Shown here: piece by piece, positions 1 to 64,000 of the stretch
Layout: each line of letters opens with the position of its first letter
Position numbering within the stretch: the first letter of the stretch is position 1
IMG/VR virus record: IMGVR_UViG_3300027996_002186
Span: 1 to 64,000 of that record
Direction: 5' to 3' (one strand)
Length of the DNA: 64,000 bases
Program-made: the position numbers and the translations under genes
The notes under the pieces: model-generated
Database searches by the model: none
What the model was told of the DNA's origin: nothing
Seen by the model: only the letters and a program-made list of their open reading frames with translations

Positions 1-1
1 T

Positions 2-700
2 TATCCTGAATTTAGGTACACTGCAAAAGCTAACACAGTAGTATATAATTATGCTGACGGTGGAATGCCTGGCCCATTAGGTTGGAGAAATAACCTCAGA
101 CCTAATATGAGGCTTGGGTTTGGTGGCGGTGGTGGTTCACTACCAATTGAATTATTATCCTTTGGTGTTGAGTCTAACGATGCAAATGATGTGGTGGTTG
201 AATGGACTACAGCATCACAGAGCAACAATGACTACTTTACAGTTCAACGAAGTGTTGATGGATATGAGTGGGAGGAAGTAACTAAAATCACTGGTTGTGG
301 TAACTGTAATAGTCAGATAGATTACACATATTTAGACAGGAATCCATATACTGGCGTTTCATATTATAGATTGATGCAAACAGATTATGATGGAGTATTT
401 GAAATATTTGCACCACAGTCCGTTACTATCGCAAACAATCAAACAATAGGATTACATATTATACCTAATCCTGCAATAGATAACATCCAATTAGAGTTAG
501 TATATCCAGATCCATTACATCGAGACTATAATCATGATGTACGAATATACAATTCTGATGGAGTAGAAGTTTATAAGAAGTTTTATATGGGTGAGTTAGA
601 GGATTTTAACATTGATATTAAGAAACTTAAAACTGGATATTATATCATAAACACTAAAGGCGATCGAGTTAAAGGTACTGGAAAGTTTATAAAAGAATAG
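2..700 (+). CDS. T9SS (Por) type A sorting domain protein, 5'-truncated by window edge
   Basis: Frame open from nt 2. LPIELLSF...W.TASQ.NNDYF.VQRS.DG..W...YYRL.QTDYDG Ig-like module, then PNPA...IYN..G...L.TGYYII...KFIKE C-terminal domain typical of Bacteroidota T9SS cargo. Confidence 0.85.
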   Translation, partial: YPEFRYTAKANTVVYNYADGGMPGPLGWRNNLRPNMRLGFGGGGGSLPIELLSFGVESNDANDVVVEWTTASQSNNDYFTVQRSVDGYEWEEVTKITGCGNCNSQIDYTYLDRNPYTGVSYYRLMQTDYDGVFEIFAPQSVTIANNQTIGLHIIPNPAIDNIQLELVYPDPLHRDYNHDVRIYNSDGVEVYKKFYMGELEDFNIDIKKLKTGYYIINTKGDRVKGTGKFIKE

Positions 701-717
701 GACGGTATATAATAACT

Positions 718-948
718 TTATAAAGTTTTGATTATATTTGATTGTTTTAAAATTTCACTTATATCTTTTTGATTATACCAAATATATTCACTATTGGGAT
801 AACTAACACCGAAAAAGGGACCAGTACCTTCCTTATCCGTTCTTTTATATAATGGTAGGTTTTTCCCACTTTGTAATATCACTCCTTCTTTATCTTTGTG
901 AATAAATCTAATACCTATCCTCGGTCTCAATACTTCTATATTCATCAT
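718..948 (-). CDS. hypothetical protein
   Basis: ORF; start moved to MMNIEV to avoid overlap with upstream gene. Confidence 0.55.
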   Translation of the reverse strand: MMNIEVLRPRIGIRFIHKDKEGVILQSGKNLPLYKRTDKEGTGPFFGVSYPNSEYIWYNQKDISEILKQSNIIKTL

Positions 949-961
949 TATATTTCTTTTA

Positions 962-1156
962 CTATATGAAAAGCCAACCCACAATATCCAGATTAGTATC
1001 ATTATCAATTTTTTCTTCTTTAAACTTCAAGAAGCTTTCTTTGTTTGCAAATTGAGCAACTGATTGGTTACCATTAGTTTTATTTTTAAAGTGAATATAA
1101 CCCACCATGCTATTCTTTTTAAGTTCTTCTACGTTTGGTATTTTTACTATCATCAT
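962..1156 (-). CDS. hypothetical protein
   Basis: ORF; ATGA overlap with upstream small gene. Confidence 0.6.
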   Translation of the reverse strand: MMIVKIPNVEELKKNSMVGYIHFKNKTNGNQSVAQFANKESFLKFKEEKIDNDTNLDIVGWLFI

Positions 1157-1326
1157 ATATTATTTTTATTTCGGAGAATTAATAGATTTTCCATTCTCAT
1201 TCGAAGTTCTATAATCTTATACTCATCTGTCTCAGATTCTATCATTTCTTCTACTATATCGATAGAAGAATCTATCATCATTGATGATAATGCTTCATCT
1301 ACTTCTTCATCTGTTAGTTGTTTCAT
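1153..1326 (-). CDS. small acidic hypothetical protein (57 aa, not in ORF track)
   Basis: MKQLTDEEVDEALSSMM...RNKNNI*; TAATATATA motif just upstream; TGA overlaps next ATG. Confidence 0.65.
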   Translation of the reverse strand: MKQLTDEEVDEALSSMMIDSSIDIVEEMIESETDEYKIIELRMRMENLLILRNKNNI

Positions 1327-1362
1327 ATTATTATATATTACTTAGTTCTGAAAGATGTTAAA

Positions 1363-2607
1363 TTACATTTCTCCTTTAAGTGTTTCTAATTGGTTACTGA
1401 CCTCAGTAAGTCTTAGATTTGAATCTTCGAATATACCATCAAAGTGTTCTTCTGATACTAAGGTTTGGTTCTTATCAACTCCAGTAGTGATAGTTTCGAT
1501 GTTATATTCTATTTCAGATAAGTTAGTCCATATCTTGTTTAGTGACTCTCCTAAATTTTCACCAATACTCGATATTTTATTTTCAACATCACTGAGGTCT
1601 AATATAGATACTTCATTTGATTGTTTAAGTTTCGACATACTTATACCCGATGTTATCATATACCTACCAAGTGATTTAGCGCTCGTGTTAGGTAAACTAG
1701 AATTCAATACATAAATATAAACTTTATAAGCTTGTTTAAGAGCTATTATATAATAATCACATAATTGATCTTCTTCCAACGTTCTATGATCAATTCCATT
1801 TTGACTAACTAATTTAATATTTCCTTTATCAGCACCATAATCAACAAATTTGATTTGATATGTATCTAGTCCATTTTCACCAATGACATCAGCTTTCTTA
1901 TTATCATCAGGTACCGTACCATTAAGAAGACCTCCTATAAAAGACTCAAATAAGAACCCAGCACTTGTAGCATTAAAATGATCTTTCATCTCTTGTAAGT
2001 ATTTCAATAGCATGATAGCTGATATCTTTTGTTGTATTACTTGTGTAGCATTTGAATTATTATATCCGCGGATGCCTAATGGGTTATTTAGTTTATTTAA
2101 CTTTTCTCTTAACCCAGTCAGCCCTGTTCTATTACTAAGTGGTTTAGAGAACCTTTTAATCTTTTTGATAACCTCCATATCAATCTTAACATTGACCCAA
2201 CCACTCGCCTCAGTATCGATTATATTAGAATATTCTGGTATAGATGGTGTCGGATCAGTTTCATCCTCCCAGTCTTTGTTTCTTACCCATGGATTACCCA
2301 ATTCATCAGTAACCACTTCTCCATCAAAGTTTCTCAATTGGTGATTTCCATTAAAATCAAATCCAACTAAAAATCCATTCTTGTCGATACCACCAATATA
2401 TTCATGTTCTCTATTTCTTCTTAATTTATCAGTGTTATAATTCCAGTCCTTATCAATAATTATCTCAATTAAGTTACCACCTCTTCTGATATTTACTATA
2501 TGTCCTTTCTTCTTAACTAATCTACCATCATTACCAATTATCTTATCAAGAACTTTTATACTTGTTCCTAATTCCTTTTTTTCGTTAAATCTTTTTAGGT
2601 GTTTCAT
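1363..2607 (-). CDS. N-terminal-motif protein with putative PD-(D/E)XK nuclease-like domain
   Basis: Starts MKHLKRFNE; GFLFESF...KADV...TYQIK resembles the E...D...(E/Q)xK restriction-endonuclease motif order. Confidence 0.55.
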   Translation of the reverse strand: MKHLKRFNEKKELGTSIKVLDKIIGNDGRLVKKKGHIVNIRRGGNLIEIIIDKDWNYNTDKLRRNREHEYIGGIDKNGFLVGFDFNGNHQLRNFDGEVVTDELGNPWVRNKDWEDETDPTPSIPEYSNIIDTEASGWVNVKIDMEVIKKIKRFSKPLSNRTGLTGLREKLNKLNNPLGIRGYNNSNATQVIQQKISAIMLLKYLQEMKDHFNATSAGFLFESFIGGLLNGTVPDDNKKADVIGENGLDTYQIKFVDYGADKGNIKLVSQNGIDHRTLEEDQLCDYYIIALKQAYKVYIYVLNSSLPNTSAKSLGRYMITSGISMSKLKQSNEVSILDLSDVENKISSIGENLGESLNKIWTNLSEIEYNIETITTGVDKNQTLVSEEHFDGIFEDSNLRLTEVSNQLETLKGEM

Positions 2608-2612
2608 TGACA

Positions 2613-2622
2613 TATATATTAA
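2613..2622 (-). promoter_or_regulatory. TTAATATATA putative late promoter (example)
   Basis: 5 nt upstream of ATG at 2607; motif recurs dozens of times. Confidence 0.6.
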
Positions 2623-2674
2623 AAATAAATACTAGATTTGATATACACAATTTGGCGAAATCATCAGAAATACA

Positions 2675-2706
2675 AAAAGGCCCTGAGTAAAACTCAGAAC
2701 CTTTTT
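2675..2706 (-). terminator. intrinsic terminator after csp gene
   Basis: - strand aaaggttctgagt-ttt-actcagggcctttt hairpin (with G-U pairs) and U tail. Confidence 0.75.
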
Positions 2707-2732
2707 AATTGATTTTTCTAATTGATTTTTAA

Positions 2733-2930
2733 TTAATCAACTAACCCAACATCAACAGCAGTCTTGCCTTTACGACCCTCACCTTCTGTGTATGTTACCT
2801 TATCAGATTCTCTTATCTCCACACCTTCTAATAGTCCTGTTATGTGTACGAAGATATCTTCGCCTGTTTCATCATTATTAATGAATCCGAATCCTTTCGA
2901 ATCATTGAAAAATTTTACTGTTCCTTGCAT
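2733..2930 (-). CDS. cspA: cold-shock domain protein
   Basis: GTVKFFN..KGFGFI (RNP1) and DIFVHIT (RNP2) motifs, 65 aa. Confidence 0.95.
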   Translation of the reverse strand: MQGTVKFFNDSKGFGFINNDETGEDIFVHITGLLEGVEIRESDKVTYTEGEGRKGKTAVDVGLVD

Positions 2931-2979
2931 TATTTATTTATTTATTTTATTCTTTACTCAAAATGAGCTTGTTATTTAC

Positions 2980-3007
2980 ATTATACGTTGTTATTATAAT
3001 TAGTTTA
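2980..3007 (-). promoter_or_regulatory. TAAACT-N16-TATAAT promoter-like element (third class)
   Basis: Same spacing at 15434-15461(+), 42000-42027(-), 47496-47523(+). Confidence 0.5.
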
Positions 3008-3072
3008 ATAATTTATCATTTTTTTACGATACACAATTATAAAATTATAAATAAGTTTTTAATATATACTTT

Positions 3073-3483
3073 ATGAATCATATAAAATCATATAAAATAT
3101 TTGAATCCGAGTTGGGTTATGTTAGTAAACCAATCGATATAAAGTTCGATATAAAGACTGCTAAATTTGATTATAATAGAAATACAAAATATAGACATGG
3201 TATTGATAGGGTTATTAATGATGATGAAATAATTGAAATTGTCGAAAAGGGTATGGAAAAATTAACCATTGATTTGATGAATGATAATTTGGATATTGGT
3301 GATAGATTCGTGTTGAAAGGTGAGGGTTTTGATGGTGATATGTTAAATTTAGTTTGTCAGTTAAATCCTGGTGAGAATTTTTTCACATTGATGATCATAA
3401 CTGCTATGCGTAAAGAGGATTTCACAGGACATAGAAATCAATATATCTTGAATGTAGATACACAACAACATCATTACGAATAA
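3073..3483 (+). CDS. N-terminal-motif hypothetical protein
   Basis: MNHIKSYKIFES; TTAATATATA at 3059-3068. Confidence 0.8.
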   Translation: MNHIKSYKIFESELGYVSKPIDIKFDIKTAKFDYNRNTKYRHGIDRVINDDEIIEIVEKGMEKLTIDLMNDNLDIGDRFVLKGEGFDGDMLNLVCQLNPGENFFTLMIITAMRKEDFTGHRNQYILNVDTQQHHYE

Positions 3484-4313
3484 TGAGATATTTAAATAAA
3501 TATAATATCTATAAAGGTGATTTCTTGTTAGAAAGTTTGAATGAGTCTATTGATGTAGGTTCTTTTACATCTAAAATAAAAAATTATCTAAGTAATTTGA
3601 ATAAGAATCAAATAAAAGAATACTATAAAAAATTCATTGAAAAGGTATCAAAACTACCAAAAACAACAAAAAAGGCTATTTTAATAGGAGTTATACCAAT
3701 ATTTGCGTTAAATCTTAGTTCTGCTGACTTAGAACAATCAAGTGATCCAGTTGTTATAGAGGTTGTTAGTGAAGTAGAAACTTTAGAAGTGCAAGAACCA
3801 GTAGAAGAAATTGTAGAAGATAATTTCAAAAAAGGTTATGATTTTGTTTTAACACAAAACGGGTGGGATTCTATACGAGATGAAGAGAAATTAAGATTAT
3901 ATCCGTATGATATAGGTGATGGTAAAATAACAGTTGGATGGGGACATGCCGAAGATATCACTACATCTAAATATAAGATAGGTAATAAGATAAGTAAAGA
4001 GGAAGCTCAGAAATTATTAAAAGATGATTTGACATTAGCTGCTGATGCTGTTAGGCAAGTTTTCGTGGAGTGGAAAGAGAAGGATATAGATGTTGAAATA
4101 ACACAAGATATGTTTGATGCTTTAGTTTCAATAACATTTAACATTGGTGTTGGTGGTATGAGAAATTCGGACTTTATACAAGACTTAAAGAAAGGAGATT
4201 ATAAAGCTTGTGCTAATAGTATGAGAATACATAAGAGTAATCTATTTGAGAAGTTCCCTGGGTTAGAAACAAGACGAGGTAGAGAAGCTGATATTTACTT
4301 GAAAAATTATTAA
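3483..4313 (+). CDS. GH24 (phage lysozyme) with N-terminal motif extension
   Basis: EEKLRLYPYDIGDGKITVGWGH (E-x8-D-x5-T triad), FDALVSITFNIG, GLETRR..E; N-term MRYLNKY...LLESLNES. Confidence 0.9.
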   Translation: MRYLNKYNIYKGDFLLESLNESIDVGSFTSKIKNYLSNLNKNQIKEYYKKFIEKVSKLPKTTKKAILIGVIPIFALNLSSADLEQSSDPVVIEVVSEVETLEVQEPVEEIVEDNFKKGYDFVLTQNGWDSIRDEEKLRLYPYDIGDGKITVGWGHAEDITTSKYKIGNKISKEEAQKLLKDDLTLAADAVRQVFVEWKEKDIDVEITQDMFDALVSITFNIGVGGMRNSDFIQDLKKGDYKACANSMRIHKSNLFEKFPGLETRRGREADIYLKNY

Positions 4314-4333
4314 ATAAAAAAATAAATAATATC

Positions 4334-4615
4334 ATGAAGACGGAAGAAGAATTATCAAAAGAAAGTCAACCACAATATTTCACTTGGTTGTGGAGGAATA
4401 AAAAAACAGAGATATTACTTACCTTTGTTGGTATTGTATCATGTATTTTAACTACACCGATAATACTAGATCCTATGAACGAAAACCCAATTATTGTAAT
4501 GATTTTAGCTTTTATTGCAATATATGGATTTACTGTTGGTATGGCATTACAACCATACACAATATATAAAAAATTAGTTAAGATGAATTATTGGTCACGT
4601 AATTCTCCTTATTAG
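4334..4615 (+). CDS. two-TM membrane protein (holin candidate by position only)
   Basis: Two hydrophobic helices; directly follows lysozyme. Confidence 0.55.
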   Translation: MKTEEELSKESQPQYFTWLWRNKKTEILLTFVGIVSCILTTPIILDPMNENPIIVMILAFIAIYGFTVGMALQPYTIYKKLVKMNYWSRNSPY

Positions 4616-4633
4616 AAATAATATATAGAAAGT

Positions 4634-4930
4634 ATGAAATACTTAAAGACATTTGAAAATTATGGAATAGTAGAATCTGTTTCTTTCAATAGAAAGGATA
4701 AGGCTAGAATACTAACATTAAATGATAGAGCTACTGATGAGGATCACTTAATTAGACTAGCTGTTAATATGGCGAACGCTATTGGTAGAAATGTTGAAAA
4801 AGGAAGTGAGAACGAATATATCTCTGGTAAGAAAGCCTTTCAAAGAGGATTAGCAGCAGAAGATGAGAACTTCCACGAGGTAGCTCAGATATTTTTTGAT
4901 AGAGCAAAAGAATTGGGATTCGAAGAATAA
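4634..4930 (+). CDS. N-terminal-motif hypothetical protein
   Basis: MKYLKTFENYGIVES; TAATATATA at 4619-4627. Confidence 0.8.
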   Translation: MKYLKTFENYGIVESVSFNRKDKARILTLNDRATDEDHLIRLAVNMANAIGRNVEKGSENEYISGKKAFQRGLAAEDENFHEVAQIFFDRAKELGFEE

Positions 4931-6316
4931 TCATATAAATCTATACTTTTGAGAATTATAATTTTTCTCGAATTGTTCTTGTGATAATTCCACACCCCCA
5001 TGAATTGTCATTCCTAAAGTCTTTCCATTTAGAAAGTTTCCGACAGCAGACCTATCACACCCAATATTGAATCCATTTGTAACGCTACTAGTCAATGTAG
5101 TTATAGTTATAGTATCTTCTAATACACCATTAATGTATAATTTAGCGTTTCCATTTTCAACCGCTGAACATCCTATGTGATACCACGTATTTATTACAGG
5201 CGTAGTTGTAGCCGTCAAATTATCATTCACCGAAGCGTTTATTACAGTCGCTCTTAGTAAGTTTGGATTACCCGCATTAATCCTGATTAAAAAGTTTCTA
5301 TTGTTAGCATTATCATTATATTCAGACCGATACTCGCCTAAAAATGCGTTTATATAGATCCATTGCTCAAAACTAAAGGTAGATCCTATATCAGCAACAG
5401 GTAGAATCGGAAAACTTACATATTCGTCCGTGCCATCCATATCCAAAACCCCATCGGTTATGGTTAAACCATTTCGAAGCTCTCCTATCATTGTTGGATC
5501 TACTATATTCTTTATCAGATTACTTCCCCACTTATTAGTAAGTTGATTCGACTTCGTAATTATTTGACTTGACGTGTACACACCTTCTGCTACGAACATT
5601 TCCCCGTAAAATATATTGCCTGATCCCGTTAATGTCGATTGACCGTGACCTAAATAAGTAGCGCCTAAAGTCGCTAAAATAGCAGTTGCAGATGCGTTTA
5701 TTGGTTTAGTTCCATAAGACACACCATCAACAAATAATTCCATTAACTTATTTGATATTGATATTTTCAATGCGTAAATGTGTAAACTATCTATACTTTG
5801 GTCGGGTATTGTCCAAGTCGAAACTTCTTGCGTAGCCGTTCCTTGCCATTTATTAACACTCCTAAAAGTTGTTGATGTCGTGTGATTAATTGTTATTCCG
5901 TTAACTAATGGATTGATTGAAGTTGGCATTGAAAATATATTTCCATTGCTATAATCGAATGTGGAATACATTATAAGTAACTCCAAAATACCATCTGCAC
6001 TATATGAAGATGTTTGCACACCATTAGATGAGGTAACATCGTACCCGACACTTAAATTTCGATTGCTATAGTTCTCGTAAAATATAAACTCTTCGCCTAC
6101 TGCCGAGGTTCCCGTATAGCCATTTCCACTTTGGTCGGGAACTACCAATATATTATCGAGATTATTTAATCCCGTTATCTTAGAAAAATCCCAATGGAGT
6201 TTAATATTTGAATCAACTACATCTGGATAATTGGTTACCACAGATAGTTTATTACCCGTATCAGATTGAAACGTTCCTGAACTTGTTATTGCTGATTTAA
6301 ATCCTCCTGTGCTCAT
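4931..6316 (-). CDS. LamG/concanavalin-like virion fibre protein (two lectin-like domains)
   Basis: DGTDEYV, SFEQWIY, WYHI....KLYINGVL; C-term NYNSQKYRFI. Confidence 0.8.
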   Translation of the reverse strand: MSTGGFKSAITSSGTFQSDTGNKLSVVTNYPDVVDSNIKLHWDFSKITGLNNLDNILVVPDQSGNGYTGTSAVGEEFIFYENYSNRNLSVGYDVTSSNGVQTSSYSADGILELLIMYSTFDYSNGNIFSMPTSINPLVNGITINHTTSTTFRSVNKWQGTATQEVSTWTIPDQSIDSLHIYALKISISNKLMELFVDGVSYGTKPINASATAILATLGATYLGHGQSTLTGSGNIFYGEMFVAEGVYTSSQIITKSNQLTNKWGSNLIKNIVDPTMIGELRNGLTITDGVLDMDGTDEYVSFPILPVADIGSTFSFEQWIYINAFLGEYRSEYNDNANNRNFLIRINAGNPNLLRATVINASVNDNLTATTTPVINTWYHIGCSAVENGNAKLYINGVLEDTITITTLTSSVTNGFNIGCDRSAVGNFLNGKTLGMTIHGGVELSQEQFEKNYNSQKYRFI

Positions 6317-7044
6317 AAGTATCTATGTTTTTGTACTTCGTAATTATATAGTATCTGTTCGGGAGTTAATACTGCACTATGTATAGTTGTTAGACCGAGA
6401 GTTCCTTGAAGTGTATATTGATTAAAGGCATTTAGTTGCAACCTACCTAATACCCATATATTATTTACTAAATCCGTACCGTACTGCGTTATGGGATTAA
6501 TTGAATCGCTAACATCAGCAACCTTAACCCCATTAATAAACATTTCAGCATCCAATACATCTGAGGGTGCAGTATAAACTATGTTCATCCAATCTCCTTG
6601 ATTATAAGGAACTGTTGCGGGAATAGACCCATTACCCGAACCACCTTTTATTAACTGATTAAGGCAATTAACCGACACTTCATTTGATGCTGCTTGTCCA
6701 CTATTTCGACCCATACTTATTACCACAGCACCGCTTGAGCGACTTATGATATATGAACTAAAGATATTTCTTTCTTCTTGAACCCAAGTGGAAAGTGTAT
6801 AAGGTCTATCTGCTGCTCCTAAAGTTATTTGTGCTAATGGACTACTCGCTACATTCACTTGGTCATCGACACCATCAAAAACTATACCTTTGTCAGAGAA
6901 TGTTGTACCATTTTCTAAAAGGAGTTCTCTATGCTCAACAACATCTCTTATAGTAGTAGCGTCTTTACGCATAATTAAATTAGCACCATCAAAAGAGTAC
7001 CTTAGATTGTCCTTTACTATTGATTTACGTGCGAAGTGTCCCAT
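6313..7044 (-). CDS. LamG-like virion protein
   Basis: IVFDGVDDQV, TLSTWV, WMNIVYT, MFINGV; C-term NYEVQKHRYL. Confidence 0.8.
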   Translation of the reverse strand: MGHFARKSIVKDNLRYSFDGANLIMRKDATTIRDVVEHRELLLENGTTFSDKGIVFDGVDDQVNVASSPLAQITLGAADRPYTLSTWVQEERNIFSSYIISRSSGAVVISMGRNSGQAASNEVSVNCLNQLIKGGSGNGSIPATVPYNQGDWMNIVYTAPSDVLDAEMFINGVKVADVSDSINPITQYGTDLVNNIWVLGRLQLNAFNQYTLQGTLGLTTIHSAVLTPEQILYNYEVQKHRYL

Positions 7045-7045
7045 C

Positions 7046-7306
7046 TTATCCTTCTATAAGCCCTATTGGTAATGTCCATTCTACCGTTGCCATTACTGCT
7101 AATATCTCTTCGTGAGTGTATGTAGGTATGGTTGGTGTAATTACTGATACACTACTTGGTATATCTCCCTCCCATTTTAATACAAATTCTGTTTCATCAA
7201 TATTCTTACGAACTGTATCAGCAGATGTCTGTTGGACTTGTGAATAATCTACGTTATTTAATTCAGCTATCGGTGCTATTGCGTATGTCTTATTATTGTG
7301 TGCCAT
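7046..7306 (-). CDS. small conserved phage protein of LamG cassettes
   Basis: VDYSQV.QTS..TVRK..D.T.FVLKW.G; embedded between LamG genes. Confidence 0.7.
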   Translation of the reverse strand: MAHNNKTYAIAPIAELNNVDYSQVQQTSADTVRKNIDETEFVLKWEGDIPSSVSVITPTIPTYTHEEILAVMATVEWTLPIGLIEG

Positions 7307-7314
7307 AACTTTCT

Positions 7315-8034
7315 TTAATTTATATATCTTGATTTTTGTGCTTCGTAATTATCTAGTGCTTCTGCTTGGGTTAATTCTTTGTTGTAGATAACTAACTTTT
7401 TAAGACTTCCTTCTAAATAATTTGCAGACTCGTTAAATCTTCTACCGATTACAAATCTAGCATTTGCACCAATCGCTATTGGAGAAGCACTTAAAGTATC
7501 ATAGAATGTGACTAAAGTATCTTCAACGCCATCAGTATAAATGTGTATGCCCGAAACTAAACTACTACCATCATAAGTAACTACGTGGTGGTGTATTCCA
7601 TCGTTATACGTGTTTGTTGTTCTTACTGCAACCCCATTAGTAGTCGGTGTATTAACTAAACTGAAACCTAAAGCACCTAAAGGGGTATTTCGATATAACA
7701 CTCCCCAACCTCTGTATGAATTATCAGTTCCTTGTCTGCCACATACCCAATCAAATACCGAACCCGTAGATTTATCTATCCAAAATTCAATAGTAAATGA
7801 ATCAGTCCTCTCGAACTTGGCAAAGTCTTCATCAGCAAAATCAATCCATTGGTCAACACCATCAAGTTCCATTCCATCATCAACTACTGTAATTCCGTTT
7901 TGAAAAGTTCCATCATTACGAGCCACTAAGTCACGAATGGTACTGCCTGAATTCGGATAAGATACTTTATTGTCAGCATCTATAAGTAACCCAGAATTTG
8001 TTACTATTGGTATTTTATGATAGTGTACTCCCAT
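7315..8034 (-). CDS. LamG-like virion protein
   Basis: SYPNSGSTIRDL, DGVDQWI, FTIEFW, HHHVVTYDGS, IYNKELT; C-term NYEAQKSRYIN. Confidence 0.85.
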   Translation of the reverse strand: MGVHYHKIPIVTNSGLLIDADNKVSYPNSGSTIRDLVARNDGTFQNGITVVDDGMELDGVDQWIDFADEDFAKFERTDSFTIEFWIDKSTGSVFDWVCGRQGTDNSYRGWGVLYRNTPLGALGFSLVNTPTTNGVAVRTTNTYNDGIHHHVVTYDGSSLVSGIHIYTDGVEDTLVTFYDTLSASPIAIGANARFVIGRRFNESANYLEGSLKKLVIYNKELTQAEALDNYEAQKSRYIN

Positions 8035-8048
8035 AATTATGATATTTT

Positions 8049-8726
8049 TTATACTATTGTTGTGTTAAATACACTTGTTACTATCCACGCAGCTACTGTT
8101 GCCTCATATATTAGTTCTACTGAATCTCCTATATCGTTAAATGTTATAGTTGTATATCCTAAAAGGCTTGTGGGTGTTAGTGTTACTTTATCAGTAGGAT
8201 CACCTTCAGTAGTATATAATATTGTTATTCTCTGACCTTCAATACCATTTGGTAAGTCTAAAAAATCTGATGTGGTTGTGGTTGTTATTTTAGTAATACT
8301 TTTTGTAACATCTATACTTGCTGTAGTTCCTGTTGATGTTATGGTATAACTATTTAGATTTACGTCTATTGTGTTTGTGCTTAAAGTAGTATCTCCCGTC
8401 ACATCATTATAGTTTAACTCTAAAGGAACACCACTCGTTTGAAATGGATTTCCCATTTGAATTAACCAATCGGCATCCGCATACATAATATCATTACCAC
8501 TTACATCGGCTACTCCAAATAGTTGACCATCTTTATCGTCAGTGATTGTGAATAGACCTCCCGTAGTTCCATCAAAAGTAATGTTAGAAGCAGCAACTCC
8601 TGCTGTTGCTGATTGAACAATTTTAATAGCGTCAGATTCCAATGCCGCAGTTGATATAAACTTTAAATCACCATCTAGTTTTATATCACCATCTAGTATT
8701 TCCGCATTTCCGTATATTTTTGCCAT
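8049..8726 (-). CDS. putative virion structural/fibre protein
   Basis: Thr/Gly-rich beta-type composition; first gene of LamG operon, behind TTAATATATA at 8777-8786. Confidence 0.65.
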   Translation of the reverse strand: MAKIYGNAEILDGDIKLDGDLKFISTAALESDAIKIVQSATAGVAASNITFDGTTGGLFTITDDKDGQLFGVADVSGNDIMYADADWLIQMGNPFQTSGVPLELNYNDVTGDTTLSTNTIDVNLNSYTITSTGTTASIDVTKSITKITTTTTSDFLDLPNGIEGQRITILYTTEGDPTDKVTLTPTSLLGYTTITFNDIGDSVELIYEATVAAWIVTSVFNTTIV

Positions 8727-8839
8727 ATCCCGTTATTTATTTTACAATCGACTTAAAATATATAATTGTAATATAGTATATATTAATTTTTTAATAAAAA
8801 ATAGTTTGTGTTTCTAAATAATACGAAAAATAAATAAAA

Positions 8840-9535
8840 TTACTTACAGTGATAACAATTCTTACCAAAATTTTCACACCATTGGTCTATTGTGCAGAAA
8901 GCTTCCATATATTTAATATATCCCCTTAACCCTTGGCATATAAATTTATCCCAGTAATTATACTTTATTGTATAATTCCATAAATCAATTTCACTCCAAT
9001 TATACTTATCTTTTATATACTTAGCCACTTGATATCCAGTTCTATCAGCACCGGCTGTGCAGTGTATAAGAACTTTACCCCTTCTTAAATATGGTTGTAT
9101 AATATCTAAGGATTCAACATAACCACTATCTTTCTTATAACCCAAATGTGCATTAACCCATACAAACTTTTTACCTAAACTTTCAACCAATTTTCTCTCA
9201 GAGTTAATACCAACACCAGTACCTTCTAACGCATTCATTCTAACTACAACATCTATATCATAATTAGTTATTATTGACTTTAATTGAGATAGTGATGGTT
9301 GGTTTGTTCTAAAAACATTGTTACCACCAGGAACAGTATCAAATTTAGATGGTAGGTTATTTATCCTAATAAATGTGTCCTTTACAACCTCACCCACCTC
9401 ATTGTTATTTTCAACATTTTCAGTTAATTTATAATTACTAATAGAAACACCTTGATTATTTGAATAAATTGATAAAATTATAAAACTTGATATAAGTAAT
9501 AAAGATGATATTAATATAATATTTATTCTTGACAT
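8840..9535 (-). CDS. protein tyrosine/dual-specificity phosphatase with N-terminal signal anchor
   Basis: VLIHCTAGADRTG (HCxxGxxR) motif. ATG is cat at 9533-9535 and stop is tta at 8840, so the gene is on - (ORF track says +). Confidence 0.85.
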   Translation of the reverse strand: MSRINIILISSLLLISSFIILSIYSNNQGVSISNYKLTENVENNNEVGEVVKDTFIRINNLPSKFDTVPGGNNVFRTNQPSLSQLKSIITNYDIDVVVRMNALEGTGVGINSERKLVESLGKKFVWVNAHLGYKKDSGYVESLDIIQPYLRRGKVLIHCTAGADRTGYQVAKYIKDKYNWSEIDLWNYTIKYNYWDKFICQGLRGYIKYMEAFCTIDQWCENFGKNCYHCK

Positions 9536-9623
9536 ATGATATATATCACACTAAAAATATGTATATTGTATTTATAGTTGAAACTATTTAAAATTAGTTA
9601 CATATACAATAAAAATAAAAATT

Positions 9624-9842
9624 ATGAAAGATTACAAAAAATGGACAGAAGACGAAGTAGCTTTAGTTAGAGCTGCAATTAAAAACAATGCAGAGGATAT
9701 GAACTATCTAACCAAAGCACTTAACAGAACAGAGGGTAGTGTATCTTGTAGATTGGGAAGGGAAAGAATGTCAATGGGTTTAGAATCAAACTATACTGGT
9801 GAAACTATTGGTCATGTTAAGACAGAACCTATTTTAATATAA
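9624..9842 (+). CDS. small Myb/SANT-like HTH DNA-binding protein
   Basis: KKWTEDE...L.......LNRTEGSV..R pattern. Confidence 0.55.
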   Translation: MKDYKKWTEDEVALVRAAIKNNAEDMNYLTKALNRTEGSVSCRLGRERMSMGLESNYTGETIGHVKTEPILI

Positions 9843-9871
9843 ACAAATTAAAAAATTATACTATAATTTTA

Positions 9872-9959
9872 GTCGATGAGGTGGTGTGGGTTACGCGATC
9901 CTTAGACGTAAGGATTGGTCTTAAATGGCTAATTAGGGTTCGATTCCCTGACATCGACC
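9872..9959 (+). tRNA. non-canonical tRNA-like element (anticodon not assignable)
   Basis: Acceptor GTCGATG/CATCGAC, T arm TAGGG-TTCGATT-CCCTG, long variable arm; anticodon-position hairpin has a 4- or 8-nt loop; no encoded CCA. Confidence 0.55.
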
Positions 9960-9984
9960 TCCGGTTTTAATAAAGTTAGACAAG

Positions 9985-10821
9985 TTATGATAGTTGGTAT
10001 TCGGAAAACTTCAATATCTTACTTTCATTGAAGTAATTATCCACTGGGTTTATTTCTTTGCTATATGATACCTCAGTTTCGATTTCTTCATCAGGAAATA
10101 GTTTAGGAAACTTTATATTCTTTATCTTATCTATAACTCTCTTAACCGCTAATATACCAATATCATTAAATGATTTCAACCCTTTGATTATATCAACCAT
10201 GAAATGTTTTATAGCAAAAACACCAACACCAATACCAGTTACTATTAATTTACCGACACCATCAGTAGATATCGCAGTTAAAATTGATGATATTGAAGTA
10301 TCACTTTGTTGACCAATATCATTAAATATCAACGCAAATGGTACAAATAAGGCTGTATAAGCAAACATTTCACCAAAAGATGTTACTATTTTACCCAATT
10401 TAGATGATATAAAGTTAAAAACGTTCTTAATACCTTTCATTGATGTTATAAGTGGTTTTATTAAATGAAATATATTTTCATTCTTTAATTTGGTAATTAA
10501 GTCTTTATATTTCTCTTTAGGTTCACTTAATAAAATACCCATTAAACAAACAGTTAAATAAACAATACTTGATTTGGAAATCTCTTGTGGTAATTCCATT
10601 TCTGTTACAAGCTTCTCTATTATAGGATATAATCCCTTAACAGCTGGAGCGAAAACAAACACAAATGAATATTCATAACCTAATTGATTCATAAGTTTTT
10701 TAACACTACCATCCGGTTCTTCCTTATTATGATGATGAACAGCTGCTTGTCCCGGTGTCTTATTTTCCAATAAAAAATTACATTCTCTTTCTGTGATATA
10801 ATCACTATACTTATTAATCAT
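9985..10821 (-). CDS. N-terminal-motif membrane protein
   Basis: MINKYSDYITE...LLEN; several hydrophobic helices; on - strand (ORF track says +). Confidence 0.75.
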   Translation of the reverse strand: MINKYSDYITERECNFLLENKTPGQAAVHHHNKEEPDGSVKKLMNQLGYEYSFVFVFAPAVKGLYPIIEKLVTEMELPQEISKSSIVYLTVCLMGILLSEPKEKYKDLITKLKNENIFHLIKPLITSMKGIKNVFNFISSKLGKIVTSFGEMFAYTALFVPFALIFNDIGQQSDTSISSILTAISTDGVGKLIVTGIGVGVFAIKHFMVDIIKGLKSFNDIGILAVKRVIDKIKNIKFPKLFPDEEIETEVSYSKEINPVDNYFNESKILKFSEYQLS

Positions 10822-10840
10822 ACACTATATATAAATATAT

Positions 10841-10930
10841 CTAGATACTTTTCGAAATGTTAGCGAATAGATATTTTATATCAAGTGTATTGATAGATTC
10901 GAATAATTTATATCAACTTATATACTTCAT
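10841..10930 (-). pseudogene. relic of an N-terminal-motif gene
   Basis: TTAATATATA-gagca-ATG then MKYIS*YKLFESINTLDIKYLFANISKSI*. Confidence 0.7.
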
Positions 10931-10956
10931 TGCTCTATATATTAATAACGAATTAG

Positions 10957-10964
10957 TATATTTG
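10957..10964 (+). promoter_or_regulatory. Bacteroidota-type -7 box TATATTTG
   Basis: TAnnTTTG consensus ahead of a structured leader and ORF 11100. Confidence 0.6.
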
Positions 10965-10968
10965 TTAT

Positions 10969-11094
10969 ATGAATTGGTACGACTAATTCACCCTATGTGA
11001 AGGTAGGTAAATTTCAAACATGACTTCTCCTCTCTGTTTGTTTCGCCTAGCTGAGCGAGCTCCACTTTTTTGTAGGAAGCGAATCAGTTTTTTT
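10969..11094 (+). ncRNA. candidate structured leader/ncRNA
   Basis: Serial hairpins (TGAATTGG/CTAATTCA; CAAACA/TGTTTG; TTCGC/GCGAA), locally GC-richer, ends in T-run. Confidence 0.35.
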
Positions 11095-11099
11095 ATTAT

Positions 11100-11366
11100 A
11101 TGATAATATTTAATACCATAAAGAAAGCAGAACATTATGTCTCCTACTGTAACAAGAAGGTTGATCGGGAAGAGGGTGGATATGATTGGTCCTCTGTAAG
11201 AACTTTTATAGAGGGTGAATATATTATATGCAATAGCTCCGGTGATGGTTGTGGTTGTGGGTGTGATGATTATATGTATGATTATAATGAAGTAATTGGT
11301 CGTATAAAATCGTATGATAAAAAAAGTATTCGTGGTAATAAACTAAAACAGATCATCGGTTTTTGA
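11100..11366 (+). CDS. hypothetical protein with C-terminal RxxK(L/I)xxI tag
   Basis: GCGCGC cluster; ends IRGNKLKQIIGF. Confidence 0.7.
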   Translation: MIIFNTIKKAEHYVSYCNKKVDREEGGYDWSSVRTFIEGEYIICNSSGDGCGCGCDDYMYDYNEVIGRIKSYDKKSIRGNKLKQIIGF

Positions 11367-11434
11367 ACAGATTTGAACAGAAAAAAATCTACAATATCTC
11401 AATAAATAAATAATTTATATTAATATATATAAAT

Positions 11435-11944
11435 ATGTTATTAAAGTATAAACTTTTTTTAGAAAAAAAATTCGATTCTAGAAAAGATATTGAGGGTTAT
11501 GTAGATGCCAATGAATTGGTTGGACAAAGACTTTGGTTTCATACCAATAGGACTAATCGTAATAACGGTAATAATGGGATGATTGGTGTTTATAGTACAT
11601 CACCTTCTGGTAGAAAAAAGGGTTTAGCTGGTAGGTATACGAATGAAGTTAGACTAACAGATCCTATTTTCTTTCAGACCTCAATAGCAGGATCTGATAC
11701 TATAAAGGCTACAAAAAAGAGAGGTTTAATAGCAGGAGTTTCGGGTGTAGTTGTTGAAACAAATAATGATATAAATAATATGATTCCGATAACTTACAAC
11801 CCCAACGAAAATGGGTATTTTCATGAGGTGGGAGATGTGGATGCAAAAGAAATAATATCGGGTAGTGAGGTATATTTCAACTCAACAGAAGATGGACAAT
11901 GGTTTATCTATGTGAAAAATCCCGTGTATCAATTACTCAAATAG
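11435..11944 (+). CDS. N-terminal-motif phage protein
   Basis: MLLKYKLFLE; TTAATATATA upstream. Confidence 0.8.
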   Translation: MLLKYKLFLEKKFDSRKDIEGYVDANELVGQRLWFHTNRTNRNNGNNGMIGVYSTSPSGRKKGLAGRYTNEVRLTDPIFFQTSIAGSDTIKATKKRGLIAGVSGVVVETNNDINNMIPITYNPNENGYFHEVGDVDAKEIISGSEVYFNSTEDGQWFIYVKNPVYQLLK

Positions 11945-12149
11945 AAAATAAACCGAGTTCCGATTCAAATATTACTCCAAAAATATATAAGCCAAAAAAT
12001 TGGTCGTTGAGTAGCACTGGATTTATAACAATACCAAATTATTGGATTGAAGGAAGACAACCAGATTTACGTTTAGATATCTACGACATATACTTTCTTA
12101 AAGTGGTAATATTAATTTATGATATGTTTATTTTTAATATATAACTATA

Positions 12150-12704
12150 ATGAAACACCTTATAAGATATAATGAGTCTGATGAGTCTGATGATAATAAA
12201 TTAGATATTAAGTATATAGAATCTTGCTTTGCTGAATTAATAGATAATTATATTGATTATAATAATGGTTATTTAGGAAGAAATAGTTGGACGAAAAATC
12301 CTATTACTAGTAGTTTAGAATATGGTGCTGAGGATTATTACAGTAATGAAAGTTGGTCTATTAGGTTATTACTTGAAGGAACACCAACAAATATGTCTGA
12401 TGATCTATCCGATGGTAGTATAAAAACATCAGGGGTTCATAGATCATCATATAGAATTGGATATAAGTTAGGTAAGTTAGTCAAGGACGCAAATGAAAAA
12501 CTTGAGATATTAAAGGAAATTGAAGTGGGTGTTAAACGAATTAAGGAAAAATACCCATCATATAATATAGATTTCAATAAACAATTTACACATAGTAAGG
12601 ATACACAAACCACGATACAAGAATTTATAGTTGTTGGTATTAGTCAACCACATTCAGATCGTTTACGACAGGTTAAATATAACTGGAAAGACGCGAATAT
12701 TTAA
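12150..12704 (+). CDS. N-terminal-motif protein, paralog family
   Basis: MKHLIRYNES; YIESCFAELIDN. Confidence 0.8.
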   Translation: MKHLIRYNESDESDDNKLDIKYIESCFAELIDNYIDYNNGYLGRNSWTKNPITSSLEYGAEDYYSNESWSIRLLLEGTPTNMSDDLSDGSIKTSGVHRSSYRIGYKLGKLVKDANEKLEILKEIEVGVKRIKEKYPSYNIDFNKQFTHSKDTQTTIQEFIVVGISQPHSDRLRQVKYNWKDANI

Positions 12705-13054
12705 AAGATAATTGTATTAATTTTATATCCTCTTTCAAACATTTTATAAGCTCTCAGAAAATCTTCTTGTTTCGTAAATAAGCTTATTAAATAGTTTTCA
12801 AATTCTACACCAGTGTAACCATCCATGAGCGAGTTTCTAATTCCTCCTACCTTTATAACAATACCTTCATAATCAAAGACAGAATGATCAGTGTCTATAT
12901 CAATACTAAAATTACTCAAAAGGAATCCTATGTGTTTCGCTTTTTCTAAGTATTCTAATCCGATTTTATCATCATAATCACCACACATTATATCATTGAG
13001 GTTTTCACTTAAACCTCCAAAAGTTTTAAATGGTGTTTTATCCAAATGTTTCAT
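12701..13054 (-). CDS. hypothetical protein with C-terminal tag
   Basis: Ends ERGYKINTIIF; TATATTTG box at 13147-13154(-). Confidence 0.7.
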   Translation of the reverse strand: MKHLDKTPFKTFGGLSENLNDIMCGDYDDKIGLEYLEKAKHIGFLLSNFSIDIDTDHSVFDYEGIVIKVGGIRNSLMDGYTGVEFENYLISLFTKQEDFLRAYKMFERGYKINTIIF

Positions 13055-13178
13055 TTAATAAATTTACTGTGTATAATATAATCGACATACACATCAACCA
13101 TATTAAAAACTTGTTAATATTTTCTTTATACTTTTTATACATATCACAAATATAAGGATTATTATTAATATATAACAT

Positions 13179-13610
13179 ATGAAACATCTCAAAAGAATAA
13201 ATGAGTTATATCTAACATCAGATGTGTCTAGTGTTATAGATGATATATTATTGGAGATTAATGATATACCTAAGTTTGTTGGTCTTAATTGGAATCATAC
13301 GGATCGTTTGGGTCGGGCATCTGAACATAGTTTTTTGGTTATTATTAAGTTGAGTGAGGGTATAGAAGATGGTATGGATTATGGTGTTGGTTTAGATGAG
13401 GAAATAACAGAAACTATTAAAAGGTTATTAGAATTTATGACAAGCAATCGATATGAATACTTGATGGAATTTGGAACAGATAACATACCACCTGGTACTT
13501 CAAAAAAAGAATTAAGTGATTATATTAGGAAGTTTGAATATAGTGAATTATCTGATAATGATTTAACTATGTGGGTGGATGAATTTATAAGAATAACTTT
13601 TACAAAATGA
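13179..13610 (+). CDS. N-terminal-motif protein, paralog family
   Basis: MKHLKRINE; VIDDILLEIND...TIKRLLEFM. Confidence 0.8.
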   Translation: MKHLKRINELYLTSDVSSVIDDILLEINDIPKFVGLNWNHTDRLGRASEHSFLVIIKLSEGIEDGMDYGVGLDEEITETIKRLLEFMTSNRYEYLMEFGTDNIPPGTSKKELSDYIRKFEYSELSDNDLTMWVDEFIRITFTK

Positions 13611-14026
13611 GATACATGAAAACATATGAATCATTTGGGAATCCCTTTGGTAACAGTCCGAGGGATAGACGAATCAAGTTGTACAGTTTCCCCAGGGCAA
13701 CACTTTTACTTGAAATCGAGGATATTCTAAGAGAGTTAGAGGATAATAATATACGTGTTGAGGTATATTTTTGGGATGGTGTTGAGGTTTTCTTAACCAG
13801 TAGAAACGAACATGAAGTTAGAAGAGGCTTACTAGCTCCTGATACATTCCCATATGAGGTTATAAAACCTAATATAGAGCATCTAGTTTCTTTCTTAGAA
13901 GAAATTGGATATAAAATTAAAAGTATTCATAATATTGTTAATCTTGAATCAAGAGGATCAATAACTCAATATCCTGATTTGGATGGTGAAGAAATAGGTA
14001 GATTGGAATTTAGATTTATCAAATAA
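13607..14026 (+). CDS. N-terminal-motif protein, paralog family
   Basis: MRYMKTYES; EIEDILRELEDNN...IEHLVSFLEEIGY. Confidence 0.8.
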   Translation: MRYMKTYESFGNPFGNSPRDRRIKLYSFPRATLLLEIEDILRELEDNNIRVEVYFWDGVEVFLTSRNEHEVRRGLLAPDTFPYEVIKPNIEHLVSFLEEIGYKIKSIHNIVNLESRGSITQYPDLDGEEIGRLEFRFIK

Positions 14027-14207
14027 TTAATTACTTTATAAACAATACAACATTTAATTTTTAGTTCCATTTTTCTAATTCATATTCCTTTAAGGTTATC
14101 CAAATACCAAGTATTCTATGTTGTAAAGCTCTAGTAGTAACTAAACAAGTTGCCTTGCGGTTTCGGATAGTAAAAATATTTTTAGTTTTTATTCTATACA
14201 TAGTTAA

Positions 14208-14567
14208 TTATTTTAAAATACTATTGATTTTTTCATCACGAATCTCTAATAGTAGTTGATCTTTATCAAACTCAGGGTAAGCAAATTCACCGACACATAC
14301 TTGTGTGTGTCCATCTTTGACATAGAGTTCCCAAGCATCTCCAATACCTTGTCCAATACCAGATATCTTAAAAATATTATCTGGTTTGGTTTTAGAAAAT
14401 TTAATTATATCTTCTTCGTATGAATACCACTCACACCATGAATCTGCGTCTGAATCACCATATCTATCAAAGGCGTATTTAGCACTATCAGAAAAATTTC
14501 TAAATTTATTAATTAACTTATTACTACCCTCCACAATAGTAAATTGATACTTTGTTAAATATGACAT
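14208..14567 (-). CDS. phage hypothetical protein with C-terminal tag
   Basis: Start MSYLTKY; ends IRDEKINSILK. Confidence 0.75.
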   Translation of the reverse strand: MSYLTKYQFTIVEGSNKLINKFRNFSDSAKYAFDRYGDSDADSWCEWYSYEEDIIKFSKTKPDNIFKISGIGQGIGDAWELYVKDGHTQVCVGEFAYPEFDKDQLLLEIRDEKINSILK

Positions 14568-14624
14568 TAAACCAAATCTTTTATATCTTTGAATAAAAAT
14601 AATAATCACCCCTCGATAATATCA

Positions 14625-14828
14625 TTAAACTTTATATTTTTCAAGGTAAGTATCAAATGTTTTATCACATAAATCATTTCTAAAACCTTTAATAATAGTC
14701 TTATAGAAATATCCCGTATGTCTTTTAGCATACAAGTCAATAACATTACTAGCGTTACCGCAATCATTCATAGTTTCACAACCAGAAATAATTTCAGTTA
14801 CTTTATCAATTTCAAAATCTGTGTTCAT
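14625..14828 (-). CDS. hypothetical protein
   Basis: ORF downstream of TACATTTG box at 14864-14871(-). Confidence 0.65.
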   Translation of the reverse strand: MNTDFEIDKVTEIISGCETMNDCGNASNVIDLYAKRHTGYFYKTIIKGFRNDLCDKTFDTYLEKYKV

Positions 14829-14909
14829 AGTTTATATTTTTTAATTATTACTTTATTTATATACAAATGTAAGGATATTATCATACTAATACAAATTAAT
14901 ATATACTTT

Positions 14910-15050
14910 ATGGAAGGAATGAGGAAAATTATTATGTTTAGTCTTGTAATGATAGTGTTAAGTTCTTGTGGAGTACTCAAGGGTGGTAAAGGTAAATGTG
15001 AGTGTGAGGACTGGGGTCGAAGAGAGTCTGAAAAGACTGATAGTGTATGA
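14910..15050 (+). CDS. small lipoprotein
   Basis: MRKIIMFSLVMIVLSS-C lipobox; TTAATATATA at 14896-14905. Confidence 0.6.
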   Translation: MEGMRKIIMFSLVMIVLSSCGVLKGGKGKCECEDWGRRESEKTDSV

Positions 15051-15436
15051 AATACCTAAAAAAATTCAATGATATAAGATTCGAAATAGAAGAATCTGAT
15101 TCAACTAAAATACGTATGTATGATGTTGATGAAAAAGTTGGTTATTCATCAGTAACTATAAAGGATAATATTTTTGATAAATGGAATTTACATGATGATT
15201 TAGAAGTTGATCCGATAAAAAATACTAAAAGCTTATACATTCTAGGAATATCAATGAGGAATAGGAGAACAGGTTATGGTTCTAATTTAATAAACTATAT
15301 TGAGGAATATGCTAATAAGAAAGGATGTGAATACATCACACTAAGTTCTATTACCGATGCTTTGGGGTTCTGGAAAAAAATGGGATATGAAGTTTATAGT
15401 ATGGGTGATTACTATTCAATGTATAAGAAGTTATAA
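15047..15436 (+). CDS. GNAT N-acetyltransferase with N-terminal motif
   Basis: RRTGYGSNLI acetyl-CoA motif A and ALGFWKKMGY motif B; starts MKYLKKFND. Confidence 0.85.
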   Translation: MKYLKKFNDIRFEIEESDSTKIRMYDVDEKVGYSSVTIKDNIFDKWNLHDDLEVDPIKNTKSLYILGISMRNRRTGYGSNLINYIEEYANKKGCEYITLSSITDALGFWKKMGYEVYSMGDYYSMYKKL

Positions 15437-15465
15437 ACCTTATTGATATTGCTTATATAATGTTT

Positions 15466-15783
15466 ATGGATTTAGTAGAAATAAGATATGTTGGTGATAA
15501 GAGTTGGTCAGTTGTAACTCGATTCTTAGCAACAGGGATGTCTGGGATTGAAATGAGAGAGATTGATAAAAATGGACCTAAATTAACTCTAATCAACAAT
15601 CTAAATAAAGAATTTATCAAAGAGCGTACTTGTAATTGGGAGAAGGAGGATTATGAATACACAACACCATGTGGTGTTAATTTCGATTGTGATAAAGTTA
15701 CTAAAATTAACGATAATAACCTTGGTTATGTCCTCCACTACTGTCCAAATTGTGGTGGTAAGTTAGATTTAAATCTAATTTAA
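15466..15783 (+). CDS. zinc-ribbon protein
   Basis: TPCG...YCPNCGGKL. Confidence 0.7.
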   Translation: MDLVEIRYVGDKSWSVVTRFLATGMSGIEMREIDKNGPKLTLINNLNKEFIKERTCNWEKEDYEYTTPCGVNFDCDKVTKINDNNLGYVLHYCPNCGGKLDLNLI

Positions 15784-15792
15784 ATCTATTGG

Positions 15793-16260
15793 TTAACTTT
15801 TACCTATTCTCCATGCGTTTTTAACAACTCTTTTAATTTTAGTAGAATCTTCATAGTTACCAATTACGACACCATCTTTGATAGTGAATGCGTGTGATGT
15901 AACTTGTAGTATGTAAGTACCTTTATCATATTCTTTTATGAAAGTACCAACAGTCATTTTACTCTTACCATTGTTAGTTTTTAAGTGGTTTTTATTAATG
16001 GTATTTACCGTTTTTCGATTTAATCTAAGGTTATCATTATTCATACCATTCATACCTGGTGCGAATCCATATGTTCCTTTTTTATTTTTACGGCTGAATT
16101 TATTACAGACCCATTTATGTGATTTATCGTATGTCATACCAGATGCGGATGCAATGGCTCTAACAACACAGTCATTATTTTCTTTTTTAGCAATAACCGA
16201 ATCTCTGTATCCGTTAATCGCGGCTGATGAAGATGTATAAGGAATTTTTTTTGTTTTCAT
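15793..16260 (-). CDS. phage protein with DCxxRA...H motif (possible papain-like fold)
   Basis: NDCVVRAIA...GTYILQVTSHAFTIKDG. Confidence 0.6.
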   Translation of the reverse strand: MKTKKIPYTSSSAAINGYRDSVIAKKENNDCVVRAIASASGMTYDKSHKWVCNKFSRKNKKGTYGFAPGMNGMNNDNLRLNRKTVNTINKNHLKTNNGKSKMTVGTFIKEYDKGTYILQVTSHAFTIKDGVVIGNYEDSTKIKRVVKNAWRIGKS

Positions 16261-16313
16261 AGTAGTGATTTTTATTTCTACTAAGATACGGAATTTATAT
16301 CAATTAAAAAAAT

Positions 16314-16826
16314 TTATTTATTAAGTATTTTATTAAGTTTAGTATCTCTTAGTGTTGATTTACCTATAATATTGTGTATTTTCTTCATTGATTTATCACA
16401 ATTATCTTTTGAATTTTTATTAAATTCATTTTTATAATCAGCATACTTTTGGTAAAAGAATTTATAATCTTTTTCCTTTATATCTCCTTTGTGTGAGAAG
16501 AAGGTACCAGCTGATAAATAGATTGCGGATATTGTAAATATCCCACCTTCAATTTTATACTTTACTTTTAAGTCTACCTTATTTTTAGAAAATTTTATTT
16601 CTTCATAGTTCACTCCCAAATCCCAATTATCAATTTGTACTGAATGGAATATGTCCTCGAATGTGTCTTCAATATATTTGTCCTCGTTGAAGCTTTTTAT
16701 TTCAACAAATTCATCCTTTATGTTTTTTGGAATTACTTTTGATTTTTTTCCTTTATTCATCTTAATACCCAAATAGGAATATGTACATAATATGGCAATA
16801 ATTCCTATAAGTAATAATATATTCAT
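16314..16826 (-). CDS. membrane-anchored protein with C-terminal tag
   Basis: N-terminal TM; ends LRDTKLNKILNK. Confidence 0.75.
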   Translation of the reverse strand: MNILLLIGIIAILCTYSYLGIKMNKGKKSKVIPKNIKDEFVEIKSFNEDKYIEDTFEDIFHSVQIDNWDLGVNYEEIKFSKNKVDLKVKYKIEGGIFTISAIYLSAGTFFSHKGDIKEKDYKFFYQKYADYKNEFNKNSKDNCDKSMKKIHNIIGKSTLRDTKLNKILNK

Positions 16827-16843
16827 TTTGTAATTTTTTTTAA

Positions 16844-17033
16844 TATTGTTTTCATTAAAGTAGTCTAATGAAAGATTAACTTACTGATATCAATGAACCT
16901 CACTGTGTTGAATTTAACAGACTCTTTAAGAGGTTTGATAGTCTTAGTAGTATTCTCTATAATAGTTAGCTCAGTCCTCTAAAAAGACACCCAGTTGTGA
17001 TTCTTAGTCTATCAACCGGGTTATTGTTTTCAT
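16844..17033 (-). ncRNA. candidate structured element between 12-bp direct repeats
   Basis: ATGAAAACAATA repeated at both ends; internal hairpins; no ORF. Confidence 0.35.
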
Positions 17034-17035
17034 TT

Positions 17036-17509
17036 TTATTTTTCAAAATAATCAGTTAATTCATCCTTCAATATCTCTCTATATTTTAGAGTTCCTATTC
17101 CGTTATCTAGATAAATCCATATTATTGGTTTCATTTTACTAATGAATTCTCTCATTTCATCAGTAGCAACTTCTGACCACCTTTCATCTAAGACAGATAA
17201 ATTATCAACCTTGATGTAATATCTACTACCAACTTTACAACTACCAGATGGGATTTCTTTTATACAAGTATATAACTCAACCAAATCATTATCGATATCG
17301 ATATTACATTTAATATCTTCTTCTTTAGATAATTCAGATTTTAAATCTATAAGATCTGTCTTATGTTTGAGCAAATACTCTTTAATAATTGGATCATTAT
17401 CATCAAAAATATTTAATGCGTTAGTTAATACTACATGTTTGTTTTCTAAATTAGCAGCATTCTCAAAGTCTGATTCGAATTGTTCTATTGTGTAAGAAGT
17501 TTCTATCAT
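17036..17509 (-). CDS. hypothetical protein
   Basis: 157-aa ORF. Confidence 0.75.
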   Translation of the reverse strand: MIETSYTIEQFESDFENAANLENKHVVLTNALNIFDDNDPIIKEYLLKHKTDLIDLKSELSKEEDIKCNIDIDNDLVELYTCIKEIPSGSCKVGSRYYIKVDNLSVLDERWSEVATDEMREFISKMKPIIWIYLDNGIGTLKYREILKDELTDYFEK

Positions 17510-17545
17510 GTGTATAATTTTAGAGGGGATATTAACCCCCTATTT

Positions 17546-17734
17546 TTACGAAAGAATACCTTTTCCAAGAATAAGTGGAGAAGCATCTTTGTTTGTTGTT
17601 ATGGTAAAAAGATTTTCATATTCCTTTATGATAAGAGCTTTATCACCGAACATTTTTTTATAGTTCTCTCTAGCATAAGCTTCAACTTCATCTCTTACTG
17701 AATCTTCCATTATAATTTCTTCTTTTCTTTTCAT
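17546..17734 (-). CDS. hypothetical protein
   Basis: 62-aa ORF in - strand gene run. Confidence 0.65.
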   Translation of the reverse strand: MKRKEEIIMEDSVRDEVEAYARENYKKMFGDKALIIKEYENLFTITTNKDASPLILGKGILS

Positions 17735-17783
17735 TTCTTTTCTTTTTATAGGTTTATAATTGAATACAAAAATACAAATCTAT

Positions 17784-18041
17784 TTAATATATTCCTAATT
17801 TATTTAACTTTTTTATTCTATTATTAATTTTTTTTATTCTATACTGAGTATTTTTATAATTATTCATTATACAACTCTTCATAACAAGAGCCATATAGTC
17901 AAACTCTTTAGTGTTCTTGTTTGGTTTATAATGATGATAATGGTGTAACTTGGTTTTGTTAATAATGTCTTTTTTATTAATAAACCCAGTTATACCTGAA
18001 TTTTTGACCAACCTTTCATATAAATCATCAAAATCTAACAT
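17784..18041 (-). CDS. hypothetical protein, C-terminal tag variant
   Basis: Ends NRIKKLNKLGIY. Confidence 0.6.
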   Translation of the reverse strand: MLDFDDLYERLVKNSGITGFINKKDIINKTKLHHYHHYKPNKNTKEFDYMALVMKSCIMNNYKNTQYRIKKINNRIKKLNKLGIY

Positions 18042-18050
18042 TTTATAAAA

Positions 18051-18248
18051 CTACTTTCCATTTATATTTGATGCTATTGACAAAACCTCATAACTACAAC
18101 CATTATCAGAATTTTCATTCATAACTTCAGCAAGTTTATTTGCTACGTTTACTTGTGGTATTTCTAATACCTCACTATAACCATTTGTTAAAAATACATG
18201 GCTCTTCTTACCACTTTTGATAAGGGTTTTTTTAATTACATAAATCAT
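18051..18248 (-). CDS. hypothetical protein
   Basis: 65-aa ORF. Confidence 0.65.
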   Translation of the reverse strand: MIYVIKKTLIKSGKKSHVFLTNGYSEVLEIPQVNVANKLAEVMNENSDNGCSYEVLSIASNINGK

Positions 18249-18311
18249 ATTTCTCTATTTTTTAATTTTCAATTATACAAAAAGTCTATTTTATAAATAT
18301 AAGTAAATTAT

Positions 18312-18569
18312 TTACAATACCTTTCTAATTCTTACTTTTTTATATTTAAATTTTTCAATAACTATTGTATCTGTACAAGACCAATTAGACTCTTCTATAT
18401 AAATACAAAATTTATCACAATTATAATCTTCATAGTGTGAGTGATGTGATGGTATTGTTATAGTATCCTCTATTACTAAAATTTCCACACCATCATGAAC
18501 ATAATGTTCTGTGGTTTTACAAGATGTGAATATTATTGTAAGTGTTAGTAAGTATATTAATATCTTCAT
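18312..18569 (-). CDS. lipoprotein
   Basis: MKILIYLLTLTIIFTS-C lipobox. Confidence 0.7.
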   Translation of the reverse strand: MKILIYLLTLTIIFTSCKTTEHYVHDGVEILVIEDTITIPSHHSHYEDYNCDKFCIYIEESNWSCTDTIVIEKFKYKKVRIRKVL

Positions 18570-18597
18570 TTTATTATTTTTATCTATTACTATTTGA

Positions 18598-18831
18598 TTA
18601 ATACCATATTTGAAAATATCTGAAAATATTCCCGGGCTCTTCTTTATCCATTGATAAGTAAATTGGTAGATTTTGGTCATGGTCATTATCCATTATTTGA
18701 ATATCACTATCTGATATATGAAGTATTTCATATTCCTTACCAGGTGTTAAAAGAACAGTCATTGGGTAAATACAAGTTAGTTTTTCACCAACTGATATTT
18801 TTCTACTATTAATTGATATTTTCTTTGACAT
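18598..18831 (-). CDS. hypothetical protein
   Basis: TATCTTTG box (18836-18843) 4 nt upstream of ATG. Confidence 0.7.
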   Translation of the reverse strand: MSKKISINSRKISVGEKLTCIYPMTVLLTPGKEYEILHISDSDIQIMDNDHDQNLPIYLSMDKEEPGNIFRYFQIWY

Positions 18832-18854
18832 ATAACAAAGATAAGGAAAATATA

Positions 18855-19289
18855 TTAAAGTTTACGATATTTTAATATTATATCTATATGTGATGTTTCC
18901 ATATCTTTGATATGTTTTAATTTGGAATATGAATGTTTTTTATTCATACGAGAGTCATCTATATGATTAAATTCTCTATATGTTAACTTCCAAAGTTCTA
19001 ACCCATATTCTTTCTGTAAGAGTGGTAATGCGAAGTTAAGAACTCCCATAACATCATAGACTTTAAATCTACTAAAACTTGGTAAGGTATATCTTTCTAC
19101 AATCTTATCGATTTCTATTTTAACGTGTGGTGTCAATTCCATATTCATTTTAACTTCAACAGTAAACCCCAAATCACTTAATTCGATTAGAGATTCCTCC
19201 ACAACATATTTTAAATCTGTTGAAGTATCCTTCTTTTTCTTAAAGAAAGAAAAGTTATTAAATAATTCATATGTTTTGATATACTCCAT
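18855..19289 (-). CDS. N-terminal-motif protein, paralog family
   Basis: MEYIKTYELFNN; VVEESLIELSDLGFTVEV. Confidence 0.8.
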   Translation of the reverse strand: MEYIKTYELFNNFSFFKKKKDTSTDLKYVVEESLIELSDLGFTVEVKMNMELTPHVKIEIDKIVERYTLPSFSRFKVYDVMGVLNFALPLLQKEYGLELWKLTYREFNHIDDSRMNKKHSYSKLKHIKDMETSHIDIILKYRKL

Positions 19290-19312
19290 TGTTTATATAT
19301 TATTTAGGTATT

Positions 19313-20017
19313 TCATTTATTCTTAAATATTTCTAAATCTTTGAAGATGGTATCCAATAACATCTTTAATCCTTTTTTAGAACTAACAATATAATTAATA
19401 TATTCTTTAAGGACCTTTTCATTATTACATTGTAGTTTTAATAAATATGATTCTCTTCCTTGTAAACAAGAGATTGGGTGTATCTCAAAATGTAAGTTAT
19501 CAACTTGTGTGTAACTCTTATTATTAACAGGGCTAACTTCATCTAATGAATTATATGGTGATGATAGTTCTGGTTTATATTCATTATTAGTATAAGTTAT
19601 AAATTTATACTTACCATCATCTTCCAAACCATATTTATCATCTGTTGTGAAGTCGGTATGCCAATCATCTATATAATTGATTTGATCAAATCCTATATCA
19701 ATTGTATTCGCAGTCGTTGACCAATAACTTTTTTCCAAAGATTTATCATAAAATGATAATTGTTCTAAAACTTGCATCAATGTTTTGAATGTATAATGTT
19801 TATAAGCATTAGCACCACTTGGTCCCTCACTATCTTTATTACCATCATATTTTGTTATGATGTATTGTTCTTCGTGTTTATAGAAAAGGAATTTAATACC
19901 ATCGACAGCCATTACATGAAATCTAGTAATTCCATTATCTATTAAAGTATAATCTAATTCATTATCTTTTATAAATTGTATAATCTTATCTTTATCCTCT
20001 TTGGTGATTTCTATCAT
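19313..20017 (-). CDS. hypothetical protein
   Basis: 234-aa ORF behind the palindromic late motif. Confidence 0.8.
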   Translation of the reverse strand: MIEITKEDKDKIIQFIKDNELDYTLIDNGITRFHVMAVDGIKFLFYKHEEQYIITKYDGNKDSEGPSGANAYKHYTFKTLMQVLEQLSFYDKSLEKSYWSTTANTIDIGFDQINYIDDWHTDFTTDDKYGLEDDGKYKFITYTNNEYKPELSSPYNSLDEVSPVNNKSYTQVDNLHFEIHPISCLQGRESYLLKLQCNNEKVLKEYINYIVSSKKGLKMLLDTIFKDLEIFKNK

Positions 20018-20020
20018 AGT

Positions 20021-20040
20021 TTTATATATTAATATATAAA
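20021..20040. promoter_or_regulatory. palindromic bidirectional late-promoter motif
   Basis: Perfect 20-bp palindrome TTTATATATTAATATATAAA between divergent ATGs at 20017 and 20043. Confidence 0.7.
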
Positions 20041-20042
20041 GT

Positions 20043-20489
20043 ATGAAATACTTGAGAACTTATAAAATATTTGAGTCTGTTGATTTGGTTGAGTTGGAAT
20101 CAACCGTGGATGATATATCTTTAGAGATAAAGGATTTGGGCTATGAAGTAATGATTTATATGCTAAGGAACTTCGTTAGTGTTGAAGTAATATCAAAAAG
20201 GTCAGAAAATCTTTATTCTAAATGGACGCAAGATAGGGAGAATTTTTCAAAGAAGGAATATAATAAGTGTTCTGAGGTTTTGGATAGATTGGAAGATTTT
20301 TTGAAATCGGAAGGTATGTTAATTTATTCAAAGAACTTAATTCGGGTATCACAAGTTAATTACTCAAATTATTCACAATTCGAACATGGTGTATGTGATC
20401 AAGGGTATGATAGCACAGGTACTTGGGAATATAACGTGATGTATCATCTTCCACCTCCAAAACCTTTATATCCAAGAAAAATAAAGTAA
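20043..20489 (+). CDS. N-terminal-motif protein, paralog family
   Basis: MKYLRTYKIFES; VDDISLEIKDLGYEV...LDRLEDFLKSEG. Confidence 0.8.
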   Translation: MKYLRTYKIFESVDLVELESTVDDISLEIKDLGYEVMIYMLRNFVSVEVISKRSENLYSKWTQDRENFSKKEYNKCSEVLDRLEDFLKSEGMLIYSKNLIRVSQVNYSNYSQFEHGVCDQGYDSTGTWEYNVMYHLPPPKPLYPRKIK

Positions 20490-20494
20490 TAGTT

Positions 20495-21190
20495 ATGATA
20501 AATTGGCAAGGGTATGAGTGGTTGAGTGAAGAGAGATGGGGAGAATATCACCCAAATAAACCTATTGTTTGGTATGATCCATCAGCTATTGAGATAGACT
20601 CCCTCGATGTTCTAAAACTAAAATGTAGGTCTAATCCAAAAACTTTTGATGATATTATCATCCCAATTGGTACCGGTTTGATATCTTGTACTACTGAGTT
20701 TGGATATGGTAAGTTTGAGATATGTGCTAAGTTACCAGATGGTCCTTTTGTTTGGCCAGCATTTTGGATGTGGTCTTTTGATTCTTGGCCACCAGAAATA
20801 GATGTATTTGAGGGTTATACTAATAAAAGGAATAGTTATTTTAATTGGAGTTTACGTTCTTTACTTGGTAAATTCTGGGCAGTTAATTCGAATATACATC
20901 TTGGATCATCACCAGATAATTATATGATGGGTGCAAAATCTCATTGGTTGGGTTGGAAAAGTCCAAGTAAAGTTTTTAATAAGTATGGTGTAATTTGGAC
21001 AGATAAAGAAATAAAAATATTATTTAATGATAGAGTTGTTAGGGAAATAAAAGATGAAAAGGTTATAATCCAGTTACGGGGTAAGAAGATGAATGTTATA
21101 ATAAATAATTCTATACAAGATGGTTATATGGAAACTGATAGACCGGCTCATGAAATGATAGTTAAATATTTCACATACGAAAAATACTAA
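20495..21190 (+). CDS. glycoside hydrolase family 16
   Basis: YGKFEICAKLP..WPAFW...WPPEIDVFE (ExDxxE catalytic motif). Confidence 0.9.
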   Translation: MINWQGYEWLSEERWGEYHPNKPIVWYDPSAIEIDSLDVLKLKCRSNPKTFDDIIIPIGTGLISCTTEFGYGKFEICAKLPDGPFVWPAFWMWSFDSWPPEIDVFEGYTNKRNSYFNWSLRSLLGKFWAVNSNIHLGSSPDNYMMGAKSHWLGWKSPSKVFNKYGVIWTDKEIKILFNDRVVREIKDEKVIIQLRGKKMNVIINNSIQDGYMETDRPAHEMIVKYFTYEKY

Positions 21191-21270
21191 CCAAATAATT
21201 CATTGGTTAAGTCTTTGTTTTTGTGTGGTAAAGAATAAGATGTTGATAATACAAATTAATATATACAATA

Positions 21271-21477
21271 ATGAAAAATTTGAAAGAGAGTGATAGTTGG
21301 GCTGGTTCTAATTACGCTTATAACCAAACAATAGTACCTAGAAATACTGAGATATTTAAAGTAAATGATCCTATATCCTATAAGTGTGATAGTTGTGAGT
21401 TTGAATTTTTCACTTATACTAAAGAGCAAGACTACTGTACCCTTTGTGGATCAGAAGATATAAAACAAATAAATTAA
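21271..21477 (+). CDS. small zinc-ribbon protein
   Basis: CDSC...CTLCGS; starts MKNLKES; TTAATATATA upstream. Confidence 0.7.
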   Translation: MKNLKESDSWAGSNYAYNQTIVPRNTEIFKVNDPISYKCDSCEFEFFTYTKEQDYCTLCGSEDIKQIN

Positions 21478-21479
21478 TA

Positions 21480-21836
21480 ATGAAATTAAAAAGATTTAAT
21501 GAGGATATCACAGATGATTCTGTTATACCAACAGGAATTCCCAATCCAGAGAATGATATGTTCCAAACAAGTATATTTGCTGATATAGAAGGTGATTTGG
21601 AAGATATGTCACCCGGAGAAGCAGAAGATTATCTATCAAGTATAATTGTTTTCTGTAACCAACAGATTAAAGGCATCATTGAGGAAGAAGTGGATGAAGA
21701 AGAAGTGGATGAAGAAGATGAAAGAAGATATGATGATAGAGAAAATTATGGTACAGATGATGAATCAAGATATGATGATACAGTAGCACGTAACATCAGA
21801 AATTATAAATACGGAAACCATCCTGATGAAAAATAA
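21480..21836 (+). CDS. acidic N-terminal-motif protein
   Basis: MKLKRFNED; EEEVD tandem repeat. Confidence 0.75.
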   Translation: MKLKRFNEDITDDSVIPTGIPNPENDMFQTSIFADIEGDLEDMSPGEAEDYLSSIIVFCNQQIKGIIEEEVDEEEVDEEDERRYDDRENYGTDDESRYDDTVARNIRNYKYGNHPDEK

Positions 21837-22071
21837 TAATAAAATAATGAAAAAAATAATTAAAAAAGTAAAGTGTTATTTTGAGAAAGTTAAGAACTTC
21901 TTAAATAGATTTAATCTAATAAATGGTTGGAAAAATGGATCAGGTTCTAAACAAGGAGATAAATATATTCTCGAATTAAGACTTGGTAAGTTAACTGTGG
22001 TTGAGTTGGATATTGATTTGAATAAATCATTTAGATTAACATTATTTAACTTTGCTATATCCTTTAAGTAA
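21826..22071 (+). CDS. hypothetical protein
   Basis: ORF. Confidence 0.6.
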   Translation: MKNNNKIMKKIIKKVKCYFEKVKNFLNRFNLINGWKNGSGSKQGDKYILELRLGKLTVVELDIDLNKSFRLTLFNFAISFK

Positions 22072-22072
22072 A

Positions 22073-22327
22073 TCACTTTAATGCTTTATATGACTCGTTA
22101 TACATGAAATGATATAACATGCCTATGATCATGGAAAAGATGCCTATGATTAGTATTGGTGATATAATAACACCAATGCTTTTATATCTAAACATAGATA
22201 AAAGTAATACAAGTCCACCCAAAGATAAAAACAATAATGTTTTTATCTTAATTGATGATAAAAATTTATCTACATCACCACCATAATTGGTATCTACTAT
22301 TTTCTTAACTTCCTTTTCAAATTCCAT
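22073..22327 (-). CDS. two-TM membrane protein
   Basis: Hydrophobic helices. Confidence 0.7.
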   Translation of the reverse strand: MEFEKEVKKIVDTNYGGDVDKFLSSIKIKTLLFLSLGGLVLLLSMFRYKSIGVIISPILIIGIFSMIIGMLYHFMYNESYKALK

Positions 22328-22668
22328 TATTTACTTAATTTATCCTTTAGTTTTATTAATCCAAACATTTGTTCTTCTCCTCGGCCATCGAATTTACGTT
22401 TATTATTTAATATCCATTCTAAATCAACAATTCTTTTATTACAATTCTTTATATAGTAAACACCATACTTAATTCTTGAAGATTTAAGGTTATTCCAATC
22501 AGCAATCATAACTTCGTCTATATCAATATTTTTATTTTTTAGAAGAACCTTCATGAAATTAAACGACCTTATAGTAAGTTGTGTTTTTATATCAACTATA
22601 TTTTTACCTCCTTTGAAGGATTGTATTATGGTTCTATCAACCATCTGTAATATTTTTTCTGGACTCAT
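22327..22668 (-). CDS. hypothetical protein
   Basis: TATATTTG box (22673-22680) 4 nt upstream of ATG. Confidence 0.7.
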   Translation of the reverse strand: MSPEKILQMVDRTIIQSFKGGKNIVDIKTQLTIRSFNFMKVLLKNKNIDIDEVMIADWNNLKSSRIKYGVYYIKNCNKRIVDLEWILNNKRKFDGRGEEQMFGLIKLKDKLSK

Positions 22669-22837
22669 ATTACAAATATAGTAAATTAATTTGAATATAT
22701 AAAGTTTATGTCGGATTTTTTTATGGTACTATCAAATATAAACAAATGATATAAAATAAACAAATGATATATTATTTAATATATAGGTGTGTTAGTTTTG
22801 CTATTTGTGTAATGATATTTAATTTAAAATAAAAGTT

Positions 22838-23092
22838 ATGGGAGAAGATAATCATAAGAAGGATCAACAAGAAGTTATTAAAAAACAAGCTAGTTATCTC
22901 GAAAAGTCTATAAAGGAAAAGACAAAGGAACTGAAATTTGTACAAAACACCTGTAAACATCCAGAAGAATCGATAAAACTTAAAGATATGAATCCAAGTG
23001 GTGCATCTGATATAAGAAAATGTTGTGATTCTTGTGGACATGTTTTAGGATATCCGAGTAAAACTGAAATGGATAATTGGATAGGTAAATAA
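22838..23092 (+). CDS. coiled-coil/zinc-binding hypothetical protein
   Basis: CKH...CDSCG. Confidence 0.7.
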   Translation: MGEDNHKKDQQEVIKKQASYLEKSIKEKTKELKFVQNTCKHPEESIKLKDMNPSGASDIRKCCDSCGHVLGYPSKTEMDNWIGK

Positions 23093-23100
23093 TTACTTTT

Positions 23101-23553
23101 CTATATTAATCTATTATCATTTAGTAAACCAGTACCCAAAGCCGCGGTAGTAGCTAATACATCACATCTTTCATTTTCTTCATGTCCGTTGTGCCCCTTA
23201 ACCCAATTAAAATTTATATTGAAATTGTTGTGTATGTTTAAGTATCTTCTCCAAAGGTCTTCATTTTTCTTACCGCCAAAGTTTTTCTTCTTATCCCAAT
23301 TAAAAACCCATCCTTTGCTAATAGAGTCAACGACATATTTTGAATCAGAATAAACTTCTATTCTATATTTGGTATTTTTAATTGCTTCTAAAGCAACGAT
23401 TATAGCAAGTAACTCCATTCGGTTATTCGTTGTGTGGATATATCCTTGTGATAGTTCTTTGACTTTACCTTTGAACTTCATGACAACTCCATAACCACCC
23501 GGACCAGGGTTACCACGAGAACTACCATCTGTATATATGTAAATTTTATCCAT
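23101..23553 (-). CDS. rnhA: ribonuclease HI
   Basis: YTDGSSRGNPGPGG, TTNNRMEL, SDSKYV, WVKGH.G..ENERCD. Confidence 0.97.
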   Translation of the reverse strand: MDKIYIYTDGSSRGNPGPGGYGVVMKFKGKVKELSQGYIHTTNNRMELLAIIVALEAIKNTKYRIEVYSDSKYVVDSISKGWVFNWDKKKNFGGKKNEDLWRRYLNIHNNFNINFNWVKGHNGHEENERCDVLATTAALGTGLLNDNRLI

Positions 23554-23861
23554 TATATTTTTATGGATTTCCATACCTCCACGGGGTTATTTTTTTGTTC
23601 AACTTTGAAAACACTTTTAAATGGTGTTTTGAAAACTCTAACTGTTATACCTGTTTTTGAATTAGAAAATTCTTTGATTGATTTAAAATCATCTGTTCCA
23701 TAAGAATATAAAGATTTGAATCTCTTGTCGATTTCGCCTTTTTTATTTATGCGATTAATCAAATAACAAAAAGAGTTTGATTCTTTAATTCCTGTATAAA
23801 ACCTAGTCATTACTAATCTACGTTTGGTATCTACTTTTGGGGAAAATTTTTTGTATCTCAT
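23553..23861 (-). CDS. basic hypothetical protein
   Basis: TATCTTTG box (23866-23873) upstream. Confidence 0.7.
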   Translation of the reverse strand: MRYKKFSPKVDTKRRLVMTRFYTGIKESNSFCYLINRINKKGEIDKRFKSLYSYGTDDFKSIKEFSNSKTGITVRVFKTPFKSVFKVEQKNNPVEVWKSIKI

Positions 23862-23889
23862 AATACAAAGATACGGAAAATAATCCGAA

Positions 23890-24615
23890 TTACAAAATCG
23901 ACTTTATCTCATTTACTTTATCCTCACTCAATAACTTAGACATAACTCTCCAAAATATATCATCATTATCAGCCATTGATTCTGATAATCTAAAAATAGG
24001 AATTGGTTTTTCTATATTTTTTAATTCCATCTCAAAGATATAAAACAACATAAATTCTTTAGATATCAAAATAACTTCTGGATTATCAACTAACAATTTA
24101 TCATAATTATCACTTTTCATTATATCAAATGATGCTGGGTAAAAATGTTCGATAAGTCTGTTATATAAATGGAATCCAATAGATGCTTTAGTATCACCAA
24201 ATAATTTAGTATTAGCTTCTATTCTAGATGTTCTATTTATAACAGTCCCAACATAAGTATTTAATAAACCTGTTCCAACTTCCCATATGTTACCGGAGTC
24301 AGATCCTATACCAAATGATGCTTTTACTCCAGTGATACTAACAAAGTCATTACATAATTTATTTAAAGCTCTGTGTGTTGATAATAGATAAGCGTATCCT
24401 TCAATATAATTTTTATCTGATAAAAATATTGTTAATACTCCATCACCGGTTGTACCCATATGTATATCATCGGATATAATATTAGCTATATCTGATTGTA
24501 TTTGATAATAAGACTCGATGAAATTTAAAAATTCATTGGATTGTTTATATTGAAAGTTTTCAAATAACCCACTAAAATTCCTGATATCTGTTAATATTGT
24601 AGTCGCTGATTTCAT
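23890..24615 (-). CDS. class III nucleotidyl (adenylate/guanylate-type) cyclase, stand-alone catalytic domain
   Basis: TDIRNFS, GDGVL, GIGSDSG, YVGTVINRTSRIE motifs. Confidence 0.85.
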   Translation of the reverse strand: MKSATTILTDIRNFSGLFENFQYKQSNEFLNFIESYYQIQSDIANIISDDIHMGTTGDGVLTIFLSDKNYIEGYAYLLSTHRALNKLCNDFVSITGVKASFGIGSDSGNIWEVGTGLLNTYVGTVINRTSRIEANTKLFGDTKASIGFHLYNRLIEHFYPASFDIMKSDNYDKLLVDNPEVILISKEFMLFYIFEMELKNIEKPIPIFRLSESMADNDDIFWRVMSKLLSEDKVNEIKSIL

Positions 24616-24664
24616 AAATACAAAGATAGATAAATTTTATCATATATCAATATATTATAAGTAT

Positions 24665-24934
24665 TTATATTTTATTCCTAGATTTTTCTTCTTTACCACA
24701 AAAAAAACATTTAATATATCTTTTATCATCACTACCAACTATCCTTTTATCACATTGACTTAGACACTTAGCCTGTGGTATAACTTCTTCTTTACCAACT
24801 AACTTAATTCTATTTGGTTTGAAGAATTTAATCACAACATCATCACCATTTTCAGAAACGACCTTACCTAATCTACCTCTCACAGTAACTATATCATCTT
24901 TTGTGAATTCTTCAAATAATTTTAAATGTAACAT
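24665..24934 (-). CDS. N-terminal-motif protein, SH3/KOW-like plus zinc ribbon
   Basis: MLHLKLFEEF; CxxxC...CFFC. Confidence 0.75.
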   Translation of the reverse strand: MLHLKLFEEFTKDDIVTVRGRLGKVVSENGDDVVIKFFKPNRIKLVGKEEVIPQAKCLSQCDKRIVGSDDKRYIKCFFCGKEEKSRNKI

Positions 24935-24985
24935 AAGTTATATATTATAATTAATATATAAAGAAATAATAAAAAATATAATTAT

Positions 24986-25372
24986 ATGAAATATTTAAAG
25001 AAATTTTTCGAAGACCTTGAGGAAGCTCAAGAAGAAGTAGTACAGGCACAGAGTGAAGGTGATATGGATGCTTGTATTGAGGCTTGTAATAAATGTGCTG
25101 AGATATGTAAAAGGTGTGCTGATGAGTGTGCTAAGAATGATAATGAAGAGTGTGCTAAGAATTGTACAGAATGTGCTTTATTATGTGAATTATGTGCTAC
25201 AGCTTGTGAGAGTGGATCAACTAGATCTAAAGATATCTGTGAGTTGTGTGTAGATTGTTGTAAAGACTGTGTTGAGTCATGTGATGATTGTGGTTCAGAA
25301 ACTTGTACAGAATGTTCAGCGGCTTGTAATGTTTGTATAGAAGAGTGTATGATGTGTCTTGAGTCCATGTAA
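24986..25372 (+). CDS. Cys-rich four-helix-bundle Cu-storage-like protein (Csp/DUF326) with N-terminal motif
   Basis: Regular CxxxC/CxxC helices (CIEACNKCAEICKRCADEC...); starts MKYLKKFFE. Confidence 0.75.
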   Translation: MKYLKKFFEDLEEAQEEVVQAQSEGDMDACIEACNKCAEICKRCADECAKNDNEECAKNCTECALLCELCATACESGSTRSKDICELCVDCCKDCVESCDDCGSETCTECSAACNVCIEECMMCLESM

Positions 25373-25390
25373 AAAAAATATTTAGAAAGT

Positions 25391-25543
25391 ATGCTTAATC
25401 GAAAATATATAACGGAGTCTGAATTTATTAATTGGCTTAAGGGATATTTAGATGCTATTGATGCTAATAGTATAACCTACAAAGAGTATGAAAAAATATT
25501 AGAAAAATTAGTATTAGTCAAGCCTAAAGATTACGAAGATTGA
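25391..25543 (+). CDS. small hypothetical protein (50 aa, not in ORF track)
   Basis: MLNRKYITESEFINWLKGYLDA...DYED*. Confidence 0.55.
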   Translation: MLNRKYITESEFINWLKGYLDAIDANSITYKEYEKILEKLVLVKPKDYED

Positions 25544-25565
25544 GTCTAAACTCATTACAATATTA

Positions 25566-26180
25566 TTAATTTTTTATAATCCCTAAATCTTTTAATGCTA
25601 GATAACCAAAGTAAGCTCCGAATAGAGCCATAAATAAGAATCCTGACATAACACTAACGATAATTAATAACACTGATGTTACTAAAGAAACTTTAGCCGC
25701 TATTGAAAATGCTTGTCCTCGGTTGATTCCTAATTTTCTACTTTTTATTGATAATAAATCTCTTAAAATTCTACCACCATCCATTGGATATATTGGGAGA
25801 ATGTTAAATACGAACAGTAATAGGTTAACCATCATAAATGAATCAATGAATGTGTTTGGATAAACAAAACTAATCAACATTCCAATGAAATATAGAGTTA
25901 GATTACTTATTGGACCTGCGGCCGTGATTGGAATAGAATCTCTCTCGTGTATATTAGAATCAATAGAGGCAGATCCACTAAATAAACCAACCTCAATACC
26001 ATATACTCTATAACCCCTTCTGTTAGCTACAAAAGCGTGTGCCATTTCATGCAATATTACTGATATAAAAATTGAAACTGCAATCGGTATTGGTGTTATT
26101 ATAAATATAATCAGGAAGAGTAGGTTCAGATTAACTGGTGTTCCCTGGAATGTAAATAACTTAAATATTAAATTTGTCAT
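25566..26180 (-). CDS. site-2 protease (M50) membrane metalloprotease
   Basis: HEMAH, AAGP, FNILPIYPMDGG. Confidence 0.93.
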   Translation of the reverse strand: MTNLIFKLFTFQGTPVNLNLLFLIIFIITPIPIAVSIFISVILHEMAHAFVANRRGYRVYGIEVGLFSGSASIDSNIHERDSIPITAAGPISNLTLYFIGMLISFVYPNTFIDSFMMVNLLLFVFNILPIYPMDGGRILRDLLSIKSRKLGINRGQAFSIAAKVSLVTSVLLIIVSVMSGFLFMALFGAYFGYLALKDLGIIKN

Positions 26181-26296
26181 AACTAATTTTTCTTTGCTTT
26201 ATATTTCATTTATACAAATATAGTTATATTATATCAAGAACCATAAAAAGTGTTTAATTATTTAATATATAATTGTATAAAAATCACTACAAAAAC

Positions 26297-26512
26297 ATGG
26301 CATTACCGATGGTATCTTTTAAGGAATTTGTAAAAAACCCAATAGTGGCTCTATTATTTATGTGCTTAATGGCTATTGGATATTTATATATTGATAATAA
26401 ATCAACATTAACCACACAAATAGAGACTCTACAAGTAGAAGTAATTAACTTAAAGAAGGATTATAAAGAATTGAATGATAAATTCATAGAAACAATACAA
26501 AAAATGAAATGA
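26297..26512 (+). CDS. TM plus coiled-coil protein (lysis/spanin-like candidate)
   Basis: Single TM then heptads; late motif upstream. Confidence 0.6.
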   Translation: MALPMVSFKEFVKNPIVALLFMCLMAIGYLYIDNKSTLTTQIETLQVEVINLKKDYKELNDKFIETIQKMK

Positions 26513-27096
26513 AAAATTTTTTAGTTATATTTTCAGCATTTTGTTTATTATTAACATTAGTGGTAATAATCAGAAGTAATCAACATATGTATGAACACGA
26601 TTATGAAGATGCTCAATCTAATATAGATAGTATGAAAATTGAAAAAGACAGTCTATTTCAATTAGCGGATGATGTGTTAGATATCGTTTTTCATGAAAAA
26701 GAAATGAAGGACTCTATCGTTAGTAATTTAGACTATCAAGTTAAGAATAGTGAAATTACTATCGAACAACAGGTTCGTCAACTAAAGGAATTATTAAGGG
26801 AATCTAATGAATCTAATGAATTTGCATTAGAACAAAAGGATATAGCTATACAGGTACAGAGAATGGCTCAATTAGAAAAGGAAAAAGCTGAAATGGCAAG
26901 AATGATATCACAGAAAAAATATCAAGAACTTCTAAAAGAGAATATGATGTTATTGGAAGAGATAAAGAACTTTAAGGAACTTACTGAAAAAGTTGTGTTA
27001 GATAATATCGAAATATCTGATACTTTAAGTGTTGATGATATAGATATCAAAAAGGATAAGAAGAAGAAAAACAAGAAGAAAAAGAATAAAAATTAA
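26509..27096 (+). CDS. membrane-anchored coiled-coil protein
   Basis: N-terminal TM, long coiled coil, poly-Lys tail. Confidence 0.7.
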   Translation: MKNFLVIFSAFCLLLTLVVIIRSNQHMYEHDYEDAQSNIDSMKIEKDSLFQLADDVLDIVFHEKEMKDSIVSNLDYQVKNSEITIEQQVRQLKELLRESNESNEFALEQKDIAIQVQRMAQLEKEKAEMARMISQKKYQELLKENMMLLEEIKNFKELTEKVVLDNIEISDTLSVDDIDIKKDKKKKNKKKKNKN

Positions 27097-27154
27097 TCTA
27101 AAAATTTGATTAGTTTATCATCTCTATTTAAATCTTTATATCCACTAAAATTAT

Positions 27155-27886
27155 TTACAAAATTATTATGATTGGTAAATGATCTGATAATTTTCTTTTA
27201 TCATTTTTATATTCAAACTCAAAAACCTCAGAATGGTTTATCTTAATACCCCTTTCTACAAAGAAATGGTCATAACTATTTTTACTAATACTACCATCCC
27301 TTTTGAATGTGGTCGGCTCACCCACCAAAGGACATTGGAAATTTACCAATAGTGGTATATAAATTATATGTTTAGATGTTAGATTAAAATCCCCACAAAG
27401 TATTCCATCTTTATAGTTATATAAATGTTTTATTTCTCCTTGTGGGTTTTTTGACGCTGGTACAATGTGAACTTGTCTTATTATAATTTCCTCACATTTA
27501 TATTTGAAGTGAGCAATATAAGGTTCTCTATTAATCGAATCCTCTAATGTTACATCTAAGTAAGCTGTGTCTAATTCAACATCTTTACTATAAAGGTAAG
27601 CGTATCTTTCTGTTCCTCTACCAGTAGTCTTGTCGGATATAACATAATTATAATTTAATATGTTTGCTAATTGTATAATACAAGAGTCCCCATACTTATT
27701 TGTCACCAATTCCTGAATAGCTATTATATCAGCATTTGATTGTATCATAACATCAGCTATTGCTGGTACAATGGTATCTTTCTTGAATTTTGATTCTCCT
27801 AAATATTGTATATTCCAAGACATAATAACCTGAGAGAAGGTTATAGTTGGAAGTAAAAGTGATAGTATTAAGATTATTTTTTTCAT
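27155..27886 (-). CDS. secreted endonuclease/exonuclease/phosphatase (DNase I-like)
   Basis: Signal peptide; SWNI, DIIAIQE, ERYAY, GDFN, YDHF, SDHLP. Confidence 0.92.
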   Translation of the reverse strand: MKKIILILSLLLPTITFSQVIMSWNIQYLGESKFKKDTIVPAIADVMIQSNADIIAIQELVTNKYGDSCIIQLANILNYNYVISDKTTGRGTERYAYLYSKDVELDTAYLDVTLEDSINREPYIAHFKYKCEEIIIRQVHIVPASKNPQGEIKHLYNYKDGILCGDFNLTSKHIIYIPLLVNFQCPLVGEPTTFKRDGSISKNSYDHFFVERGIKINHSEVFEFEYKNDKRKLSDHLPIIIIL

Positions 27887-27948
27887 GTAGTTATATATAA
27901 AGATATACCCTTGTAAATTATTAGACTATTTATTTAATATATAAATAC

Positions 27949-29415
27949 ATGAAATCTTACACAGAGTTTCTTTTAGAAAAAAAGGAAAATGATTTATTGG
28001 AATTACTCAATGAGGCTGTATTTATTATGGCACCGGAAATGAGTGATATAATAGATGAGTTATATAATAGTGAAGAGGGTTATTCTAAAATAGCTAAATG
28101 TTTCTATATGTTAGATATGGAAGACATAGACACTCAGATAAGTTATCTAAACTTAGGAGATGATAATTCAACTATAACATTCCTAAAACCAGAAAAAGTT
28201 GATAAGATAAGAAAGGAAAAAGAATGGACAATAAATGATGTGTGGGTAAATGTCAAAGGTAATGGTATTAGAGTTGGGAGGTTAACTAGAAAGGTTATCG
28301 AACTTTATAATAAATCAAGAAGTGTAAAAACCACTAAAGCGACTAATTCTTCCATAAGTGATGTTAAATTTACAGATCAAGAAATCGAGAAGTTTGTAAA
28401 TGCTTACAAATCTCAATATGATTTTAATAATAATATAATGGATAATTTTAGTTTAGTATCAAGTGAAGATGATATTAAAGAAGCTTATTTAGAAGATAAT
28501 TATTATAGTGGTGATGGTACACTTGGTGGTTCTTGTATGAGAAACGATGATGCTCAAAATTACCTTGAATTATATCATAATACATCAGTAAATCTATTGG
28601 TATTGAAATCAGCAAATAATAAAATTATGGGAAGATCTGTTATATGGACCCTAAGTGATGGTAGGAAATTTATGGATAGAACTTACACGAATAGAGATTC
28701 TGATGTTGATTTGTTTATAAAATATGCTCAAGAGAATAGATATATTTATAAAGCGGAACAAGACTCACGAGCCCACACTTATTTTTATGAACCTGGTGAT
28801 AATTATAACAACAGCTCATTTATACAATTGGAATCAAAAGTTTATGAATTTAGTATTGGTAATAATGGGGGCGAGGAATTTCCTTATATGGACACAATGA
28901 AATATCTTTACTGGGAAGAAGGTATTATACGCAATTATAAAGATAAATCAAATTATTATATCAAATTGGAAGATGTTGATGGTTGGTGTGATTGTGCTGA
29001 ATGTGATGGCGAAGGTAGAGAAGAATGTAATAAGTGTGATGGTGATGGTAACAATACATGTGAAGATTGTCGTGGGTATGGGTATGAGGAATGTAGTAGA
29101 TGTAATGGATATGGTGATAATATGTGTAAAGAATGTGATGGTGATGAGGAAGTTGAGTGTGAAGAATGTGATGGTGAAGGTTATATAGATGGGGAAACGT
29201 GTGGTACTTGTGGTGGATCCAGTAAGGTTACTTGTGTTACTTGTGATGGATATGGTACAGAAAATTGTTCAAATTGTGATGGTGATGGTAGAGAAGAATG
29301 TGGTGAGTGTAATAACAACGGAACAATTGAATGTGAGACTTGTGATGGTGATGGTGAAGGTGAATGTAGTAGATGTGGGGGATATTCTCATAGAGATTTT
29401 TTTGTTAGTAATTGA
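27949..29415 (+). CDS. N-terminal-motif protein with 12 DnaJ-type CxxCxGxG repeats
   Basis: MKSYTEFLLE; LGGSCM..GRSVIW..FMDRTYT core; paralog of 38632..40113. Confidence 0.85.
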   Translation: MKSYTEFLLEKKENDLLELLNEAVFIMAPEMSDIIDELYNSEEGYSKIAKCFYMLDMEDIDTQISYLNLGDDNSTITFLKPEKVDKIRKEKEWTINDVWVNVKGNGIRVGRLTRKVIELYNKSRSVKTTKATNSSISDVKFTDQEIEKFVNAYKSQYDFNNNIMDNFSLVSSEDDIKEAYLEDNYYSGDGTLGGSCMRNDDAQNYLELYHNTSVNLLVLKSANNKIMGRSVIWTLSDGRKFMDRTYTNRDSDVDLFIKYAQENRYIYKAEQDSRAHTYFYEPGDNYNNSSFIQLESKVYEFSIGNNGGEEFPYMDTMKYLYWEEGIIRNYKDKSNYYIKLEDVDGWCDCAECDGEGREECNKCDGDGNNTCEDCRGYGYEECSRCNGYGDNMCKECDGDEEVECEECDGEGYIDGETCGTCGGSSKVTCVTCDGYGTENCSNCDGDGREECGECNNNGTIECETCDGDGEGECSRCGGYSHRDFFVSN

Positions 29416-29533
29416 TCAAGAAGAATTTGATTATTTATCAAACACATACACAATTCTATATTAGAGGATCATAAATTCAACATATTAGTTGATAAGACAG
29501 AAAACGGAACAAAAAATAAAAATTAAAAGATGA
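29411..29533 (+). pseudogene. possible relic of a histidine kinase C-terminus
   Basis: Fragments IDQEEFDYLSNTYT / ILEDHKFNILVDKTENGTK / IKIKR* joined across two frame shifts; the last stop overlaps the response-regulator ATG. Confidence 0.45.
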
Positions 29534-29964
29534 TAGATTCAATTTTATTAGTGGATGATGAAGACTTATTTCACTTGGTTTTCGAAGATGCGTGTAGCTT
29601 ATTAGATATAACGTTATCATTAGAAAGTTTAACATCTGCTGATGAAGCAGAAAATCTATTCAAAGAATATTTTCAAAATAAAAATATCGATAAACCAGAA
29701 TGTGTATTCGTAGATTTGAATATAATCGGATCATCATTCGATGGTATAGAATTAATTAGAAAGATTAATTTCGAATATGGTAATGGTGTTGTTCTTGGTA
29801 TAATTTCATCATCAGGTGAAGTAGAAGAGCAATCAAAGGCTATAGGGGCTGGTGCTCAATTCTGGATAATTAAATCAGATGATATAGAACCTAGATTGGA
29901 AGAGTTTAGAAAGGACTACAAAGGTTATAAGAACCGAACAAACCCATTTAAAATATATAAATAA
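29530..29964 (+). CDS. stand-alone response regulator receiver domain
   Basis: ILLVDDE, FVDLN (phospho-Asp), DGIELI, ISSS, WIIK. Confidence 0.9.
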   Translation: MIDSILLVDDEDLFHLVFEDACSLLDITLSLESLTSADEAENLFKEYFQNKNIDKPECVFVDLNIIGSSFDGIELIRKINFEYGNGVVLGIISSSGEVEEQSKAIGAGAQFWIIKSDDIEPRLEEFRKDYKGYKNRTNPFKIYK

Positions 29965-29966
29965 TA

Positions 29967-30647
29967 ATGAAAATTAAAGTTGATAAAGGAACTAGGAAAC
30001 AATTACTTGATATCTATAAATCAAAAAGGATTTATTTAGAGGGTAATATTTTGAAGTTAATTGATTGTGATGGTGATGAAGAATTTCAACTTTATGTGGA
30101 GGCCGCTATCAATAAAGATAAGGAGGTAAGAAGGAAAAGATTAGATATAACCAAAAGAGTACAGTCACAGAATACTGAACTAGTAAATGGTCAGAATGAA
30201 AATGATAGAGTAAATAAACAACTAATAAAAGCTTTAGATGAAGCTGAAAAATCTAAATCTCGAGCAGTTAGTGCGAAGGATGAAGCAGAGAAATCTAAAG
30301 ATGAGGCTAATGAATTGAGATTAGAAGCAGAGGAAGCGAGGGTAGAATCTGAAAAAGCTAGAATGGAATCTGATAACGCTAAAAATTCTGCTGAAAATGA
30401 TTTAGAATTAATACAAAAGAAAAGTCAATTTGAATTAATAGGCACGATTGTTAAAGTTTCACTTTGGGTTATTTTGGGAGTTGGTGTATCAACAACTTTA
30501 ATATACACAACAGCTTTATTCTTAGGTGTGGATACAACCGGATTATTTACAACTTGGAGCAATATAATTGGTATTTTATTAACAAATTCATTTAGTATAA
30601 TTGGTACGATAATGGGTGTTAAATATGCACTTGGTAATAAGGAATAA
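29967..30647 (+). CDS. coiled-coil protein with two C-terminal TM helices
   Basis: AE(K/E)(S/A)K repeats, two hydrophobic helices; co-transcribed with RR. Confidence 0.8.
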   Translation: MKIKVDKGTRKQLLDIYKSKRIYLEGNILKLIDCDGDEEFQLYVEAAINKDKEVRRKRLDITKRVQSQNTELVNGQNENDRVNKQLIKALDEAEKSKSRAVSAKDEAEKSKDEANELRLEAEEARVESEKARMESDNAKNSAENDLELIQKKSQFELIGTIVKVSLWVILGVGVSTTLIYTTALFLGVDTTGLFTTWSNIIGILLTNSFSIIGTIMGVKYALGNKE

Positions 30648-30656
30648 AATATAGTT

Positions 30657-30935
30657 TTAGATATTTAATCTTTTGTATTTTTTTGATTCTACCCAACGAA
30701 CTATAAATCTACCAGATCCACTATATCTTGAGTTAGTATCACATATAAGTTTATTTGTTTTTTTATTGAATTTAAAATCCACCTTTCTAAGTTCATCACA
30801 TACGACTTGTGATACTTTTAGTACATATATTTTCTTACCGACTCCAAAATCGTAACAAAAGAGACCGTTCAGTCCTCTCATCTCAATGAAACTAGATTTT
30901 GAGTTATTCTTAACTGCACTAGAAAGTAAATTCAT
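30657..30935 (-). CDS. hypothetical protein
   Basis: ORF, ATGA-coupled. Confidence 0.6.
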   Translation of the reverse strand: MNLLSSAVKNNSKSSFIEMRGLNGLFCYDFGVGKKIYVLKVSQVVCDELRKVDFKFNKKTNKLICDTNSRYSGSGRFIVRWVESKKYKRLNI

Positions 30936-31159
30936 ATTTTATGTAATAATTTATGTAATATTCTAAGTTGTGATAAATCTGAATTTGCATCCTCAACACT
31001 CTTATAAAGAAATAATATTTTTTCAGTATTACTCTTTTTATATTCTAGTCTAAATTCATCATCTATTAGAATTACTTTCATGTCATTTAATGAATTCTGA
31101 TCTCTTAGAATTTCATAGAAGTCTGTCTGGAAGGCGTAATTTTTTAGTTTTTGTAACAT
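30932..31159 (-). CDS. hypothetical protein
   Basis: ORF. Confidence 0.65.
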   Translation of the reverse strand: MLQKLKNYAFQTDFYEILRDQNSLNDMKVILIDDEFRLEYKKSNTEKILFLYKSVEDANSDLSQLRILHKLLHKI

Positions 31160-31298
31160 AATTATTTTTTATAAAGATAGGTATGTTATTATTACTAAAG
31201 AAATTTAAAAAGTTTTAATTATTTATACACATATAAAAAATTATACTAATCTATATAATTCATAATATTTGTATATATTTGATATAAATACAATTCAA

Positions 31299-31496
31299 AT
31301 GAATAAATTTAAGAAAGGACAAAGAGTATTTTACCTTTTGATGGGTAGTACTTGTCAATCGAATATTGTGGATTTTTATACTAAAGATGGTATAATCTTT
31401 TACGTTGATGATTTATTTGATAATATTAAAGAATTTTATTTATTCACGAATAGAAAGAGTTGTATAGAATTTCACCAAAATAGTTTTAAAAGTTAA
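31299..31496 (+). CDS. hypothetical protein
   Basis: MNKFKKGQRV; TATATTTG upstream. Confidence 0.6.
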   Translation: MNKFKKGQRVFYLLMGSTCQSNIVDFYTKDGIIFYVDDLFDNIKEFYLFTNRKSCIEFHQNSFKS

Positions 31497-31506
31497 TATA
31501 TACAAT

Positions 31507-31707
31507 ATGAAAAATATAAAAACATTTGAAAACTACGAGTACGAAAATTTCACATATAGTGATATGGAATTCGCTAAAGAATTATACGAAGAAGGTATGA
31601 CTGACCCAAAAGACATTGCTAGAGAAATGGATTGGAAAGATGATATGGATGAAGCAACAGTTAAACAGATGATATACACAATGAAAAAAAGTGGAGAGAT
31701 AACATGA
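31507..31707 (+). CDS. N-terminal-motif protein, HTH-like
   Basis: MKNIKTFENYEYE; AKELYEEG..PKDIAREM. Confidence 0.75.
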   Translation: MKNIKTFENYEYENFTYSDMEFAKELYEEGMTDPKDIAREMDWKDDMDEATVKQMIYTMKKSGEIT

Positions 31708-32177
31708 AATATTTAAAGAAATTTGATAAAATAGATGAGTCTATTCATGATGGGATGGTAAATGTTATTAGAAATATTCTAAGAGAAACTTATGACTCTA
31801 ATAATGAGGCTAGTATAACTGATGTTATAAATAAATTTGCTGATAAATTATTCATTGATGTTTCTGATAGAGAAGCTTTCTCAACTAGTATAATCGGTGA
31901 GATTATGGAAGAAAGTTTAAATGAATCTAGGATATATGACTATAAAATACTACCGGATGAAGCCTTAAAGGAATTAGAGATGTATGTTGATTATAATGAT
32001 ACTGATAATAAAATAGAGGTTGTTCCGGATCCAAGAGTTGATGGGTCTTTTGCTGTTAAAGTTTATAGAATAAATGATGACTATACTTTCCATTTATTGT
32101 GGAACAGAGGTGCTTATGATGAGGTTGAGTTTGATACATTCCCACCAATATCAAGTGACTTAAAGTTTTTTACCTGA
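31704..32177 (+). CDS. N-terminal-motif protein
   Basis: MKYLKKFDKIDES; internal SLNES. Confidence 0.8.
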   Translation: MKYLKKFDKIDESIHDGMVNVIRNILRETYDSNNEASITDVINKFADKLFIDVSDREAFSTSIIGEIMEESLNESRIYDYKILPDEALKELEMYVDYNDTDNKIEVVPDPRVDGSFAVKVYRINDDYTFHLLWNRGAYDEVEFDTFPPISSDLKFFT

Positions 32178-32201
32178 TAAAAAATCATAATAATATAACA
32201 A

Positions 32202-32597
32202 ATGAAAACTTTAAATAAATTAAAATTATACGAGGAGTTTGTGGAAGAACCAACTATTAATCATTCATATATAAAGGCTAAGATGAAAGAATTATCTGAG
32301 TTAGTAAACTATACCTTAAAAAGTGATTTTGATAAAGGCGCTCATTTTGAATATGGTATAACAGAAGATGATGTAGAAATTACATTGGTGTATAGAAATC
32401 ACGAAATAGAGAATTCTATAACATTACAGATACTTTTTAACCTAGACTCATTGATATTAGGATTCTATATGGGAGGTCCTGTTGACTATGAGGGCCACGA
32501 AGAACACTTTAGGGTGTCTTCAATAGAAGAAGGTATGGAATGTATAGAAAAGAAAATTTACGACGCTATAGGTGTCTCTGAGAAGAAAGAAATATGA
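32202..32597 (+). CDS. N-terminal-motif protein
   Basis: MKTLNKLKLYEEFVEE. Confidence 0.8.
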   Translation: MKTLNKLKLYEEFVEEPTINHSYIKAKMKELSELVNYTLKSDFDKGAHFEYGITEDDVEITLVYRNHEIENSITLQILFNLDSLILGFYMGGPVDYEGHEEHFRVSSIEEGMECIEKKIYDAIGVSEKKEI

Positions 32598-33475
32598 AAC
32601 ACTTAACAACACATAACGAAGGTTTATTCAATTGGAGAAGAAATAGGGGTAAGGAACCTTTACATAGAGGATTCTCTAAAGATGATATGTACATATCCAG
32701 TGGTATTGGATATAAGAAAAGGATTGGTACATCACAATTAAAGGATTCTAATACTTTTTACTCTATCCGTTTTCCTGATATGTCTTTAAATATGATAAAA
32801 CAACACATAGTTTCTAAGAGAGATATTCATTCTAAAGGTATATTTGGTGACTTTGGTAGTTATAGAACAGACGGGCCTCGATATAGAGAAAAGAGTTGGG
32901 TTAAGAGCACATCTGTTTGGTATGATTGTGGGAATATATTTAACTCTCTTAGAAATATATCAGATCAATGTGGGTATAGTTTGAATCAGTCTGTTCATGT
33001 TACATCTACACAAAAAGATACTAAGATAGTAGAAATAGTAAACTTTTCTTTTTATAAATTAACTGGTATTTTATCAGATGGTATTGATGAATGTTTAACA
33101 CTTTTATATAAGGTTGAAGAAGATGATAATTATTATCAGATAGGTCAGATAGAAAAAATAGAAGATAGTCCAGAAAGAAATATAGTGGATGAGGTTATAG
33201 AGGAAAATTTCTTGGAACTTATGGATGATGGTTTAATTACCTTTAAATCAGAGGAAATAAAAATAAAGGGTGTTGTTAATTATAAATGTTATGTTAAAGT
33301 ATCAAAAGATATGACACCACAAGTTCTATTTAAGATATCAGAATGTTTATTAGTTGCTGCTCAAAGGTTGAATGATATTAACATTGATATTGATATAAAG
33401 TCTATGCAACATTCAGAAGATAGAAATACAAGAACTGGTACAACTGATATTGAGTTTACTGCTATTCAAAGATAA
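32594..33475 (+). CDS. N-terminal-motif protein, paralog-family domain at C-terminus
   Basis: MKHLTTHNEG; VIEENFLELMDDG. Confidence 0.8.
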   Translation: MKHLTTHNEGLFNWRRNRGKEPLHRGFSKDDMYISSGIGYKKRIGTSQLKDSNTFYSIRFPDMSLNMIKQHIVSKRDIHSKGIFGDFGSYRTDGPRYREKSWVKSTSVWYDCGNIFNSLRNISDQCGYSLNQSVHVTSTQKDTKIVEIVNFSFYKLTGILSDGIDECLTLLYKVEEDDNYYQIGQIEKIEDSPERNIVDEVIEENFLELMDDGLITFKSEEIKIKGVVNYKCYVKVSKDMTPQVLFKISECLLVAAQRLNDINIDIDIKSMQHSEDRNTRTGTTDIEFTAIQR

Positions 33476-34007
33476 ATCCTAAATCTCTTAGTCTATCACC
33501 GTGGTCAAAAGCAAATCCATTTTTATTCATTTGATTTAATTCTTCAATCGAAAACCATCTAGCTGATTGAGCATCATCCATACCGATTATATTGTTACCC
33601 ATATCTCCAGGAATCTCAACAGTAAACGAATGAGCTTCTACCCATGATGTATCACTATTTCTAGGATCTCTATTCTTATCATCAAAAACTCCTAATAGTT
33701 TGAATTTAGAATCTTCTATTTCCGATAGGTCTAATCCCGTCTCTTCTAGAATTTCTCTTTTACCAGCTTGTAACTCAGTCTCTAACCCAGGTTCCCATTC
33801 ATTACCCCGATTAGCAGTAGTATCAACAAAACCACCAGGAATACTCCATTTATTTGGTTCTGCCTTAACAGACTCACCTCTTTGTATTAATAATACTTGT
33901 TGTGTACCATCAACTGTTCTAGTTACGATAGTATCAGCGGTTGGGTTTGGACCAACATATCTTAATGATGGCTTGTCGAATGACTCAAATGTTTTTACAA
34001 ATTTCAT
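33462..34007 (-). CDS. NUDIX hydrolase (ADP-ribose pyrophosphatase/NadM-NrtR-like) with N-terminal motif
   Basis: VLLIQR, WSIPGGFVD, AGKREILEETGL, RDPR, GMDDA..ARW, AFDH; starts MKFVKTFES. Confidence 0.92.
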   Translation of the reverse strand: MKFVKTFESFDKPSLRYVGPNPTADTIVTRTVDGTQQVLLIQRGESVKAEPNKWSIPGGFVDTTANRGNEWEPGLETELQAGKREILEETGLDLSEIEDSKFKLLGVFDDKNRDPRNSDTSWVEAHSFTVEIPGDMGNNIIGMDDAQSARWFSIEELNQMNKNGFAFDHGDRLRDLGFIFE

Positions 34008-34043
34008 AGTGTATATATTATAAAATTTTTATATATTTGTAGG

Positions 34044-34466
34044 ATGAGTAAATTATACGGAGTTGCTTTAATAACCAATTCCAAAATTAGAGATTTGATA
34101 TTGAGTTATGTTTTAGACGAAGAATCATTCAACAAGAATGATTATGTTTATGATGGTGAGTATGATTATATTATTGATATCAATAACACACTCAATACAG
34201 ATATCTCTAGATATACAAAGGTTTATAAAACATTAAATGGGGCTAAAAGACTAAGAGATAGTTTTGGAACAGATTCAGTAATGAGACTAAGGTACGCCAT
34301 ACCAGCAGGTGTTGGTTGGAAACGAGAATATAATACACCGACACATCAAGCTGTTATTATTGATATAACAAAAAAGTGGGATGATATAATCGATAAAAGA
34401 ATTGAAGAACGTACTAAAATCTTTAATAAAGATATAGAGAGGTTAAAATCAAAGAAGTCCAAATAA
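34044..34466 (+). CDS. hypothetical protein
   Basis: TATATTTG (34032-34039) 4 nt upstream of ATG. Confidence 0.75.
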   Translation: MSKLYGVALITNSKIRDLILSYVLDEESFNKNDYVYDGEYDYIIDINNTLNTDISRYTKVYKTLNGAKRLRDSFGTDSVMRLRYAIPAGVGWKREYNTPTHQAVIIDITKKWDDIIDKRIEERTKIFNKDIERLKSKKSK

Positions 34467-34874
34467 CAAGTAAGCAACTTGTATAATCAACCCAATAATC
34501 ATAAAAATAGTTCTATTTCTATAAGTCATTATCTTTGTTAACTTAGCAGTTGAAGTTGTTGATTGTGATTTCCATTTTAATGGATAAACTTTAGAATCTA
34601 TTCTATTTCTAGTAACATAATAACTTCCATTATGGAAGAAACTAAATACTAAAGCCATACCAACAGTATTTAGTATAGAGAACCACCCAATGGTAAATGA
34701 TAACATAACTCCTATTAATATAAGTATTATACCTCTTTGTGATGCGAACACAGGGTGTATTTCAAAGTCATTTTTAGATTTTGAAATTCCCTTGAAATAC
34801 CAATAAAAACCTTCTCTAAATCCCTCTAACATTGAATATAATATCCAAAGTATATTTGTTATTAATACTATCAT
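34449..34874 (-). CDS. multi-TM membrane protein
   Basis: 3-4 hydrophobic helices. Confidence 0.75.
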   Translation of the reverse strand: MIVLITNILWILYSMLEGFREGFYWYFKGISKSKNDFEIHPVFASQRGIILILIGVMLSFTIGWFSILNTVGMALVFSFFHNGSYYVTRNRIDSKVYPLKWKSQSTTSTAKLTKIMTYRNRTIFMIIGLIIQVAYLLFGLL

Positions 34875-34879
34875 AATTA

Positions 34880-35893
34880 TTATTTTTCTACTTTTACTCT
34901 AAAGTACAATTCATAAACATCAAAGACTTTAGTAACATCTCTTGAAAATCTTTTTGGTTCAGTAACAATCTTAAATGTTTTTTGTTCTTCATACCAATAA
35001 AATATTGTTATTAATATATTACCATCATTATCAATAATCTTATATCCCCGCTCGGCACTATGTGATTGTATATGTGGTCTAGATGCTTTAACTGGTACTA
35101 ATTTTAATTCATGGCTTTCGATTTTACTGTAAAACTTAGTAACCCAAGTGTTGAATAAAGACATTAGTTGTTCTCTATTATCAGATTTACCACTATCCAT
35201 AGCAGTTTTTATAGCCCATTCCGATGGTAGTAAATCATTATTTAATATTCTTATTTCATTTGGTAAAGTTCTAAGTTGTGCTTTATATTCATAAGTATCA
35301 CCACTTGGTCTTCTCCAAGTAGAATCGAAACTTAATGAATACCCTTCTATTCGAGCACCATCTAGGTCACGGTACCTAACACCTCTGTGGTGATGGTCAT
35401 CCACTATCTGTAAAGATTTTAATATATCTTCTACACCTTCATAATTAATAAAGGAATCACTTTGCTCTCTATCGAAAATTATTCTTATTGTAATATGATT
35501 TATATTTCTAATTGAATAATACACACTGGCTTTACCATCAAGCATTGATTTTATCCTATGTATTGAGTTATAGATAGAGTCTATTATATTTAACTCTGAT
35601 TCGAAATAAACACTCCCATTCCAATTCCTAACATCACCAGATCCACCATCAGATATAGATTTATCATTAATCGTTCTATCAAGTTCTATTTCGATACCTG
35701 GATAATAATCTTTAACATCTCTAGTTCTTCTGTGTGGGTAACCTGTTGATAGTGATATGTAAACAGGATCTATCATATAAGTATATCCCAAATCAACCAT
35801 ATCGATAAATATTTCCTCGATATTATCATCATCAGCATTTATTCTTGATAACAAGTCTTCTTTACTTTCTAATATTTGGGAAAATTTTCTCAC
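34880..35893 (-). CDS. N-terminal-motif protein, paralog family
   Basis: GTG start MRKFSQILES; IEEIFIDMVDLGY. Confidence 0.8.
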   Translation of the reverse strand: MRKFSQILESKEDLLSRINADDDNIEEIFIDMVDLGYTYMIDPVYISLSTGYPHRRTRDVKDYYPGIEIELDRTINDKSISDGGSGDVRNWNGSVYFESELNIIDSIYNSIHRIKSMLDGKASVYYSIRNINHITIRIIFDREQSDSFINYEGVEDILKSLQIVDDHHHRGVRYRDLDGARIEGYSLSFDSTWRRPSGDTYEYKAQLRTLPNEIRILNNDLLPSEWAIKTAMDSGKSDNREQLMSLFNTWVTKFYSKIESHELKLVPVKASRPHIQSHSAERGYKIIDNDGNILITIFYWYEEQKTFKIVTEPKRFSRDVTKVFDVYELYFRVKVEK

Positions 35894-35927
35894 ATAGATA
35901 TATATTAAAATAAATCTATTTAAATTG

Positions 35928-35956
35928 AAAAACCCACCGTTACAGCGGTGGGTTTT
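35928..35956. terminator. intrinsic terminator
   Basis: AAAACCCACCG-TTACAG-CGGTGGGTTTT. Confidence 0.85.
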
Positions 35957-36114
35957 ATTAACTCCTCGTTACAAGTATTAACTATTTTCTTACACCTGAG
36001 AACTTGCTAAACCTGGACTCACGGATTCACTTTTCAAGTAGAAAAGCTAACATCGTGTTAGAGAAGGAAATGAATTAAAGTTGTTTAATTCTGAATGTCT
36101 TTCTTTTTATTTAT
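35928..36114 (-). ncRNA. candidate ~185-nt ncRNA
   Basis: TATATTTG box (36119-36126), ORF-free hairpin series, then terminator. Confidence 0.5.
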
Positions 36115-36204
36115 ATTACAAATATAGTGAAAAGTTTTTAATAAAAAATAAAATTTTACATTTTTAATATATAATACTCATATTAGTTAAAATAAAAACA
36201 ATAA

Positions 36205-36594
36205 ATGGGTCATATAGAGAAATTTAAGAGTTTTAGTAGAAGAAAAGTGGATAAAATAAGGAATCTTACTTGGGATGATGTTAAATCATTCGGTAATAAG
36301 AGTTGGGTTTACCTTAAACGTGAGAGTGATGAGACAAAACAAGCCGCTATGATTCTAAACAAAATGATATCTGGTAAAGATGTTACTAACAACGAAAAGA
36401 AATTCTTAAAAGAACAGAGCAAAGACCTTGTTAGGATAATATCAACCGGTGCTTTACCTATACCAATCACAGCTATCTTGGTATCTCTTGGTAAGAAATA
36501 TAATTTTGAAGTTTTTCCTGGTGATCAAAAAGAATTAAAAGCTCTTATCGAAAAGGAAAAGGAAGAGTTGGGTGTTGCTATCGAAGAAGAATAA
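36205..36594 (+). CDS. N-terminal-motif protein, weakly LETM1-like
   Basis: MGHIEKFKSF; EKKFLKEQSKDLVRII..LP followed by hydrophobic stretch. Confidence 0.7.
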   Translation: MGHIEKFKSFSRRKVDKIRNLTWDDVKSFGNKSWVYLKRESDETKQAAMILNKMISGKDVTNNEKKFLKEQSKDLVRIISTGALPIPITAILVSLGKKYNFEVFPGDQKELKALIEKEKEELGVAIEEE

Positions 36595-36627
36595 TTAAAC
36601 CACCAATATTATCGGTGGTCTAAACTA

Positions 36628-37386
36628 TTATTTTAAGTGGGGTAATACTTCTTTTGCGTAGTAATCATCAAACCCTTCAAGTAATCCAGTAATTGGAGTA
36701 CTCTTATCAGTTATAATGATTTCATCAATGAAACCAAAGTCTAAAGCTTCTTGTGAGTTTAACCACTTATCTCTTCTAGCACTTTCTAATACTTCATCAA
36801 AAGATTTACCACTATTCTCAGCTAACATCTTAAATAAGATATAATTATACTTCTCAGATTCCATTTGTGAGATGCGATTATCAGCAACATGTCCTTGTGC
36901 ACCACTCGATACTTGGTGAATCATAACCTTTGAGAAATTCAAAGATGAACGTTTGCCTTTTGTACCAGATGATAATAGAATAGAACCCATAGATGCTGCC
37001 ATACCTGTGTTGATAGTTTCAATATCACAATCGATATATCTCATTACATCAACCATAGATAATCCACTTTTAACTGAACCACCTGGTGAATCAATGTGCA
37101 TCCTAATATCTCTTTTCTCCGCTGCTCCTTCTTCTACGGAATCAAGATACATCAATTGTGCTTGTACAACAGTTGACATATTATCATTCACAACACCAGC
37201 AACCCATAAAATTCTTTCTCTCATTAATCTAGAGAAAATATCCATTTGAGTTACTCTCATTTCTCTTTCTTCAAGTATGTATGGTGTCATACTATTCTCC
37301 ATTTGTTTTTGGTAATAGTGTAAGTTCATAGAAGATAACCCCTCACTCTTTGCGTACTTATTAAAATCTTTCCCGTAATCTATCAT
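36628..37386 (-). CDS. clpP: ATP-dependent Clp protease proteolytic subunit
   Basis: MDIFSRLMRERI, IDSPGGSV, GMAASMG (catalytic Ser), VMIHQ, RDKWL. Confidence 0.97.
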   Translation of the reverse strand: MIDYGKDFNKYAKSEGLSSMNLHYYQKQMENSMTPYILEEREMRVTQMDIFSRLMRERILWVAGVVNDNMSTVVQAQLMYLDSVEEGAAEKRDIRMHIDSPGGSVKSGLSMVDVMRYIDCDIETINTGMAASMGSILLSSGTKGKRSSLNFSKVMIHQVSSGAQGHVADNRISQMESEKYNYILFKMLAENSGKSFDEVLESARRDKWLNSQEALDFGFIDEIIITDKSTPITGLLEGFDDYYAKEVLPHLK

Positions 37387-37472
37387 ATTTCTTAATTTAG
37401 TTATTAATCATATAAAGAATAATCAAAAAAGTTTAATTGTTATTTAATTACTTTATCCTTATATTTGTGATT

Positions 37473-37781
37473 GTGAAAAAGAGTTTAATACTTAAAGGTA
37501 AGAGTGAAATCGATAATTTGTTTACAACTGGGTATCCAGTTTCAAGTGATTTTGTATTTGCTAAAGTTTTATCTTCTGATTCAACTAAATTCCTATTCGC
37601 TGTTTCATCTAAGAAATTTAGAAGAGCAGTTGATAGAAATAGAATAAAAAGGTTGATGAGAGAAGTTACTCGTAAAATAGATATAAGTGGTGTTAAAATT
37701 GCTTTTATCTACACCGGAAAATATTTACCGACATACTCAGAAGTAGAATTATCCATCAAATCAATAATCGGTAAAATATGA
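37473..37781 (+). CDS. rnpA: ribonuclease P protein component
   Basis: LK.K.EI..LF..G; FAVSSKKFRRAVDRNRIKRLMRE (RNR motif); GTG start 5 nt after TATATTTG (37460-37467). Confidence 0.9.
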   Translation: MKKSLILKGKSEIDNLFTTGYPVSSDFVFAKVLSSDSTKFLFAVSSKKFRRAVDRNRIKRLMREVTRKIDISGVKIAFIYTGKYLPTYSEVELSIKSIIGKI

Positions 37782-37886
37782 CATATTAAGGAATCTTAAC
37801 AATATAGTAACAATAAGATAGCACCATTTTATACATTTTTTTGACTTTTAGGTATATATAAAATCAAATAAAAATGTATAAAATAA

Positions 37887-38504
37887 ATGAATCTTAAAAT
37901 AAAATTATTATCATTACTAATGTTATTCACATTTAGTGGTATTTCTCAAATAAATTATGAAAATTGGTCAACTCTGAATGTTTGTGGTGGTGTAAGTGAT
38001 AAATTCAAGGTATACATGGAATTAGAACAAAGGTTCAATCATACAAACAAAAAAATAAGATATCTACATGGTGATATTGGATTGGTATATAAAGTAGGTG
38101 ATAAATTATCTATTGGTGGTTATTACAGAGAGTTATATGAAACTAAAAAGGGTGTTCGTGTTTCTGAAATTAGACCACATTTGGATATCTTTTATAAATT
38201 CAATAAGAATTGGAAAGTAAGAATAAGAAATGAATATCAAATAAAAGAATTTGATGATGATATTTATAGACTGAGAATAAGAGGTACTTACAAATTGAAC
38301 AAATTTGAAAATTTCAATCCATTAATACAAACAGAGGTTTTTTTAACACCAAATGGGTTAGTTAGGAATAGATTAAATATAGCGACCTCAATAAAGGTAG
38401 GTGATAAATTAATTATAGAACCTGGTTACTTATTAGAATCTAATAATAAGTCAGGATGGACTAACATACACATTTTGTGGGTTAATACAAAAATTAAATT
38501 TTAA
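37887..38504 (+). CDS. DUF2490-like outer-membrane beta-barrel protein
   Basis: Signal peptide, alternating beta-strand pattern, E.RP and R.R.E motifs, terminal Phe. Confidence 0.75.
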   Translation: MNLKIKLLSLLMLFTFSGISQINYENWSTLNVCGGVSDKFKVYMELEQRFNHTNKKIRYLHGDIGLVYKVGDKLSIGGYYRELYETKKGVRVSEIRPHLDIFYKFNKNWKVRIRNEYQIKEFDDDIYRLRIRGTYKLNKFENFNPLIQTEVFLTPNGLVRNRLNIATSIKVGDKLIIEPGYLLESNNKSGWTNIHILWVNTKIKF

Positions 38505-38631
38505 TAGTTTATTTAAGTAAATTACAATATTCTTTGAAGTGTTTGATTCTATCATATAATTTTATTGAAAAATAAAGCCGCTGATGCTAAAGGATATTTA
38601 TCAACCACTATATTAAAAGGTGTGGTTATGG

Positions 38632-40113
38632 TTATTGACAATCATAACAAGGTCGTTCACCTCTCCCACTACAATCAGAACATTCTATGGTTGAATTACC
38701 ATCACATTCAGTACAATCTACTTTACCCCTAGCATCACAATCCTCACAATCTACATCATGTTCTTCACCATCAGATCCTTCTTCTGTTATAGTTCCTCCA
38801 CCATCACAATTTGAACAATTTTCTGTACCATATCCGTCACATTCTGGACAGTCTCTTTCACCACTACCACCACAATCATAACATTCCACTTCGCCTCCAC
38901 CACCACATCCCTCACATCTATAATGTGAGCCTTCAGTATCTTCTAATATATAACAATTACCACATTCATCTATTGATAGTGTACCATTATCTTTATTCCA
39001 ATATTTCAAAGTGTCTAAGTAAGGATATTTTTCATATTCACCTGGTTTTATATCCACGATTATGTTCAAATTTGTATCATCACCATTAGGATCAATACAA
39101 CTACCATTGGCGTTGGATGCGTTTCCACGTTTTGTATACCAACCATTCTCTTTAGCATAATCCTTAAATAATTGAACATCAGAATCATTGGCTGTGTATA
39201 TTCTATCCATAAATCTTTTACCATCTCTCAATTTCCAAAGTAATGCTCTTCCTAAAATTTTATCTGTATCATCATCTGATTTATAAATAACCAAAGTACA
39301 AACTTCTGGATTAGAAATATAGATATCAAAAAATTCCTCATCAACAGCGGACATACAAGAACTACCTAATACGCCCCTCCTTGTCGAGTAATGTGAATAG
39401 TGATACCAATATCCTATTTTATCACCAGTAACTTCTTCAAATAGTGAAAATTTATCATTAAATTTATCAATTGTTGCTTTATATAAATTAACAAATACTT
39501 CAATATCCTTATCAAGGAATTCTATATCATTAGTTTTAAGTAATGCTCTAATAGCTCTACCTACTTTAACTTCTTGTCTATTCGTTGACCAAATTTTATC
39601 CAATCTATCATCAACCTTTCTAATCTTTTCGGCATTTATGACCAATTCTGTACTTGGGAATTTAACATAAACAAATCTCTTACCCGATTCTTCCGAAACT
39701 GTTTCTTTAATAATTTCTCCTAGTTCATCATTTTCTGGTTTTATCAATTCCTCACCAGGTGTGAATCCTAAAGCATCGAAAATAGTTTTATTTTTATATT
39801 CTCCTCCTTCATTTTTATTAAAAGTTAACCAACCACCATTATTACCAACAAATCTAACCTTAATATTTTCCTCACTCAGTATTTGTTGTGCTCTTCTATC
39901 TGGTATAAATGATACTTTATCATTTTTATCCATTACTATATCAAAATAATTAGACCTAACGTCTAAATCTTTATTCTCAACATCTAAAAGTGATTTGGAT
40001 ACTGGGTTCTCTATTTTTGAAAGAGTGAGTCTAAATTTATCAGAATAAACGACATCCGACTCCAATATTAACTCTAATGACTCATTTATGAAATCAAAAT
40101 ACTTTTTTAACAT
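38632..40113 (-). CDS. N-terminal-motif protein with 8 DnaJ-type CxxCxGxG repeats
   Basis: MLKKYFDFINESLELILES; LGSSCM..GRALLW..FMDRIYT core; paralog of 27949..29415. Confidence 0.85.
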   Translation of the reverse strand: MLKKYFDFINESLELILESDVVYSDKFRLTLSKIENPVSKSLLDVENKDLDVRSNYFDIVMDKNDKVSFIPDRRAQQILSEENIKVRFVGNNGGWLTFNKNEGGEYKNKTIFDALGFTPGEELIKPENDELGEIIKETVSEESGKRFVYVKFPSTELVINAEKIRKVDDRLDKIWSTNRQEVKVGRAIRALLKTNDIEFLDKDIEVFVNLYKATIDKFNDKFSLFEEVTGDKIGYWYHYSHYSTRRGVLGSSCMSAVDEEFFDIYISNPEVCTLVIYKSDDDTDKILGRALLWKLRDGKRFMDRIYTANDSDVQLFKDYAKENGWYTKRGNASNANGSCIDPNGDDTNLNIIVDIKPGEYEKYPYLDTLKYWNKDNGTLSIDECGNCYILEDTEGSHYRCEGCGGGGEVECYDCGGSGERDCPECDGYGTENCSNCDGGGTITEEGSDGEEHDVDCEDCDARGKVDCTECDGNSTIECSDCSGRGERPCYDCQ

Positions 40114-40151
40114 AATTATATTTCAGTTTTTATATATATTAAATACTATTT

Positions 40152-40433
40152 ATGAAATATATTAAACCATATAAAATTTTTGAATCAAGATACACTCTTG
40201 AGGAATACTTATATGCTGTTTCACAAGAATTTAGTAAGTATAATATCTCTGCGGTCGGTGTTCGAGAGTTGTTAGATAATTATAAAGTAGCTATCGAAGA
40301 TGCTATATCAAGTGATGTTGATCCATATACATTTGTAAAAAATATTGCTAATGATATGCAATTATCTGATAATGGTGGTTTCATGAGTCATGACACACCG
40401 CCTCCGCAACCAACAACGATTAAATATCTATAA
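40152..40433 (+). CDS. N-terminal-motif protein
   Basis: MKYIKPYKIFES. Confidence 0.8.
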   Translation: MKYIKPYKIFESRYTLEEYLYAVSQEFSKYNISAVGVRELLDNYKVAIEDAISSDVDPYTFVKNIANDMQLSDNGGFMSHDTPPPQPTTIKYL

Positions 40434-40526
40434 TCTATATCTTTTTTCTCATTATATAGGAAAACATAAACTTGAGCAGATTATTGAATTGAAAAGTTAA
40501 TATATACAGAAAGTATTAATTTTATT

Positions 40527-40907
40527 ATGAGAATAAAGAGATTCAATGAAATAGAAAAATCAGGAGAAATATCTGAAGGTATAGATGCTGATATCTTAGG
40601 TATCACAACTAACACTGGTAGAAGAACCGGAACTAGAAGTCCTAATAGAAGAACTCAATACTTTTATGATTACTATACTGGTAAGAAAATTAGTGGTAAA
40701 TCTAAATATGAATTAAACTCTAAAGTTTTTGACTTGGCTAAGAGAGATGATGAACTTGGTTTATTAGCTCAATTTTGTTTACAAGTTGAAAGAGATTCAA
40801 TGACTACTGATTATAGTATTACAGGACAAATGGATAAAGGTGGTTTGTCTGATGAATTTATACAAAAGATTAAAAATATCAGTGATAATATTGAAGGTGA
40901 AGAGTAA
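40527..40907 (+). CDS. N-terminal-motif protein
   Basis: MRIKRFNE...EISEG; TTAATATATA upstream. Confidence 0.8.
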   Translation: MRIKRFNEIEKSGEISEGIDADILGITTNTGRRTGTRSPNRRTQYFYDYYTGKKISGKSKYELNSKVFDLAKRDDELGLLAQFCLQVERDSMTTDYSITGQMDKGGLSDEFIQKIKNISDNIEGEE

Positions 40908-40918
40908 ATAAACTTGTT

Positions 40919-41140
40919 TCAATTTAATCTAACTATAACACACCCATAATTTGTAGGGTGATCAATAACATTAAAATTATAATCATAACAAGTTTCTTTA
41001 ACGATTTCTTTCATACGATTACTAATACCCGTTATAATTTCAATCTCAATCTCATTTTTTTGCATCATTTCCCAAAAGAAGGTATCTAACCTCCTTGACA
41101 CAAACTCATGTTTAATTCCATGTAAATCTAACTTTTTCAT
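40919..41140 (-). CDS. small Smr/MutS2-domain protein
   Basis: KLDLHG...IITG...NYG.VIV. Confidence 0.75.
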   Translation of the reverse strand: MKKLDLHGIKHEFVSRRLDTFFWEMMQKNEIEIEIITGISNRMKEIVKETCYDYNFNVIDHPTNYGCVIVRLN

Positions 41141-41157
41141 TTTAATATATATCTTAT

Positions 41158-41412
41158 ATGAGATATCTGAGAACATACAAAAAGTTTACGGAAAATGCTT
41201 ACGTAGCAGCATCCACTGCTGGTTCTGGTAGTGTAGTTGCTGCTCAACCTGGATCCTTACCTGGTACATTCGGAACAGATGGGTCTGGTGATATTGGGTT
41301 TACCTTTAAGAAGGAGAAAAGAAAAAAAGGTGATGTTACCGAGGTTAGTGATTTGAGAGACCTAGAAGAGGTTGAAATTGAGAAGGTTGATGATATAAAA
41401 ATCAAAAATTAA
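41158..41412 (+). CDS. N-terminal-motif protein
   Basis: MRYLRTYKKFTEN; TTAATATATA at 41142-41151. Confidence 0.8.
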   Translation: MRYLRTYKKFTENAYVAASTAGSGSVVAAQPGSLPGTFGTDGSGDIGFTFKKEKRKKGDVTEVSDLRDLEEVEIEKVDDIKIKN

Positions 41413-41427
41413 TAAGTTATTTAAAAT

Positions 41428-41696
41428 AAAAAAGAAACTGATTTACATCTGTGTGATCAGATATAATTTCAGTCTCTTTTCTTACGAGTCCAGAAGTTCA
41501 CAATTTCATTTACTCTACTACACACCTTTTAATTCAACCGTATCGGTATAGCTAATACTAATCTACTGCGGATTAAACAGATAAAGAATCCATAACCTCG
41601 GTAAAAGTTATCCCAATTTTCATCACAAGTTACCGCGAGTGATTTATATGAGAGTGATTAAACACTTTTTTAATTTCGGTATAAATTAAATACCTT
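41428..41696 (-). ncRNA. candidate ~265-nt structured ncRNA
   Basis: TATATTTG box (41701-41708); ORF-free; potential kissing loops; long terminal hairpin plus U-run. Confidence 0.5.
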
Positions 41697-41709
41697 AATA
41701 CAAATATAG

Positions 41710-41985
41710 TTATTTTATTTTAATATTTGATCTTTTTTTATTATTATATTTCTGAGCTTTCTCCTTGATATCGGTCAGAGACATACCAAATATTAATGCG
41801 ATTATTATTATAACTACTGACAATAAAGCAGTTGATATGATAATCAAAAATGGTATCCATAATGGAGATGTTACCCACCACCAAGACCAAGTTGCGACCA
41901 TACCTACTTCAGCTAATTTTAATCCCAAAAATAGGAGGAAAATTAACACAGGTAAACTCAAACCACTGTTATTAGATTTTGACAT
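41710..41985 (-). CDS. membrane protein (WSWWWVxxPLW family)
   Basis: LKL.....WSWWWVTSPLWIP motif. Confidence 0.8.
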   Translation of the reverse strand: MSKSNNSGLSLPVLIFLLFLGLKLAEVGMVATWSWWWVTSPLWIPFLIIISTALLSVVIIIIALIFGMSLTDIKEKAQKYNNKKRSNIKIK

Positions 41986-42057
41986 ACAATCTTTTTTATT
42001 TTATACCTATTTCTTATAATAAGTTTTCTATTTTTTTTTGTGAATATATGAGATTGA

Positions 42058-42252
42058 TTATGTAACTGAGACTTTTCTTATTTCAATGTATTCACTTTCA
42101 TATCCATCATATAAGTCTTTCCTATCCAAAGTCCAACGGCTCACACCCAATTGCTCATTACCATAATGAGCGTATAATTTTCCGAGGTTAACAAACACCT
42201 CTACTCTGTTCGTCAATTTCCAACGAATATAAATTATAGTTTGACTTCTCAT
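42058..42252 (-). CDS. hypothetical protein
   Basis: 64-aa ORF. Confidence 0.6.
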   Translation of the reverse strand: MRSQTIIYIRWKLTNRVEVFVNLGKLYAHYGNEQLGVSRWTLDRKDLYDGYESEYIEIRKVSVT

Positions 42253-42276
42253 ATATATTATAAAAAGAAGAGAGAA

Positions 42277-43056
42277 TTATACTCTCTCTTCCCAAAGTTC
42301 ACCAATATTAAGTAATCGATGTTGTATACCATACATATTTATAGTAGCACTTCTGTGGAAGTGACCATAATAGTGGTGTGTGATATCATTACCATTTAAT
42401 CTCAATAAATGAAACATATCTGTTATTTGATTTCGTTCAAATAACAGATCGGTTTTTAATTCTGTATCACCAGTATCTCTAATTATACCTTCAACAAAAG
42501 GACCAAGTCCAATGCTATTATCAACAGGACAATAATCGGGTGAGTTATGTGTAACTACAATATCGATGTCTTTCATGTTAGCTATTTTATCACGATCTAA
42601 TACGAATACTTCATCTTTCCACCAACTTTGACCTGGGTGTATTGTATAGTCACCTTTTCTTTGTTTATCAGTTCTTCTCCAATTTCTATCAACACTCACA
42701 GCACCACCAACACAAAGTATATTTTTTGTTTCGGTAAATCCTAATGTATCTAATTCTAAATTAAGGATGGTGTAGTCTGGAATAAGTTTAATATTACTAA
42801 ATCCAAATGGGTCATTATCGAAATAAGGTTTGAAGTCATGATTACCACGAATTGCGTATAACATGATGTTATTCTTCTCAAGAATAGTATTTACATATCC
42901 TAATGTTCGGCGCTCTTTCTCAAGAGTAGCAAAACCAACACCAAAGTCACCAACTTGAATTATGATAGCATCTTTTATATCATACTGCTTAACATATTGA
43001 TTAATCAAGTTAAAATTTCCGTGGATATCACCGAGATATAAAATTCTTTTTTTCAT
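42277..43056 (-). CDS. calcineurin-like metallophosphoesterase
   Basis: GDIHG, GDFG, RGNHD, VTHNSP, YGHFH; TATATTTG at 43061-43068. Confidence 0.93.
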   Translation of the reverse strand: MKKRILYLGDIHGNFNLINQYVKQYDIKDAIIIQVGDFGVGFATLEKERRTLGYVNTILEKNNIMLYAIRGNHDFKPYFDNDPFGFSNIKLIPDYTILNLELDTLGFTETKNILCVGGAVSVDRNWRRTDKQRKGDYTIHPGQSWWKDEVFVLDRDKIANMKDIDIVVTHNSPDYCPVDNSIGLGPFVEGIIRDTGDTELKTDLLFERNQITDMFHLLRLNGNDITHHYYGHFHRSATINMYGIQHRLLNIGELWEERV

Positions 43057-43122
43057 ATTACAAATATAAGTAAAATTTACAGAAGGCAAAAATTATTTAT
43101 AGTATATCATGATGTTACATGA

Positions 43123-43335
43123 TTAACTTATACTTTTGAACCTTTTTTTACCACTCTCTACATTAGAATTCCAATTATCGAGGGGTCTAGCATGGTATGA
43201 TCCGAAAAGAATTGATTTGTAGATAACTAGCTTATCACCATTCTCGCTATGTGGGGCCATAAATAAAAATTCATATACACCACCTTTATAATGCCTGTAT
43301 TTCCCACCAGGCTCGGGATATTTTACTTTTTCCAT
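43123..43335 (-). CDS. DUF1653-like protein
   Basis: GKYRHYKGG.Y.....HSE....VIYK.......RP. Confidence 0.85.
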   Translation of the reverse strand: MEKVKYPEPGGKYRHYKGGVYEFLFMAPHSENGDKLVIYKSILFGSYHARPLDNWNSNVESGKKRFKSIS

Positions 43336-43366
43336 ATAAATAATATGTAGTAAGTAAGTGAAAGTT

Positions 43367-43810
43367 TTAATTTTTTATTAAATATCTCACAACAGAATCC
43401 CAATTTTCGAATTTATCAGAACCAAAGTGTAACCACTCTCCTTCAAATTCTGGTTGTCCATCAGCGTCACTATCATCAATTAGGTATTCACCCTTCAATA
43501 ATGATTTGTCACCACACAGAACCATTCTTTGAACAACGTCAAATCCTAAGTGGTCCCAAATCCATTGTGCCTTTTCTGTGAAACAATTTACGTTTCTAAA
43601 TGAAGGTCTTGTTAGAATCCAAACATCATATTTTTCTTCTAGTTTCCTAAATGAATCAATTGCACCAGGCATTTCTTCTAATTTAAGAAAAAATCCCCAT
43701 TGAGATTGTGGATATTTTTGCTCAGGATATTTTTCTAAAGCTTCTGATGCGGCTTTGAAAAAATCACAAAGGACTCCATCCATATCTACGTAAACTTTTT
43801 TTCTTTTCAT
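43367..43810 (-). CDS. 5'(3')-deoxyribonucleotidase (HAD, NT5C-like)
   Basis: YVDMDGVLCDF, EK..W, DKSLLKGEYLIDD. Confidence 0.92.
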   Translation of the reverse strand: MKRKKVYVDMDGVLCDFFKAASEALEKYPEQKYPQSQWGFFLKLEEMPGAIDSFRKLEEKYDVWILTRPSFRNVNCFTEKAQWIWDHLGFDVVQRMVLCGDKSLLKGEYLIDDSDADGQPEFEGEWLHFGSDKFENWDSVVRYLIKN

Positions 43811-43965
43811 AATATTTCTTTTAATTTTCTACTTCGAAAAATGTTACTTTCTATGAAATAACAAGTAAGGTACTTATAAGTGTGTTCATAATATAATATA
43901 CAGAATTAATATATAATATTATAATTATAGTTGATAATTATAGATTAGTTTAAATAAGGAACAAC

Positions 43966-44499
43966 ATGAAACATATAAAAAGATTTGATGAGGTTATTAA
44001 AGTCGATATTAAAGTCGGTGATACTGTCCTTGGTGGTCGATTTAAGAATAAGAAAACCCTTGTTAAGAAAATAGGTAAAAATAAAAAAGGTGATATAACT
44101 ATTAATGATAAGCCTTTGCTTAAATATAGAATCATAAAAGAAGATGTTGATATTAAAGATGTTGTTACTTATTACTTATCACATTTAATAGATGATGGAT
44201 TCGTAGCTTATGATGGAGATGAATTTATAAGAATTTTCAAACCAAAGTATGGTGATGTTTATACTTATACGAATTTAATAGAATTTAATTTTGCTGAAAT
44301 AGCTGGTGATATAATCAGGTTTGTTAATTCAGTGGACGATATTAAAAATATATCATATATGACAATTGCTGAAAAACCAAAAGAGTATAAAATGCAAGGT
44401 GGTGGTGTGTTATTTGATAATTTGGAAAGAAATGTTATTGATATTAATAATTTAGAACAAGTCAATATGGATATGTATTCATTGACTATATTATTTTAA
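43966..44499 (+). CDS. N-terminal-motif protein, paralog-family domain
   Basis: MKHIKRFDE; internal IIKE-D; YLSHLIDDGF. Confidence 0.8.
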   Translation: MKHIKRFDEVIKVDIKVGDTVLGGRFKNKKTLVKKIGKNKKGDITINDKPLLKYRIIKEDVDIKDVVTYYLSHLIDDGFVAYDGDEFIRIFKPKYGDVYTYTNLIEFNFAEIAGDIIRFVNSVDDIKNISYMTIAEKPKEYKMQGGGVLFDNLERNVIDINNLEQVNMDMYSLTILF

Positions 44500-44551
44500 T
44501 ATAATGTAAACTTTTACATGGTCAAGAAATAAAAGAAATAAATCTTTAAAA

Positions 44552-44815
44552 ATGTCAAAATCAGAAAACGTTAAAGTTAAGAAGAAAACCACTAAGAAAC
44601 CTAGTGCTAAAAAAACTACTCAGAAGAAAGTAGTTAAGAAACCTAAAGTTATTAAAGACCTAAGTTTATGGGCCTTAAACGAGAATAACGAAATCGAAAA
44701 AGTTATTGTACCACTTAAATATAAATTGGATTATATTAAAAGATTCGGTGTTATGGAAATAACAAATAAAACGGAGTTAAAAACTTGGTTAGAAAATATT
44801 AAATTAGTAGGATGA
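44552..44815 (+). CDS. Lys-rich hypothetical protein
   Basis: Histone-like basic N-terminus. Confidence 0.7.
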   Translation: MSKSENVKVKKKTTKKPSAKKTTQKKVVKKPKVIKDLSLWALNENNEIEKVIVPLKYKLDYIKRFGVMEITNKTELKTWLENIKLVG

Positions 44816-45258
44816 TTAAAATATCAATGGGTTCGGACCATGCTGGTTTTGAATTAAAACAGGAAATTAAAAAATACCTTCACACACTTGGTAATAAAGT
44901 TGAAATAAGTGATAAGGGTTGTTTTGTTGAGGAAAGGTGTGACTACCCAGACTATGCACATTTAGTTGCAGAAGATGTTGAAAAAGATATATGTGATTTT
45001 GGTATATTAGTTTGTGGATCAGGTAATGGTATAAATATGTCAGCTAATAAATGGGATGGTGTTAGATCTGCATTATGTTGGAACTCCGAAATAGCTAATA
45101 TGGCGAGACTTCATAACGATGCTAATATACTAACACTACCTGGGAGATATATTTCGGTAGAAGACGCAATAGAGTGTGTGTGTGAGTTTATGAAGACCGA
45201 ATTTGAAGGTGGTAGACACTCCGATAGAGTTGAAAAAATATCTATTTGTAGATCCTAA
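44812..45258 (+). CDS. rpiB: ribose-5-phosphate isomerase B
   Basis: GSDHAGFELK, DYPD, CGSGNG, ANK..GVR, ARLHNDAN, FEGGRH..RV. Confidence 0.96.
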   Translation: MIKISMGSDHAGFELKQEIKKYLHTLGNKVEISDKGCFVEERCDYPDYAHLVAEDVEKDICDFGILVCGSGNGINMSANKWDGVRSALCWNSEIANMARLHNDANILTLPGRYISVEDAIECVCEFMKTEFEGGRHSDRVEKISICRS

Positions 45259-45363
45259 AATTGGTAAAAATAAATTCGATGAAATTTATTAAAATTTCAA
45301 GGTTTTGGTATAAAGTGATAATATAAAGTTAATAGATATATTACAAAAAATAACATCTTACTT

Positions 45364-45597
45364 ATGAAAAATTTCGATAACAACCTTAGAGAATTTACTA
45401 TTTCACATTTAAATGGAAATAAAATAGATGAAGATTATAAATTTCTTGTTGAGAAATTTATTTTTTATATGGATGCTTATTGTGCTGAAATGAAAACCAC
45501 AGATAGTGAAGTTTTAAACAATGATAAGTTATATAAAACGGTATCTTCTCTTTTTAAGAGTGTTATTATGGAGAAGCAACTTAATATGGTTGTTTAA
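45364..45597 (+). CDS. hypothetical protein
   Basis: 77-aa ORF. Confidence 0.7.
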   Translation: MKNFDNNLREFTISHLNGNKIDEDYKFLVEKFIFYMDAYCAEMKTTDSEVLNNDKLYKTVSSLFKSVIMEKQLNMVV

Positions 45598-45999
45598 TTA
45601 AAAGTTTGTGTGTGCTACACCATCACCGAATGTAACATATTCCTTTTCTTTTTCTTTTGTAAAAGAAAGATATTTATCAATAGGATAATGTTCACGATCT
45701 TCGGTATCTTTTTCGAACCATTCTGATATTTTCATTAAGTCACGTATCCTCTCAATTATATCTTTTAGGTTTGAAGAATCTGGTGTTTCCTTATATTCTT
45801 TCCATTGAATTCTAACAAATATTTGATCACTTTTGGGTAACATCTTACTAACATTTATAGAAAATCCTTCGTCTTCCAATTCCATACAAATATCCTTTAT
45901 CGTTTGTACCAAACAATCTGTTTCTTCGTTATCATATCCCATTCTACAAGGTTTGGAAACGTTTGAGTTAAATTCATTTATAGATTTTAGATATCTCAT
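45598..45999 (-). CDS. N-terminal-motif protein, paralog family
   Basis: MRYLKSINEF; TIKDICMELEDEGF...IIERIRDLM. Confidence 0.8.
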   Translation of the reverse strand: MRYLKSINEFNSNVSKPCRMGYDNEETDCLVQTIKDICMELEDEGFSINVSKMLPKSDQIFVRIQWKEYKETPDSSNLKDIIERIRDLMKISEWFEKDTEDREHYPIDKYLSFTKEKEKEYVTFGDGVAHTNF

Positions 46000-46517
46000 T
46001 TTTCGTAAGGAGCAAATATGTGTTCCCAGGGGATAATATCTTCTGTGTGATACATAGCAATATCAAATCTAATACCATGTTCACCATCACCTTGAAATAC
46101 CGAGGACTCTAAAGAAAAATTAAGTATTTTGAATTTATACCCAAAATCTTTTATTTTAATTAACGAATCAGAAAACTCATTAAAGAATTCAATTGTACTA
46201 GACATTTGTTTATCATTTACATCTCTAATTGATGATGATAAATCATCAAATCTTAATCTAAGTGTATATCCTTTATAAAGAGGTTTATCTATGTAATTTA
46301 TTCTATCTCTAACTTCAAAGTTTTCATCAACTAAAGTATGTGTTGAGTTTTTAATTCCTATAATTTTACCACCTAAATCAACCAATTCTAAGAAAAATTC
46401 TTTTAACTCACCATCTCTATTATATTCAGATCTCATGATAGCTAATTCAAACCAACCATCTCCCTCGCCCGATTCGTTTATCATCTCTACATTATTATAA
46501 TTCTTTAAGTATTTCAT
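45996..46517 (-). CDS. N-terminal-motif protein, paralog family
   Basis: MKYLKNYNNVEMINES; LKEFFLELVDLG. Confidence 0.8.
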   Translation of the reverse strand: MKYLKNYNNVEMINESGEGDGWFELAIMRSEYNRDGELKEFFLELVDLGGKIIGIKNSTHTLVDENFEVRDRINYIDKPLYKGYTLRLRFDDLSSSIRDVNDKQMSSTIEFFNEFSDSLIKIKDFGYKFKILNFSLESSVFQGDGEHGIRFDIAMYHTEDIIPWEHIFAPYEK

Positions 46518-46527
46518 TAACTATATA

Positions 46528-46748
46528 TTATTTTCCTTTGAAGAAATTCCAAAATCCACCGACTTTCTTTTTAGGATATTCAACTGCTTGTGGTTTGATT
46601 GGTTCTTCTGGTTTATTTAACTCTCCATTACTATACCACATATTTCTCTTATCTTTAGATAGTCTTGGTATTCTGGGGAATCGGTGTTGACTCCATTTTT
46701 ATTTAATATCGATTTAGCGTATGCTATATTTTCATTAATAATACTCAC
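46528..46748 (-). pseudogene. internally deleted/frameshifted late gene relic
   Basis: TTTATATATA-caac-GTG: MSIINENIAYAKSIL...KIREICGIVMES* then out-of-frame tail ELNKPEEPIK...GGFWNFFKGK*. Confidence 0.5.
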
Positions 46749-46765
46749 GTTGTATATATAAAAAC

Positions 46766-46800
46766 AAAAAAACCCAATCACTTTTGGTGATTGGGTTTTT
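46766..46800. terminator. intrinsic terminator after slyD-like gene
   Basis: AAAAACCCAATCAC-TTTTG-GTGATTGGGTTTTT. Confidence 0.88.
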
Positions 46801-46819
46801 ATATCAATATGTTTGGTTA

Positions 46820-47266
46820 TTAAGCCTCTGTTGTCTCAGTAGCAGTTGCTTGAATATCAATAACTTCAATGTCAAATTGGATATCTTTCCCAGCTAACGG
46901 GTGATTACCATCAATCACAATGTGATTTTCTTTAATCTCTTTAACTTTTACTGGTGTACTTTGACCATTGTCTGATTGTGCTTCAAGTGTTAATCCAACT
47001 TCAACATCCCCAGGCATTTGGTCTTTAGGTACTTCTACAATTAGGTCTTCTCTTACTGGTCCGTAAGCATCTTCTGGTGTTAAAAACTCTGTGTTGACTT
47101 TATCTCCTATATTTTTACCGATTAAAACGTCTTCAAATCCCGGAATTATTTGTCCAGAACCAATTTGAAACGTTAAGGGATCTCTTCCCTGTGATGTGTC
47201 AAAAGTTGTTCCATCAGTTAATTTACCAGTATAATGAACGCTAACTACATTTCCATTTTCTATCAT
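46820..47266 (-). CDS. slyD: FKBP-type peptidyl-prolyl isomerase (SlyD/FkpB-like)
   Basis: VSVHYTGKL.DG..FDTS, G.GQIIPGFE, PEDAYG, IDGNHPLAGK. Confidence 0.93.
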   Translation of the reverse strand: MIENGNVVSVHYTGKLTDGTTFDTSQGRDPLTFQIGSGQIIPGFEDVLIGKNIGDKVNTEFLTPEDAYGPVREDLIVEVPKDQMPGDVEVGLTLEAQSDNGQSTPVKVKEIKENHIVIDGNHPLAGKDIQFDIEVIDIQATATETTEA

Positions 47267-47527
47267 AATAATTAATTTATTTTTAAGTTATATTATTAAT
47301 TCTTTTTTTGTTGTTATAATTGGTTAATTAATAACCATTTTTTATATTTAAGTGTGTTACTTAGAAAGTCATCTATTTCATATTCAACTGAATCTGTTGG
47401 TACCTCAATTATTAATATATTATCTTTTATAATCATAATTCTTAAATGTTTGTATATTTATATATTTTTCTTAAATGTTTTTGTTAATTATATATTAAAC
47501 TTTTTGTTATTATTAATTAGAATTAAT

Positions 47528-48217
47528 GTGAGAGAATCTTTCGAAGAATATAAAAAAACAATAGAAACCTTAATTATCAACTTCAAATATCTATATGATG
47601 GTGATGTTAAATCATCTAGTAATAAATCATACTCTGGTAGTATATCACATAAAAACACTTCACCTAGTTTTGTTATAAATTGTATAAATCAAATATACGA
47701 TGAAAGTATTCAATCGATGATCGATAAGTCAATACCAATGAGTATAGGATTAAAAACTGAACCATTGATAGGTAAACCAAGTAATGTGGCTGATAATATA
47801 TTTTATTATATTGATAAATTAAAAACAAACTCATTCAAACCTCTTTATGTTTTTTGTTCATATAATGGAAGAAAATTATTTGGTATAACTAAAGAAATTA
47901 ATAAAAACAAGCCTTTCCCGGGACACTTTTATGATATAGAAAAGTATCATAGTAGATCATATGACTTATATTTATCACCTATACTAATTAATGATAAAGA
48001 AGATGATATTGAGATTTATGTAACTGACAAATCAATACAAAGCTTAGTTTATTCTATACAAAATATGGATTATAAAATTTCAAAAGATGATGAATCATAC
48101 AAACATACAATGTCTTATCATTTTTATGATTGTGACTTTACCTGTTATAAATTGATAATCAAGGATGTATCTAAATGGAGGGATGAGAAAATAAATGAAA
48201 TATTAAATGAGAATTGA
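47528..48217 (+). CDS. hypothetical protein with C-terminal tag
   Basis: Probable GTG start after TAAACT-N16-TAGAAT; ends WRDEKINEILNEN. Confidence 0.75.
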   Translation: MRESFEEYKKTIETLIINFKYLYDGDVKSSSNKSYSGSISHKNTSPSFVINCINQIYDESIQSMIDKSIPMSIGLKTEPLIGKPSNVADNIFYYIDKLKTNSFKPLYVFCSYNGRKLFGITKEINKNKPFPGHFYDIEKYHSRSYDLYLSPILINDKEDDIEIYVTDKSIQSLVYSIQNMDYKISKDDESYKHTMSYHFYDCDFTCYKLIIKDVSKWRDEKINEILNEN

Positions 48218-48614
48218 TTGTGATAGTTTGGATTTTGGATTGGAATGTTATGATCCAAGTTCTTTAGAGGAACGAAATAGATTAAAATCTAGTAAATTAG
48301 TTAAGGATTTATTGAAAATAAATAATAAAATGGAACCTAGAAGAAACTATATGGTTATATCAATGAATGTCTTTAATCTATTAGAGTATCACGATAGATT
48401 TGAACATATAAAATTATCTAGTAAAAAAGAAATAGGCCCATTAACACTTGTTGGTTATATAGGTGGTTTAGATTGTTATGTAGATTTAAATATGAAACAT
48501 AATAACATACTATTACATTACGATAAACAAGTTATTCGTAATCTTAGATTAGAATCTATATTAGATGATAGTAATATTATTGATGATGAGGTTGAAATTG
48601 AAGTGATAATTTAA
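48207..48614 (+). CDS. hypothetical protein
   Basis: Near-terminal IRNLRLESILD tag variant. Confidence 0.75.
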   Translation: MRIDCDSLDFGLECYDPSSLEERNRLKSSKLVKDLLKINNKMEPRRNYMVISMNVFNLLEYHDRFEHIKLSSKKEIGPLTLVGYIGGLDCYVDLNMKHNNILLHYDKQVIRNLRLESILDDSNIIDDEVEIEVII

Positions 48615-48647
48615 CTGGACTAAAAGATTTTTATCTCACCTAACATA

Positions 48648-50648
48648 TTATTTATTATTGTTATTGAATTTCTCAAATTTAGCGATAATCTTTTTATTTG
48701 TATTATCGATAGTCATTAAGCTTTTCCTATCCGTTTTCATTCCTTTTCCAGCACCGGCCCTAATAAATTCTTCTTTTGTTACTGTTGATGGTGTACCATC
48801 GTTATTAACTAATTGATATTCGAAATTTTCATTAGTATCTTGTCCTAATAACTTAACACCTTTGGTATCATAATCAACATCCTCTCCAGATCTAGCAGTA
48901 TCTATCTTTTCTTTAAGAGCATTTACAAAATCTCTAGCTATCTTCTTTAATACATCAACATATTTATCTGTATCATAAGCTATTTTCATCATAGCTTTAT
49001 TATATTTTAATAGATTAAGACCAGCGATATTTGTAATTGATGGGTGACCTCCACTATTTCTTATTACAATTTCCCATACTGGAATTTTGAGATTATTTAA
49101 TAGTGTTTTTTGTTCGTAAGATAAATCTTTATGTAAAACATTCATAGCTTCTTCTAATCCATCTTCTTTAATATCAACATTAAGAATAGTTCTACCCTCT
49201 TTCTTAAATACACAATCAGAATAAAAAGCTTCTAAATCAGAATATTTAAATCCAACACCTTCGTATGAATCACCTTCATCCTTCTTCATTTTTTTCCAAT
49301 CTTGTGAATTTTCAAATTCATTCTTAATTGATTCTAATGATATATAATACTTACTCATCATTGGTTCATACTTAGCTAATACTTCTTTAGAGATTTCTCC
49401 TAAGTTAATATCTTTAAGTATTTTCTCCTTAAATGGATTACAAGAAACTTGTACAAGACCCATTGGCCAAACAATACAGATAAATTCCGCATCCGGGAAA
49501 TTCTTAAATGGTGTATATCTATCATAAGAACCTGGTTTAATCATACTACCACCTCCATATTGCATAAGTATTTTATAATCTTCATCAATATGAATACCCT
49601 TTATAGAACTCTTACCATTGAGAGCTTTTCTTCCTAACCAAGTAACGCTATAAACATTTTTCGGTTTATCTTCAATATAATTTTTATCAAATAATCTATC
49701 AACATACTTAACATACTCTTCGTTAGATATTCCTAGCTTCTTAGCTAATTCAACATCTTGAGAGGCTGGCATTCTGTGTATATTTTTTAGGATGCTTAAT
49801 TCGGTTCTACCAATTTCCATAACATCACCACTTTCACTTTCAACGAATCCGTAATCCTTCATTCTCTCGATATAGTTAGTAAGGTTTGTTTTTATTTCTT
49901 CTGGTGTTGCTAATCTACCAAGCTTATCGCTTGTTTTTGCATTATTAATATAATGTCTAATATTGTTAAACATTGAGTATAAACTCGCAGTTGAGTCTAA
50001 TAATAAACACTCAAGTATATTCTTATTTATGTGATCTCTTTTACCATCTAATGATTTAACAGTTATTCTTTTATTCTTATAAGCTAATAATAATCTATTA
50101 ACCACTAATCCCATCATAAATCTATTCTTTTGTGGTGTTTCTGCCTTTTCATATTTGAATATAGAATTTTGAACATCTTCTGGCTTAATATTATTTCTCA
50201 AGAAATCTGCTGAATCAATTGTTTGAATCATTTTTATATCTTGTGCCGTGAATATATCTGAATATGAAACTTCACCTGATATAATCTCAACATTTGATCT
50301 AGCTGATTTGAAATATGTTGATTCTGTGTCCTCAGCACCAACTTGTTTATCATGATGATCCGATTGTATATGGAACATTGGTTTACCGTGTGCGAAATCA
50401 ACTAAAACTTTTAATGTATCAGGTCTTCCGTTTTTAACAGCATACTCTAATCCACCATATTGAATGATATGACAATCAACTGTTTCTATTTGATAGTAAT
50501 TTTTTAAGAATACACTCATAGCTAATGCTGATGTTACTCCATCTAAATCTTTGTGAAAGTATATCTCACATTCTTTATATCCTTTAGTTATAGCTTTTAT
50601 GTTTCTTAAACCTACTTCCTCGTTTACAAACTCAGTATATTTTTTCAT
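48648..50648 (-). CDS. DHH-family phosphoesterase-like protein with winged-helix insertion and N-terminal motif
   Basis: HKDLDG, VDF, SDHH, DSAD, GGH motifs; ELAKKLGIS...L...NYI...Y.VT.LG wHTH; starts MKKYTEFVNEE. Confidence 0.75.
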   Translation of the reverse strand: MKKYTEFVNEEVGLRNIKAITKGYKECEIYFHKDLDGVTSALAMSVFLKNYYQIETVDCHIIQYGGLEYAVKNGRPDTLKVLVDFAHGKPMFHIQSDHHDKQVGAEDTESTYFKSARSNVEIISGEVSYSDIFTAQDIKMIQTIDSADFLRNNIKPEDVQNSIFKYEKAETPQKNRFMMGLVVNRLLLAYKNKRITVKSLDGKRDHINKNILECLLLDSTASLYSMFNNIRHYINNAKTSDKLGRLATPEEIKTNLTNYIERMKDYGFVESESGDVMEIGRTELSILKNIHRMPASQDVELAKKLGISNEEYVKYVDRLFDKNYIEDKPKNVYSVTWLGRKALNGKSSIKGIHIDEDYKILMQYGGGSMIKPGSYDRYTPFKNFPDAEFICIVWPMGLVQVSCNPFKEKILKDINLGEISKEVLAKYEPMMSKYYISLESIKNEFENSQDWKKMKKDEGDSYEGVGFKYSDLEAFYSDCVFKKEGRTILNVDIKEDGLEEAMNVLHKDLSYEQKTLLNNLKIPVWEIVIRNSGGHPSITNIAGLNLLKYNKAMMKIAYDTDKYVDVLKKIARDFVNALKEKIDTARSGEDVDYDTKGVKLLGQDTNENFEYQLVNNDGTPSTVTKEEFIRAGAGKGMKTDRKSLMTIDNTNKKIIAKFEKFNNNNK

Positions 50649-50698
50649 ATTATTTTTCATATCAGTATAATAATTTTCTTTATTCTTTATATATTAAA

Positions 50699-51142
50699 TT
50701 AGACAACGTATTTTATTTTTATGTCTTCTATTCGATGCATAAATATTTTAAGTTGATATCCCACTACCTTTGACTTCGAAATATACCATCCAAAATCACC
50801 CAATCTATCATTTGTGGTTTCTATTATTTCTTTAAATTCACTAGATTTTATATAATCTTCTAATTCTTCTTTTTGTCTTCCGACATCATTAGCATTCCGT
50901 TGAACCAATTCCTGAAAGACACATCTTATATAAGGTATAGATTCTATAACCATTTTACCATCCTCTTTATCAACTGATGTATCTCTTTGGATAAGATTTT
51001 TATCAAAGTATGTTGATGTATTATATCCAGCATCCGATATATCAACAAACATATCCTCAATGTATTCCTTTGTTAATCCATTATAATGTTCTTCCTTTGG
51101 TACTAACATTTCCCAACCTTCGAATGTCTTTAAATATTTCAT
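50699..51142 (-). CDS. N-terminal-motif protein, paralog family
   Basis: MKYLKTFEG; YIEDMFVDISDAGY. Confidence 0.8.
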   Translation of the reverse strand: MKYLKTFEGWEMLVPKEEHYNGLTKEYIEDMFVDISDAGYNTSTYFDKNLIQRDTSVDKEDGKMVIESIPYIRCVFQELVQRNANDVGRQKEELEDYIKSSEFKEIIETTNDRLGDFGWYISKSKVVGYQLKIFMHRIEDIKIKYVV

Positions 51143-51149
51143 TATTTCA

Positions 51150-52544
51150 TTATTTCTTTAAGAATTGCTTACCATATGATTTCATAATACCCTTATCAGT
51201 TCCTTTCTCTCCATCAGCATCAAACTTAGTATCAAAGAAGTTATTATAATCAGTAACAATCTTAACATCTGAATCCATTGTTGCATAAGGACCTAGTTTA
51301 CCTGATCGATAAACACCACCTCTCATATCACCATTTAAATAACCTCCTACAAAATAACAATTGGTTAATTTACTACGCTCAACATTACAATTTAATATCT
51401 TTGTATCTTCTGCATCAGAGTTATTTAATTTTGATTTAGATACTTGTGAATTTATTATGTTAGTTCCCATAAAGAAACAATCATCAAATATACCCTCGAC
51501 ATTACAGTTTATTAATTCATATCCTTTTATGGTAGATGTTCCTTTTATATTAGCATCAACAACCTCCATGGTTTGATCAGTTGTTACATAATTGATAATA
51601 CACTCTTTCATATCTTCCGAACCTTCTATTATATTATAAAGTTTTGTATAAATTTTACCATAATATGCAGAAACGATATCATATGAGTGATTCTGGTCTA
51701 TTTGTATTTGTATAGTTGGAAAATCGATTATAAAATTATCATAACTTGATAAGTTCTTATAATTCAATATATTTTCTTCTAAATAATCTTCTAATTTATT
51801 AATATCTTCTGAATTGAAATCAGATCTAACTGAATCATAAACATTAATAATAAATCTTTCCAAGAAGTAAATTAATTGTCCAATATTTTTCTCGTAATCT
51901 TCACCCCCGATATATCTAAATTCTAACCTTTGTGTTTCTCTGGTATTACTTATGTTAGTGAAGTTTATACCATAATATTTATCATTTGGTAATCTCATGT
52001 TGTTTTTAACAACACCAATTGGTATGTTAAAAAAATCATATTCCTTAAATGGAATCATTTTCTTAATACTCTTAGCATAAACATTTGATTTCCTTGATGG
52101 ATAAGCTCTGTATATCTCTTCTTCATCAGTATTTAATATTAATTTTAATACATTTAGATCATTTAGATCCATATCATCATCAGTAAAAGATATATTAAAG
52201 TGTACTGATGACTTCTCATTTGTATATCCATAATTTTGTATGAACTTTAGAATCTTAATTAAGAAGTATTTAGCATTATAAAAATCCATTGGTCCAGTCA
52301 CTATTTCAACCATATTGGAACCACCAGATAAATCAGGTTCTATTTTGAAATTATTTGCATCTGGTTTGAAGTCTGAGTGATATTGTCTAAATCCCCAAAC
52401 TTTCACTGGATTAAGTTCCTGATTCAATAATTCAAGTGTTTTATAATAAGATAAATCCTTTAAATAAAATTCAAACTCGAAACCAACTTGTGATTTTTTG
52501 AGCTTGTTTGTTTGGCTTAGAAATTTATCAGAGTATTTTCTCAT
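51150..52544 (-). CDS. putative amidoligase (COOH-NH2 ligase family) with C-terminal beta-helix
   Basis: VGFEFEF, EPDLS, EIVTGP, SSVHFNIS, KYYGIN, LEFR; pentapeptide-like tail. Confidence 0.75.
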   Translation of the reverse strand: MRKYSDKFLSQTNKLKKSQVGFEFEFYLKDLSYYKTLELLNQELNPVKVWGFRQYHSDFKPDANNFKIEPDLSGGSNMVEIVTGPMDFYNAKYFLIKILKFIQNYGYTNEKSSVHFNISFTDDDMDLNDLNVLKLILNTDEEEIYRAYPSRKSNVYAKSIKKMIPFKEYDFFNIPIGVVKNNMRLPNDKYYGINFTNISNTRETQRLEFRYIGGEDYEKNIGQLIYFLERFIINVYDSVRSDFNSEDINKLEDYLEENILNYKNLSSYDNFIIDFPTIQIQIDQNHSYDIVSAYYGKIYTKLYNIIEGSEDMKECIINYVTTDQTMEVVDANIKGTSTIKGYELINCNVEGIFDDCFFMGTNIINSQVSKSKLNNSDAEDTKILNCNVERSKLTNCYFVGGYLNGDMRGGVYRSGKLGPYATMDSDVKIVTDYNNFFDTKFDADGEKGTDKGIMKSYGKQFLKK

Positions 52545-52725
52545 AATAGTATATATTAAAAATAAATATTCTAATAAGTTCGAAGAGAATGTTATATTTC
52601 AATATATATGATTATGAAATCTTGTAACAAATGTGAATTTTATAAAATGACACCAATAAGTATAATAAAGTCTTTAGATAACCTATTATACACTAAAGAT
52701 AATTCAAAATTAAATAAAATATAAT

Positions 52726-53115
52726 ATGGAATTCTTTTGTGTATATTGCAAGACTCGCAAGAAGTTTGATAAGTTTGTTAAAGTTAACAAAATTAAAAAT
52801 AAGTATATTGTTGATATACGAAGGATTGTTGATGAAGAAGAAGTCGATTTCACTGATGATAAGACTTACCTCAAAATATTAATCTTTAATAAAATTCAAC
52901 AAGCAATAGATAAGAAAAAGGATATTTACTATATTCCAGATTTTGACAAAGACTTTGCAATCGAGAAATTATTAAACCTTAAAAAGATATTAGCCGAGAA
53001 TAACTTCAATGTTCTCATTTTTTACAACGAATTCAGAAAGAATCCAGAAATAATGGATGATGTTCTATCAAACCTTTCTAAATTTTCAAATTCGCAAATT
53101 ATTCGCGATTATTAA
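52726..53115 (+). CDS. hypothetical protein
   Basis: 129-aa ORF. Confidence 0.75.
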   Translation: MEFFCVYCKTRKKFDKFVKVNKIKNKYIVDIRRIVDEEEVDFTDDKTYLKILIFNKIQQAIDKKKDIYYIPDFDKDFAIEKLLNLKKILAENNFNVLIFYNEFRKNPEIMDDVLSNLSKFSNSQIIRDY

Positions 53116-53183
53116 ATAAATAAAGATGTATAATTATTAGTAGAGATTACTAATAATTAATATATACTAAAAAGATATTATAT

Positions 53184-55003
53184 ATGGCAATATTAGGAGG
53201 ATCACCACTAGGACTTATAGGTATTAAAAGTACCCCATCTAGAGATGGTATGTCAACTTTTAATGCTGGGAACTCTCGTAATGTTAATGTTAATAAATAT
53301 AACACAGGTAAACCTAATGAGGGTAGTGCTAAAGGAGGAATGGTATCATTATTCAGTGGTGGTAATGTTGTAAAAGCGTGGGGTAATATTAAAGCTGCAG
53401 GGACCGAGATGGATTCAACTGGACTTACGGATAATTCAAAGGAACTTCTAGATCAACATTACACAACAATGATATTTATGATACTAGTGTGTTAAATTTA
53501 ATAGAGAAATTATCAACTACTCCAGCAAGGCTAAGACCATCTGATTTTGCTTATCTCAAAGATTTAGGTCGTTATCCAAATAATAGACTAATGATAGCTA
53601 GAAGATTTGGTGGAGCAATTGGTGATGATATTATCGGAAAATCTAGAAAGCCGGACGTACAGGCGCTGTTGATAACATGGAAACCAGAGGGTGAAGAATT
53701 TTTTGAAATTTCATTTAGTGAAGACTGGGAAGATGCTGCTGCTGATTTTACTGGTATAATAAATGAAATGGGTGAAGACTTCTTGGGTAAGAGTGTTGGT
53801 AGCGGTATGGGAGCTGCTTTGGGATCTATACCACTCCCTGGATTCACAGAAGGTTTACAAAGACAATTCATGAAAAATTTAGGGATATTTGATAAGCTCC
53901 CAACAAATTCTAAAGGTATCGAGATTTTACCAGCAGGTAACCCTAATATAATTAAAATGGCCAAGAAAAGGAAAACTATCAATGCTGCTGACAAGGGTAG
54001 TGGTTTGAAATGTAGCTTTGCGGTGAAAATGGTGTGTGAATATGAGCAGAAGTTTATTTCGGGTATAGATCCAACAATTGTTTGGCAGGATTTATTAGGC
54101 ACTATGTTAAGGTTCGGTACTTCTAAAAAATCAAGTTATGGATTATCAAAAGATTTTGTTAAAAAAGTAGGTGAATGGTCTACAGATCCAGGTAAAGCTG
54201 TCGCATTTATTGCTAAAAAACTTTCATCCGCGGTCAATGCAATCGCTGATGAAGTTTATGAATTAATTGCAGCCATGACAGAAGATAAAGATGATAAAGA
54301 GGATAGGTTAGAAGAAGAAGCTGCTGAAGCAGGTAATCTAGCTACGGCGTTCTTCAAAGGCTTACTCGCTGATATTAAGAGCTCAGTTGAATCAACTGTT
54401 CTTAAATATAAACATGATATAATGGGTGTTGCTAACGCATTATCTGGTATGCCGTCAACACCTTGGCATATAACAATTGGAAACCCATTAAGACCTATGT
54501 TTTGTTCAGGTGATATGTTAGTTGAGGACACCAGATTAATCGTTGGTGCGGATTTAGCATTTAATGATCTACCATCTAAAATAAGAGTTGAGTTTACTCT
54601 GAAAAATTCTAGACCTTGGGGTTTAGGTGAAATAGCTAGTAAATTTAATACTGGTAATATACGTACTGTGAATACTATTAGGGATTTTTCATCATTAAAA
54701 GCTGGTCAAACTTTACACAACTCACCACTTGAGAATGTTCCAACTCCAAAGGCCGAACCAGTGGGATCAGGACCCGGGGTTTCTAATACAGCCGCTGGTG
54801 TTGATAATACCAATAGTGGAGTAACAACTGAAAACAAAGAAGTGGAAGTGGTTGTTCCTGAGGCTGGAAGTGGATCAGAACCTGAATCTGTTGTAACCGA
54901 TGGAGAGACCACATCCCCTACTGAAGTACAAGTAGCCGCCGAAGCCGCTGCCGCCACAGCCGCCGCAGCCGCAGCACCAGAATCAGAAACACCTGCCCCA
55001 TAA
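53184..55003 (+). CDS. putative baseplate/tail protein, split by a -1 frameshift near 53435
   Basis: Second ORF's frame is open back to TTC AAA GGA ACT at ~53435; TTAATATATA at 53157-53166; PWHITIGNP..P; precedes gp53-like gene. Confidence 0.65.
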
Positions 55004-55018
55004 AAATAATTAATATAA

Positions 55019-55546
55019 ATGAACTTTAAATCACTTGCTGAGTATATAGGAATAAATAAGTATCGAGAATTAGGTGATAATGAAGATGTTTTTTATGATT
55101 TGTTTTCATCTACGTTTAAGTATAATCAACGTATAGTATTATCAGAATATAGAGTTCCTAAGGGGTTTGATATGAGATTAGATTTGGTGTTTCAGGAAAT
55201 GTATAATTTAGAGCCTAATGAAGTTGGTAATTATTTAGAAGATATGGATGTTATATACTTTATCAATAATATTGATAATCCACTTAATATAAAGGAAGGA
55301 CTTGTATTAAAATATCCGCCCGATTTGGGTAACCTACGTGAGTTTAGAGTTCTTAATGTTGATGATGATATTAATCATAAAGATAGAGTGAAAGAGAAAT
55401 TAGCATACCCTAATAAGTCAACTCGTAAAGATAAGTCTAGAGAAAATTTTGTCAAAAATGGGTATTCACTACCACCAGTAGTATTAGAAACACCCAGGCC
55501 ACCAGTTTCAGTAAAAGATGGTAAATTCAATATTGGTGGACTTTGA
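55019..55546 (+). CDS. baseplate wedge gp53/LysM-like protein
   Basis: Y.V.....MRLDLV....Y.......INNIDNPLNIKEG..LKYP. Confidence 0.7.
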   Translation: MNFKSLAEYIGINKYRELGDNEDVFYDLFSSTFKYNQRIVLSEYRVPKGFDMRLDLVFQEMYNLEPNEVGNYLEDMDVIYFINNIDNPLNIKEGLVLKYPPDLGNLREFRVLNVDDDINHKDRVKEKLAYPNKSTRKDKSRENFVKNGYSLPPVVLETPRPPVSVKDGKFNIGGL

Positions 55547-55565
55547 TAAATTTTATAAATAGTTT

Positions 55566-57683
55566 ATGGCTAAAGAACCGGATGTATCAGTAAGAGTTAG
55601 AGCAATTAATACAAATCTAGATGAGAGGCACTCAGGGTTGGGTGATATAGAGGTTCGTGTTATTCATGAGGGTGGTAAAAAATATAAAGTCGCTTGGATT
55701 CCTAAGGGTGGATACGGATATGTTACGGAATTTAAAAAGAAAGGCAAATATGAATTATACACTGCTGAAAACTTTATACATGCTGTGATTTATCAAGCAA
55801 CTAAGATTAAACTTGGAGGAAATTCTTCTATCGTTGATGTTAATGATTATAAATTATTTGGTGATGATCAATATTATGAGATAATACAAAATCCCTTTGA
55901 GCAAAATCCCCCATTGTATAGATCTTTTGGTAATGATCCATATTATTTAAATAATCAAACTAAAGTCAGTATATTTTGGTTTATAGGTGATAAACAATCT
56001 ATATCTAGATTGGAGTTTAGTAAAACTTATGCACAAACTGAAGCAGTTAACTCAGTTAATGCGGTAACTGGGAATTTCGAACTTCGGGCGACATTTGGAG
56101 GTACAGAGGGTGTGTGGTCAGGTGGTGCTCTTTGGAGTCTTCCTAATGGTCGAGAGAAATTACGAAATACCAGAGATACAAATGGTGAGGGTATATTTAG
56201 TGAGGGTAATACATATGATGACAAGGCTGCTTGGGGTCAAATTTATGGATTATATATTGAATCTGATAATACATATGAAGACCCGTTAAATATTATAGAA
56301 TATAAGAAATGTGATATAAAGAAATATGTCTTGATAGAGCATAAAGAATCCGGTGAGAAATTCACACTTGAGGAGAATATGACAGATTTCGTGGGCCCCT
56401 TCACAGGAGAAATAGAAAAACAATATGGGTTTGAAATAGATGGGGAAATACTCGATGTGGAAATACTCGAGTCTATCTTGACTATTTGGAAAAAAAAGGT
56501 TGCTGATTATGATGCACTTGATGTTTGTTATAAGGACTATGGGAATACCAAAGGTAAGGATTTACCTAAACACTTTTCTTGTAATGAGGTTGAGTATAGA
56601 AGTCCTATACAAATAGAACCAAAAGAACCGGAACCTACACCAAACGAAGAATCTGTACAAACACAGGGCACACCAAAGATTAAACTGAGTGTTGTTTTAC
56701 CGGAAGATTTCGAGTTGAAGGTTAAAGAAGATTTAGATGAGGTTAAAGTTTATATAGGTGATCCACCATCAGATGGTTTTGTTTTCCAGGATGATTTTGA
56801 TAATCTAGAAGAGTTGGATCCTGAATATATGGAGTCTGATTTTGAAGGAAGTCAAGAGGTGATAAATACACCAGAAGAGGTTGAAGAAAATATGGAGGTT
56901 GCTAAAGTTGATAATACTGGACCTCCTTCCGCTGTAATATCAACTGGTGATTTTACGTGCTCTGAGCCCCGTCAATCATCCGATAGCACCTTTCAGAATA
57001 ATAAAGTACCTTATTATTTCCAATATGATACTAGATGGAATTATGTCATATTTGGATTATCGAAGGAAAAACAGTTTATAGAGGATGAAATCTTACCAGC
57101 GCTTTCAAGAGGTTCTTCAGGTAAGCTATATACTGTTAATTTTAAAGGAAGTAGTTATAAGATACAATGTGATCATAGAAGTGGGGATAAAGGGTATTCC
57201 GGAATTGGAGGTGGTGGGTGTGGTCCTACTAGTTTGGCTATGGTTAGTAATTACTGGGCAAAAAGGAATGGTAAAGGAGTTTATACATCCCCTGTAAAAA
57301 CAGCAAAAATGATATGTGATCTAGCTATCAGTGCTCGACCTGGTCCACCATGTAGCGGTACTGCCATGCGTACAGTAGAAAAAAAATGTAATGACACACT
57401 ATCTTCGTTATTCGGTTTTAAATTACGGAAAGTCAGTAAGGAGCAAGCGATTTCTAGAATTAAAAGTGGAAATCCAGTTATATGGCAATGTAGGCAAGGA
57501 TCAGGTTACAACAAAACGGGTGGTAAGAAGAAGTATGGTGGTCATTATATGGTGATATCCGAATTTAGAGATGGTAAATTTTGGGTAAGTGATCCTGGTA
57601 ATAAATCCAAAAAGGGTATTGTATATTTAGATTCCACGTTGAGTACTTGTAAAGGTTATTACTTTGAATGTTATAAGGCATAA
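55566..57683 (+). CDS. virion protein with C-terminal C39-like cysteine peptidase
   Basis: YYFQYD.RW, GCGPTSLAMV, GHYMVI, VSDPG (Q, C, H, D). Confidence 0.8.
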   Translation: MAKEPDVSVRVRAINTNLDERHSGLGDIEVRVIHEGGKKYKVAWIPKGGYGYVTEFKKKGKYELYTAENFIHAVIYQATKIKLGGNSSIVDVNDYKLFGDDQYYEIIQNPFEQNPPLYRSFGNDPYYLNNQTKVSIFWFIGDKQSISRLEFSKTYAQTEAVNSVNAVTGNFELRATFGGTEGVWSGGALWSLPNGREKLRNTRDTNGEGIFSEGNTYDDKAAWGQIYGLYIESDNTYEDPLNIIEYKKCDIKKYVLIEHKESGEKFTLEENMTDFVGPFTGEIEKQYGFEIDGEILDVEILESILTIWKKKVADYDALDVCYKDYGNTKGKDLPKHFSCNEVEYRSPIQIEPKEPEPTPNEESVQTQGTPKIKLSVVLPEDFELKVKEDLDEVKVYIGDPPSDGFVFQDDFDNLEELDPEYMESDFEGSQEVINTPEEVEENMEVAKVDNTGPPSAVISTGDFTCSEPRQSSDSTFQNNKVPYYFQYDTRWNYVIFGLSKEKQFIEDEILPALSRGSSGKLYTVNFKGSSYKIQCDHRSGDKGYSGIGGGGCGPTSLAMVSNYWAKRNGKGVYTSPVKTAKMICDLAISARPGPPCSGTAMRTVEKKCNDTLSSLFGFKLRKVSKEQAISRIKSGNPVIWQCRQGSGYNKTGGKKKYGGHYMVISEFRDGKFWVSDPGNKSKKGIVYLDSTLSTCKGYYFECYKA

Positions 57684-57778
57684 AATCTCACATTAGTTAT
57701 TACGGAGATAACGAGTTCTATGATAGTTTATCAAACTAATCGAGTGGTTATTTAAGAACAAGAATACTATCAATATAA

Positions 57779-57997
57779 TTACCAAGTTCTGATAGAACTT
57801 AAAGGTGTATTTCCTGAGTTAGGAGCTGCATCTACAAGTACTAATAAATTAGATAAAGCTAATTCATATGTTGTTCCGGTAGCGGATAAATTAACTTCCG
57901 GCATAATAGCAATGAATAATCCGGGATCGTTTCTTCCTGAAGTAGCAAGTCCGGATGGTTGATAATGTATGTTTATTAGATATGTAGGATTTACCAT
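57779..57997 (-). CDS. small protein, tandem duplicate copy 2
   Basis: MVNPTYLINI.Y.PS...MPEVNLSATG.TYELAL.NLL.LVDAAPN..N.PLSSIRTW. Confidence 0.8.
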   Translation of the reverse strand: MVNPTYLINIHYQPSGLATSGRNDPGLFIAIMPEVNLSATGTTYELALSNLLVLVDAAPNSGNTPLSSIRTW

Positions 57998-58018
57998 TTT
58001 AAGTATTTTTAATTATTT

Positions 58019-58273
58019 TTACCAAGTTCTGATAGAACTTAAAGGTCCATTTACTGGGTTAGGAGCTGCATCCACAAGTATTAATAAATTATCTAAAGCT
58101 AATTCATATGTTGATCCAGTAGCGGATAAATTAACTTCCGGCATACCAGCAACGAAACAAGCAGGTCCATATGTGTTTACTGATGATGTTACACCACCAA
58201 CATTTACGAGTTGTTGTCCACTAAGATGAGATGGACTATAAGATATGTTTATTAGATATGAAGGATTTACCAT
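58019..58273 (-). CDS. small protein, tandem duplicate copy 1
   Basis: Near-identical to copy 2 except the central loop; TTAATATATA at 58295-58304. Confidence 0.8.
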   Translation of the reverse strand: MVNPSYLINISYSPSHLSGQQLVNVGGVTSSVNTYGPACFVAGMPEVNLSATGSTYELALDNLLILVDAAPNPVNGPLSSIRTW

Positions 58274-58311
58274 TTTAATTAGTATATTTTTAATTATATA
58301 TTAATTTTCAA

Positions 58312-59856
58312 TTATATAAATTTATCGAAATCACTTTTTCTGATAAGTGTGTATGTAAAGGTATCTTTATTTGTAACTTTTACTTGATTTTCACAATTAT
58401 TCATAAACTGTTTAAATTGTCTAGATTTCTTAAATACCTGACAGCCTTTCGACCAGTTATAAACATTATTAGAACTACCACCTTTACTAGATCTGTGTAT
58501 ATTTATACCAAATGATCCTTCTTCTGTACTAGCTTTGAAGTTATATGCTCCATCTTTATCATTTCTGTGTACTATACTCTTGGCGTATTTTAGACATTTA
58601 TGATCTTTTTTACCCTGGTGTAATCCTATCTTATATTGATCGATATATTGACCAAGTGCTAACACAGCAACATTTTTCGGTAACTTCTTAGTCTTCGGTA
58701 TAAAACCTGGAGTTGTAGTTACATTATATTCCATCGATATCCATGTGTTATTCACATTTTTAAAGAAAACATAAATAGTATCATCAAATTTATTCGAAAC
58801 GGTTCCATCATCTTTAGTTCTAATACCAACTATATTCATCATACCAACTTGGTCATAAACCACATAACCCTTTGATTGCATAAACCTTACCCACTTATTT
58901 ACTTCCTCATTAGATTCTGTTGATGTCAGATCTATTGGTGGATTTGTGTTTTCTGCTGGTACATCGTCCGGTTCTCCATCCGTTGCTGGTGCAACATAAT
59001 CTTCATCATATTCTTGCTTAGGACCATCTAGAGGTTTGAAATCTTCATCAGTTTTAGCTGTCATATCATTTTCAATTCCTCCTACTTCTTCTGGACCCTT
59101 TGTTGAATCCCAAGCATCCCCTACTTGTGGATCATCTTGTCTTTCAGGGAAAGAGTGGCATCTAACAGCAGTTACTTTATTATTATCTACTATATTAACG
59201 TGATGTGATAGAAAGACCGGATCTCTCAAAGATTTATATTTTAATAGAACTGATATCATTTCTGGATTTGGTACAACCGGAGCTCCCAAGTTTCCTAAAT
59301 AAGGACCGGCTTTGCTACCCAATAGGTTATCCACAAACTCATCAAACCAATCCATCCAATGATTACCTAATATAGCTTGTTGTGAAGCACCAGCATCCCC
59401 AATATTAACATCTCTATTATTATCTTTAAGATTTAAATCAATTGTATCTTCTGTTATATTAATATTATTATACTTATAGTCTATTTTAAGTCCTTCATCA
59501 TCATTAACATAAATTTGTGTTTTGTGATCAAAAATCAAAGACTTCATCGATTTATAATTATCACCATCTAAAGATTCTAACTTCTTTTCTAAATTTACAT
59601 TGTAGTGATCTGAGAATATGAATTCTGGTTTATATTCATCACCTTGGTCAAAAACAACAATTAAAACTTTACCCTTTTCTGGTACATTAAATTCATTACC
59701 ATTTATATCTTTCCATGGTGTAGCCCAGGGTAAATCCTCTAGCTTCATTTCATCAAAAATATCCATAACCCTAACTTTAACTCTCCCGAGTTTCTTAGGA
59801 TCTGCATTGTCTTCGACAACACCTATATATGTTTTGTTAGCTTCTACTTTATTCAT
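58312..59856 (-). CDS. gp5/VgrG-like baseplate hub/spike protein (OB-fold) with C-terminal putative peptidoglycan-acting domain
   Basis: YIGVVEDN.DP.KLGRVKVRV...LPWA.P...VPEKG; C-term GINIH...WSKGCQVF (YkuD-like H/C pair). Confidence 0.8.
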   Translation of the reverse strand: MNKVEANKTYIGVVEDNADPKKLGRVKVRVMDIFDEMKLEDLPWATPWKDINGNEFNVPEKGKVLIVVFDQGDEYKPEFIFSDHYNVNLEKKLESLDGDNYKSMKSLIFDHKTQIYVNDDEGLKIDYKYNNINITEDTIDLNLKDNNRDVNIGDAGASQQAILGNHWMDWFDEFVDNLLGSKAGPYLGNLGAPVVPNPEMISVLLKYKSLRDPVFLSHHVNIVDNNKVTAVRCHSFPERQDDPQVGDAWDSTKGPEEVGGIENDMTAKTDEDFKPLDGPKQEYDEDYVAPATDGEPDDVPAENTNPPIDLTSTESNEEVNKWVRFMQSKGYVVYDQVGMMNIVGIRTKDDGTVSNKFDDTIYVFFKNVNNTWISMEYNVTTTPGFIPKTKKLPKNVAVLALGQYIDQYKIGLHQGKKDHKCLKYAKSIVHRNDKDGAYNFKASTEEGSFGINIHRSSKGGSSNNVYNWSKGCQVFKKSRQFKQFMNNCENQVKVTNKDTFTYTLIRKSDFDKFI

Positions 59857-59863
59857 TATATTC

Positions 59864-61720
59864 TTATCTTCTTTGACCGCCATTAGAGAATCCACCACCA
59901 ACTGCACCACCCAATGAGTCTCCTAAAAACCCAACTAAATCACCCCTTACATCATAGAAAAATCTTTGTGACACATTACTACCAGCATTCAATAATGAAC
60001 CTTGTTCTCCTGGGCCAAGCTCATATATATTTTTGGGTGGTGGTATCGTACCTCCCTGTAATGATATTGCTGCTTTATTTAATGTTCTGGCTAATAATTG
60101 TGCTTTTGTGTTTATAACACCTTGTAATTCTTTTTTAGCAGATGATACCAATCTATCCTTAGCTTTTTTTGCCGCAGCTTTAGCCTTTCCTTTAGATGCT
60201 TTCTTATCTCCTTCTAAACTTTCCCCATCACTCGGTGGATCATCAGCGGTTAGGACTTCAGGAGCCAGTATAATTTCTGTTGTTCCTAATTTATTTATAC
60301 TTTTTAAAACAAATGGTGATTCAACACCATTTTCTCTTAACTTATTTTTACCAACTGTGAAGAAATTTGGTATTGATGTGTCTCCAACTGATTGTGTTCC
60401 TCTTGCTCCTGGGTTACCAATTTTCCAAATAGCACCACTATCATAACCAACATAGCTACCAAAACCATCACCGGTTGGTACAAACTTTTCAAATTTAACG
60501 GCTGAGTATTTATAATCAAATGTTACTGGTGTTGTGCCTTGCGCAGCAATACTACCCATGTCTATCTGAGCTGGGTGAGGTAGTTGGTCAAAAAAGAATT
60601 GACATTCTCTTAGAGAATAAACATATCTAGATACATTATCCTTTATTATTTCTAAATTACCAGTCTCTACTGCTTTTCTAACCCTGTTAAAATTTCTACA
60701 TTCCGAAACTACTATATCACAATTAAATCTCAATAGATTCTCAGGAATCATTCCCTTACCATTTGGTTTAGACCAATATAATAATTTATAAAGATGTGTT
60801 AAAGTACCAACACTCAAAGAAACATCTTCCAAAAAGTCTAATGTTATGACATCTTTTCTATAATCAGTAATATATTTTAATGTTCCTGGTTTATTACTCT
60901 CTACTAAGAAGTTTAGACCTGTTATTTTTTGTATATAATAACCCATATAAGCTTTTTTACCCAATTGAAAAATTGATTTCGAGTTATCAAAACTAGCTGA
61001 GTTTACACCACTATTACTCATTGTTGTTTGTTCTGGATCAATCCTTAATGTTCCTTTTGTTTTGAAAAATTTCAAAAATTGTTGCTTAAAATCCTCATAT
61101 ACTGGTATCCTAGCGGCCATTTCATTTATTCCCTTATATTGATTTAAAAAATCTATCACAGATCCGTTTAATAATGGTGATGATATACCATCAATTATTA
61201 AATCAAATCCATACATAACCGGATCATTATTTTCGAATGGTGTTGCTTTGAATTGACTCAATCTTAAATCAGAAGCACCTTCTGAATTTTCAATTGGTGT
61301 TAACCCATCAATTATTTGTAAACCGTGTTTAAAATAATCCGTTTTATTATCATCAAATATCATATAATGATCTCTCATGGAATAAGGGATATCTTCTAAA
61401 TCTGCACTTGATTTCGGTAAATCTTTACTTTCGTTAAATCTATCCGTAGTATCTAAATCAATTAAACCATTTGGTGTTATTTTCTGACCTAACCAATCTT
61501 CATATTCATATTGTCCATATTTAATTTTAACAGCTTCTTGCTGCTTCCCAAAAACAGACAATGATGGTTGTATCAAAACTGGTGGTAAGAATCCAGAAGT
61601 TTTTGAAAAATCGGGATTTACTAATGTTTGTGGCCAAGGATTACTCACAAAAGCAATAATACTTGATGCTGAGTTAGATATTTTCTCTTTTAAATCTGTG
61701 ATTTTGTCGAATACTCCCAT
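59864..61720 (-). CDS. putative tail/baseplate structural protein
   Basis: 618-aa ORF directly upstream of gp5-like gene; TTAATATATA at 61728-61737. Confidence 0.65.
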   Translation of the reverse strand: MGVFDKITDLKEKISNSASSIIAFVSNPWPQTLVNPDFSKTSGFLPPVLIQPSLSVFGKQQEAVKIKYGQYEYEDWLGQKITPNGLIDLDTTDRFNESKDLPKSSADLEDIPYSMRDHYMIFDDNKTDYFKHGLQIIDGLTPIENSEGASDLRLSQFKATPFENNDPVMYGFDLIIDGISSPLLNGSVIDFLNQYKGINEMAARIPVYEDFKQQFLKFFKTKGTLRIDPEQTTMSNSGVNSASFDNSKSIFQLGKKAYMGYYIQKITGLNFLVESNKPGTLKYITDYRKDVITLDFLEDVSLSVGTLTHLYKLLYWSKPNGKGMIPENLLRFNCDIVVSECRNFNRVRKAVETGNLEIIKDNVSRYVYSLRECQFFFDQLPHPAQIDMGSIAAQGTTPVTFDYKYSAVKFEKFVPTGDGFGSYVGYDSGAIWKIGNPGARGTQSVGDTSIPNFFTVGKNKLRENGVESPFVLKSINKLGTTEIILAPEVLTADDPPSDGESLEGDKKASKGKAKAAAKKAKDRLVSSAKKELQGVINTKAQLLARTLNKAAISLQGGTIPPPKNIYELGPGEQGSLLNAGSNVSQRFFYDVRGDLVGFLGDSLGGAVGGGFSNGGQRR

Positions 61721-61779
61721 AATGATTTATATATTAAAAATATCCTACTCTAATAGAAGTTTGTTGAAAATTAAGGTGA

Positions 61780-63960
61780 TTAAGCAGGGGCGTATTTACC
61801 AGTACCATTTTTTTCGGCTCTAACATCATTATAAGTAGCTAAAGCAGCTTCACACTTCTTTATTCTTTCACCAGCGTGATGTTTGTAATAGTCCCTATTG
61901 GATACTCCGTTTTTATAGATTGCATCAGGCTTCTTTAGTGGTCGGCCGACTGAACCAGGAACCTCAAAGTCACATAAAATTGCTTCACAATAAGCACCTA
62001 TTGTTTGTGTTGGCTTACCACCCTTTTGGTTGATAAAAGTACCATTCTTTATCAACTTAGCTGAATTACCAGATGGAATACCAGCGAACATTTTTTGAAT
62101 TCTACCTCCTTTACCGGAGCTCTGAGTCAATTCAGATATTAAAAAGGCACATTGTGCCTCAAATAAATAAGGCACTGATTTCAAATATACTTCGAGTTTA
62201 TTTAAAGTATCTCTTCCAATCTTAACAGTTCCGCCTCCATGTGGTCTTGGATCTGTATCAAGGAATCCATTCTTCAAAGCTGAAGTCTTAACTCCTTTGT
62301 TAGTTAGATACTCACCACAAAATTTCTCCATGTTATATCTCCTTGAATATGTCCATTGAGCTAAGCCGAGACCAGAGAATACTTGACATTTACCTTTCTT
62401 ACACGTATAATGTTTTACTGATCCTTGTTTTGCGTTCTCTTTTGACCACCGTTTTGCACCCATCCCACCGGGTACTATGTAATTTGCTTGATTTTCAATA
62501 TTCCAAAATTTAAAACTTGATTCTGCATCGATATTACCACAGATACCAGCTGCTTGGTCTTTTGTAAACCCGCCCTCCTTGATTAACAATTCCATCAAAA
62601 TATAAATCGCCTGTCGTTTCGTTTGGTTGTTACTAGGTGATGCTGGTGTAGGAGGTTCACCAGTAGCTGGATCAGCGTCTGGATCATTGGATCCATTCTG
62701 TTCCCGCGCCTCATCCCGCTCCTCAGCTGCTTCTGCTTCTGCCTCCTCTTGACCTAAGAATGCAGTTTCTCGGTACTCATCGTCCAATTCACCAAGTTGT
62801 TCAAAATCATCCTGGAAAACAAACCCACCGGGTTCGATTAGTGTTAATTTACCAATTTTTGAATCTACTATTATTGATAAAGAATCTTCATATGATTTGA
62901 GAGAATCGTTACTAGTTGTTCCGCCGCTTGCACTTCCACTTGATAAAGGAAGAAACACTCCCTCAATTTCAACATTGAATGTTATTATATTTTTTTTTGA
63001 TTCTACATCACCGCTTTGTGAACCCGTAATTACAGGCGCGGGCTCTTCTACTTCTTCTTCTGGTAGTAATTTTATGGGGCTTTTATACTCTACTAATTCT
63101 CCTGAATAATATAAACCTTTTTCACTTTTAGCAGGTGTTGAATTAGCCGCCCCCAATCTACCACCACCTTCGGGGTTATATATGTTACAAGCCACACCAT
63201 TACCAAATATTTTATTAGTGTTCCCATCCTTCGCTGGCCACCTACCGAGTGATGTTTCCTGTGGATCTATCAACTCACATTGACCAACATTATAATTAGG
63301 TACTTTTTTATTCCAAGCAGATAGTATATCATTTATGATATCAACATCATCAACATTACCAGTATATTTCTTTTCTTGCTTCTCTAATTTTGTTGTGGTA
63401 GATTTCCCAGTATCGTCATAAGTCGTTTCATATCCAACCTTAGTAGATAATTCTAATAAATTATCCTCTGTTATATAAAGAACAGATTCTTCGGTCTTCC
63501 ATTGTGGATCAAAAGAAGGGTCACTAGGAGTCCGTATGGTTACCGACTTAATTATTCTAGATTTGATACTTTGATAAATTATCAAACCATTACCATCTCC
63601 AATACTACCATCACTATAATAGGATTGTGTGGGTGATACACCATCAGGTAATGCTAATTCATTACCTTCATCATCACTCCATTGTTCACCACCCAACATA
63701 GTATATGGACCAACAGTGCGCCCAAAGTATGTAGTATCTCCATTTTCATCGACCTGACTAGAAGATGCGCCGAAGTCTGGTGATGTCCATCTAATATCTA
63801 CCCTTGTTCCATTATTTAAATGATAATAATCGGATCCGAAGTTTCTTTTTCTAGCTATATTTACTGACCAGGGGTCCTGTATTATTTCAGAGCCTTTGGG
63901 TATTTTACCCGAGGCCGAATTCACATGCAACCAATCAGCTATGATTTCATCGGAACTCAT
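61780..63960 (-). CDS. virion protein with C-terminal phage tail lysozyme domain
   Basis: QAAGICGNIDAES.F, GLGLAQWT..RR, AQ..F...EL, FEVP; N-terminal scaffold paralogous to 55566..57683. Confidence 0.8.
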   Translation of the reverse strand: MSSDEIIADWLHVNSASGKIPKGSEIIQDPWSVNIARKRNFGSDYYHLNNGTRVDIRWTSPDFGASSSQVDENGDTTYFGRTVGPYTMLGGEQWSDDEGNELALPDGVSPTQSYYSDGSIGDGNGLIIYQSIKSRIIKSVTIRTPSDPSFDPQWKTEESVLYITEDNLLELSTKVGYETTYDDTGKSTTTKLEKQEKKYTGNVDDVDIINDILSAWNKKVPNYNVGQCELIDPQETSLGRWPAKDGNTNKIFGNGVACNIYNPEGGGRLGAANSTPAKSEKGLYYSGELVEYKSPIKLLPEEEVEEPAPVITGSQSGDVESKKNIITFNVEIEGVFLPLSSGSASGGTTSNDSLKSYEDSLSIIVDSKIGKLTLIEPGGFVFQDDFEQLGELDDEYRETAFLGQEEAEAEAAEERDEAREQNGSNDPDADPATGEPPTPASPSNNQTKRQAIYILMELLIKEGGFTKDQAAGICGNIDAESSFKFWNIENQANYIVPGGMGAKRWSKENAKQGSVKHYTCKKGKCQVFSGLGLAQWTYSRRYNMEKFCGEYLTNKGVKTSALKNGFLDTDPRPHGGGTVKIGRDTLNKLEVYLKSVPYLFEAQCAFLISELTQSSGKGGRIQKMFAGIPSGNSAKLIKNGTFINQKGGKPTQTIGAYCEAILCDFEVPGSVGRPLKKPDAIYKNGVSNRDYYKHHAGERIKKCEAALATYNDVRAEKNGTGKYAPA

Positions 63961-64000
63961 ATCTTTATACCTATTACCTTTATAATCCCCTTCACCTAGA

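What the first reader, a model, noticed from the sequence alone, without database searches (positions are those of the whole stretch)
2..700. Phage-encoded T9SS cargo protein
Seen: a typical LPIELLSF Ig-like module plus type A C-terminal sorting domain. Known: such CTDs route proteins through the Bacteroidota type IX secretion system to the cell surface. Inference: the phage exports its own protein through the host T9SS, e.g. for receptor masking, superinfection exclusion or substrate access.
Basis: partly seen in the sequence, partly recalled or inferred. Interest (0 to 1): 0.6.

Follow-up and report, generated by a model that had tools for sequence, protein, structure and literature searches.

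The report
Megaphage-encoded type IX secretion cargo protein
The start of this window is the tail end of a gene, carried by a giant marine phage, for a sticky-looking protein that has every sequence mark of export through the type IX secretion system of its Bacteroidota host; such phage genes have been noted once before, and here they prove to be a conserved, multi-gene trait of a whole megaphage clade.

Summary
Observation confirmed. Window 2-700 (+) encodes the last 232 residues of a protein. It ends in a type A T9SS sorting domain (PF18962 32.7 bits, cut-off 27; TIGR04183 27.5, cut-off 23). An Fn3-like 'LPIELLSF' beta-sandwich precedes that domain.

The ORF is cut only because the 483-kb viral contig starts inside the gene. 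A second assembly of the same phage, 100% identical, holds the whole 523-aa gene. Its parts are a signal peptide with +1 Gln, a CUB domain, a discoidin-like jelly roll, a Gly linker, the LPIELLSF module and the CTD.

Host chimera is rejected:
- The locus recurs in 19 seawater DNA runs from 15 studies, with equal depth on both flanks.
- Orthologs (65-82% identity, dN/dS about 0.12) lie in phage contexts.
- The best bacterial matches are only 31-54% identical, and all are Bacteroidota.

The phage is a Mahaphage-clade megaphage: its terminase is 83% identical to that of LR745206. It carries several further signal-peptide proteins with T9SS-type C-termini, one of them type B. LR745206 and LR756502 carry type A cargo too.

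Secretion itself and the biological role are inferred. Surface adhesion or remodelling is my preferred role. Phage-encoded T9SS cargo was proposed earlier (Cryophage, 2020), so this is a new member of a known kind.

The parts
2..118 (+). Last 39 residues of the middle passenger domain. This is a discoidin-like jelly roll, aa 155-330 of the full 523-aa protein. The rest of the gene lies beyond the contig start.
   Evidence: An HMM of the middle domain built from alignment A1 matches aa 1-39. The full gene is L009:7128-8696 in the second assembly. The fold resembles the neuropilin b1 domain in two-domain alignments.
119..139 (+). Glycine-rich linker (F-G-G-G-G-G-S).
   Evidence: Read directly from the sequence. 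pLDDT is below 50 here. Alignment A2 varies in length at this point.
140..445 (+). 'LPIELLSF' module, an Fn3-like beta-sandwich.
   Evidence: The family HMM scores 168 bits at aa 45-148. The AF2 model has pLDDT 75-89 and matches Fn3 domains at Z about 10. Invariant residues are L47 P48 I49 L51 F54 W68 and Y121 Y122 R123 L124 Q126 D128.
458..697 (+). T9SS type A C-terminal sorting domain (CTD), running to the last residue.
   Evidence: PF18962 32.7 bits (cut-off 27) and TIGR04183 27.5 bits (cut-off 23). Structural matches to solved T9SS CTDs 8qb1, 8glk and 8gl6. Invariant P155 N156 P157, G212, Y214 and near-invariant K228.
698..700 (+). Stop codon TAG.

Best explanation
Window 2-700 is the 3' part of a 523-codon gene of a marine megaphage. 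The phage belongs to the Mahaphage clade, its true genome is well over 545 kb, and its host is most likely a marine member of Bacteroidota.

The product has these parts in order:
- a Sec signal peptide, with predicted cleavage ...VYA|Q (Gln at +1, the Bacteroidota 'Q-rule');
- a CUB domain;
- a discoidin-like jelly roll;
- a Gly linker;
- an Fn3-like LPIELLSF module;
- a type A T9SS C-terminal sorting domain.

Proposed mechanism (inferred, not shown): during infection the protein crosses the inner membrane by Sec. The host's SprA/PorV translocon recognises its CTD. The protein is moved across the outer membrane, the CTD is removed by the PorU-type sortase, and the protein is released or fixed on the cell surface.

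All passenger domains are binding modules and none is an enzyme. The most likely role is therefore a lectin or adhesin that changes what the infected cell surface binds. That could mean attachment to particles or polysaccharide, or masking of phage receptors. I put this functional step at about 0.35; the confidence given here is for the architecture-level claim (phage-encoded T9SS type A cargo).

The gene is one of a phage repertoire. The same LPIELLSF+CTD cassette is fused to other passenger domains (G8, MAM, Cys-rich jelly rolls) in paralogs and in related phages.
For: Shown:
- CTD HMM hits lie above the cut-offs and at the extreme C-terminus.
- The CTD fold matches solved, translocon-bound T9SS CTDs.
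- The full gene with signal peptide and CUB (54.6 bits; Z 16.8 to TSG-6 CUB) sits in a 100%-identical second assembly.
- The contig is phage: Terminase_6N 74 bits, TerL 83% identical to LR745206 and 72% to LR756502. It also has a phage lysozyme and a tail lysozyme.
- Relatives LR745206 and LR756502 encode signal peptide + CTD proteins at 48.7 and 53.7 bits.
- Four further ORFs of the same contig have a signal peptide plus an LPIELLSF module and/or a type A CTD-like end, and another has a type B CTD (CHU_C 52.5 bits).
- Orthologs at 65-82% identity lie in phage-like contexts.
- dN/dS is about 0.12. In the CTD alone pN is 0.12 against pS 0.77.
- IMG/VR holds 189 relatives of the cassette.

Host phylum:
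- All 80 best bacterial matches are Bacteroidota, at only 31-54% identity.
- Shine-Dalgarno-like motifs precede 3.9% of 507 crude genes against a 6.9% background, and leaders are A-rich.
- About 12 signal peptides are followed by Gln.
- Al-Shayeb et al. predicted Bacteroidetes hosts for the megaphages over 634 kb of this clade (PMC7162821).

Continuity: 19 DNA runs from 15 studies hold the locus. Flank depths are equal (20.2 vs 20.3; 12.8 vs 12.7) and the flanking contigs show no differences.
Against: - No experiment shows secretion, CTD cleavage or surface attachment.
- The host is not identified. No CRISPR or Hi-C link was sought.
- The signal peptide was judged by eye and by a crude script, not by a trained predictor.
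- The CTD scores are only 4-6 bits above the cut-offs.
- Transcription is not shown. The single RNA run held only a relative's CTD fragment with 12 differences.
- The function of the passenger rests on fold class alone. The middle domain matches no family.
- Downstream neighbours include ConA-like lectin proteins that could be tail fibres, so a virion role is not excluded.
Confidence: 0.8

Rival explanations
1. Assembly chimera or contamination: the first 700 bases are host (Bacteroidota) DNA wrongly joined to a phage contig.
For: The gene lies at the very end of the contig and is truncated. CTD proteins are typical bacterial genes. Contigs of other runs also break inside this gene.
Against: - A second assembly is 100% identical across the junction and carries 62 kb more upstream.
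- Flank depths are equal in independent runs, and an exact contig bridges the G000 start.
- Paralogs lie deep inside the same contig at 300, 376, 401 and 460 kb.
- The best bacterial identity is 31-54%, against 60-86% among phage-context homologs.
- The breaks are explained by a 10-20-fold higher word depth over L009:7337-8171, which comes from more abundant related phages sharing that stretch.
Confidence: 0.02
2. Virion protein: the Fn3-like module and the CTD-like sandwich are structural Ig-like domains of a fibre or decoration protein. The CTD resemblance does not mean secretion.
For: Ig/Fn3-like domains are common on phage virions (established knowledge). ConA-like (Laminin_G_3) paralogs and a lysozyme lie a few kb downstream. 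Foldseek also lists phage tail-tip proteins among weak matches.
Against: - The full gene starts with a typical Sec signal peptide followed by Gln, as do its paralogs. Virion proteins assemble in the cytoplasm.
- The CTD matches the HMMs end to end at the extreme C-terminus and keeps the PNP, GxY and K-x-x-K motifs.
- The same genome also has a type B CTD protein, a TonB-dependent receptor and an outer-membrane barrel, which points to an envelope-directed gene set.
Confidence: 0.08
3. Passenger gene without a role for the phage: a host gene captured by chance and drifting.
For: Huge phages carry many host-like genes. The nearest cellular relatives of the cassette are Bacteroidota.
Against: - dN/dS is about 0.12 between orthologs whose synonymous sites are near saturation, and the CTD is included.
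- Orthologs occur in many related phage contigs from Tara, JGI and ENA.
- No close bacterial donor exists; the best identity is 54% over 90 residues.
- The cassette has been re-used with several passenger domains within the phage lineage.
Confidence: 0.04
4. True T9SS cargo, but released as a soluble factor that binds free polysaccharide, competing phages or neighbouring cells, rather than staying on the infected cell.
For: In Flavobacteriia many type A CTD proteins are released after CTD removal, whereas surface adhesins such as SprB use type B CTDs (established knowledge). The phage has a separate type B protein.
Against: Nothing here separates released from attached. This is a variant of the main explanation, not a contradiction.
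Confidence: 0.3

Closest known systems
Bacterial T9SS type A cargo proteins (TIGR04183 / PF18962), e.g. F. johnsoniae NucA and RemA, T. forsythia mirolase, P. gingivalis RgpB
   Same: N-terminal Sec signal peptide and passenger domains. An Ig/Fn3-like domain stands directly before a roughly 80-aa beta-sandwich CTD at the extreme C-terminus. The HMM hits are above the cut-offs, and the CTD fold superposes on solved CTDs.
   Different: It is encoded by a phage and is only 31-54% identical to any bacterial cassette. The passenger is CUB + discoidin-like with no enzyme. In most relatives it is paired with a SiaC/DUF1987 gene, which is absent from all 80 bacterial loci.
'Cryophage' T9SS-CTD genes (Bellas et al. 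2020, Nat Commun, PMC7468147)
   Same: A phage genome predicted to infect Bacteroidota carries several genes with type A sorting domains. They are read as cargo that hijacks the host T9SS, and they vary between phage variants.
   Different: The Cryophage cargo are an endoglucanase, a GH39 and a PA14 protein, from glacier cryoconite. Here the passengers are binding modules (CUB, G8, MAM-like), the phage is a marine megaphage, the trait is shared by the Mahaphage-clade genomes LR745206 and LR756502, and a type B CTD protein is present too.
Mahaphage-clade megaphages LR745206, LR756502 and Mar_Mega_1 (Al-Shayeb 2020, PMC7162821; Michniewski 2021, PMC9723777)
   Same: TerL is 83% and 72% identical. 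They share very large genomes, predicted Bacteroidetes hosts, a SusC/TonB-dependent receptor gene, LPIELLSF modules and signal peptide + CTD proteins.
   Different: Neither paper's main text mentions T9SS; Al-Shayeb was searched for the terms, and about the first 10,000 of the 17,718 characters of Michniewski were read. Their CTD proteins are short (186-199 aa) with other passengers. No CUB-type ortholog was found in deposited phage records.
Metazoan CUB-discoidin receptors (neuropilin a2-b1)
   Same: The predicted CUB domain followed by a jelly roll superposes on neuropilin a2b1 (Z 16.0 over 219 residues). The CUB alone matches TSG-6 at Z 16.8 and 30% identity.
   Different: The resemblance is in fold and domain order only. 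Nothing shows shared ligands or common descent of the whole architecture.

Membership tests
T9SS type A cargo (TIGR04183 / PF18962) | The C-terminal domain matches the family HMM above the curated cut-off. | tested here: met
   PF18962 32.7 bits against 27; TIGR04183 27.5 against 23. Genome-frame search gives 34.8 and 29.4 bits.
T9SS type A cargo (TIGR04183 / PF18962) | The domain lies at the extreme C-terminus of the protein. | tested here: met
   The TIGR04183 model, positions 1-72 of 72, ends at residue 232 of 232, directly before the stop at 698-700.
T9SS type A cargo (TIGR04183 / PF18962) | N-terminal Sec signal peptide. | tested here: met
   It is absent from the window because the ORF is truncated. 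In the 100%-identical assembly, L009:7128-8696 starts with a K/R-rich n-region, a hydrophobic helix (AF2 helix 9-21) and ...VYA|Q. This was judged by inspection and a crude script; no trained predictor was available.
T9SS type A cargo (TIGR04183 / PF18962) | Beta-sandwich CTD fold like solved CTDs. | tested here: met
   8qb1_A: Z 10.3, rmsd 2.5, 80 aa. 8glk_D: Z 9.7, 74 of 75 aa. 8gl6_D: Z 9.1. These Z values are tied with generic Fn3/Ig matches, so the fold alone is not specific. The sequence profile hit to 8glk_D (E 7e-4) adds specificity.
T9SS type A cargo (TIGR04183 / PF18962) | Conserved CTD motifs: PxP near the start, GxY, and a basic C-terminal strand. | tested here: met
   P155 N156 P157, G212 and Y214 are invariant and K228 is at least 90% conserved in 26 sequences. 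Assigning them to the published motifs B, D and E is from my own knowledge.
T9SS type A cargo (TIGR04183 / PF18962) | The producing cell has a T9SS. | tested here: inconclusive
   The host is not identified. Indirect evidence: all 80 best cellular matches are Bacteroidota, Shine-Dalgarno motifs are not used, Gln follows signal peptides, and relatives were predicted to infect Bacteroidetes.
T9SS type A cargo (TIGR04183 / PF18962) | T9SS-dependent export and CTD removal. | not testable with these tools
   This needs expression in wild-type and T9SS-mutant Bacteroidota.
Phage-encoded gene (not host DNA) | Contiguous with phage hallmark genes in independent assemblies. | tested here: met
   TerL, lysozymes and a sheath-like ORF are on the same contig. 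A second assembly and 19 DNA runs hold the locus, with equal flank depth.
CUB domain (PF00431), in the full-length gene and outside the window | HMM hit above the cut-off and a CUB fold. | tested here: met
   54.6 bits against 21.4. Z 16.8, rmsd 1.8 and 30% identity to TSG-6 CUB 2wno. The profile hit has E 7.6e-7.
T9SS type B cargo (CHU_C / TIGR04131) | CHU_C HMM hit above the cut-off. | tested here: not met
   The window protein scores 15.2-15.6 bits against a cut-off of 27. A different protein of the same phage, G000:474094-474684, scores 52.5 bits.

The most novel reading that the evidence does not exclude
Mahaphage-clade megaphages carry a conserved, recombining secretome aimed at the host's type IX secretion system. 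It has type A and type B cargo, and a portable Fn3-like+CTD cassette that is shuffled onto different binding domains. It also includes a second, uniform class in which the LPIELLSF module is followed by a tail of about 36 residues, which may be an undescribed short sorting signal. It is often coupled to a phage-specific SiaC/DUF1987 gene. With these genes the phage would re-dress the surface of the infected cell during its long replication cycle.
Probability: 0.3. Interest if true: 0.7.

Novelty: new member of a known kind. Interest (0 to 1): 0.5.

Why it matters
T9SS is the route by which Bacteroidota place adhesins, gliding-motility proteins and polymer-degrading enzymes on their surface. 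If giant phages load their own binding proteins onto this route, infected cells ('virocells') in the ocean would differ from uninfected ones in what they stick to and in which phages can adsorb to them. That bears on particle colonisation and carbon flow.

Practical uses follow:
- A CTD together with the Gln rule is a phylum-level host marker for uncultured megaphages.
- The compact phage cassette (Fn3-like module + CTD, about 190 aa) could be tested as a secretion tag.
- The locus warns that CheckV's '98% complete' is wrong for this contig.

Tried and rejected
- Circular join. There is no terminal repeat, and no + strand ORF runs off the 3' end of the 483-kb contig. Its last 20 kb does not match the second assembly. 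The N-terminus therefore could not be recovered from the contig itself.
- PHROGs on the ten largest window ORFs gave no hit at 1e-5. Phage identity was instead shown by TerL, lysozymes and close megaphage relatives.
- PorP/SprF (PF11751), a possible phage-encoded partner for the type B cargo, gave no hit. The control genomes were silent too, so this result is uninformative.
- The LPIELLSF module was scanned in Pfam and NCBIfam. Only a weak F5_F8_type_C_2 hit appeared (E 0.09). A literature search for the motif strings found nothing.
- Transcription. The only RNA run held a fragment of a relative's CTD (12 differences in 199 nt) and exact pieces of a neighbouring gene. The tool states this does not show transcription.
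- tblastn of the full protein against deposited phages found only the LPIELLSF module in four huge-phage records. CTDs there had to be found by HMM.
- A by-eye look for a Bacteroidota -7 promoter motif upstream of the gene found none. It was not pursued, because megaphages may use their own promoters.
- The large representative protein search and the complex prediction were not used. The word search and family scans left nothing open, and I make no binding claim.

Full report
WHAT IS IN THE WINDOW

The window is the first 64 kb of a 483,262-bp IMG/VR virus record. The record is linear, 29.6% G+C, and CheckV rates it 98% complete. An ORF on the + strand runs from base 2 to the stop at 698-700 and has no stop upstream, so it is cut by the contig start.

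Its last 80 residues match the type A T9SS sorting domain above both curated cut-offs:
- PF18962 scores 32.7 bits against 27.
- TIGR04183 scores 27.5 bits against 23, covering the full model and ending on the last residue.

Residues 47-148 begin with L-P-I-E-L-L-S-F. They match no Pfam or NCBIfam model.

An AlphaFold2 model was built on 26 homologous C-termini and has pLDDT above 80 for residues 48-232. It shows two beta-sandwiches:
- The first superposes on Fn3 domains at Z about 10.
- The second superposes on solved T9SS CTDs: mirolase 8qb1_A (Z 10.3, rmsd 2.5, 80 residues, 25% identity), the NucA CTD bound in the F. johnsoniae translocon 8glk_D (Z 9.7), and the RemA CTD 8gl6_D (Z 9.1).

A sequence profile also finds 8glk_D at E 7e-4.

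THE WHOLE GENE

A scan of IMG/VR found the contig IMGVR_UViG_3300025770_000870 (241,918 bp). It is 100% identical to the window over every stretch tested: 1-8697, 8001-28000 and 44001-64000. It continues 62 kb upstream of window base 1.

In that contig the gene is internal and complete, at L009:7128-8696 (523 aa). Its parts are:
- A signal peptide with a K/R-rich start, a hydrophobic helix and ...VYA followed by Gln.
- A CUB domain: PF00431 54.6 bits; Z 16.8 and 30% identity to TSG-6 CUB.
- A middle beta domain of about 180 residues with no family hit. In two-domain alignments it lies on neuropilin b1, and its nearest ESM-Atlas clusters are mostly viral.
- A Gly-rich linker.
- The LPIELLSF module.
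- The CTD.

No catalytic domain is present.

WHY THE CONTIG ENDS INSIDE THE GENE, AND WHY THIS IS NOT A CHIMERA

The 5-kb stretch around the gene is held by 19 DNA runs of sea water from 15 studies. I laid two runs that are not marked as possible sources:
- Long contigs cover both flanks without a single difference.
- The flanks have equal depth: 20.2 and 20.3 in one run, 12.8 and 12.7 in the other.
- The gene interior (L009:7337-8171) has 10-20 times that word depth and carries variants. More abundant related phages in the same water share this stretch, and short-read assemblers break there.

In a third run, a small exact contig bridges the position where the 483-kb contig starts.

Further points against host contamination:
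- Paralogs lie deep inside the same contig (see below).
- Orthologs of 65-82% identity sit in phage-like neighbourhoods with DUF3310, DUF932, ribosomal protein S21, ferritin and many small ORFs without families.
- dN/dS against one such ortholog is about 0.12. In the CTD alone pN is 0.12 against pS 0.77.
- Among one genome for each of 185,579 prokaryote species, the cassette finds 591 relatives. The best 80 are all Bacteroidota, mainly Crocinitomicaceae, Cryomorphaceae, Vicingaceae, Parvicellaceae, Cyclobacteriaceae and Saprospiraceae. Their identity is only 31-54%, against 60-86% among the phage-context homologs.

IS IT A PHAGE, AND WHICH ONE?

The ten largest window ORFs have no PHROGs hit. 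The contig does encode:
- a large terminase (Terminase_6N, 74 bits);
- a sheath-like 1330-aa ORF (27.6 bits, below the cut-off);
- a phage lysozyme, a tail lysozyme and several ConA-like lectin proteins.

The terminase is 83% identical to that of LR745206 (634,780 bp) and 72% to that of LR756502 (642,428 bp). The nearest cultured phages infect Tenacibaculum and Flavobacterium.

These two records are huge phages of the Mahaphage clade. Al-Shayeb et al. predicted that its members over 634 kb replicate in Bacteroidetes (PMC7162821). Mar_Mega_1 is the marine sister of these two records (PMC9723777).

The 483-kb contig is therefore a fragment:
- The second assembly adds at least 62 kb that matches nothing in it.
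- A 312,709-bp contig from the same sample carries one of its genes at 100% identity.

A REPERTOIRE, NOT A SINGLE GENE

HMMs built from the family, together with Pfam, find further secreted proteins in the same contig:

| G000 position | Features |
|---|---|
| 401265-402245 | Signal peptide, G8 domain (36.9 bits), LPIELVEF module, type A CTD (TIGR04183 24.9-27.1 bits) |
| 376177-377211 (-) | Signal peptide, Cys-rich beta passenger, LPIELLSF module, short C-terminal tail of about 40 residues |
| 460604-462067 (-) | Signal peptide, Cys-rich beta passenger, LPIDLVFF module, short C-terminal tail of about 40 residues |
| 300294-300695 | Signal peptide, weak CTD (20-23 bits, below the cut-off) |
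| 474094-474684 | Signal peptide, PKD-like domain, type B CTD (CHU_C 52.5 bits) |
| 473537-474091 | PKD-like protein |
| 472188-473510 | SprB-repeat protein (27.6 bits, cut-off 28) |

The contig also encodes a TonB-dependent receptor, and the window holds a DUF2490 outer-membrane barrel and a secreted EEP-family nuclease/phosphatase.

About a dozen of the signal peptides are followed by Gln. This is the pattern known for Bacteroidota signal-peptidase I substrates (my own knowledge of the 'Q-rule').

Shine-Dalgarno-like motifs precede only 3.9% of 507 crude genes, against a 6.9% background, and leaders are A-rich. This too is typical of Bacteroidota.

LR745206 and LR756502 each encode short proteins with a signal peptide and a strong type A CTD (48.7 and 53.7 bits). 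The trait is therefore shared across marine, lake and subsurface members of the clade.

In IMG/VR the cassette has 189 relatives. Of the best 80 loci:
- 25 have the module plus a full CTD.
- 55 have the module plus a strikingly uniform tail of 34-43 residues.

HOW IT MOST LIKELY WORKS

Shown: the domain architecture, the phage origin, purifying selection, and the Bacteroidota signature.

Inferred: Sec export, recognition of the CTD by the host translocon, removal of the CTD, and release or surface attachment.

The passenger consists only of binding-type folds (CUB, jelly roll, Fn3). Paralogs swap in other binding modules (G8, MAM-like). I therefore favour a lectin or adhesin that alters what the infected cell surface binds. 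Whether this serves attachment to particles or polymers, receptor masking or exclusion of other phages cannot be decided here. I put the architecture-level claim (phage-encoded T9SS type A cargo) at about 0.8 and any one functional reading at no more than 0.35.

COMPARISON WITH WHAT IS KNOWN

T9SS type A cargo is a well-defined class, and every sequence-level criterion is met. The host's T9SS and the secretion step are untested.

Phage-encoded T9SS cargo has been proposed once in the literature I could search. Bellas et al. 2020 described three variable genes with type A sorting domains in 'Cryophage' and called this a unique occurrence (PMC7468147). A search of the Al-Shayeb main text for T9SS terms found none, and the part of the Michniewski text I read (about 10,000 of 17,718 characters) does not mention T9SS.

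The finding is therefore a new member of a known kind, with added value in five respects:
- It is clade-wide in megaphages.
- Both CTD types are present.
- The cassette is portable.
- A short-tail class exists.
- It is paired with a SiaC/DUF1987 gene.

The SiaC gene directly follows the cargo gene in all six phage-context loci of relatives examined (L010, L017-L021) and in nine of 80 IMG/VR loci. It is absent from all 80 bacterial loci. In this phage the SiaC gene follows the G8 paralog, not the window gene.

LIMITS

- No trained signal-peptide predictor, host link or expression data were available.
- The AF2 models are of moderate confidence (mean pLDDT 73-74).
- The fold of the middle domain was not tested on its own.

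Noticed in passing
G000 whole contig; G001 = IMGVR_UViG_3300025770_000870; L183: The 483-kb record is rated 98% complete by CheckV, but it is a fragment. A 100%-identical second assembly adds at least 62 kb upstream that matches nothing in it. A 312,709-bp contig from that sample carries one of its genes at 100% identity. Its terminase is 83% identical to that of the 634,780-bp phage LR745206. The true genome is probably around 600 kb or more.
   Followed up: partly
G000:402230-402625; L017:11566-11946; L020:11536-11919; L010:757-1134: A SiaC/DUF1987 gene (PF09345, 100 bits) directly follows the CTD-protein gene, mostly overlapping its stop. This holds in all six phage-context loci of relatives examined and in nine of 80 IMG/VR loci. 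It is absent from all 80 bacterial loci carrying the same cassette. In this phage it follows the G8 paralog, not the window gene. Its role is unknown.
   Followed up: partly
G000:472188-474684: A cluster of three signal-peptide proteins: a SprB-repeat protein (27.6 bits, cut-off 28), a PKD-like protein, and a PKD-like protein ending in a type B T9SS sorting domain (CHU_C 52.5 bits). In the related contig L010 this cluster lies next to the ortholog of the window gene.
   Followed up: partly
G000:376177-377211 (-), G000:460604-462067 (-); 55 of 80 IMG/VR loci (L115-L194): A second C-terminal class: the LPIELLSF module is followed by a uniform 34-43-residue tail instead of a full CTD. The tail has a conserved G-Q-x-V ... 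Y-x-G ... D-G pattern. It might be a shortened sorting signal. I know of no description of it.
   Followed up: partly
window 27158-27886 (-), window 37887-38501 (+), G000:81187-83166 (-): Further envelope-directed phage genes: a secreted endonuclease/exonuclease/phosphatase-family protein, a DUF2490/KdgM-like outer-membrane barrel, and a TonB-dependent receptor with Plug domain. All have signal peptides followed by Gln.
   Followed up: partly
G000, 507 crude genes: Shine-Dalgarno-like motifs are rarer upstream of starts (3.9%) than in background sequence (6.9%). Leaders are 50-60% A. This is the Bacteroidota style of translation initiation.
   Followed up: yes
window 4931-8034 (-): A run of minus-strand genes that includes two ConA-like lectin (Laminin_G_3) proteins (window 4931-6316 and 7315-8034). 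The three larger ORFs of the run have similar C-terminal ends; the one between the two lectin proteins (6313-7044) has no family hit. They may be fibre or receptor-binding proteins. A phage lysozyme (3483-4313) and a cold-shock protein (2733-2930) lie nearby.
   Followed up: partly
L009:5725-6933 (directly upstream of the gene, outside the window): A class I/II aminotransferase gene (PF00155, 250 bits) sits in the phage genome directly upstream of the cargo gene. It is a likely auxiliary metabolic gene.
   Followed up: no
L009:7337-8171 (window about 1-172 and upstream): In independent seawater runs this part of the gene has 10-20 times the depth of its flanks and carries variants. One abundant contig diverges exactly at the start of the LPIELLSF module. 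This suggests recombination or mosaicism between co-occurring related phages at the passenger/cassette boundary.
   Followed up: partly
window 55566-57683 (+), 61780-63960 (-): A 705-aa protein with a Peptidase_C39-like domain and a 726-aa protein with a phage tail lysozyme domain. Neither they nor the other eight large window ORFs tested match any PHROGs family.
   Followed up: no

Follow-up and report, generated by a model that had tools for sequence, protein, structure and literature searches.

Among the genes of a huge Bacteroidota phage, why should about 30 otherwise unrelated and putatively late proteins begin with the same kind of 9-12-residue peptide? The question arose within a stretch of 64,000 nucleotides (positions 1 to 64,000 of IMG/VR record IMGVR_UViG_3300027996_002186; the whole of this stretch is hereafter the window), where the peptide matches the tag used by phage T4 to load proteins into its head, suggesting, but not proving, that these giant viruses pack and inject a very large set of ready-made enzymes. 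A preliminary description, made from the sequence alone, had proposed that 30-34 proteins carry such an address label, that it is fused to different domains and absent from tail, housekeeping and TAnnTTTG-driven genes, and that the labelled proteins are loaded into the head and delivered with the DNA.

The observation itself was confirmed. All 14 N-termini listed in that description were found at their coordinates, with the true starts at 2607 and 50648 being the second in-frame ATG, as had been implied. A strong motif with the core [LIM]-K-x-[YF]-x-[EN]-[FY]-x-x-E is carried by 26 gene starts; a 10-column core matrix built from 28 window tags, and therefore circular for the window itself, places 25-26 real gene starts at a score of 10 or more, with about 6 weaker versions at 9985-10821, 3483-4313, 32202-32597, 32594-33475, 36205-36594 and 51150-52544, giving a total of about 26-32, in line with the earlier estimate. 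An ambiguous case at 13054 scores -12.7 and is not a tag. The composition-matched null for the window expects 0.15 hits, and in the 634-kb relative LR745206, which was not used for training, 71 of 891 ORF N-termini score 10 or more against 1.6 expected (maximum 5 in 200 simulations), with only 21 of 176,170 internal 10-mers reaching that score.

The tagged proteins are indeed unrelated: with the first 15 residues removed, only one homologous pair was found among 34, that of 27949-29415 (+) and 38632-40113 (-), and Pfam searches identified different domains in different tagged proteins. The absence of the tag from tail and baseplate genes was upheld, whereas its absence from TAnnTTTG-driven genes points in the right direction (1 of 31 against 7 of 77) but is not significant in the window (p = 0.43). 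The scale is larger than first thought, with about 70-130 tagged genes per genome and the tag widespread in IMG/VR.

A broad array of genes carries the tag along the window. The first, 1363-2607 (-), encodes 414 aa beginning MKHLKRFNE (score 14.6; no Pfam hit), with TAATATATA lying 5 nt upstream of the ATG; it is followed by 3073-3483 (+) (136 aa, MNHIKSYKIFES, 17.2), with a late-type promoter 4 nt upstream, and by the weakly tagged 3483-4313 (+) (276 aa, MRYLNKYNIYKG, 4.7), featuring a Phage_lysozyme domain at residues 134-268 (2.8e-25), with hits to endolysin PHROGs and a weak hit to the internal virion lysozyme motif. Gene 4634-4930 (+) (98 aa, MKYLKTFENY, 14.7) has an ortholog in LR745206 that keeps the tag; 9985-10821 (-) has a weaker tag (278 aa, MINKYSDYITE, 8.8); 11435-11944 (+) (169 aa, MLLKYKLFLE, 11.5) carries a Phage_L5_gp82 domain; and in 12150-12704 (+) (184 aa, MKHLIRYNES, 13.2) the tag is followed by an acidic linker. 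Gene 13179-13610 (+) (143 aa, MKHLKRINE, 10.4) is followed by 13607-14026 (+) (139 aa, MRYMKTYESF, 18.4), the second gene of an operon with no promoter of its own, and by 15047-15436 (+) (129 aa, MKYLKKFND, 14.5), a GNAT acetyltransferase (1.4e-7). Further tagged genes are 18855-19289 (-) (144 aa, MEYIKTYELF, 15.8), 20043-20489 (+) (148 aa, MKYLRTYKIFES, 17.3), 21480-21836 (+) (118 aa, MKLKRFNED, 16.5), 24665-24934 (-) (89 aa, MLHLKLFEEF, 17.1) and 24986-25372 (+) (128 aa, MKYLKKFFED, 16.8).

In the central part of the window, 27949-29415 (+) (488 aa, MKSYTEFLLE, 17.1) shows a T4-like form that starts directly at the core, and is the paralog of 38632-40113 (-) (493 aa, MLKKYFDFINES, 18.4). Between them lie 31507-31707 (+) (66 aa, MKNIKTFENY, 16.0); 31704-32177 (+) (157 aa, MKYLKKFDK, 12.8); 32202-32597 (+) (131 aa), with a shifted tag, MKTLNK-LKLYEEFVEE; and the NUDIX hydrolase gene 33462-34007 (-) (181 aa, MKFVKTFESF, 15.6). 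Downstream in the window are 40152-40433 (+) (93 aa, MKYIKPYKIFES, 15.3), 40527-40907 (+) (126 aa, MRIKRFNE, 17.2), 41158-41412 (+) (84 aa, MRYLRTYKKFTE, 15.2), 43966-44499 (+) (177 aa, MKHIKRFDE, 14.6), 45598-45999 (-) (133 aa, MRYLKSINEF, 15.2) and 45996-46517 (-) (173 aa, MKYLKNYNN, 13.1). The last group comprises 48648-50648 (-) (666 aa, MKKYTEFVNEE, 18.7), a T4-like form with a winged-helix domain and a weak DHH hit; 50699-51142 (-) (147 aa, MKYLKTFEG, 17.2); and 51150-52544 (-) (464 aa, MRKYSDKFLSQ, 2.4), a doubtful tag with a late-type promoter 5 nt upstream. An untagged 618-aa gene in the baseplate block, 59864-61720 (-), is preceded by TTAATATATA and was used as a marker that this promoter type drives structural (late) genes.

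Resemblance to the T4 capsid-targeting sequence (CTS) is statistically strong. In a blind scan of 1326 T4 ATG sites with at least 50 open codons, the matrix built only from the window ranked ipI, ipIII and ipII at positions 2, 3 and 4, with a chance probability of about 1e-8; the preliminary description, which had attributed the CTS to IPII and IPIII, is thereby corrected in that IPI also carries a CTS-like N-terminus. Residues 4 and 7 of the T4 IPIII CTS have been shown experimentally to carry targeting, and residues 8 and 10 processing (PMC9026906); the two best-conserved tag positions are the aromatics at core 4 and 7, with position 4 being Y or F in 99% and position 7 F in 56% of 96 LR745206 tags. 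The first Glu is followed by Ser in 44% and Asn in 10% of these tags, a hydrophobic residue sits at P3 in most, and [LIVFYM]-x-E-[SNAG] occurs in 52 of 96 tags against 64 of 713 other N-termini, although the Glu position varies between core positions 5 and 11 and about 30% of tags lack an E-[SNAG] site. The capsid-protein propeptide has VLE-N and INE-N sites.

T4-type head genes are encoded by the same phage. Over the segments compared, the window is 100% identical to IMG/VR contig 3300027996_002186 and 99.99-100% identical to 3300025770_000870, the second of which encodes a 713-aa protease ORF immediately upstream of a gp23-type capsid gene. The LR745206 ortholog of this protease, 82% identical, and T4 gp21 both hit phrog_207 (7e-32 and 8e-76), although Pfam Peptidase_S77 is below its cut-off (E = 0.005) and a phmmer search against PDB did not reach the gp21 structure. 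LR745206 additionally has Portal_T4 (2.7e-57) and Gp23 (1.8e-26) hits, and T4-like gp17, gp18, gp19, gp4, gp25, gp5 and replication genes. No gp22 homologue was found by phmmer, and the C-terminal half of the protease has no PHROG hit; this half is acidic and holds about 10 tandem 14-residue repeats containing Y-S-E-Y-[IL]-A-E-N, the same heptad class as the T4-like tags and the T4 CTS, conserved in three other megaphages. It could serve as scaffold, although this is unproven. The similarity was recognised post hoc and is only suggestive; the general tag matrix does not score the repeats, and only the T4-like tag subclass resembles them.

Late expression is inferred from a promoter motif rather than from expression data. 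In LR745206, a TATATATA-type motif precedes the portal, protease, capsid, sheath, terminase, gp4 and gp25 genes; it lies upstream of 19 of 31 tagged against 10 of 77 untagged window ORFs (odds ratio 10.6, p = 1e-6), and of 50 of 127 against 90 of 764 in LR745206. Selection acts on the peptide, with synonymous codon usage inside the tag equal to genome usage, and orthologs keeping the tag at 78% identity against 58% for the next 20 residues. The tag is also modular: all phage NUDIX orthologs carry tag variants directly before the conserved domain, whereas the 53%-identical homologue in a bacterial contig with T9SS and TonB genes starts at the domain without a tag, and the AlphaFold2 model of the 33462-34007 product predicts a disordered tag (pLDDT below 50 for residues 1-13) and a confident NUDIX fold from residue 17. 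Tagged proteins rarely have membrane segments (2% against 8.6%), the tags are amphipathic-helix-like, and one copy of each tagged protein totals 2-3 MDa, against 413 MDa of DNA.

The peptide is most likely, with a probability of about 0.6, a T4-type capsid-targeting propeptide expanded to roughly 8-14% of the proteome. In this view, tagged genes would be transcribed late, from the same TATATATA-type promoter as the head and tail genes, and the tag, a disordered, amphipathic stretch of 9-14 residues (M-K-[YH] followed by [LI]-K-x-[YF]-x-[EN]-[FY]..E-[SN]), would bind through its two conserved aromatic residues to the scaffolding core of the assembling prohead, a core probably provided, at least in part, by the repeat-rich C-terminal half of the gp21-family prohead protease protein. 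The protease would then cut after the Glu that ends the tag, typically at [ILF]-x-E|S/N, releasing the cargo inside the shell while the small peptides leave; the mature proteins would stay in the DNA-filled head, enter the next host with the DNA, and act there before any phage gene is expressed. Candidate cargo in the window includes a NUDIX hydrolase, a GNAT acetyltransferase and a lysozyme, and in the relative an RNA ligase, a CCA-adding-type nucleotidyltransferase, 2H/Acb1-like phosphoesterases, exonucleases and a MazE-like protein.

The interpretation offered in the preliminary description is thus supported in part. Every in silico test that could have refuted the capsid-targeting reading was passed, and the analysis establishes a real, modular tag that acts at the peptide level, is confined to N-termini and closely and significantly resembles the T4 CTS, in a phage with T4-type head genes whose tagged genes share the late-type promoter; binding to the core, cleavage after Glu, retention in the virion and ejection with the DNA are, by contrast, inferred without direct evidence. 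Several findings weigh against this reading: the sampled cultured relatives PTm1 and MaF61, as well as Lak-B5, lack the tag, and no cultured relative with virion proteomics carries it; tagging of 8-14% of all genes is far beyond any known phage; tagged proteins are acidic (median pI 5.1), while T4-related internal proteins are described as basic (PMC9026906); and some tagged enzymes (RNA ligase, nucleotidyltransferase, exonucleases) could equally well work in the cytoplasm late in infection. A bolder extension, tentative and somewhat less likely than not, is that mega-phages of Bacteroidota use an ancient address code shared across T4-related phages to load on the order of 100 different ready-made proteins into each capsid, with the tag imitating one unit of the tandem-repeat scaffold fused to the prohead protease; the virion would then be a large protein-delivery device as well as a DNA container, and the injected proteome of uncultivated phages could be read directly from metagenomes by scanning N-termini.

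Of the alternatives, the one that survives best, although unlikely, is a late-protein sorting or maturation signal with a different destination or purpose, such as a propeptide keeping enzymes inactive until removed by a phage protease, or a handle for a late chaperone or an intracellular assembly site, the proteins in either case not ending up in the head. The large number and enzymatic variety of tagged proteins, their acidity, and E-S sites resembling protease sites are compatible with this; however, the conserved aromatic positions match the T4 residues mapped for targeting and not those mapped for processing, the blind T4 scan picks exactly the three head-internal proteins, and the phage has T4-type head genes. 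An N-terminal degron, giving late accessory proteins a short, controlled lifetime, for example through the phage-encoded ClpP or the host ClpXP, is very unlikely: the window encodes a ClpP homologue at 36628-37386 (8e-53), and Met-basic-hydrophobic N-termini loosely recall the N-terminal ClpX recognition motifs described for E. coli, but this explains neither the specific match to the T4 CTS at positions 4, 6, 7 and 10, nor the E-S dipeptide, nor the heptad shared with the prohead protease repeats.

About as unlikely is a DNA-level scar, in which conserved promoter-plus-5' gene ends serve as recombination cassettes for capturing and shuffling genes, the encoded peptide having no function of its own. 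The tag often sits 4-6 nt downstream of a conserved TAATATATA promoter motif, host genes have been captured and given the tag, and conserved promoter and CTS regions have been proposed to mediate shuffling of internal-protein genes in T-even phages; against this, synonymous codons in the tag vary as in the rest of the genome, about 60% of tagged genes have no exact promoter motif nearby, substitutions are conservative at the amino-acid level (Y/H/F, L/I/V/M, K/R, F/Y), and the tag is kept in orthologs whose DNA has diverged. An artefact of AT-rich codon bias, named beforehand as a possible refutation, or an mRNA-level translation-initiation element for leaderless late transcripts is essentially refuted, since, although the genome is 29-30% GC, Lys AAA is common as the second codon and many tagged genes appear leaderless, the null expectation in LR745206 is far exceeded, internal Met codons give 7 of 3378, codon usage in the tag equals genome usage, tags also occur on operon-internal genes and on genes with long leaders, and the AT-rich controls PTm1 (1-50 kb, 31% GC), Lak-B5 (50 kb, 26% GC) and MaF61 (1-50 kb) have no hits at score 10 or more.

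The closest known system is the CTS of T4 IPI, IPII and IPIII, similarly about 10 residues at the extreme N-terminus of unrelated proteins, sharing the pattern hydrophobic/Met-K-x-[YF]-x-E-[FY]-[ILV]-x-E; T4 has 3 such proteins plus one unannotated candidate, gene 61.1, against the 70-130 per genome of this clade, where most tags carry three extra residues (M-K-[YH]) before the core, the Glu position is variable, and the mostly acidic cargo includes enzymes, with function inferred only. The variable internal-protein sets of T-even phages, diverse proteins sharing only the CTS, follow the same logic of a conserved address label on a fast-evolving set delivered to counter host defences (PMC3012670; PMC9026906), but contain a handful of small basic proteins, whereas the tagged set here is dispersed over the whole 0.5-0.7 Mb genome. 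In giant phages phiKZ, 201phi2-1 and SPN3US, many different head-internal proteins are trimmed after Glu by a homologous prohead protease and delivered into the cell (PMC5694885; PMC13282480); their propeptides are mostly 80-130 residues long with cut motifs of the ALE/AxE type (PMC5694885) and no short shared N-terminal tag, in contrast to a tag of 9-14 residues abutting the folded domain, and about 50 head proteins are known there against possibly more than 100 tagged proteins here. Dar (defence against restriction) proteins of phage P1 are incorporated into the capsid during assembly and injected with the DNA (PMC9024508; PMC12810830). Their incorporation depends on an ordered protein-protein assembly pathway and longer N-terminal regions, and is not known to involve a common short tag. 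Sec or lipoprotein signal peptides, with a hydrophobic h-region of 10 or more residues after a basic N-terminus, do not fit, as the tag is charged and amphipathic and tagged proteins rarely have hydrophobic segments; true signal-peptide genes in the window, such as 27155-27886, are untagged.

Megablast comparison of the window, which is 30% GC with about 108 ATG-initiated ORFs on both strands and no tRNA genes, returned only patchy 77% identity to two 'uncultured phage' genomes of 634,780 and 642,428 bp, belonging to the Mahaphage clade of huge phages, whose genomes above 634 kb are predicted to infect Bacteroidetes (PMC7162821). The window is syntenic with the relative LR745206 at about 36-117 kb, with 68 of 108 ORFs giving hits at 27-93% amino-acid identity, most above 40%; over the segments retrieved it is 100% identical to IMG/VR contig 3300027996_002186 (483,262 bp) and 99.99-100% identical to 3300025770_000870 (241,918 bp). 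Two features fit a Bacteroidota host: TAnnTTTG promoter-like sites lie in front of genes such as the RNase H operon, and the ORF at 65-700 (+) has a type IX secretion (T9SS) C-terminal sorting domain (Por_Secre_tail, 7.6e-8), suggesting a phage protein exported through the host T9SS.

The N-termini quoted in the preliminary description were all found where it had placed them, and the observation is confirmed. Alignment shows one core, [LIM]-K-x-[YF]-x-[EN]-[FY]-x-x-E, which most genes precede with three extra residues (M-K-[YH]), whereas a few (27949, 50648) start directly at the core. With a 10-column matrix built from 28 window tags, 25-26 true gene starts score 10 or more and about six carry weaker versions, against 0.15 expected from a composition-matched null, although this count is circular for the window. 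The independent test in the complete LR745206 genome therefore matters more: of its 891 ORFs, 71-73 score 10 or more, 96 score 8 or more and 127 score 6 or more, where the null expects 1.6 at 10 or more, with a maximum of 5 in 200 simulations, and only 21 of 176,170 internal 10-mers and 7 of 3378 internal Met positions reach 10. No tags, and no hit at 10 or more, were found in the portions scanned of three AT-rich control phages, examined also in the search for cultured relatives with virion proteomics, namely the first 50 kb of Tenacibaculum phage PTm1 (31% GC) and of Flavobacterium phage MaF61, and a 50-kb piece of Lak-B5 (26% GC).

Conservation is at the peptide level. Leu, Tyr, Lys, Glu and Phe codons vary among tags, and across 96 tags synonymous usage matches genome usage for K, E, F, N, I, R, H, T and S; only TTA (Leu) and TAC (Tyr) depart from it at p<0.01, with TAC usage matching that of other N-termini. 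Replacements are conservative at the amino-acid level, and in 12 ortholog pairs the tag is 78% identical, against 58% for the next 20 residues and 68% for the rest.

A paralog family was rejected as the source of the shared N-termini, since after removal of 15 residues only the products of 27949-29415 (+) and 38632-40113 (-) are homologous (34% identity, 488 and 493 residues); this pair features internal repeats and a weak Cys-rich (BSD2-like) hit, has no PHROG or Pfam family, and both members are conserved in LR745206. Domains differ between tagged proteins, comprising in the window phage lysozyme, L5 gp82, GNAT, NUDIX, and a winged helix with a weak DHH hit; and, in 42 larger tagged proteins of LR745206, PolyA_pol-type nucleotidyltransferase, T4-type RNA ligase, GH108, 2H phosphoesterase, Acb1-like, RNase T, a family-B exonuclease domain, Toprim, MazE-like and several DUFs. 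PHROGs gave no annotation for the large tagged proteins at 27949, 38632, 1363, 51150, 9985, 48648 or 12150, and Pfam found nothing for most small tagged proteins. Modularity is shown directly by the NUDIX case, where, of twenty aligned metagenomic homologues, all but the bacterial one and one truncated at its start have an N-terminal extension just before the conserved LRYxGPNPT block, the closer ones (55% identity or more) carrying recognisable tag variants. The 53%-identical homologue sits in a bacterial contig with T9SS and TonB-receptor genes and starts at the domain with no tag, and the AlphaFold2 model (mean pLDDT 85, pTM 0.83) leaves residues 1-13 below pLDDT 50, with the predicted NUDIX domain folding from residue 17.

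When all 1326 ATG sites of the T4 genome with at least 50 open codons were scanned with the window-derived matrix, ipI, ipIII and ipII ranked 2, 3 and 4, a placement of three named sites in the top four with a chance of about 1e-8, whereas gp67, gp68, Alt, gp21 and gp22 do not score. Rank 1, the best CTS-like N-terminus in the whole T4 genome by this matrix, is the 54-residue hypothetical protein 61.1 (18966-19130 (-) of the T4 record), which is not annotated as an internal head protein. The T4 N-termini, as read from the record, follow M-K-T-[YF]-x-E-F-[IT]-x-[ES]. The first 10 residues of IPIII suffice for head incorporation, with residues 4 and 7 carrying the targeting and residues 8 and 10 the processing, and foreign proteins fused to the CTS are packaged and delivered (PMC9026906; PMC3012670; PMC5694885). 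In the 96 LR745206 tags the best-conserved positions are exactly core 4 (Y or F, 99%) and core 7 (F, 56%), plus core 1 (L/I/M, 97%) and core 2 (K, 74%); the first Glu is followed by Ser in 44% and Asn in 10%, and [LIVFYM]-x-E-[SNAG] occurs in 54% of tags against 9% of other N-termini.

LR745206 has T4-like portal, capsid, terminase, sheath, tube, gp4, gp25, gp5 and gp3 genes, together with replication genes gp43, gp41, gp32, UvsX, gp46/47 and gp44, and Pfam gives Portal_T4 at 2.7e-57 and Gp23 at 1.8e-26. Directly upstream of the capsid gene lies a 707-residue ORF (198546-200669), the first ~200 residues of which match phrog_207 'head maturation protease' (7e-32), the same family that T4 gp21 hits at 8e-76, although Pfam Peptidase_S77 is only a weak match and a phmmer search of the protease domain against PDB found nothing meaningful. 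The window's own phage has this gene too (3001-5139 of L152, a locus retrieved from the same phage as the window), encoding 713 residues at 82% identity and followed by a capsid gene 79% identical to that of LR745206.

The C-terminal half of this protease protein is very acidic and contains about ten tandem 14-residue repeats of the form N-I-A-Y-S-E-Y-[IL]-A-E-N-L-D-K, followed by a poly-acidic stretch and a conserved C-terminal domain, a region that may be the missing scaffold of these phages. The fusion was also located at the further retrieved loci L147 (5913+), L149 (4237-) and L148 (3824-); the array is conserved in the 735-kb and 636-kb megaphages and is degenerate in the 462-kb one. The heptad class [YF]xE[FY][ILV]xE, which describes the T4 CTS and the T4-like tags, occurs 22 times in the LR745206 proteome, 10 times in this array and 7 times in N-terminal tags. 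This pattern was, however, chosen after the data had been seen, and columns 4-10 of the general window-derived matrix do not single out the repeats, such that the resemblance is treated as suggestive only: the tag may imitate one scaffold unit, or tag and scaffold may share a protease site ([IL]-x-E|N/S). The capsid propeptide also has VLE-N and INE-N sites.

A TATATATA-type motif (most often TTAATATATA) lies upstream of the portal, protease, capsid, terminase, sheath, gp4 and gp25 genes in LR745206 and precedes baseplate-region genes in the window, and so behaves as the late promoter. It precedes 19 of 31 tagged ORFs in the window against 10 of 77 others (odds ratio 10.6, p = 1e-6), and 50 of 127 against 90 of 764 in LR745206, with tagged genes lacking their own motif being mostly operon-internal. 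The claim in the preliminary description that tags avoid TAnnTTTG-driven genes points in the right direction but is not significant here (1 of 31 against 7 of 77). The motif TTAATATATA ends only 4-6 nt before the ATG of many genes (for example 3055-3072, 12132-12149, 20025-20042, 27931-27948 and 61721-61740 in the window); across the LR745206 genome its distance to the ATG is bimodal, at 4-9 nt (73 genes) and 17-38 nt (67 genes), and TAnnTTTG sites also cluster 3-6 nt from ATGs, suggesting that a large share of the phage's mRNAs are leaderless or nearly so. Untagged accessory genes include a ClpP protease (36628-37386 (-), 8e-53), an M50 site-2-type peptidase (25566-26180 (-)), a GH16 glycoside hydrolase (20495-21190 (+)) and RNase H (23101-23574 (-)), with an upstream TAnnTTTG site seen for the M50 peptidase gene and for 23553-23861, which overlaps the start of the RNase H gene.

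Tagged proteins are soluble, only 2% having a hydrophobic segment against 8.6% of others, and acidic, with a median pI of 5.1 against 5.8, while the tags themselves have a high helical hydrophobic moment. One copy of each tagged protein weighs 2-3 MDa against 413 MDa of DNA, and T4 carries about 1000 IP molecules per head (PMC5694885), so tens of copies of each putative cargo would fit.

The best explanation is a T4-type capsid-targeting propeptide expanded to about a tenth of the proteome (probability about 0.6), and the head-packaging interpretation of the preliminary description is partly supported. The analysis establishes that the tag is real, modular and acts at the peptide level, that it resembles the T4 CTS significantly, that the T4-type head genes are present, and that the tagged genes share the late-type promoter (TAATATATA); binding to the core, cleavage after Glu, retention in the head and ejection are inferences from sequence. 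Of the alternatives, in descending order of how well they survive, another sorting or maturation role is followed by a degron and then by a recombination scar. A codon-bias or RNA-level artefact is essentially excluded by the null, the AT-rich controls and the synonymous codon usage. The CTS itself is already described from T4, and what differs here includes the scale on which CTS-like tags occur, with no paper in the literature searched linking the CTS with huge phages or megaphages and none containing the tag sequences. Huge phages encode hundreds of proteins of unknown role and none of this clade is cultured; a validated tag would label 8-14% of their genes as virion cargo, giving a concrete, testable explanation for part of the extra coding capacity and capsid volume, and would point to a pre-packaged counter-defence and takeover toolkit of NUDIX, GNAT, RNA-repair enzymes, 2H/Acb1-like phosphoesterases, nucleases and a lysozyme. 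It would also show the T4 CTS to be a deeply conserved code rather than a T-even peculiarity, and would supply many natural tag variants for protein packaging in engineered T4-type capsids.

Tags also occur in the 735-kb and 462-kb Mahaphages, and one exact degenerate DNA pattern for M-K-Y-L-K-T-F-E hit at least 120 IMG/VR loci, on contigs ranging from 5 to 676 kb at 19-39% GC, the retrieved flanks of which hold 184 tags in 1.04 Mb, including T4-like forms. The tag also gives a simple sequence rule for mining candidate injected proteins from metagenomes. Twelve tagged gene starts lie within 14 kb of a 22% GC viral contig (IMG/VR locus L105, 14,087 bases), and some relatives therefore carry dense arrays of small tagged genes.

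The 3' end of the window holds baseplate genes, including a gp5-like OB-fold protein and a tail lysozyme. Next to this block, two overlapping ORFs in different frames, 53184-53495 and 53489-55003 (+), both match one 605-residue ORF of LR745206 (109975-111792), and the gene is therefore split by a frameshift in this phage, whether a real frameshift, a programmed one or an assembly error. Beside the baseplate genes, a 705-residue protein (55566-57683 (+)) has a C-terminal Peptidase_C39-like domain (5.4e-14), an unusual partner for tail genes.

What the first reader, a model, noticed from the sequence alone, without database searches (positions are those of the whole stretch)
2613..61737. TTAATATATA: putative late promoter coupling the motif-protein genes to the tail genes
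Seen: (T)TAATATATA lies directly upstream of most N-terminal-motif genes (2613-, 3059, 4619, 24939-, 24951, 27934, 41142 etc.) and of structural operons (8777- LamG, 53157 baseplate, 58295-, 61728-), oriented with the gene. Known: T4 late promoters are a single -10 element, TATAAATA, read by gp55. Inference: this is the analogous late promoter, so many cargo genes are stand-alone promoter+tag+domain cassettes.
Basis: partly seen in the sequence, partly recalled or inferred. Interest (0 to 1): 0.7.

Follow-up and report, generated by a model that had tools for sequence, protein, structure and literature searches.

The report
Late promoter of a marine megaphage
TAATATATA is a real, strongly enriched, gene-oriented signal that behaves like the single-element late promoter of a roughly 0.5-0.6 Mb marine phage of Bacteroidota, probably read by the phage's own T4 gp55-like sigma factor and often placed so close to the ATG that the mRNA would have no leader.

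Summary
TAATATATA occurs 36 times in the window against 8.7 expected. It occurs 164 times in the 483-kb virus record, where it and TTAATATAT are the commonest 9-mers. 143 of the 164 sites lie in the 7.8% of the genome that is intergenic, and 124 genes carry the motif in sense within 45 nt of the start, against 24 in antisense.

The motif-to-ATG spacing is bimodal: 4-6 nt or 19-25 nt. A second motif class I found, TTTG-N19-TATATTTG, shows the same bimodal spacing. That class matches the Bacteroidota sigma-A -33/-7 promoter, whose distance to the transcription start is known. TAATATATA therefore sits at about -13 to -5, like a -10 element, and about half of its transcripts would be leaderless.

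The phage has no RNA polymerase detectable by Pfam. It encodes a 121-aa gp55-family sigma factor whose profile hits PDB gp55 at E 2e-7.

The ATATATA core precedes portal, capsid, protease, terminase, sheath, tube and baseplate-hub genes. It is also kept upstream of capsid, portal and tube orthologues in relatives that have diverged to 35-50% protein identity. All N-terminally tagged genes that can be assigned to a promoter sit in units driven by this motif, and none in host-type units.

Late timing, the sigma assignment and the exact start sites are inferred. This is a new variant of the T4-type late promoter.

The parts
1332..1340 (-). P site; spacer 5 to ATG of 1153-1326 (57 aa)
2613..2621 (-). 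P site; spacer 5 to the second ATG (2607) of the 1363-2613 gene, giving the tagged start MKHLKRFNE
3060..3068 (+). P site; spacer 4 to 3073-3483 (tag MNHIKSYKIFES); unit continues with 3483-4313 and 4334-4615
4619..4627 (+). P site; spacer 6 to 4634-4930 (tag MKYLKTFENY)
8777..8785 (-). P site; 50 nt upstream of 8049-8726. Heads a minus-strand unit of 7315-8034, 7046-7306, 6313-7044 (virion structural protein, phrog_8510) and 4931-6316 (LamG)
10936..10944 (-). P site followed after 5 nt by a 5-codon ORF (MKYIS-stop), probably a decayed tag cassette
11421..11429 (+). P site; spacer 5 to 11435-11944 (MLLKYKLFLEKK)
12135..12143 (+). P site; spacer 6 to 12150-12704 (tag MKHLIRYNES)
13166..13174 (+). 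P site; spacer 4 to 13179-13610 (tag MKHLKRINE); 13607-14026 follows
14897..14905 (+). P site; spacer 4 to an ATG at 14910 that opens a 46-codon ORF ending at 15050
19294..19302 (-). P site; spacer 4 to 18855-19289 (tag MEYIKTYELF)
20023..20031 (-). P site; spacer 5 to 19313-20017. Overlaps the divergent site at 20030+ by 2 nt
20030..20038 (+). P site; spacer 4 to 20043-20489 (tag MKYLRTYKIFES); 20495-21190 follows
21257..21265 (+). P site; spacer 5 to 21271-21477
22777..22785 (+). P site; 52 nt upstream of 22838-23092 (weak assignment)
24939..24947 (-). P site; spacer 4 to 24665-24934 (tag MLHLKLFEEF). Divergent partner of 24952+
24952..24960 (+). P site; spacer 25 to 24986-25372 (MKYLKKFFED); leadered class
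26263..26271 (+). P site; spacer 25 to 26297-26512
27935..27943 (+). P site; spacer 5 to 27949-29415 (488 aa). Its N-terminus MKSYTEFLLE is close to the T4 capsid-targeting sequence MKTYQEFIAE
   Evidence: PMC8442874
31494..31502 (+). P site; spacer 4 to 31507-31707 (tag MKNIKTFENY)
34012..34020 (-). P site; spacer 4 to 33462-34007 (tag MKFVKTFESF)
35899..35907 (-). P site; spacer 5 to the GTG start (35893) of the 34880-35893 ORF. The ATG at spacer 3 is followed at once by a stop
36165..36173 (+). P site; spacer 31 to 36205-36594
40133..40141 (-). P site; spacer 19 to 38632-40113 (493 aa)
40498..40506 (+). P site; spacer 20 to 40527-40907
41143..41151 (+). P site; spacer 6 to 41158-41412 (tag MRYLRTYKKF)
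42252..42260 (-). P site abutting an ATG (42252) of a 64-codon ORF; doubtful gene
43907..43915 (+). P site; 50 nt upstream of 43966-44499 (MKHIKRFDE)
46522..46530 (-). P site; spacer 4 to 45996-46517 (tag MKYLKNYNN); the tagged gene 45598-45999 follows in the same unit
47489..47497 (-). P site; 52 nt upstream of a 40-codon ORF (weak assignment)
50688..50696 (-). P site; spacer 27 to 48648-50660 (670 aa; weak DHH and winged-helix hits)
52550..52558 (-). P site; spacer 5 to 51150-52544 (464 aa); the tagged gene 50699-51142 follows
53158..53166 (+). P site; spacer 17 to 53184-53495. Heads a plus-strand unit running to 57683 that includes the Peptidase_C39_2 protein 55566-57683. A baseplate function was not confirmed
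58295..58303 (-). P site; spacer 21 to 58019-58273
61728..61736 (-). P site; spacer 7 to 59864-61720 (618 aa), followed by the baseplate hub 58312-59910 (Phage_base_V, phrog_430)
38944..38952 (+). Exact match inside the minus-strand gene 38632-40113 with no ORF downstream; probably a chance match, not a promoter
43061..43090 (-). Contrast class H: host-type promoter TTTG-N18-TATATTTG, 4 nt from the ATG of 42277-43056 (leaderless geometry)
   Evidence: PMC6847099
23866..23896 (-). Contrast class H: TTTG-N19-TATCTTTG, 4 nt from the ATG of 23553-23861
14864..14895 (-). Contrast class H: TTTG-N20-TACATTTG, 35 nt from the ATG of 14625-14828

Best explanation
TAATATATA (working core ATATATA, preferred form T-TAATATATA) is the -10-type element of a phage-specific promoter class that needs no -35 element. 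The phage has no RNA polymerase of its own, so host core polymerase must be redirected. The most likely reader is the phage's 121-aa gp55-family sigma factor, as at T4 late promoters (TATAAATA, -13 to -6). The class drives about 125 genes with the exact motif and about 200 when variants are counted. These include the virion genes and essentially all genes for proteins with the N-terminal MK(Y/H)(L/I)Kx(F/Y)(N/E)E tag, so both sets are switched on together, most likely late. In about half of the sites the motif ends 4-6 nt before the ATG, which puts the A of the start codon at the predicted +1 and makes the mRNA leaderless. In the other half there is an A-rich, Shine-Dalgarno-free leader of about 15-25 nt. 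Shown: the enrichment, orientation, geometry, gene content, conservation, and presence of the gp55 homologue. Inferred: which sigma reads the motif, the late timing, the exact start sites, and the leaderless translation.
For: 1. Statistics and strand bias are strong.

2. The geometry can be calibrated inside the genome. A second motif class, TTTG-N17-21-TAnnTTTG, matches the Bacteroidota sigma-A -33/-7 consensus. In Flavobacterium johnsoniae that element spans T-12 to G-5, with 4-5 nt to the start (PMC6847099). In this phage it shows the same two spacings to the ATG, 3-6 nt or 15-36 nt. TAATATATA has modes at 4-5 nt and 19-25 nt. It therefore occupies about -13 to -5.

3. In leadered sites, positions +5 to +7 after the motif are 69-77% A. 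This is exactly where the A of the ATG sits in the short-spacer class.

4. There is no -35-like signal and no Shine-Dalgarno signal.

5. No multisubunit polymerase was found. A gp55-family sigma factor is present, and its own gene lacks the motif in this phage and in four relatives.

6. In the -13 to -6 frame the core differs from T4's ATAAATA at one position. The variant TAATAAATA is also enriched in sense, 13 against 3 (PMC1524935).

7. Gene content fits a late class. The motif precedes portal, peptidase, tube and the tail-fibre unit (exact form), sheath, major capsid protein, protease and terminase (TT or CA variants), and the baseplate-hub unit in the window. DNA polymerase, three helicases, nuclease and SbcC lack it, and the ligase has a host-type promoter.

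8. The ATATATA core lies 19-53 nt upstream of the capsid, portal and tube orthologues in LR756502, LR756504, LR756501 and LR756500, and of the Lak-C1 portal gene. That is 13 of the 14 orthologues located (14 of 15 loci examined; the Lak-C1 capsid gene lacks it), against about 4 expected from the per-gene frequency in those genomes.

9. Of the tagged genes, 76 of 83 lie in motif-driven units and 0 of 83 in host-type units.

10. RNA gives limited support. In four metatranscriptomes the tail-tube region has no RNA for about 750 nt upstream of the motif, and the leftmost contig starts 4 nt after it.
Against: - No true transcription-start or time-course data exist. The contig evidence is a single contig at about 6x depth.
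- At gene 104442-105392 the contigs run through a GAATATATA variant.
- At the capsid gene the contigs run through the promoter from the upstream gene.
- UvsX (exact motif) and the ribonucleotide reductase large subunit (CA variant) also carry the element, so the class may not be strictly late.
- No gp45-type clamp was found by Pfam in either the 483-kb or the 634-kb record. gp33 was not searched for.
- Two ECF-like sigma factors are also encoded and cannot be formally excluded as readers.
- In distant relatives (LR756501, Lak-C1, pT24) the 8-mer is not globally over-represented against its reversed control.
- Gene starts come from my own crude caller.
Confidence: 0.72

Rival explanations
1. 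It is a phage promoter, but read by a different factor: one of the two phage ECF-like sigma factors (G000:272913-273521 or 471487-472086) or a host alternative sigma factor. Alternatively it marks a middle or general class rather than a late class.
For: Two r2+r4 sigma factors are encoded, and one sits in a unit with a host-type promoter, so it is probably made early. UvsX and the ribonucleotide reductase carry the element. With about 200 sites it is the dominant class. No gp45 homologue was found.
Against: Sigma factors with region 4 normally need a -35 element, and none is present. The motif is one substitution from the gp55 consensus at the same position. The gp55 homologue and the ATATATA core upstream of late orthologues are kept together across the clade. 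All identified virion genes carry the element, whereas most replication genes do not.
Confidence: 0.17
2. The primary role is as a cassette boundary. The conserved promoter plus tag-coding start acts as a short homology that lets accessory genes be shuffled by recombination, as proposed for the T-even internal-protein loci (from my own knowledge). On this reading the promoter activity is real but secondary.
For: Many tagged genes are single-gene cassettes with their own copy (45 of 83). A decayed copy exists at 10936-, consisting of the motif followed by a 5-codon remnant. Back-to-back overlapping copies occur at 20023-/20030+ and 24939-/24952+.
Against: The shared DNA is only about 10 nt. The tag codons vary synonymously (CTA, CTT, CTC, TTA and TTG for Leu), so the conservation is at protein level rather than DNA level. 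The motif also precedes untagged core virion genes and is conserved there across relatives.
Confidence: 0.06
3. It is not a transcription signal. Instead it is an AT-rich translation-initiation enhancer or a by-product of AT-rich intergenic composition.
For: The genome is 29.6% GC, intergenic DNA is 22% GC, and the region upstream of starts is A-rich and lacks a Shine-Dalgarno signal.
Against: The site count is 134 against 24 expected from a second-order model of the same intergenic DNA. It is the top of 126 same-composition words (124 against a median of 7), with a 5:1 strand bias. Two discrete spacings match those of a bona fide promoter class. The distance to the ATG varies from 19 to 53 nt in orthologues. 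A variant copy precedes a non-coding RNA.
Confidence: 0.03

Closest known systems
T4-type late promoters (TATAAATA at -13 to -6) read by gp55 with gp33 and the gp45 clamp
   Same: Both are a single A/T-only -10-type element with no -35. The inferred position is the same, and the core differs at one base (ATATATA against ATAAATA). A gp55-family sigma factor is encoded. The element precedes head and tail genes, and early genes use host-type promoters (PMC1524935).
   Different: The consensus is TAATATATA. The host is Bacteroidota, with no Shine-Dalgarno signal. About half of the sites abut the ATG, giving leaderless geometry, whereas T4 late mRNAs have leaders with ribosome-binding sites (own knowledge). 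The sigma factor is shorter, 121 aa against 185. No gp45-family clamp was detected, and gp33 was not examined.
Bacteroidota sigma-A promoters (-33 TTTG / -7 TAnnTTTG)
   Same: The position relative to the start is the same, and in this phage the two-mode spacing to the ATG is the same (PMC6847099).
   Different: The sequence differs: there is no TTTG and no -33 element. The gene set is disjoint from the tagged and virion genes. This is the phage's other, presumably early, promoter class.
T4 internal-protein genes with the capsid-targeting sequence (MKTYQEFIAE)
   Same: Both are diverse small proteins that share only a roughly 10-residue N-terminal tag and are expressed with head genes. The window protein 27949-29415 starts MKSYTEFLLE. 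A head-maturation protease is encoded at G000:135766-137907 (PMC3012670).
   Different: There are about 80 tagged genes here, against a handful in T4. Packaging and cleavage are untested, and the tag resemblance is by eye only.
Leaderless mRNAs of Actinobacteria, Deinococcus and archaea; poxvirus late promoters (TAAATG) that overlap the start codon (own knowledge)
   Same: The -10-type element sits at a fixed short distance from the ATG, so transcription would begin at or next to the start codon.
   Different: Here this occurs in a phage of a phylum whose own transcripts are mostly leadered (87% have more than 10 nt, PMC6847099), and it occurs in both of the phage's promoter classes. It has not been shown experimentally.

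Membership tests
T4-type (gp55-dependent) late transcription system | A gp55-family sigma factor (region-2-like only, no region 4) is encoded by the phage | tested here: met
   The 121-aa ORF at G000:126163-126528 matches phrog_234 at E 1.9e-7. It has only a weak Sigma70_r2 hit and no region 4. A profile of 9 homologues hits PDB 7d7c_F gp55 at E 2e-7 over residues 4-133. Homologues in XacN1 and Xoo-sp13 are annotated as late sigma factors.
T4-type (gp55-dependent) late transcription system | The promoter is a lone A/T-rich -10 element resembling TATAAATA at -13 to -6, with no -35 | tested here: met
   There is no upstream conserved element except a T at -1 of the motif and a weak AAW. The spacer modes place the last A at -5 or -6. 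The core is one mismatch from ATAAATA. All of this is in silico.
T4-type (gp55-dependent) late transcription system | The element is found upstream of virion (late) genes and not of early replication genes | tested here: met
   About 10 of 10 identified structural genes or units carry it, against 3-4 of 13 DNA-metabolism genes, counting loose variants. It is conserved upstream of capsid, portal and tube orthologues. The exceptions are UvsX and the ribonucleotide reductase large subunit.
T4-type (gp55-dependent) late transcription system | A sliding clamp (gp45) acts as activator | tested here: inconclusive
   Pfam PF09116 and PF02916 give no hit in the 483-kb record, and PF09116 gives none in the 634-kb LR745206. 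A divergent or different clamp is not excluded.
T4-type (gp55-dependent) late transcription system | A gp33 co-activator is present | not tested
   I had no family accession to hand. Iyer et al. report gp33 in group 2 jumbo phages in general (PMC7824862).
T4-type (gp55-dependent) late transcription system | Transcription starts about 6 nt downstream of the motif and occurs late in infection | tested here: inconclusive
   One RNA contig starts 4 nt after the motif at the tube gene with no RNA upstream. Two other sites are uninformative or show read-through. There is no time course, and the host is uncultured.
Leaderless mRNA | The 5' end lies at, or within a few nt of, the A of the start codon | not testable with these tools
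   This is inferred from geometry only. The spacer is 4-6 nt in 57 exact sites, identical to the host-type class, whose TSS distance is known. Only assembled contigs were available, not read starts.
Bacteroidota sigma-A -33/-7 promoter | TAnnTTTG with TTTG about 19 nt upstream | tested here: not met
   TAATATATA has no TTTG and no -33 partner. The sigma-A type exists separately in the genome.

The most novel reading that the evidence does not exclude
A megaphage runs about a third of its genes from one gp55-type, -10-only promoter that is fused to the start codon. This creates about 60-100 leaderless 'promoter-AUG-tag-domain' cassettes. On this reading the roughly 80 tagged proteins are a very large, fast-evolving set of capsid-packaged (injected) proteins, analogous to T4 internal proteins but an order of magnitude more numerous. 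Leaderless initiation, possibly helped by the phage's own ribosomal protein bS21, would give late phage messages privileged translation in a host that normally uses leadered mRNAs without Shine-Dalgarno sequences.
Probability: 0.3. Interest if true: 0.72.

Novelty: new variant of a known kind. Interest (0 to 1): 0.52.

Why it matters
The Lak/Mahaphage clade holds the largest known phage genomes. It has no cultured member, and as far as my searches went it has no described regulatory code.

A two-class promoter map gives a sequence-only way to sort about 600 mostly unannotated genes into early and late sets. The two classes are the host-type TTTG/TAnnTTTG promoter and the phage-type TAATATATA promoter. 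The map also corrects start codons and flags the roughly 80 tagged proteins as probable virion contents.

The leaderless geometry in both classes would be an unusual translation strategy for a Bacteroidota system. It is directly testable from existing raw metatranscriptome reads.

Tried and rejected
- Third-order Markov over-representation of 8-mers absorbed the motif and was uninformative.
- Whole-genome counts of AATATATA against the reversed word in Lak-C1, LR756501, pT24, XacN1 and PAU showed no excess. The reversed word is a poor control, and the test says little.
- A search for a third, G/C-containing motif upstream of genes with neither promoter class found nothing convincing. It turned up only TATATTGT or TATCTTGT variants of the host-type element.
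- Single-sequence phmmer of the 121-aa protein against the PDB found nothing. The family profile was needed.
- Pfam searches for RNA polymerase beta and beta-prime domains (RNA_pol_Rpb2_6 and RNA_pol_Rpb1_2) and for the gp45 clamp were negative.
- RNA contigs at the capsid gene could not give a start site, because they read through from the protease gene.
- ARAGORN and Rfam did not recognise the abundant small RNA.
- PHROG and Pfam scans left most large proteins unannotated, including 53184-57683.
- I considered an NCLDV or poxvirus-like origin because the promoter abuts the ATG. I rejected it because the record has phage terminase, portal, sheath, tube and HK97-type capsid genes.

Full report
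WHAT THE WINDOW IS. The window is the first 64 kb of a 483,262-bp IMG/VR virus record with 29.6% GC. A gp55-like gene from this record is 100% identical to one in LR745206.1, a 634,780-bp 'uncultured phage'. It is 93% identical to its counterpart in LR756502, 59% in LR756504, 48% in the 735-kb LR756501, and 41% in the Prevotella Lak phages. These are the Mahaphage clade of Al-Shayeb et al., predicted to infect Bacteroidetes (PMC7162821). The record therefore lacks about 150 kb of the full genome. The phage is common in marine metagenomes and metatranscriptomes. The standard genetic code fits: 620 crude gene calls give 92% coding.

THE OBSERVATION. TAATATATA occurs 36 times in the window, against 8.7 +/- 2.8 in shuffles. 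It occurs 164 times in the record, where TTAATATAT and TAATATATA are the two commonest 9-mers.
- 143 of the 164 sites are intergenic, although only 7.8% of the genome is intergenic.
- Against a second-order Markov model trained on the intergenic DNA itself, the count is 134 observed against 24.0 +/- 4.8.
- 124 genes carry the motif in sense within 45 nt of the start, against 24 in antisense.
- It ranks first among all 126 words of the same composition, whose median is 7.
- In the window, 32 of 36 sites have a same-strand gene start within 60 nt.

ANATOMY. Outside the nine bases, only a T just upstream (74-82%) and a weak AAW 16-18 nt upstream are conserved. There is no -35-like element. One-mismatch variants are far rarer than the exact word. 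NNATATATA variants (TT 38, AA 22, AT 16, CA 6) do show the same spacing pattern, so the working core is ATATATA. The distance from the motif to the ATG is bimodal: 4-6 nt for 57 genes and 19-25 nt for 46 genes with the exact motif. Upstream regions have no Shine-Dalgarno signal. G is depleted and A is enriched, as in Bacteroidota (PMC6847099).

A SECOND PROMOTER CLASS CALIBRATES THE FIRST. Among genes without the motif I found TTTG-N17-21-TA(T/C)(A/C)TTTG, most often TATATTTG, at about 55 sites. This is the Bacteroidota sigma-A -33/-7 consensus. In Flavobacterium johnsoniae the -7 element spans T-12 to G-5, and the start lies 4-5 nt after it (PMC6847099).

In this phage the host-type element lies either 3-6 nt or 15-36 nt from the ATG. 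With a 4-nt spacer, the A of the ATG is exactly +1. TAATATATA shows the same two modes, so it occupies about -13 to -5, the position of a -10/-7 element. In leadered sites, positions +5 to +7 after the motif are 69-77% A. That is the same place as the A of the ATG in the short-spacer class, and it fits an initiating A.

A ribosome-binding element would not sit at 19-53 nt in one orthologue and 4 nt in another gene. Its spacing would also not mirror that of a known promoter.

WHO READS IT. Pfam finds no beta or beta-prime polymerase domains, so host core polymerase must be used. Three sigma-like genes exist.
- Two are ECF-like, with regions 2 and 4.
- The third is a 121-aa protein at G000:126163-126528. 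It matches phrog_234 'late sigma transcription factor' and has no region 4.

A profile built from nine homologues has T4 gp55 (PDB 7d7c_F) as its top hit, at E 2e-7 over residues 4-133. Those homologues include the annotated late sigma factors of XacN1 and Xoo-sp13. Iyer et al. had already noted a 'minimal sigma' in group 2 jumbo phages, a group that includes Lak (PMC7824862).

T4 late promoters are TATAAATA at -13 to -6 (PMC1524935). In that frame the present core, ATATATA, differs from ATAAATA at one position. The T4-like variant TAATAAATA is itself enriched in sense, 13 against 3. The sigma gene lacks the motif upstream in this phage and in four relatives, as expected for a factor that must be made before its regulon. 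One ECF-like sigma gene lies downstream of the ligase gene, which has a host-type promoter.

WHICH GENES. The following carry the element:
- Exact motif: portal (27-nt spacer), a peptidase next to the capsid gene (24), tail tube (48), and the tail-fibre unit (20).
- Variants: sheath and major capsid protein (TTATATATA), head protease and large terminase (CAATATATA), and a virion structural protein (AAATATATA at 4 nt).

In the window:
- The 61728- site heads the unit containing the baseplate hub 58312-59910 (Phage_base_V, phrog_430).
- The 8777- site heads a five-gene unit with a virion structural protein (6313-7044) and the LamG protein (4931-6316).
- The 53158+ site heads a unit ending in a Peptidase_C39_2 protein. 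I could not confirm 'baseplate' for that unit.

Both DNA polymerase pieces, two of the three helicases, DnaB, nuclease, SbcC and the HNH endonuclease lack the element, and the third helicase (66454) has only a loose TTATATATA variant. The ligase has the host-type promoter. UvsX (exact motif) and the ribonucleotide reductase (CA variant) are exceptions.

CONSERVATION. In 40-kb samples, AATATATA upstream of genes is 23 sense against 6 antisense in LR756502, and 8 against 0 in LR756504, both with the same two spacings. The signal is weaker in LR756501, LR756500 and Lak-C1.

The ATATATA core lies 19-53 nt upstream of the ATG of the capsid, portal and tube orthologues in LR756502, LR756504, LR756501 and LR756500, and upstream of the Lak-C1 portal gene. 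The proteins are only 28-78% identical, and the flanking DNA cannot be aligned. That is 13 of the 14 orthologues located (14 of 15 loci examined; the Lak-C1 capsid gene lacks it), against about 4 expected from the per-gene frequency in those genomes. Global over-representation of the word is limited to the window's phage and its nearer relatives.

TAGGED GENES. About 72-83 proteins, depending on the pattern used, begin M-K-(Y/H)-(L/I)-K-x-(F/Y)-(N/E)-E or a close variant. Leucine codons vary synonymously, so the conservation is at protein level.
- 45 of 83 have their own ATATATA element.
- 76 of 83 lie in a same-strand run headed by one.
- None lies in a host-type unit, against 79 of 537 untagged genes.

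The tag resembles the T4 capsid-targeting sequence MKTYQEFIAE. That sequence directs the otherwise unrelated internal proteins into the prohead and is then cut off (PMC8442874; PMC3012670). Window protein 27949-29415 starts MKSYTEFLLE. A head-maturation protease is encoded at G000:135766-137907. Head contents are thus a better analogy than tail cargo, but this rests on resemblance only.

RNA EVIDENCE. Four marine metatranscriptomes hold phage RNA. The capsid ORF is covered at 7-22x while neighbouring genes are near zero, so this is RNA and not DNA carry-over.
- At the tail-tube gene (G000:103511-104131) no RNA is seen for about 750 nt upstream of the exact motif (L019:3736-3744). The leftmost contig starts at 3748, 4 nt after the motif and 1 nt before the A that the geometry predicts as +1.
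- At the capsid gene the contigs read through from the protease gene.
- At gene 104442-105392 the contigs run over a GAATATATA variant to 12 nt upstream of it.

Only assembled contigs were available, so this is weak support, not start-site mapping.

VERDICT. The interpretation as a gp55-type late promoter is supported by every test that could be run in silico. What remains inferred is the reader of the motif, the timing, and the leaderless translation. It is a new variant of a known kind: a T4-type late promoter with an altered consensus, in the largest phage clade known, on a Bacteroidota host. It is frequently fused to the start codon and is paired with a host-type early class that shows the same leaderless habit.

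Noticed in passing
window 43061-43090(-), 23866-23896(-), 14864-14895(-), 22733-22764(-), and about 55 sites genome-wide: There is a second promoter class, TTTG-N17-21-TA(T/C)(A/C)TTTG, identical to the Bacteroidota sigma-A -33/-7 consensus. It is often only 4 nt from the ATG, which gives leaderless geometry. It drives the NAD-ligase unit and never drives tagged genes. It is a probable early class and an independent pointer to a Bacteroidota host.
   Followed up: yes
G000:142147-142537 (L021:4255-4645), outside the window: A non-coding RNA of about 375 nt is the most abundant phage transcript in four metatranscriptomes (27-30x, above the capsid mRNA). It is preceded by TTATATATA inside a 22-nt copy of the capsid-gene leader. 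The fold pairs the 5' GGGGGUG with the 3' CAUCUCC next to a hairpin, forming a tRNA-like end with a G3:U pair. It contains a short ORF ending in two stop codons. ARAGORN and Rfam do not recognise it. LR756502 has a homologue at 76% identity. It may be a divergent tmRNA.
   Followed up: partly
window 27949-29415(+); tagged genes throughout, e.g. 3073, 4634, 12150, 13179, 20043, 31507, 41158: The N-terminal tag resembles the T4 capsid-targeting sequence (MKSYTEFLLE against MKTYQEFIAE). This suggests the roughly 80 tagged proteins are packaged head proteins processed by the head protease, rather than tail cargo.
   Followed up: partly
window 10936-10944(-): The motif is followed after 5 nt by ATG AAG TAT ATA AGT TGA (MKYIS-stop). 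This looks like the stump of a decayed tag cassette.
   Followed up: no
G000:272913-273521(+) and 471487-472086(+): Two ECF-like sigma factors (regions 2 and 4) are encoded in addition to the gp55-like one. I found no promoter motif for them. They may drive a middle class.
   Followed up: partly
G000:237927-238121(+): The phage encodes ribosomal protein bS21 (PF01165, E 3e-12). No IF3 was found.
   Followed up: partly
G000:76001-77209(-) and 171954-173492(+): The DNA polymerase appears to be split into two genes about 95 kb apart. One matches profile positions 15-495 of phrog_262 and the other matches positions 568-839.
   Followed up: no
whole record: The IMG/VR record (483 kb, rated 98% complete) carries a gp55-like gene 100% identical to that of the curated 634,780-bp genome LR745206.1. 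About 150 kb is therefore missing, and absences in this record are weak evidence. Motif positions are not strictly collinear between the two records.
   Followed up: partly
L019:5764-5792 (G000 about 105482-105510), outside the window: A clear intrinsic terminator hairpin followed by a T-run sits directly after the sheath gene. A similar hairpin sits directly upstream of the portal promoter. Units seem to be insulated by terminators.
   Followed up: no
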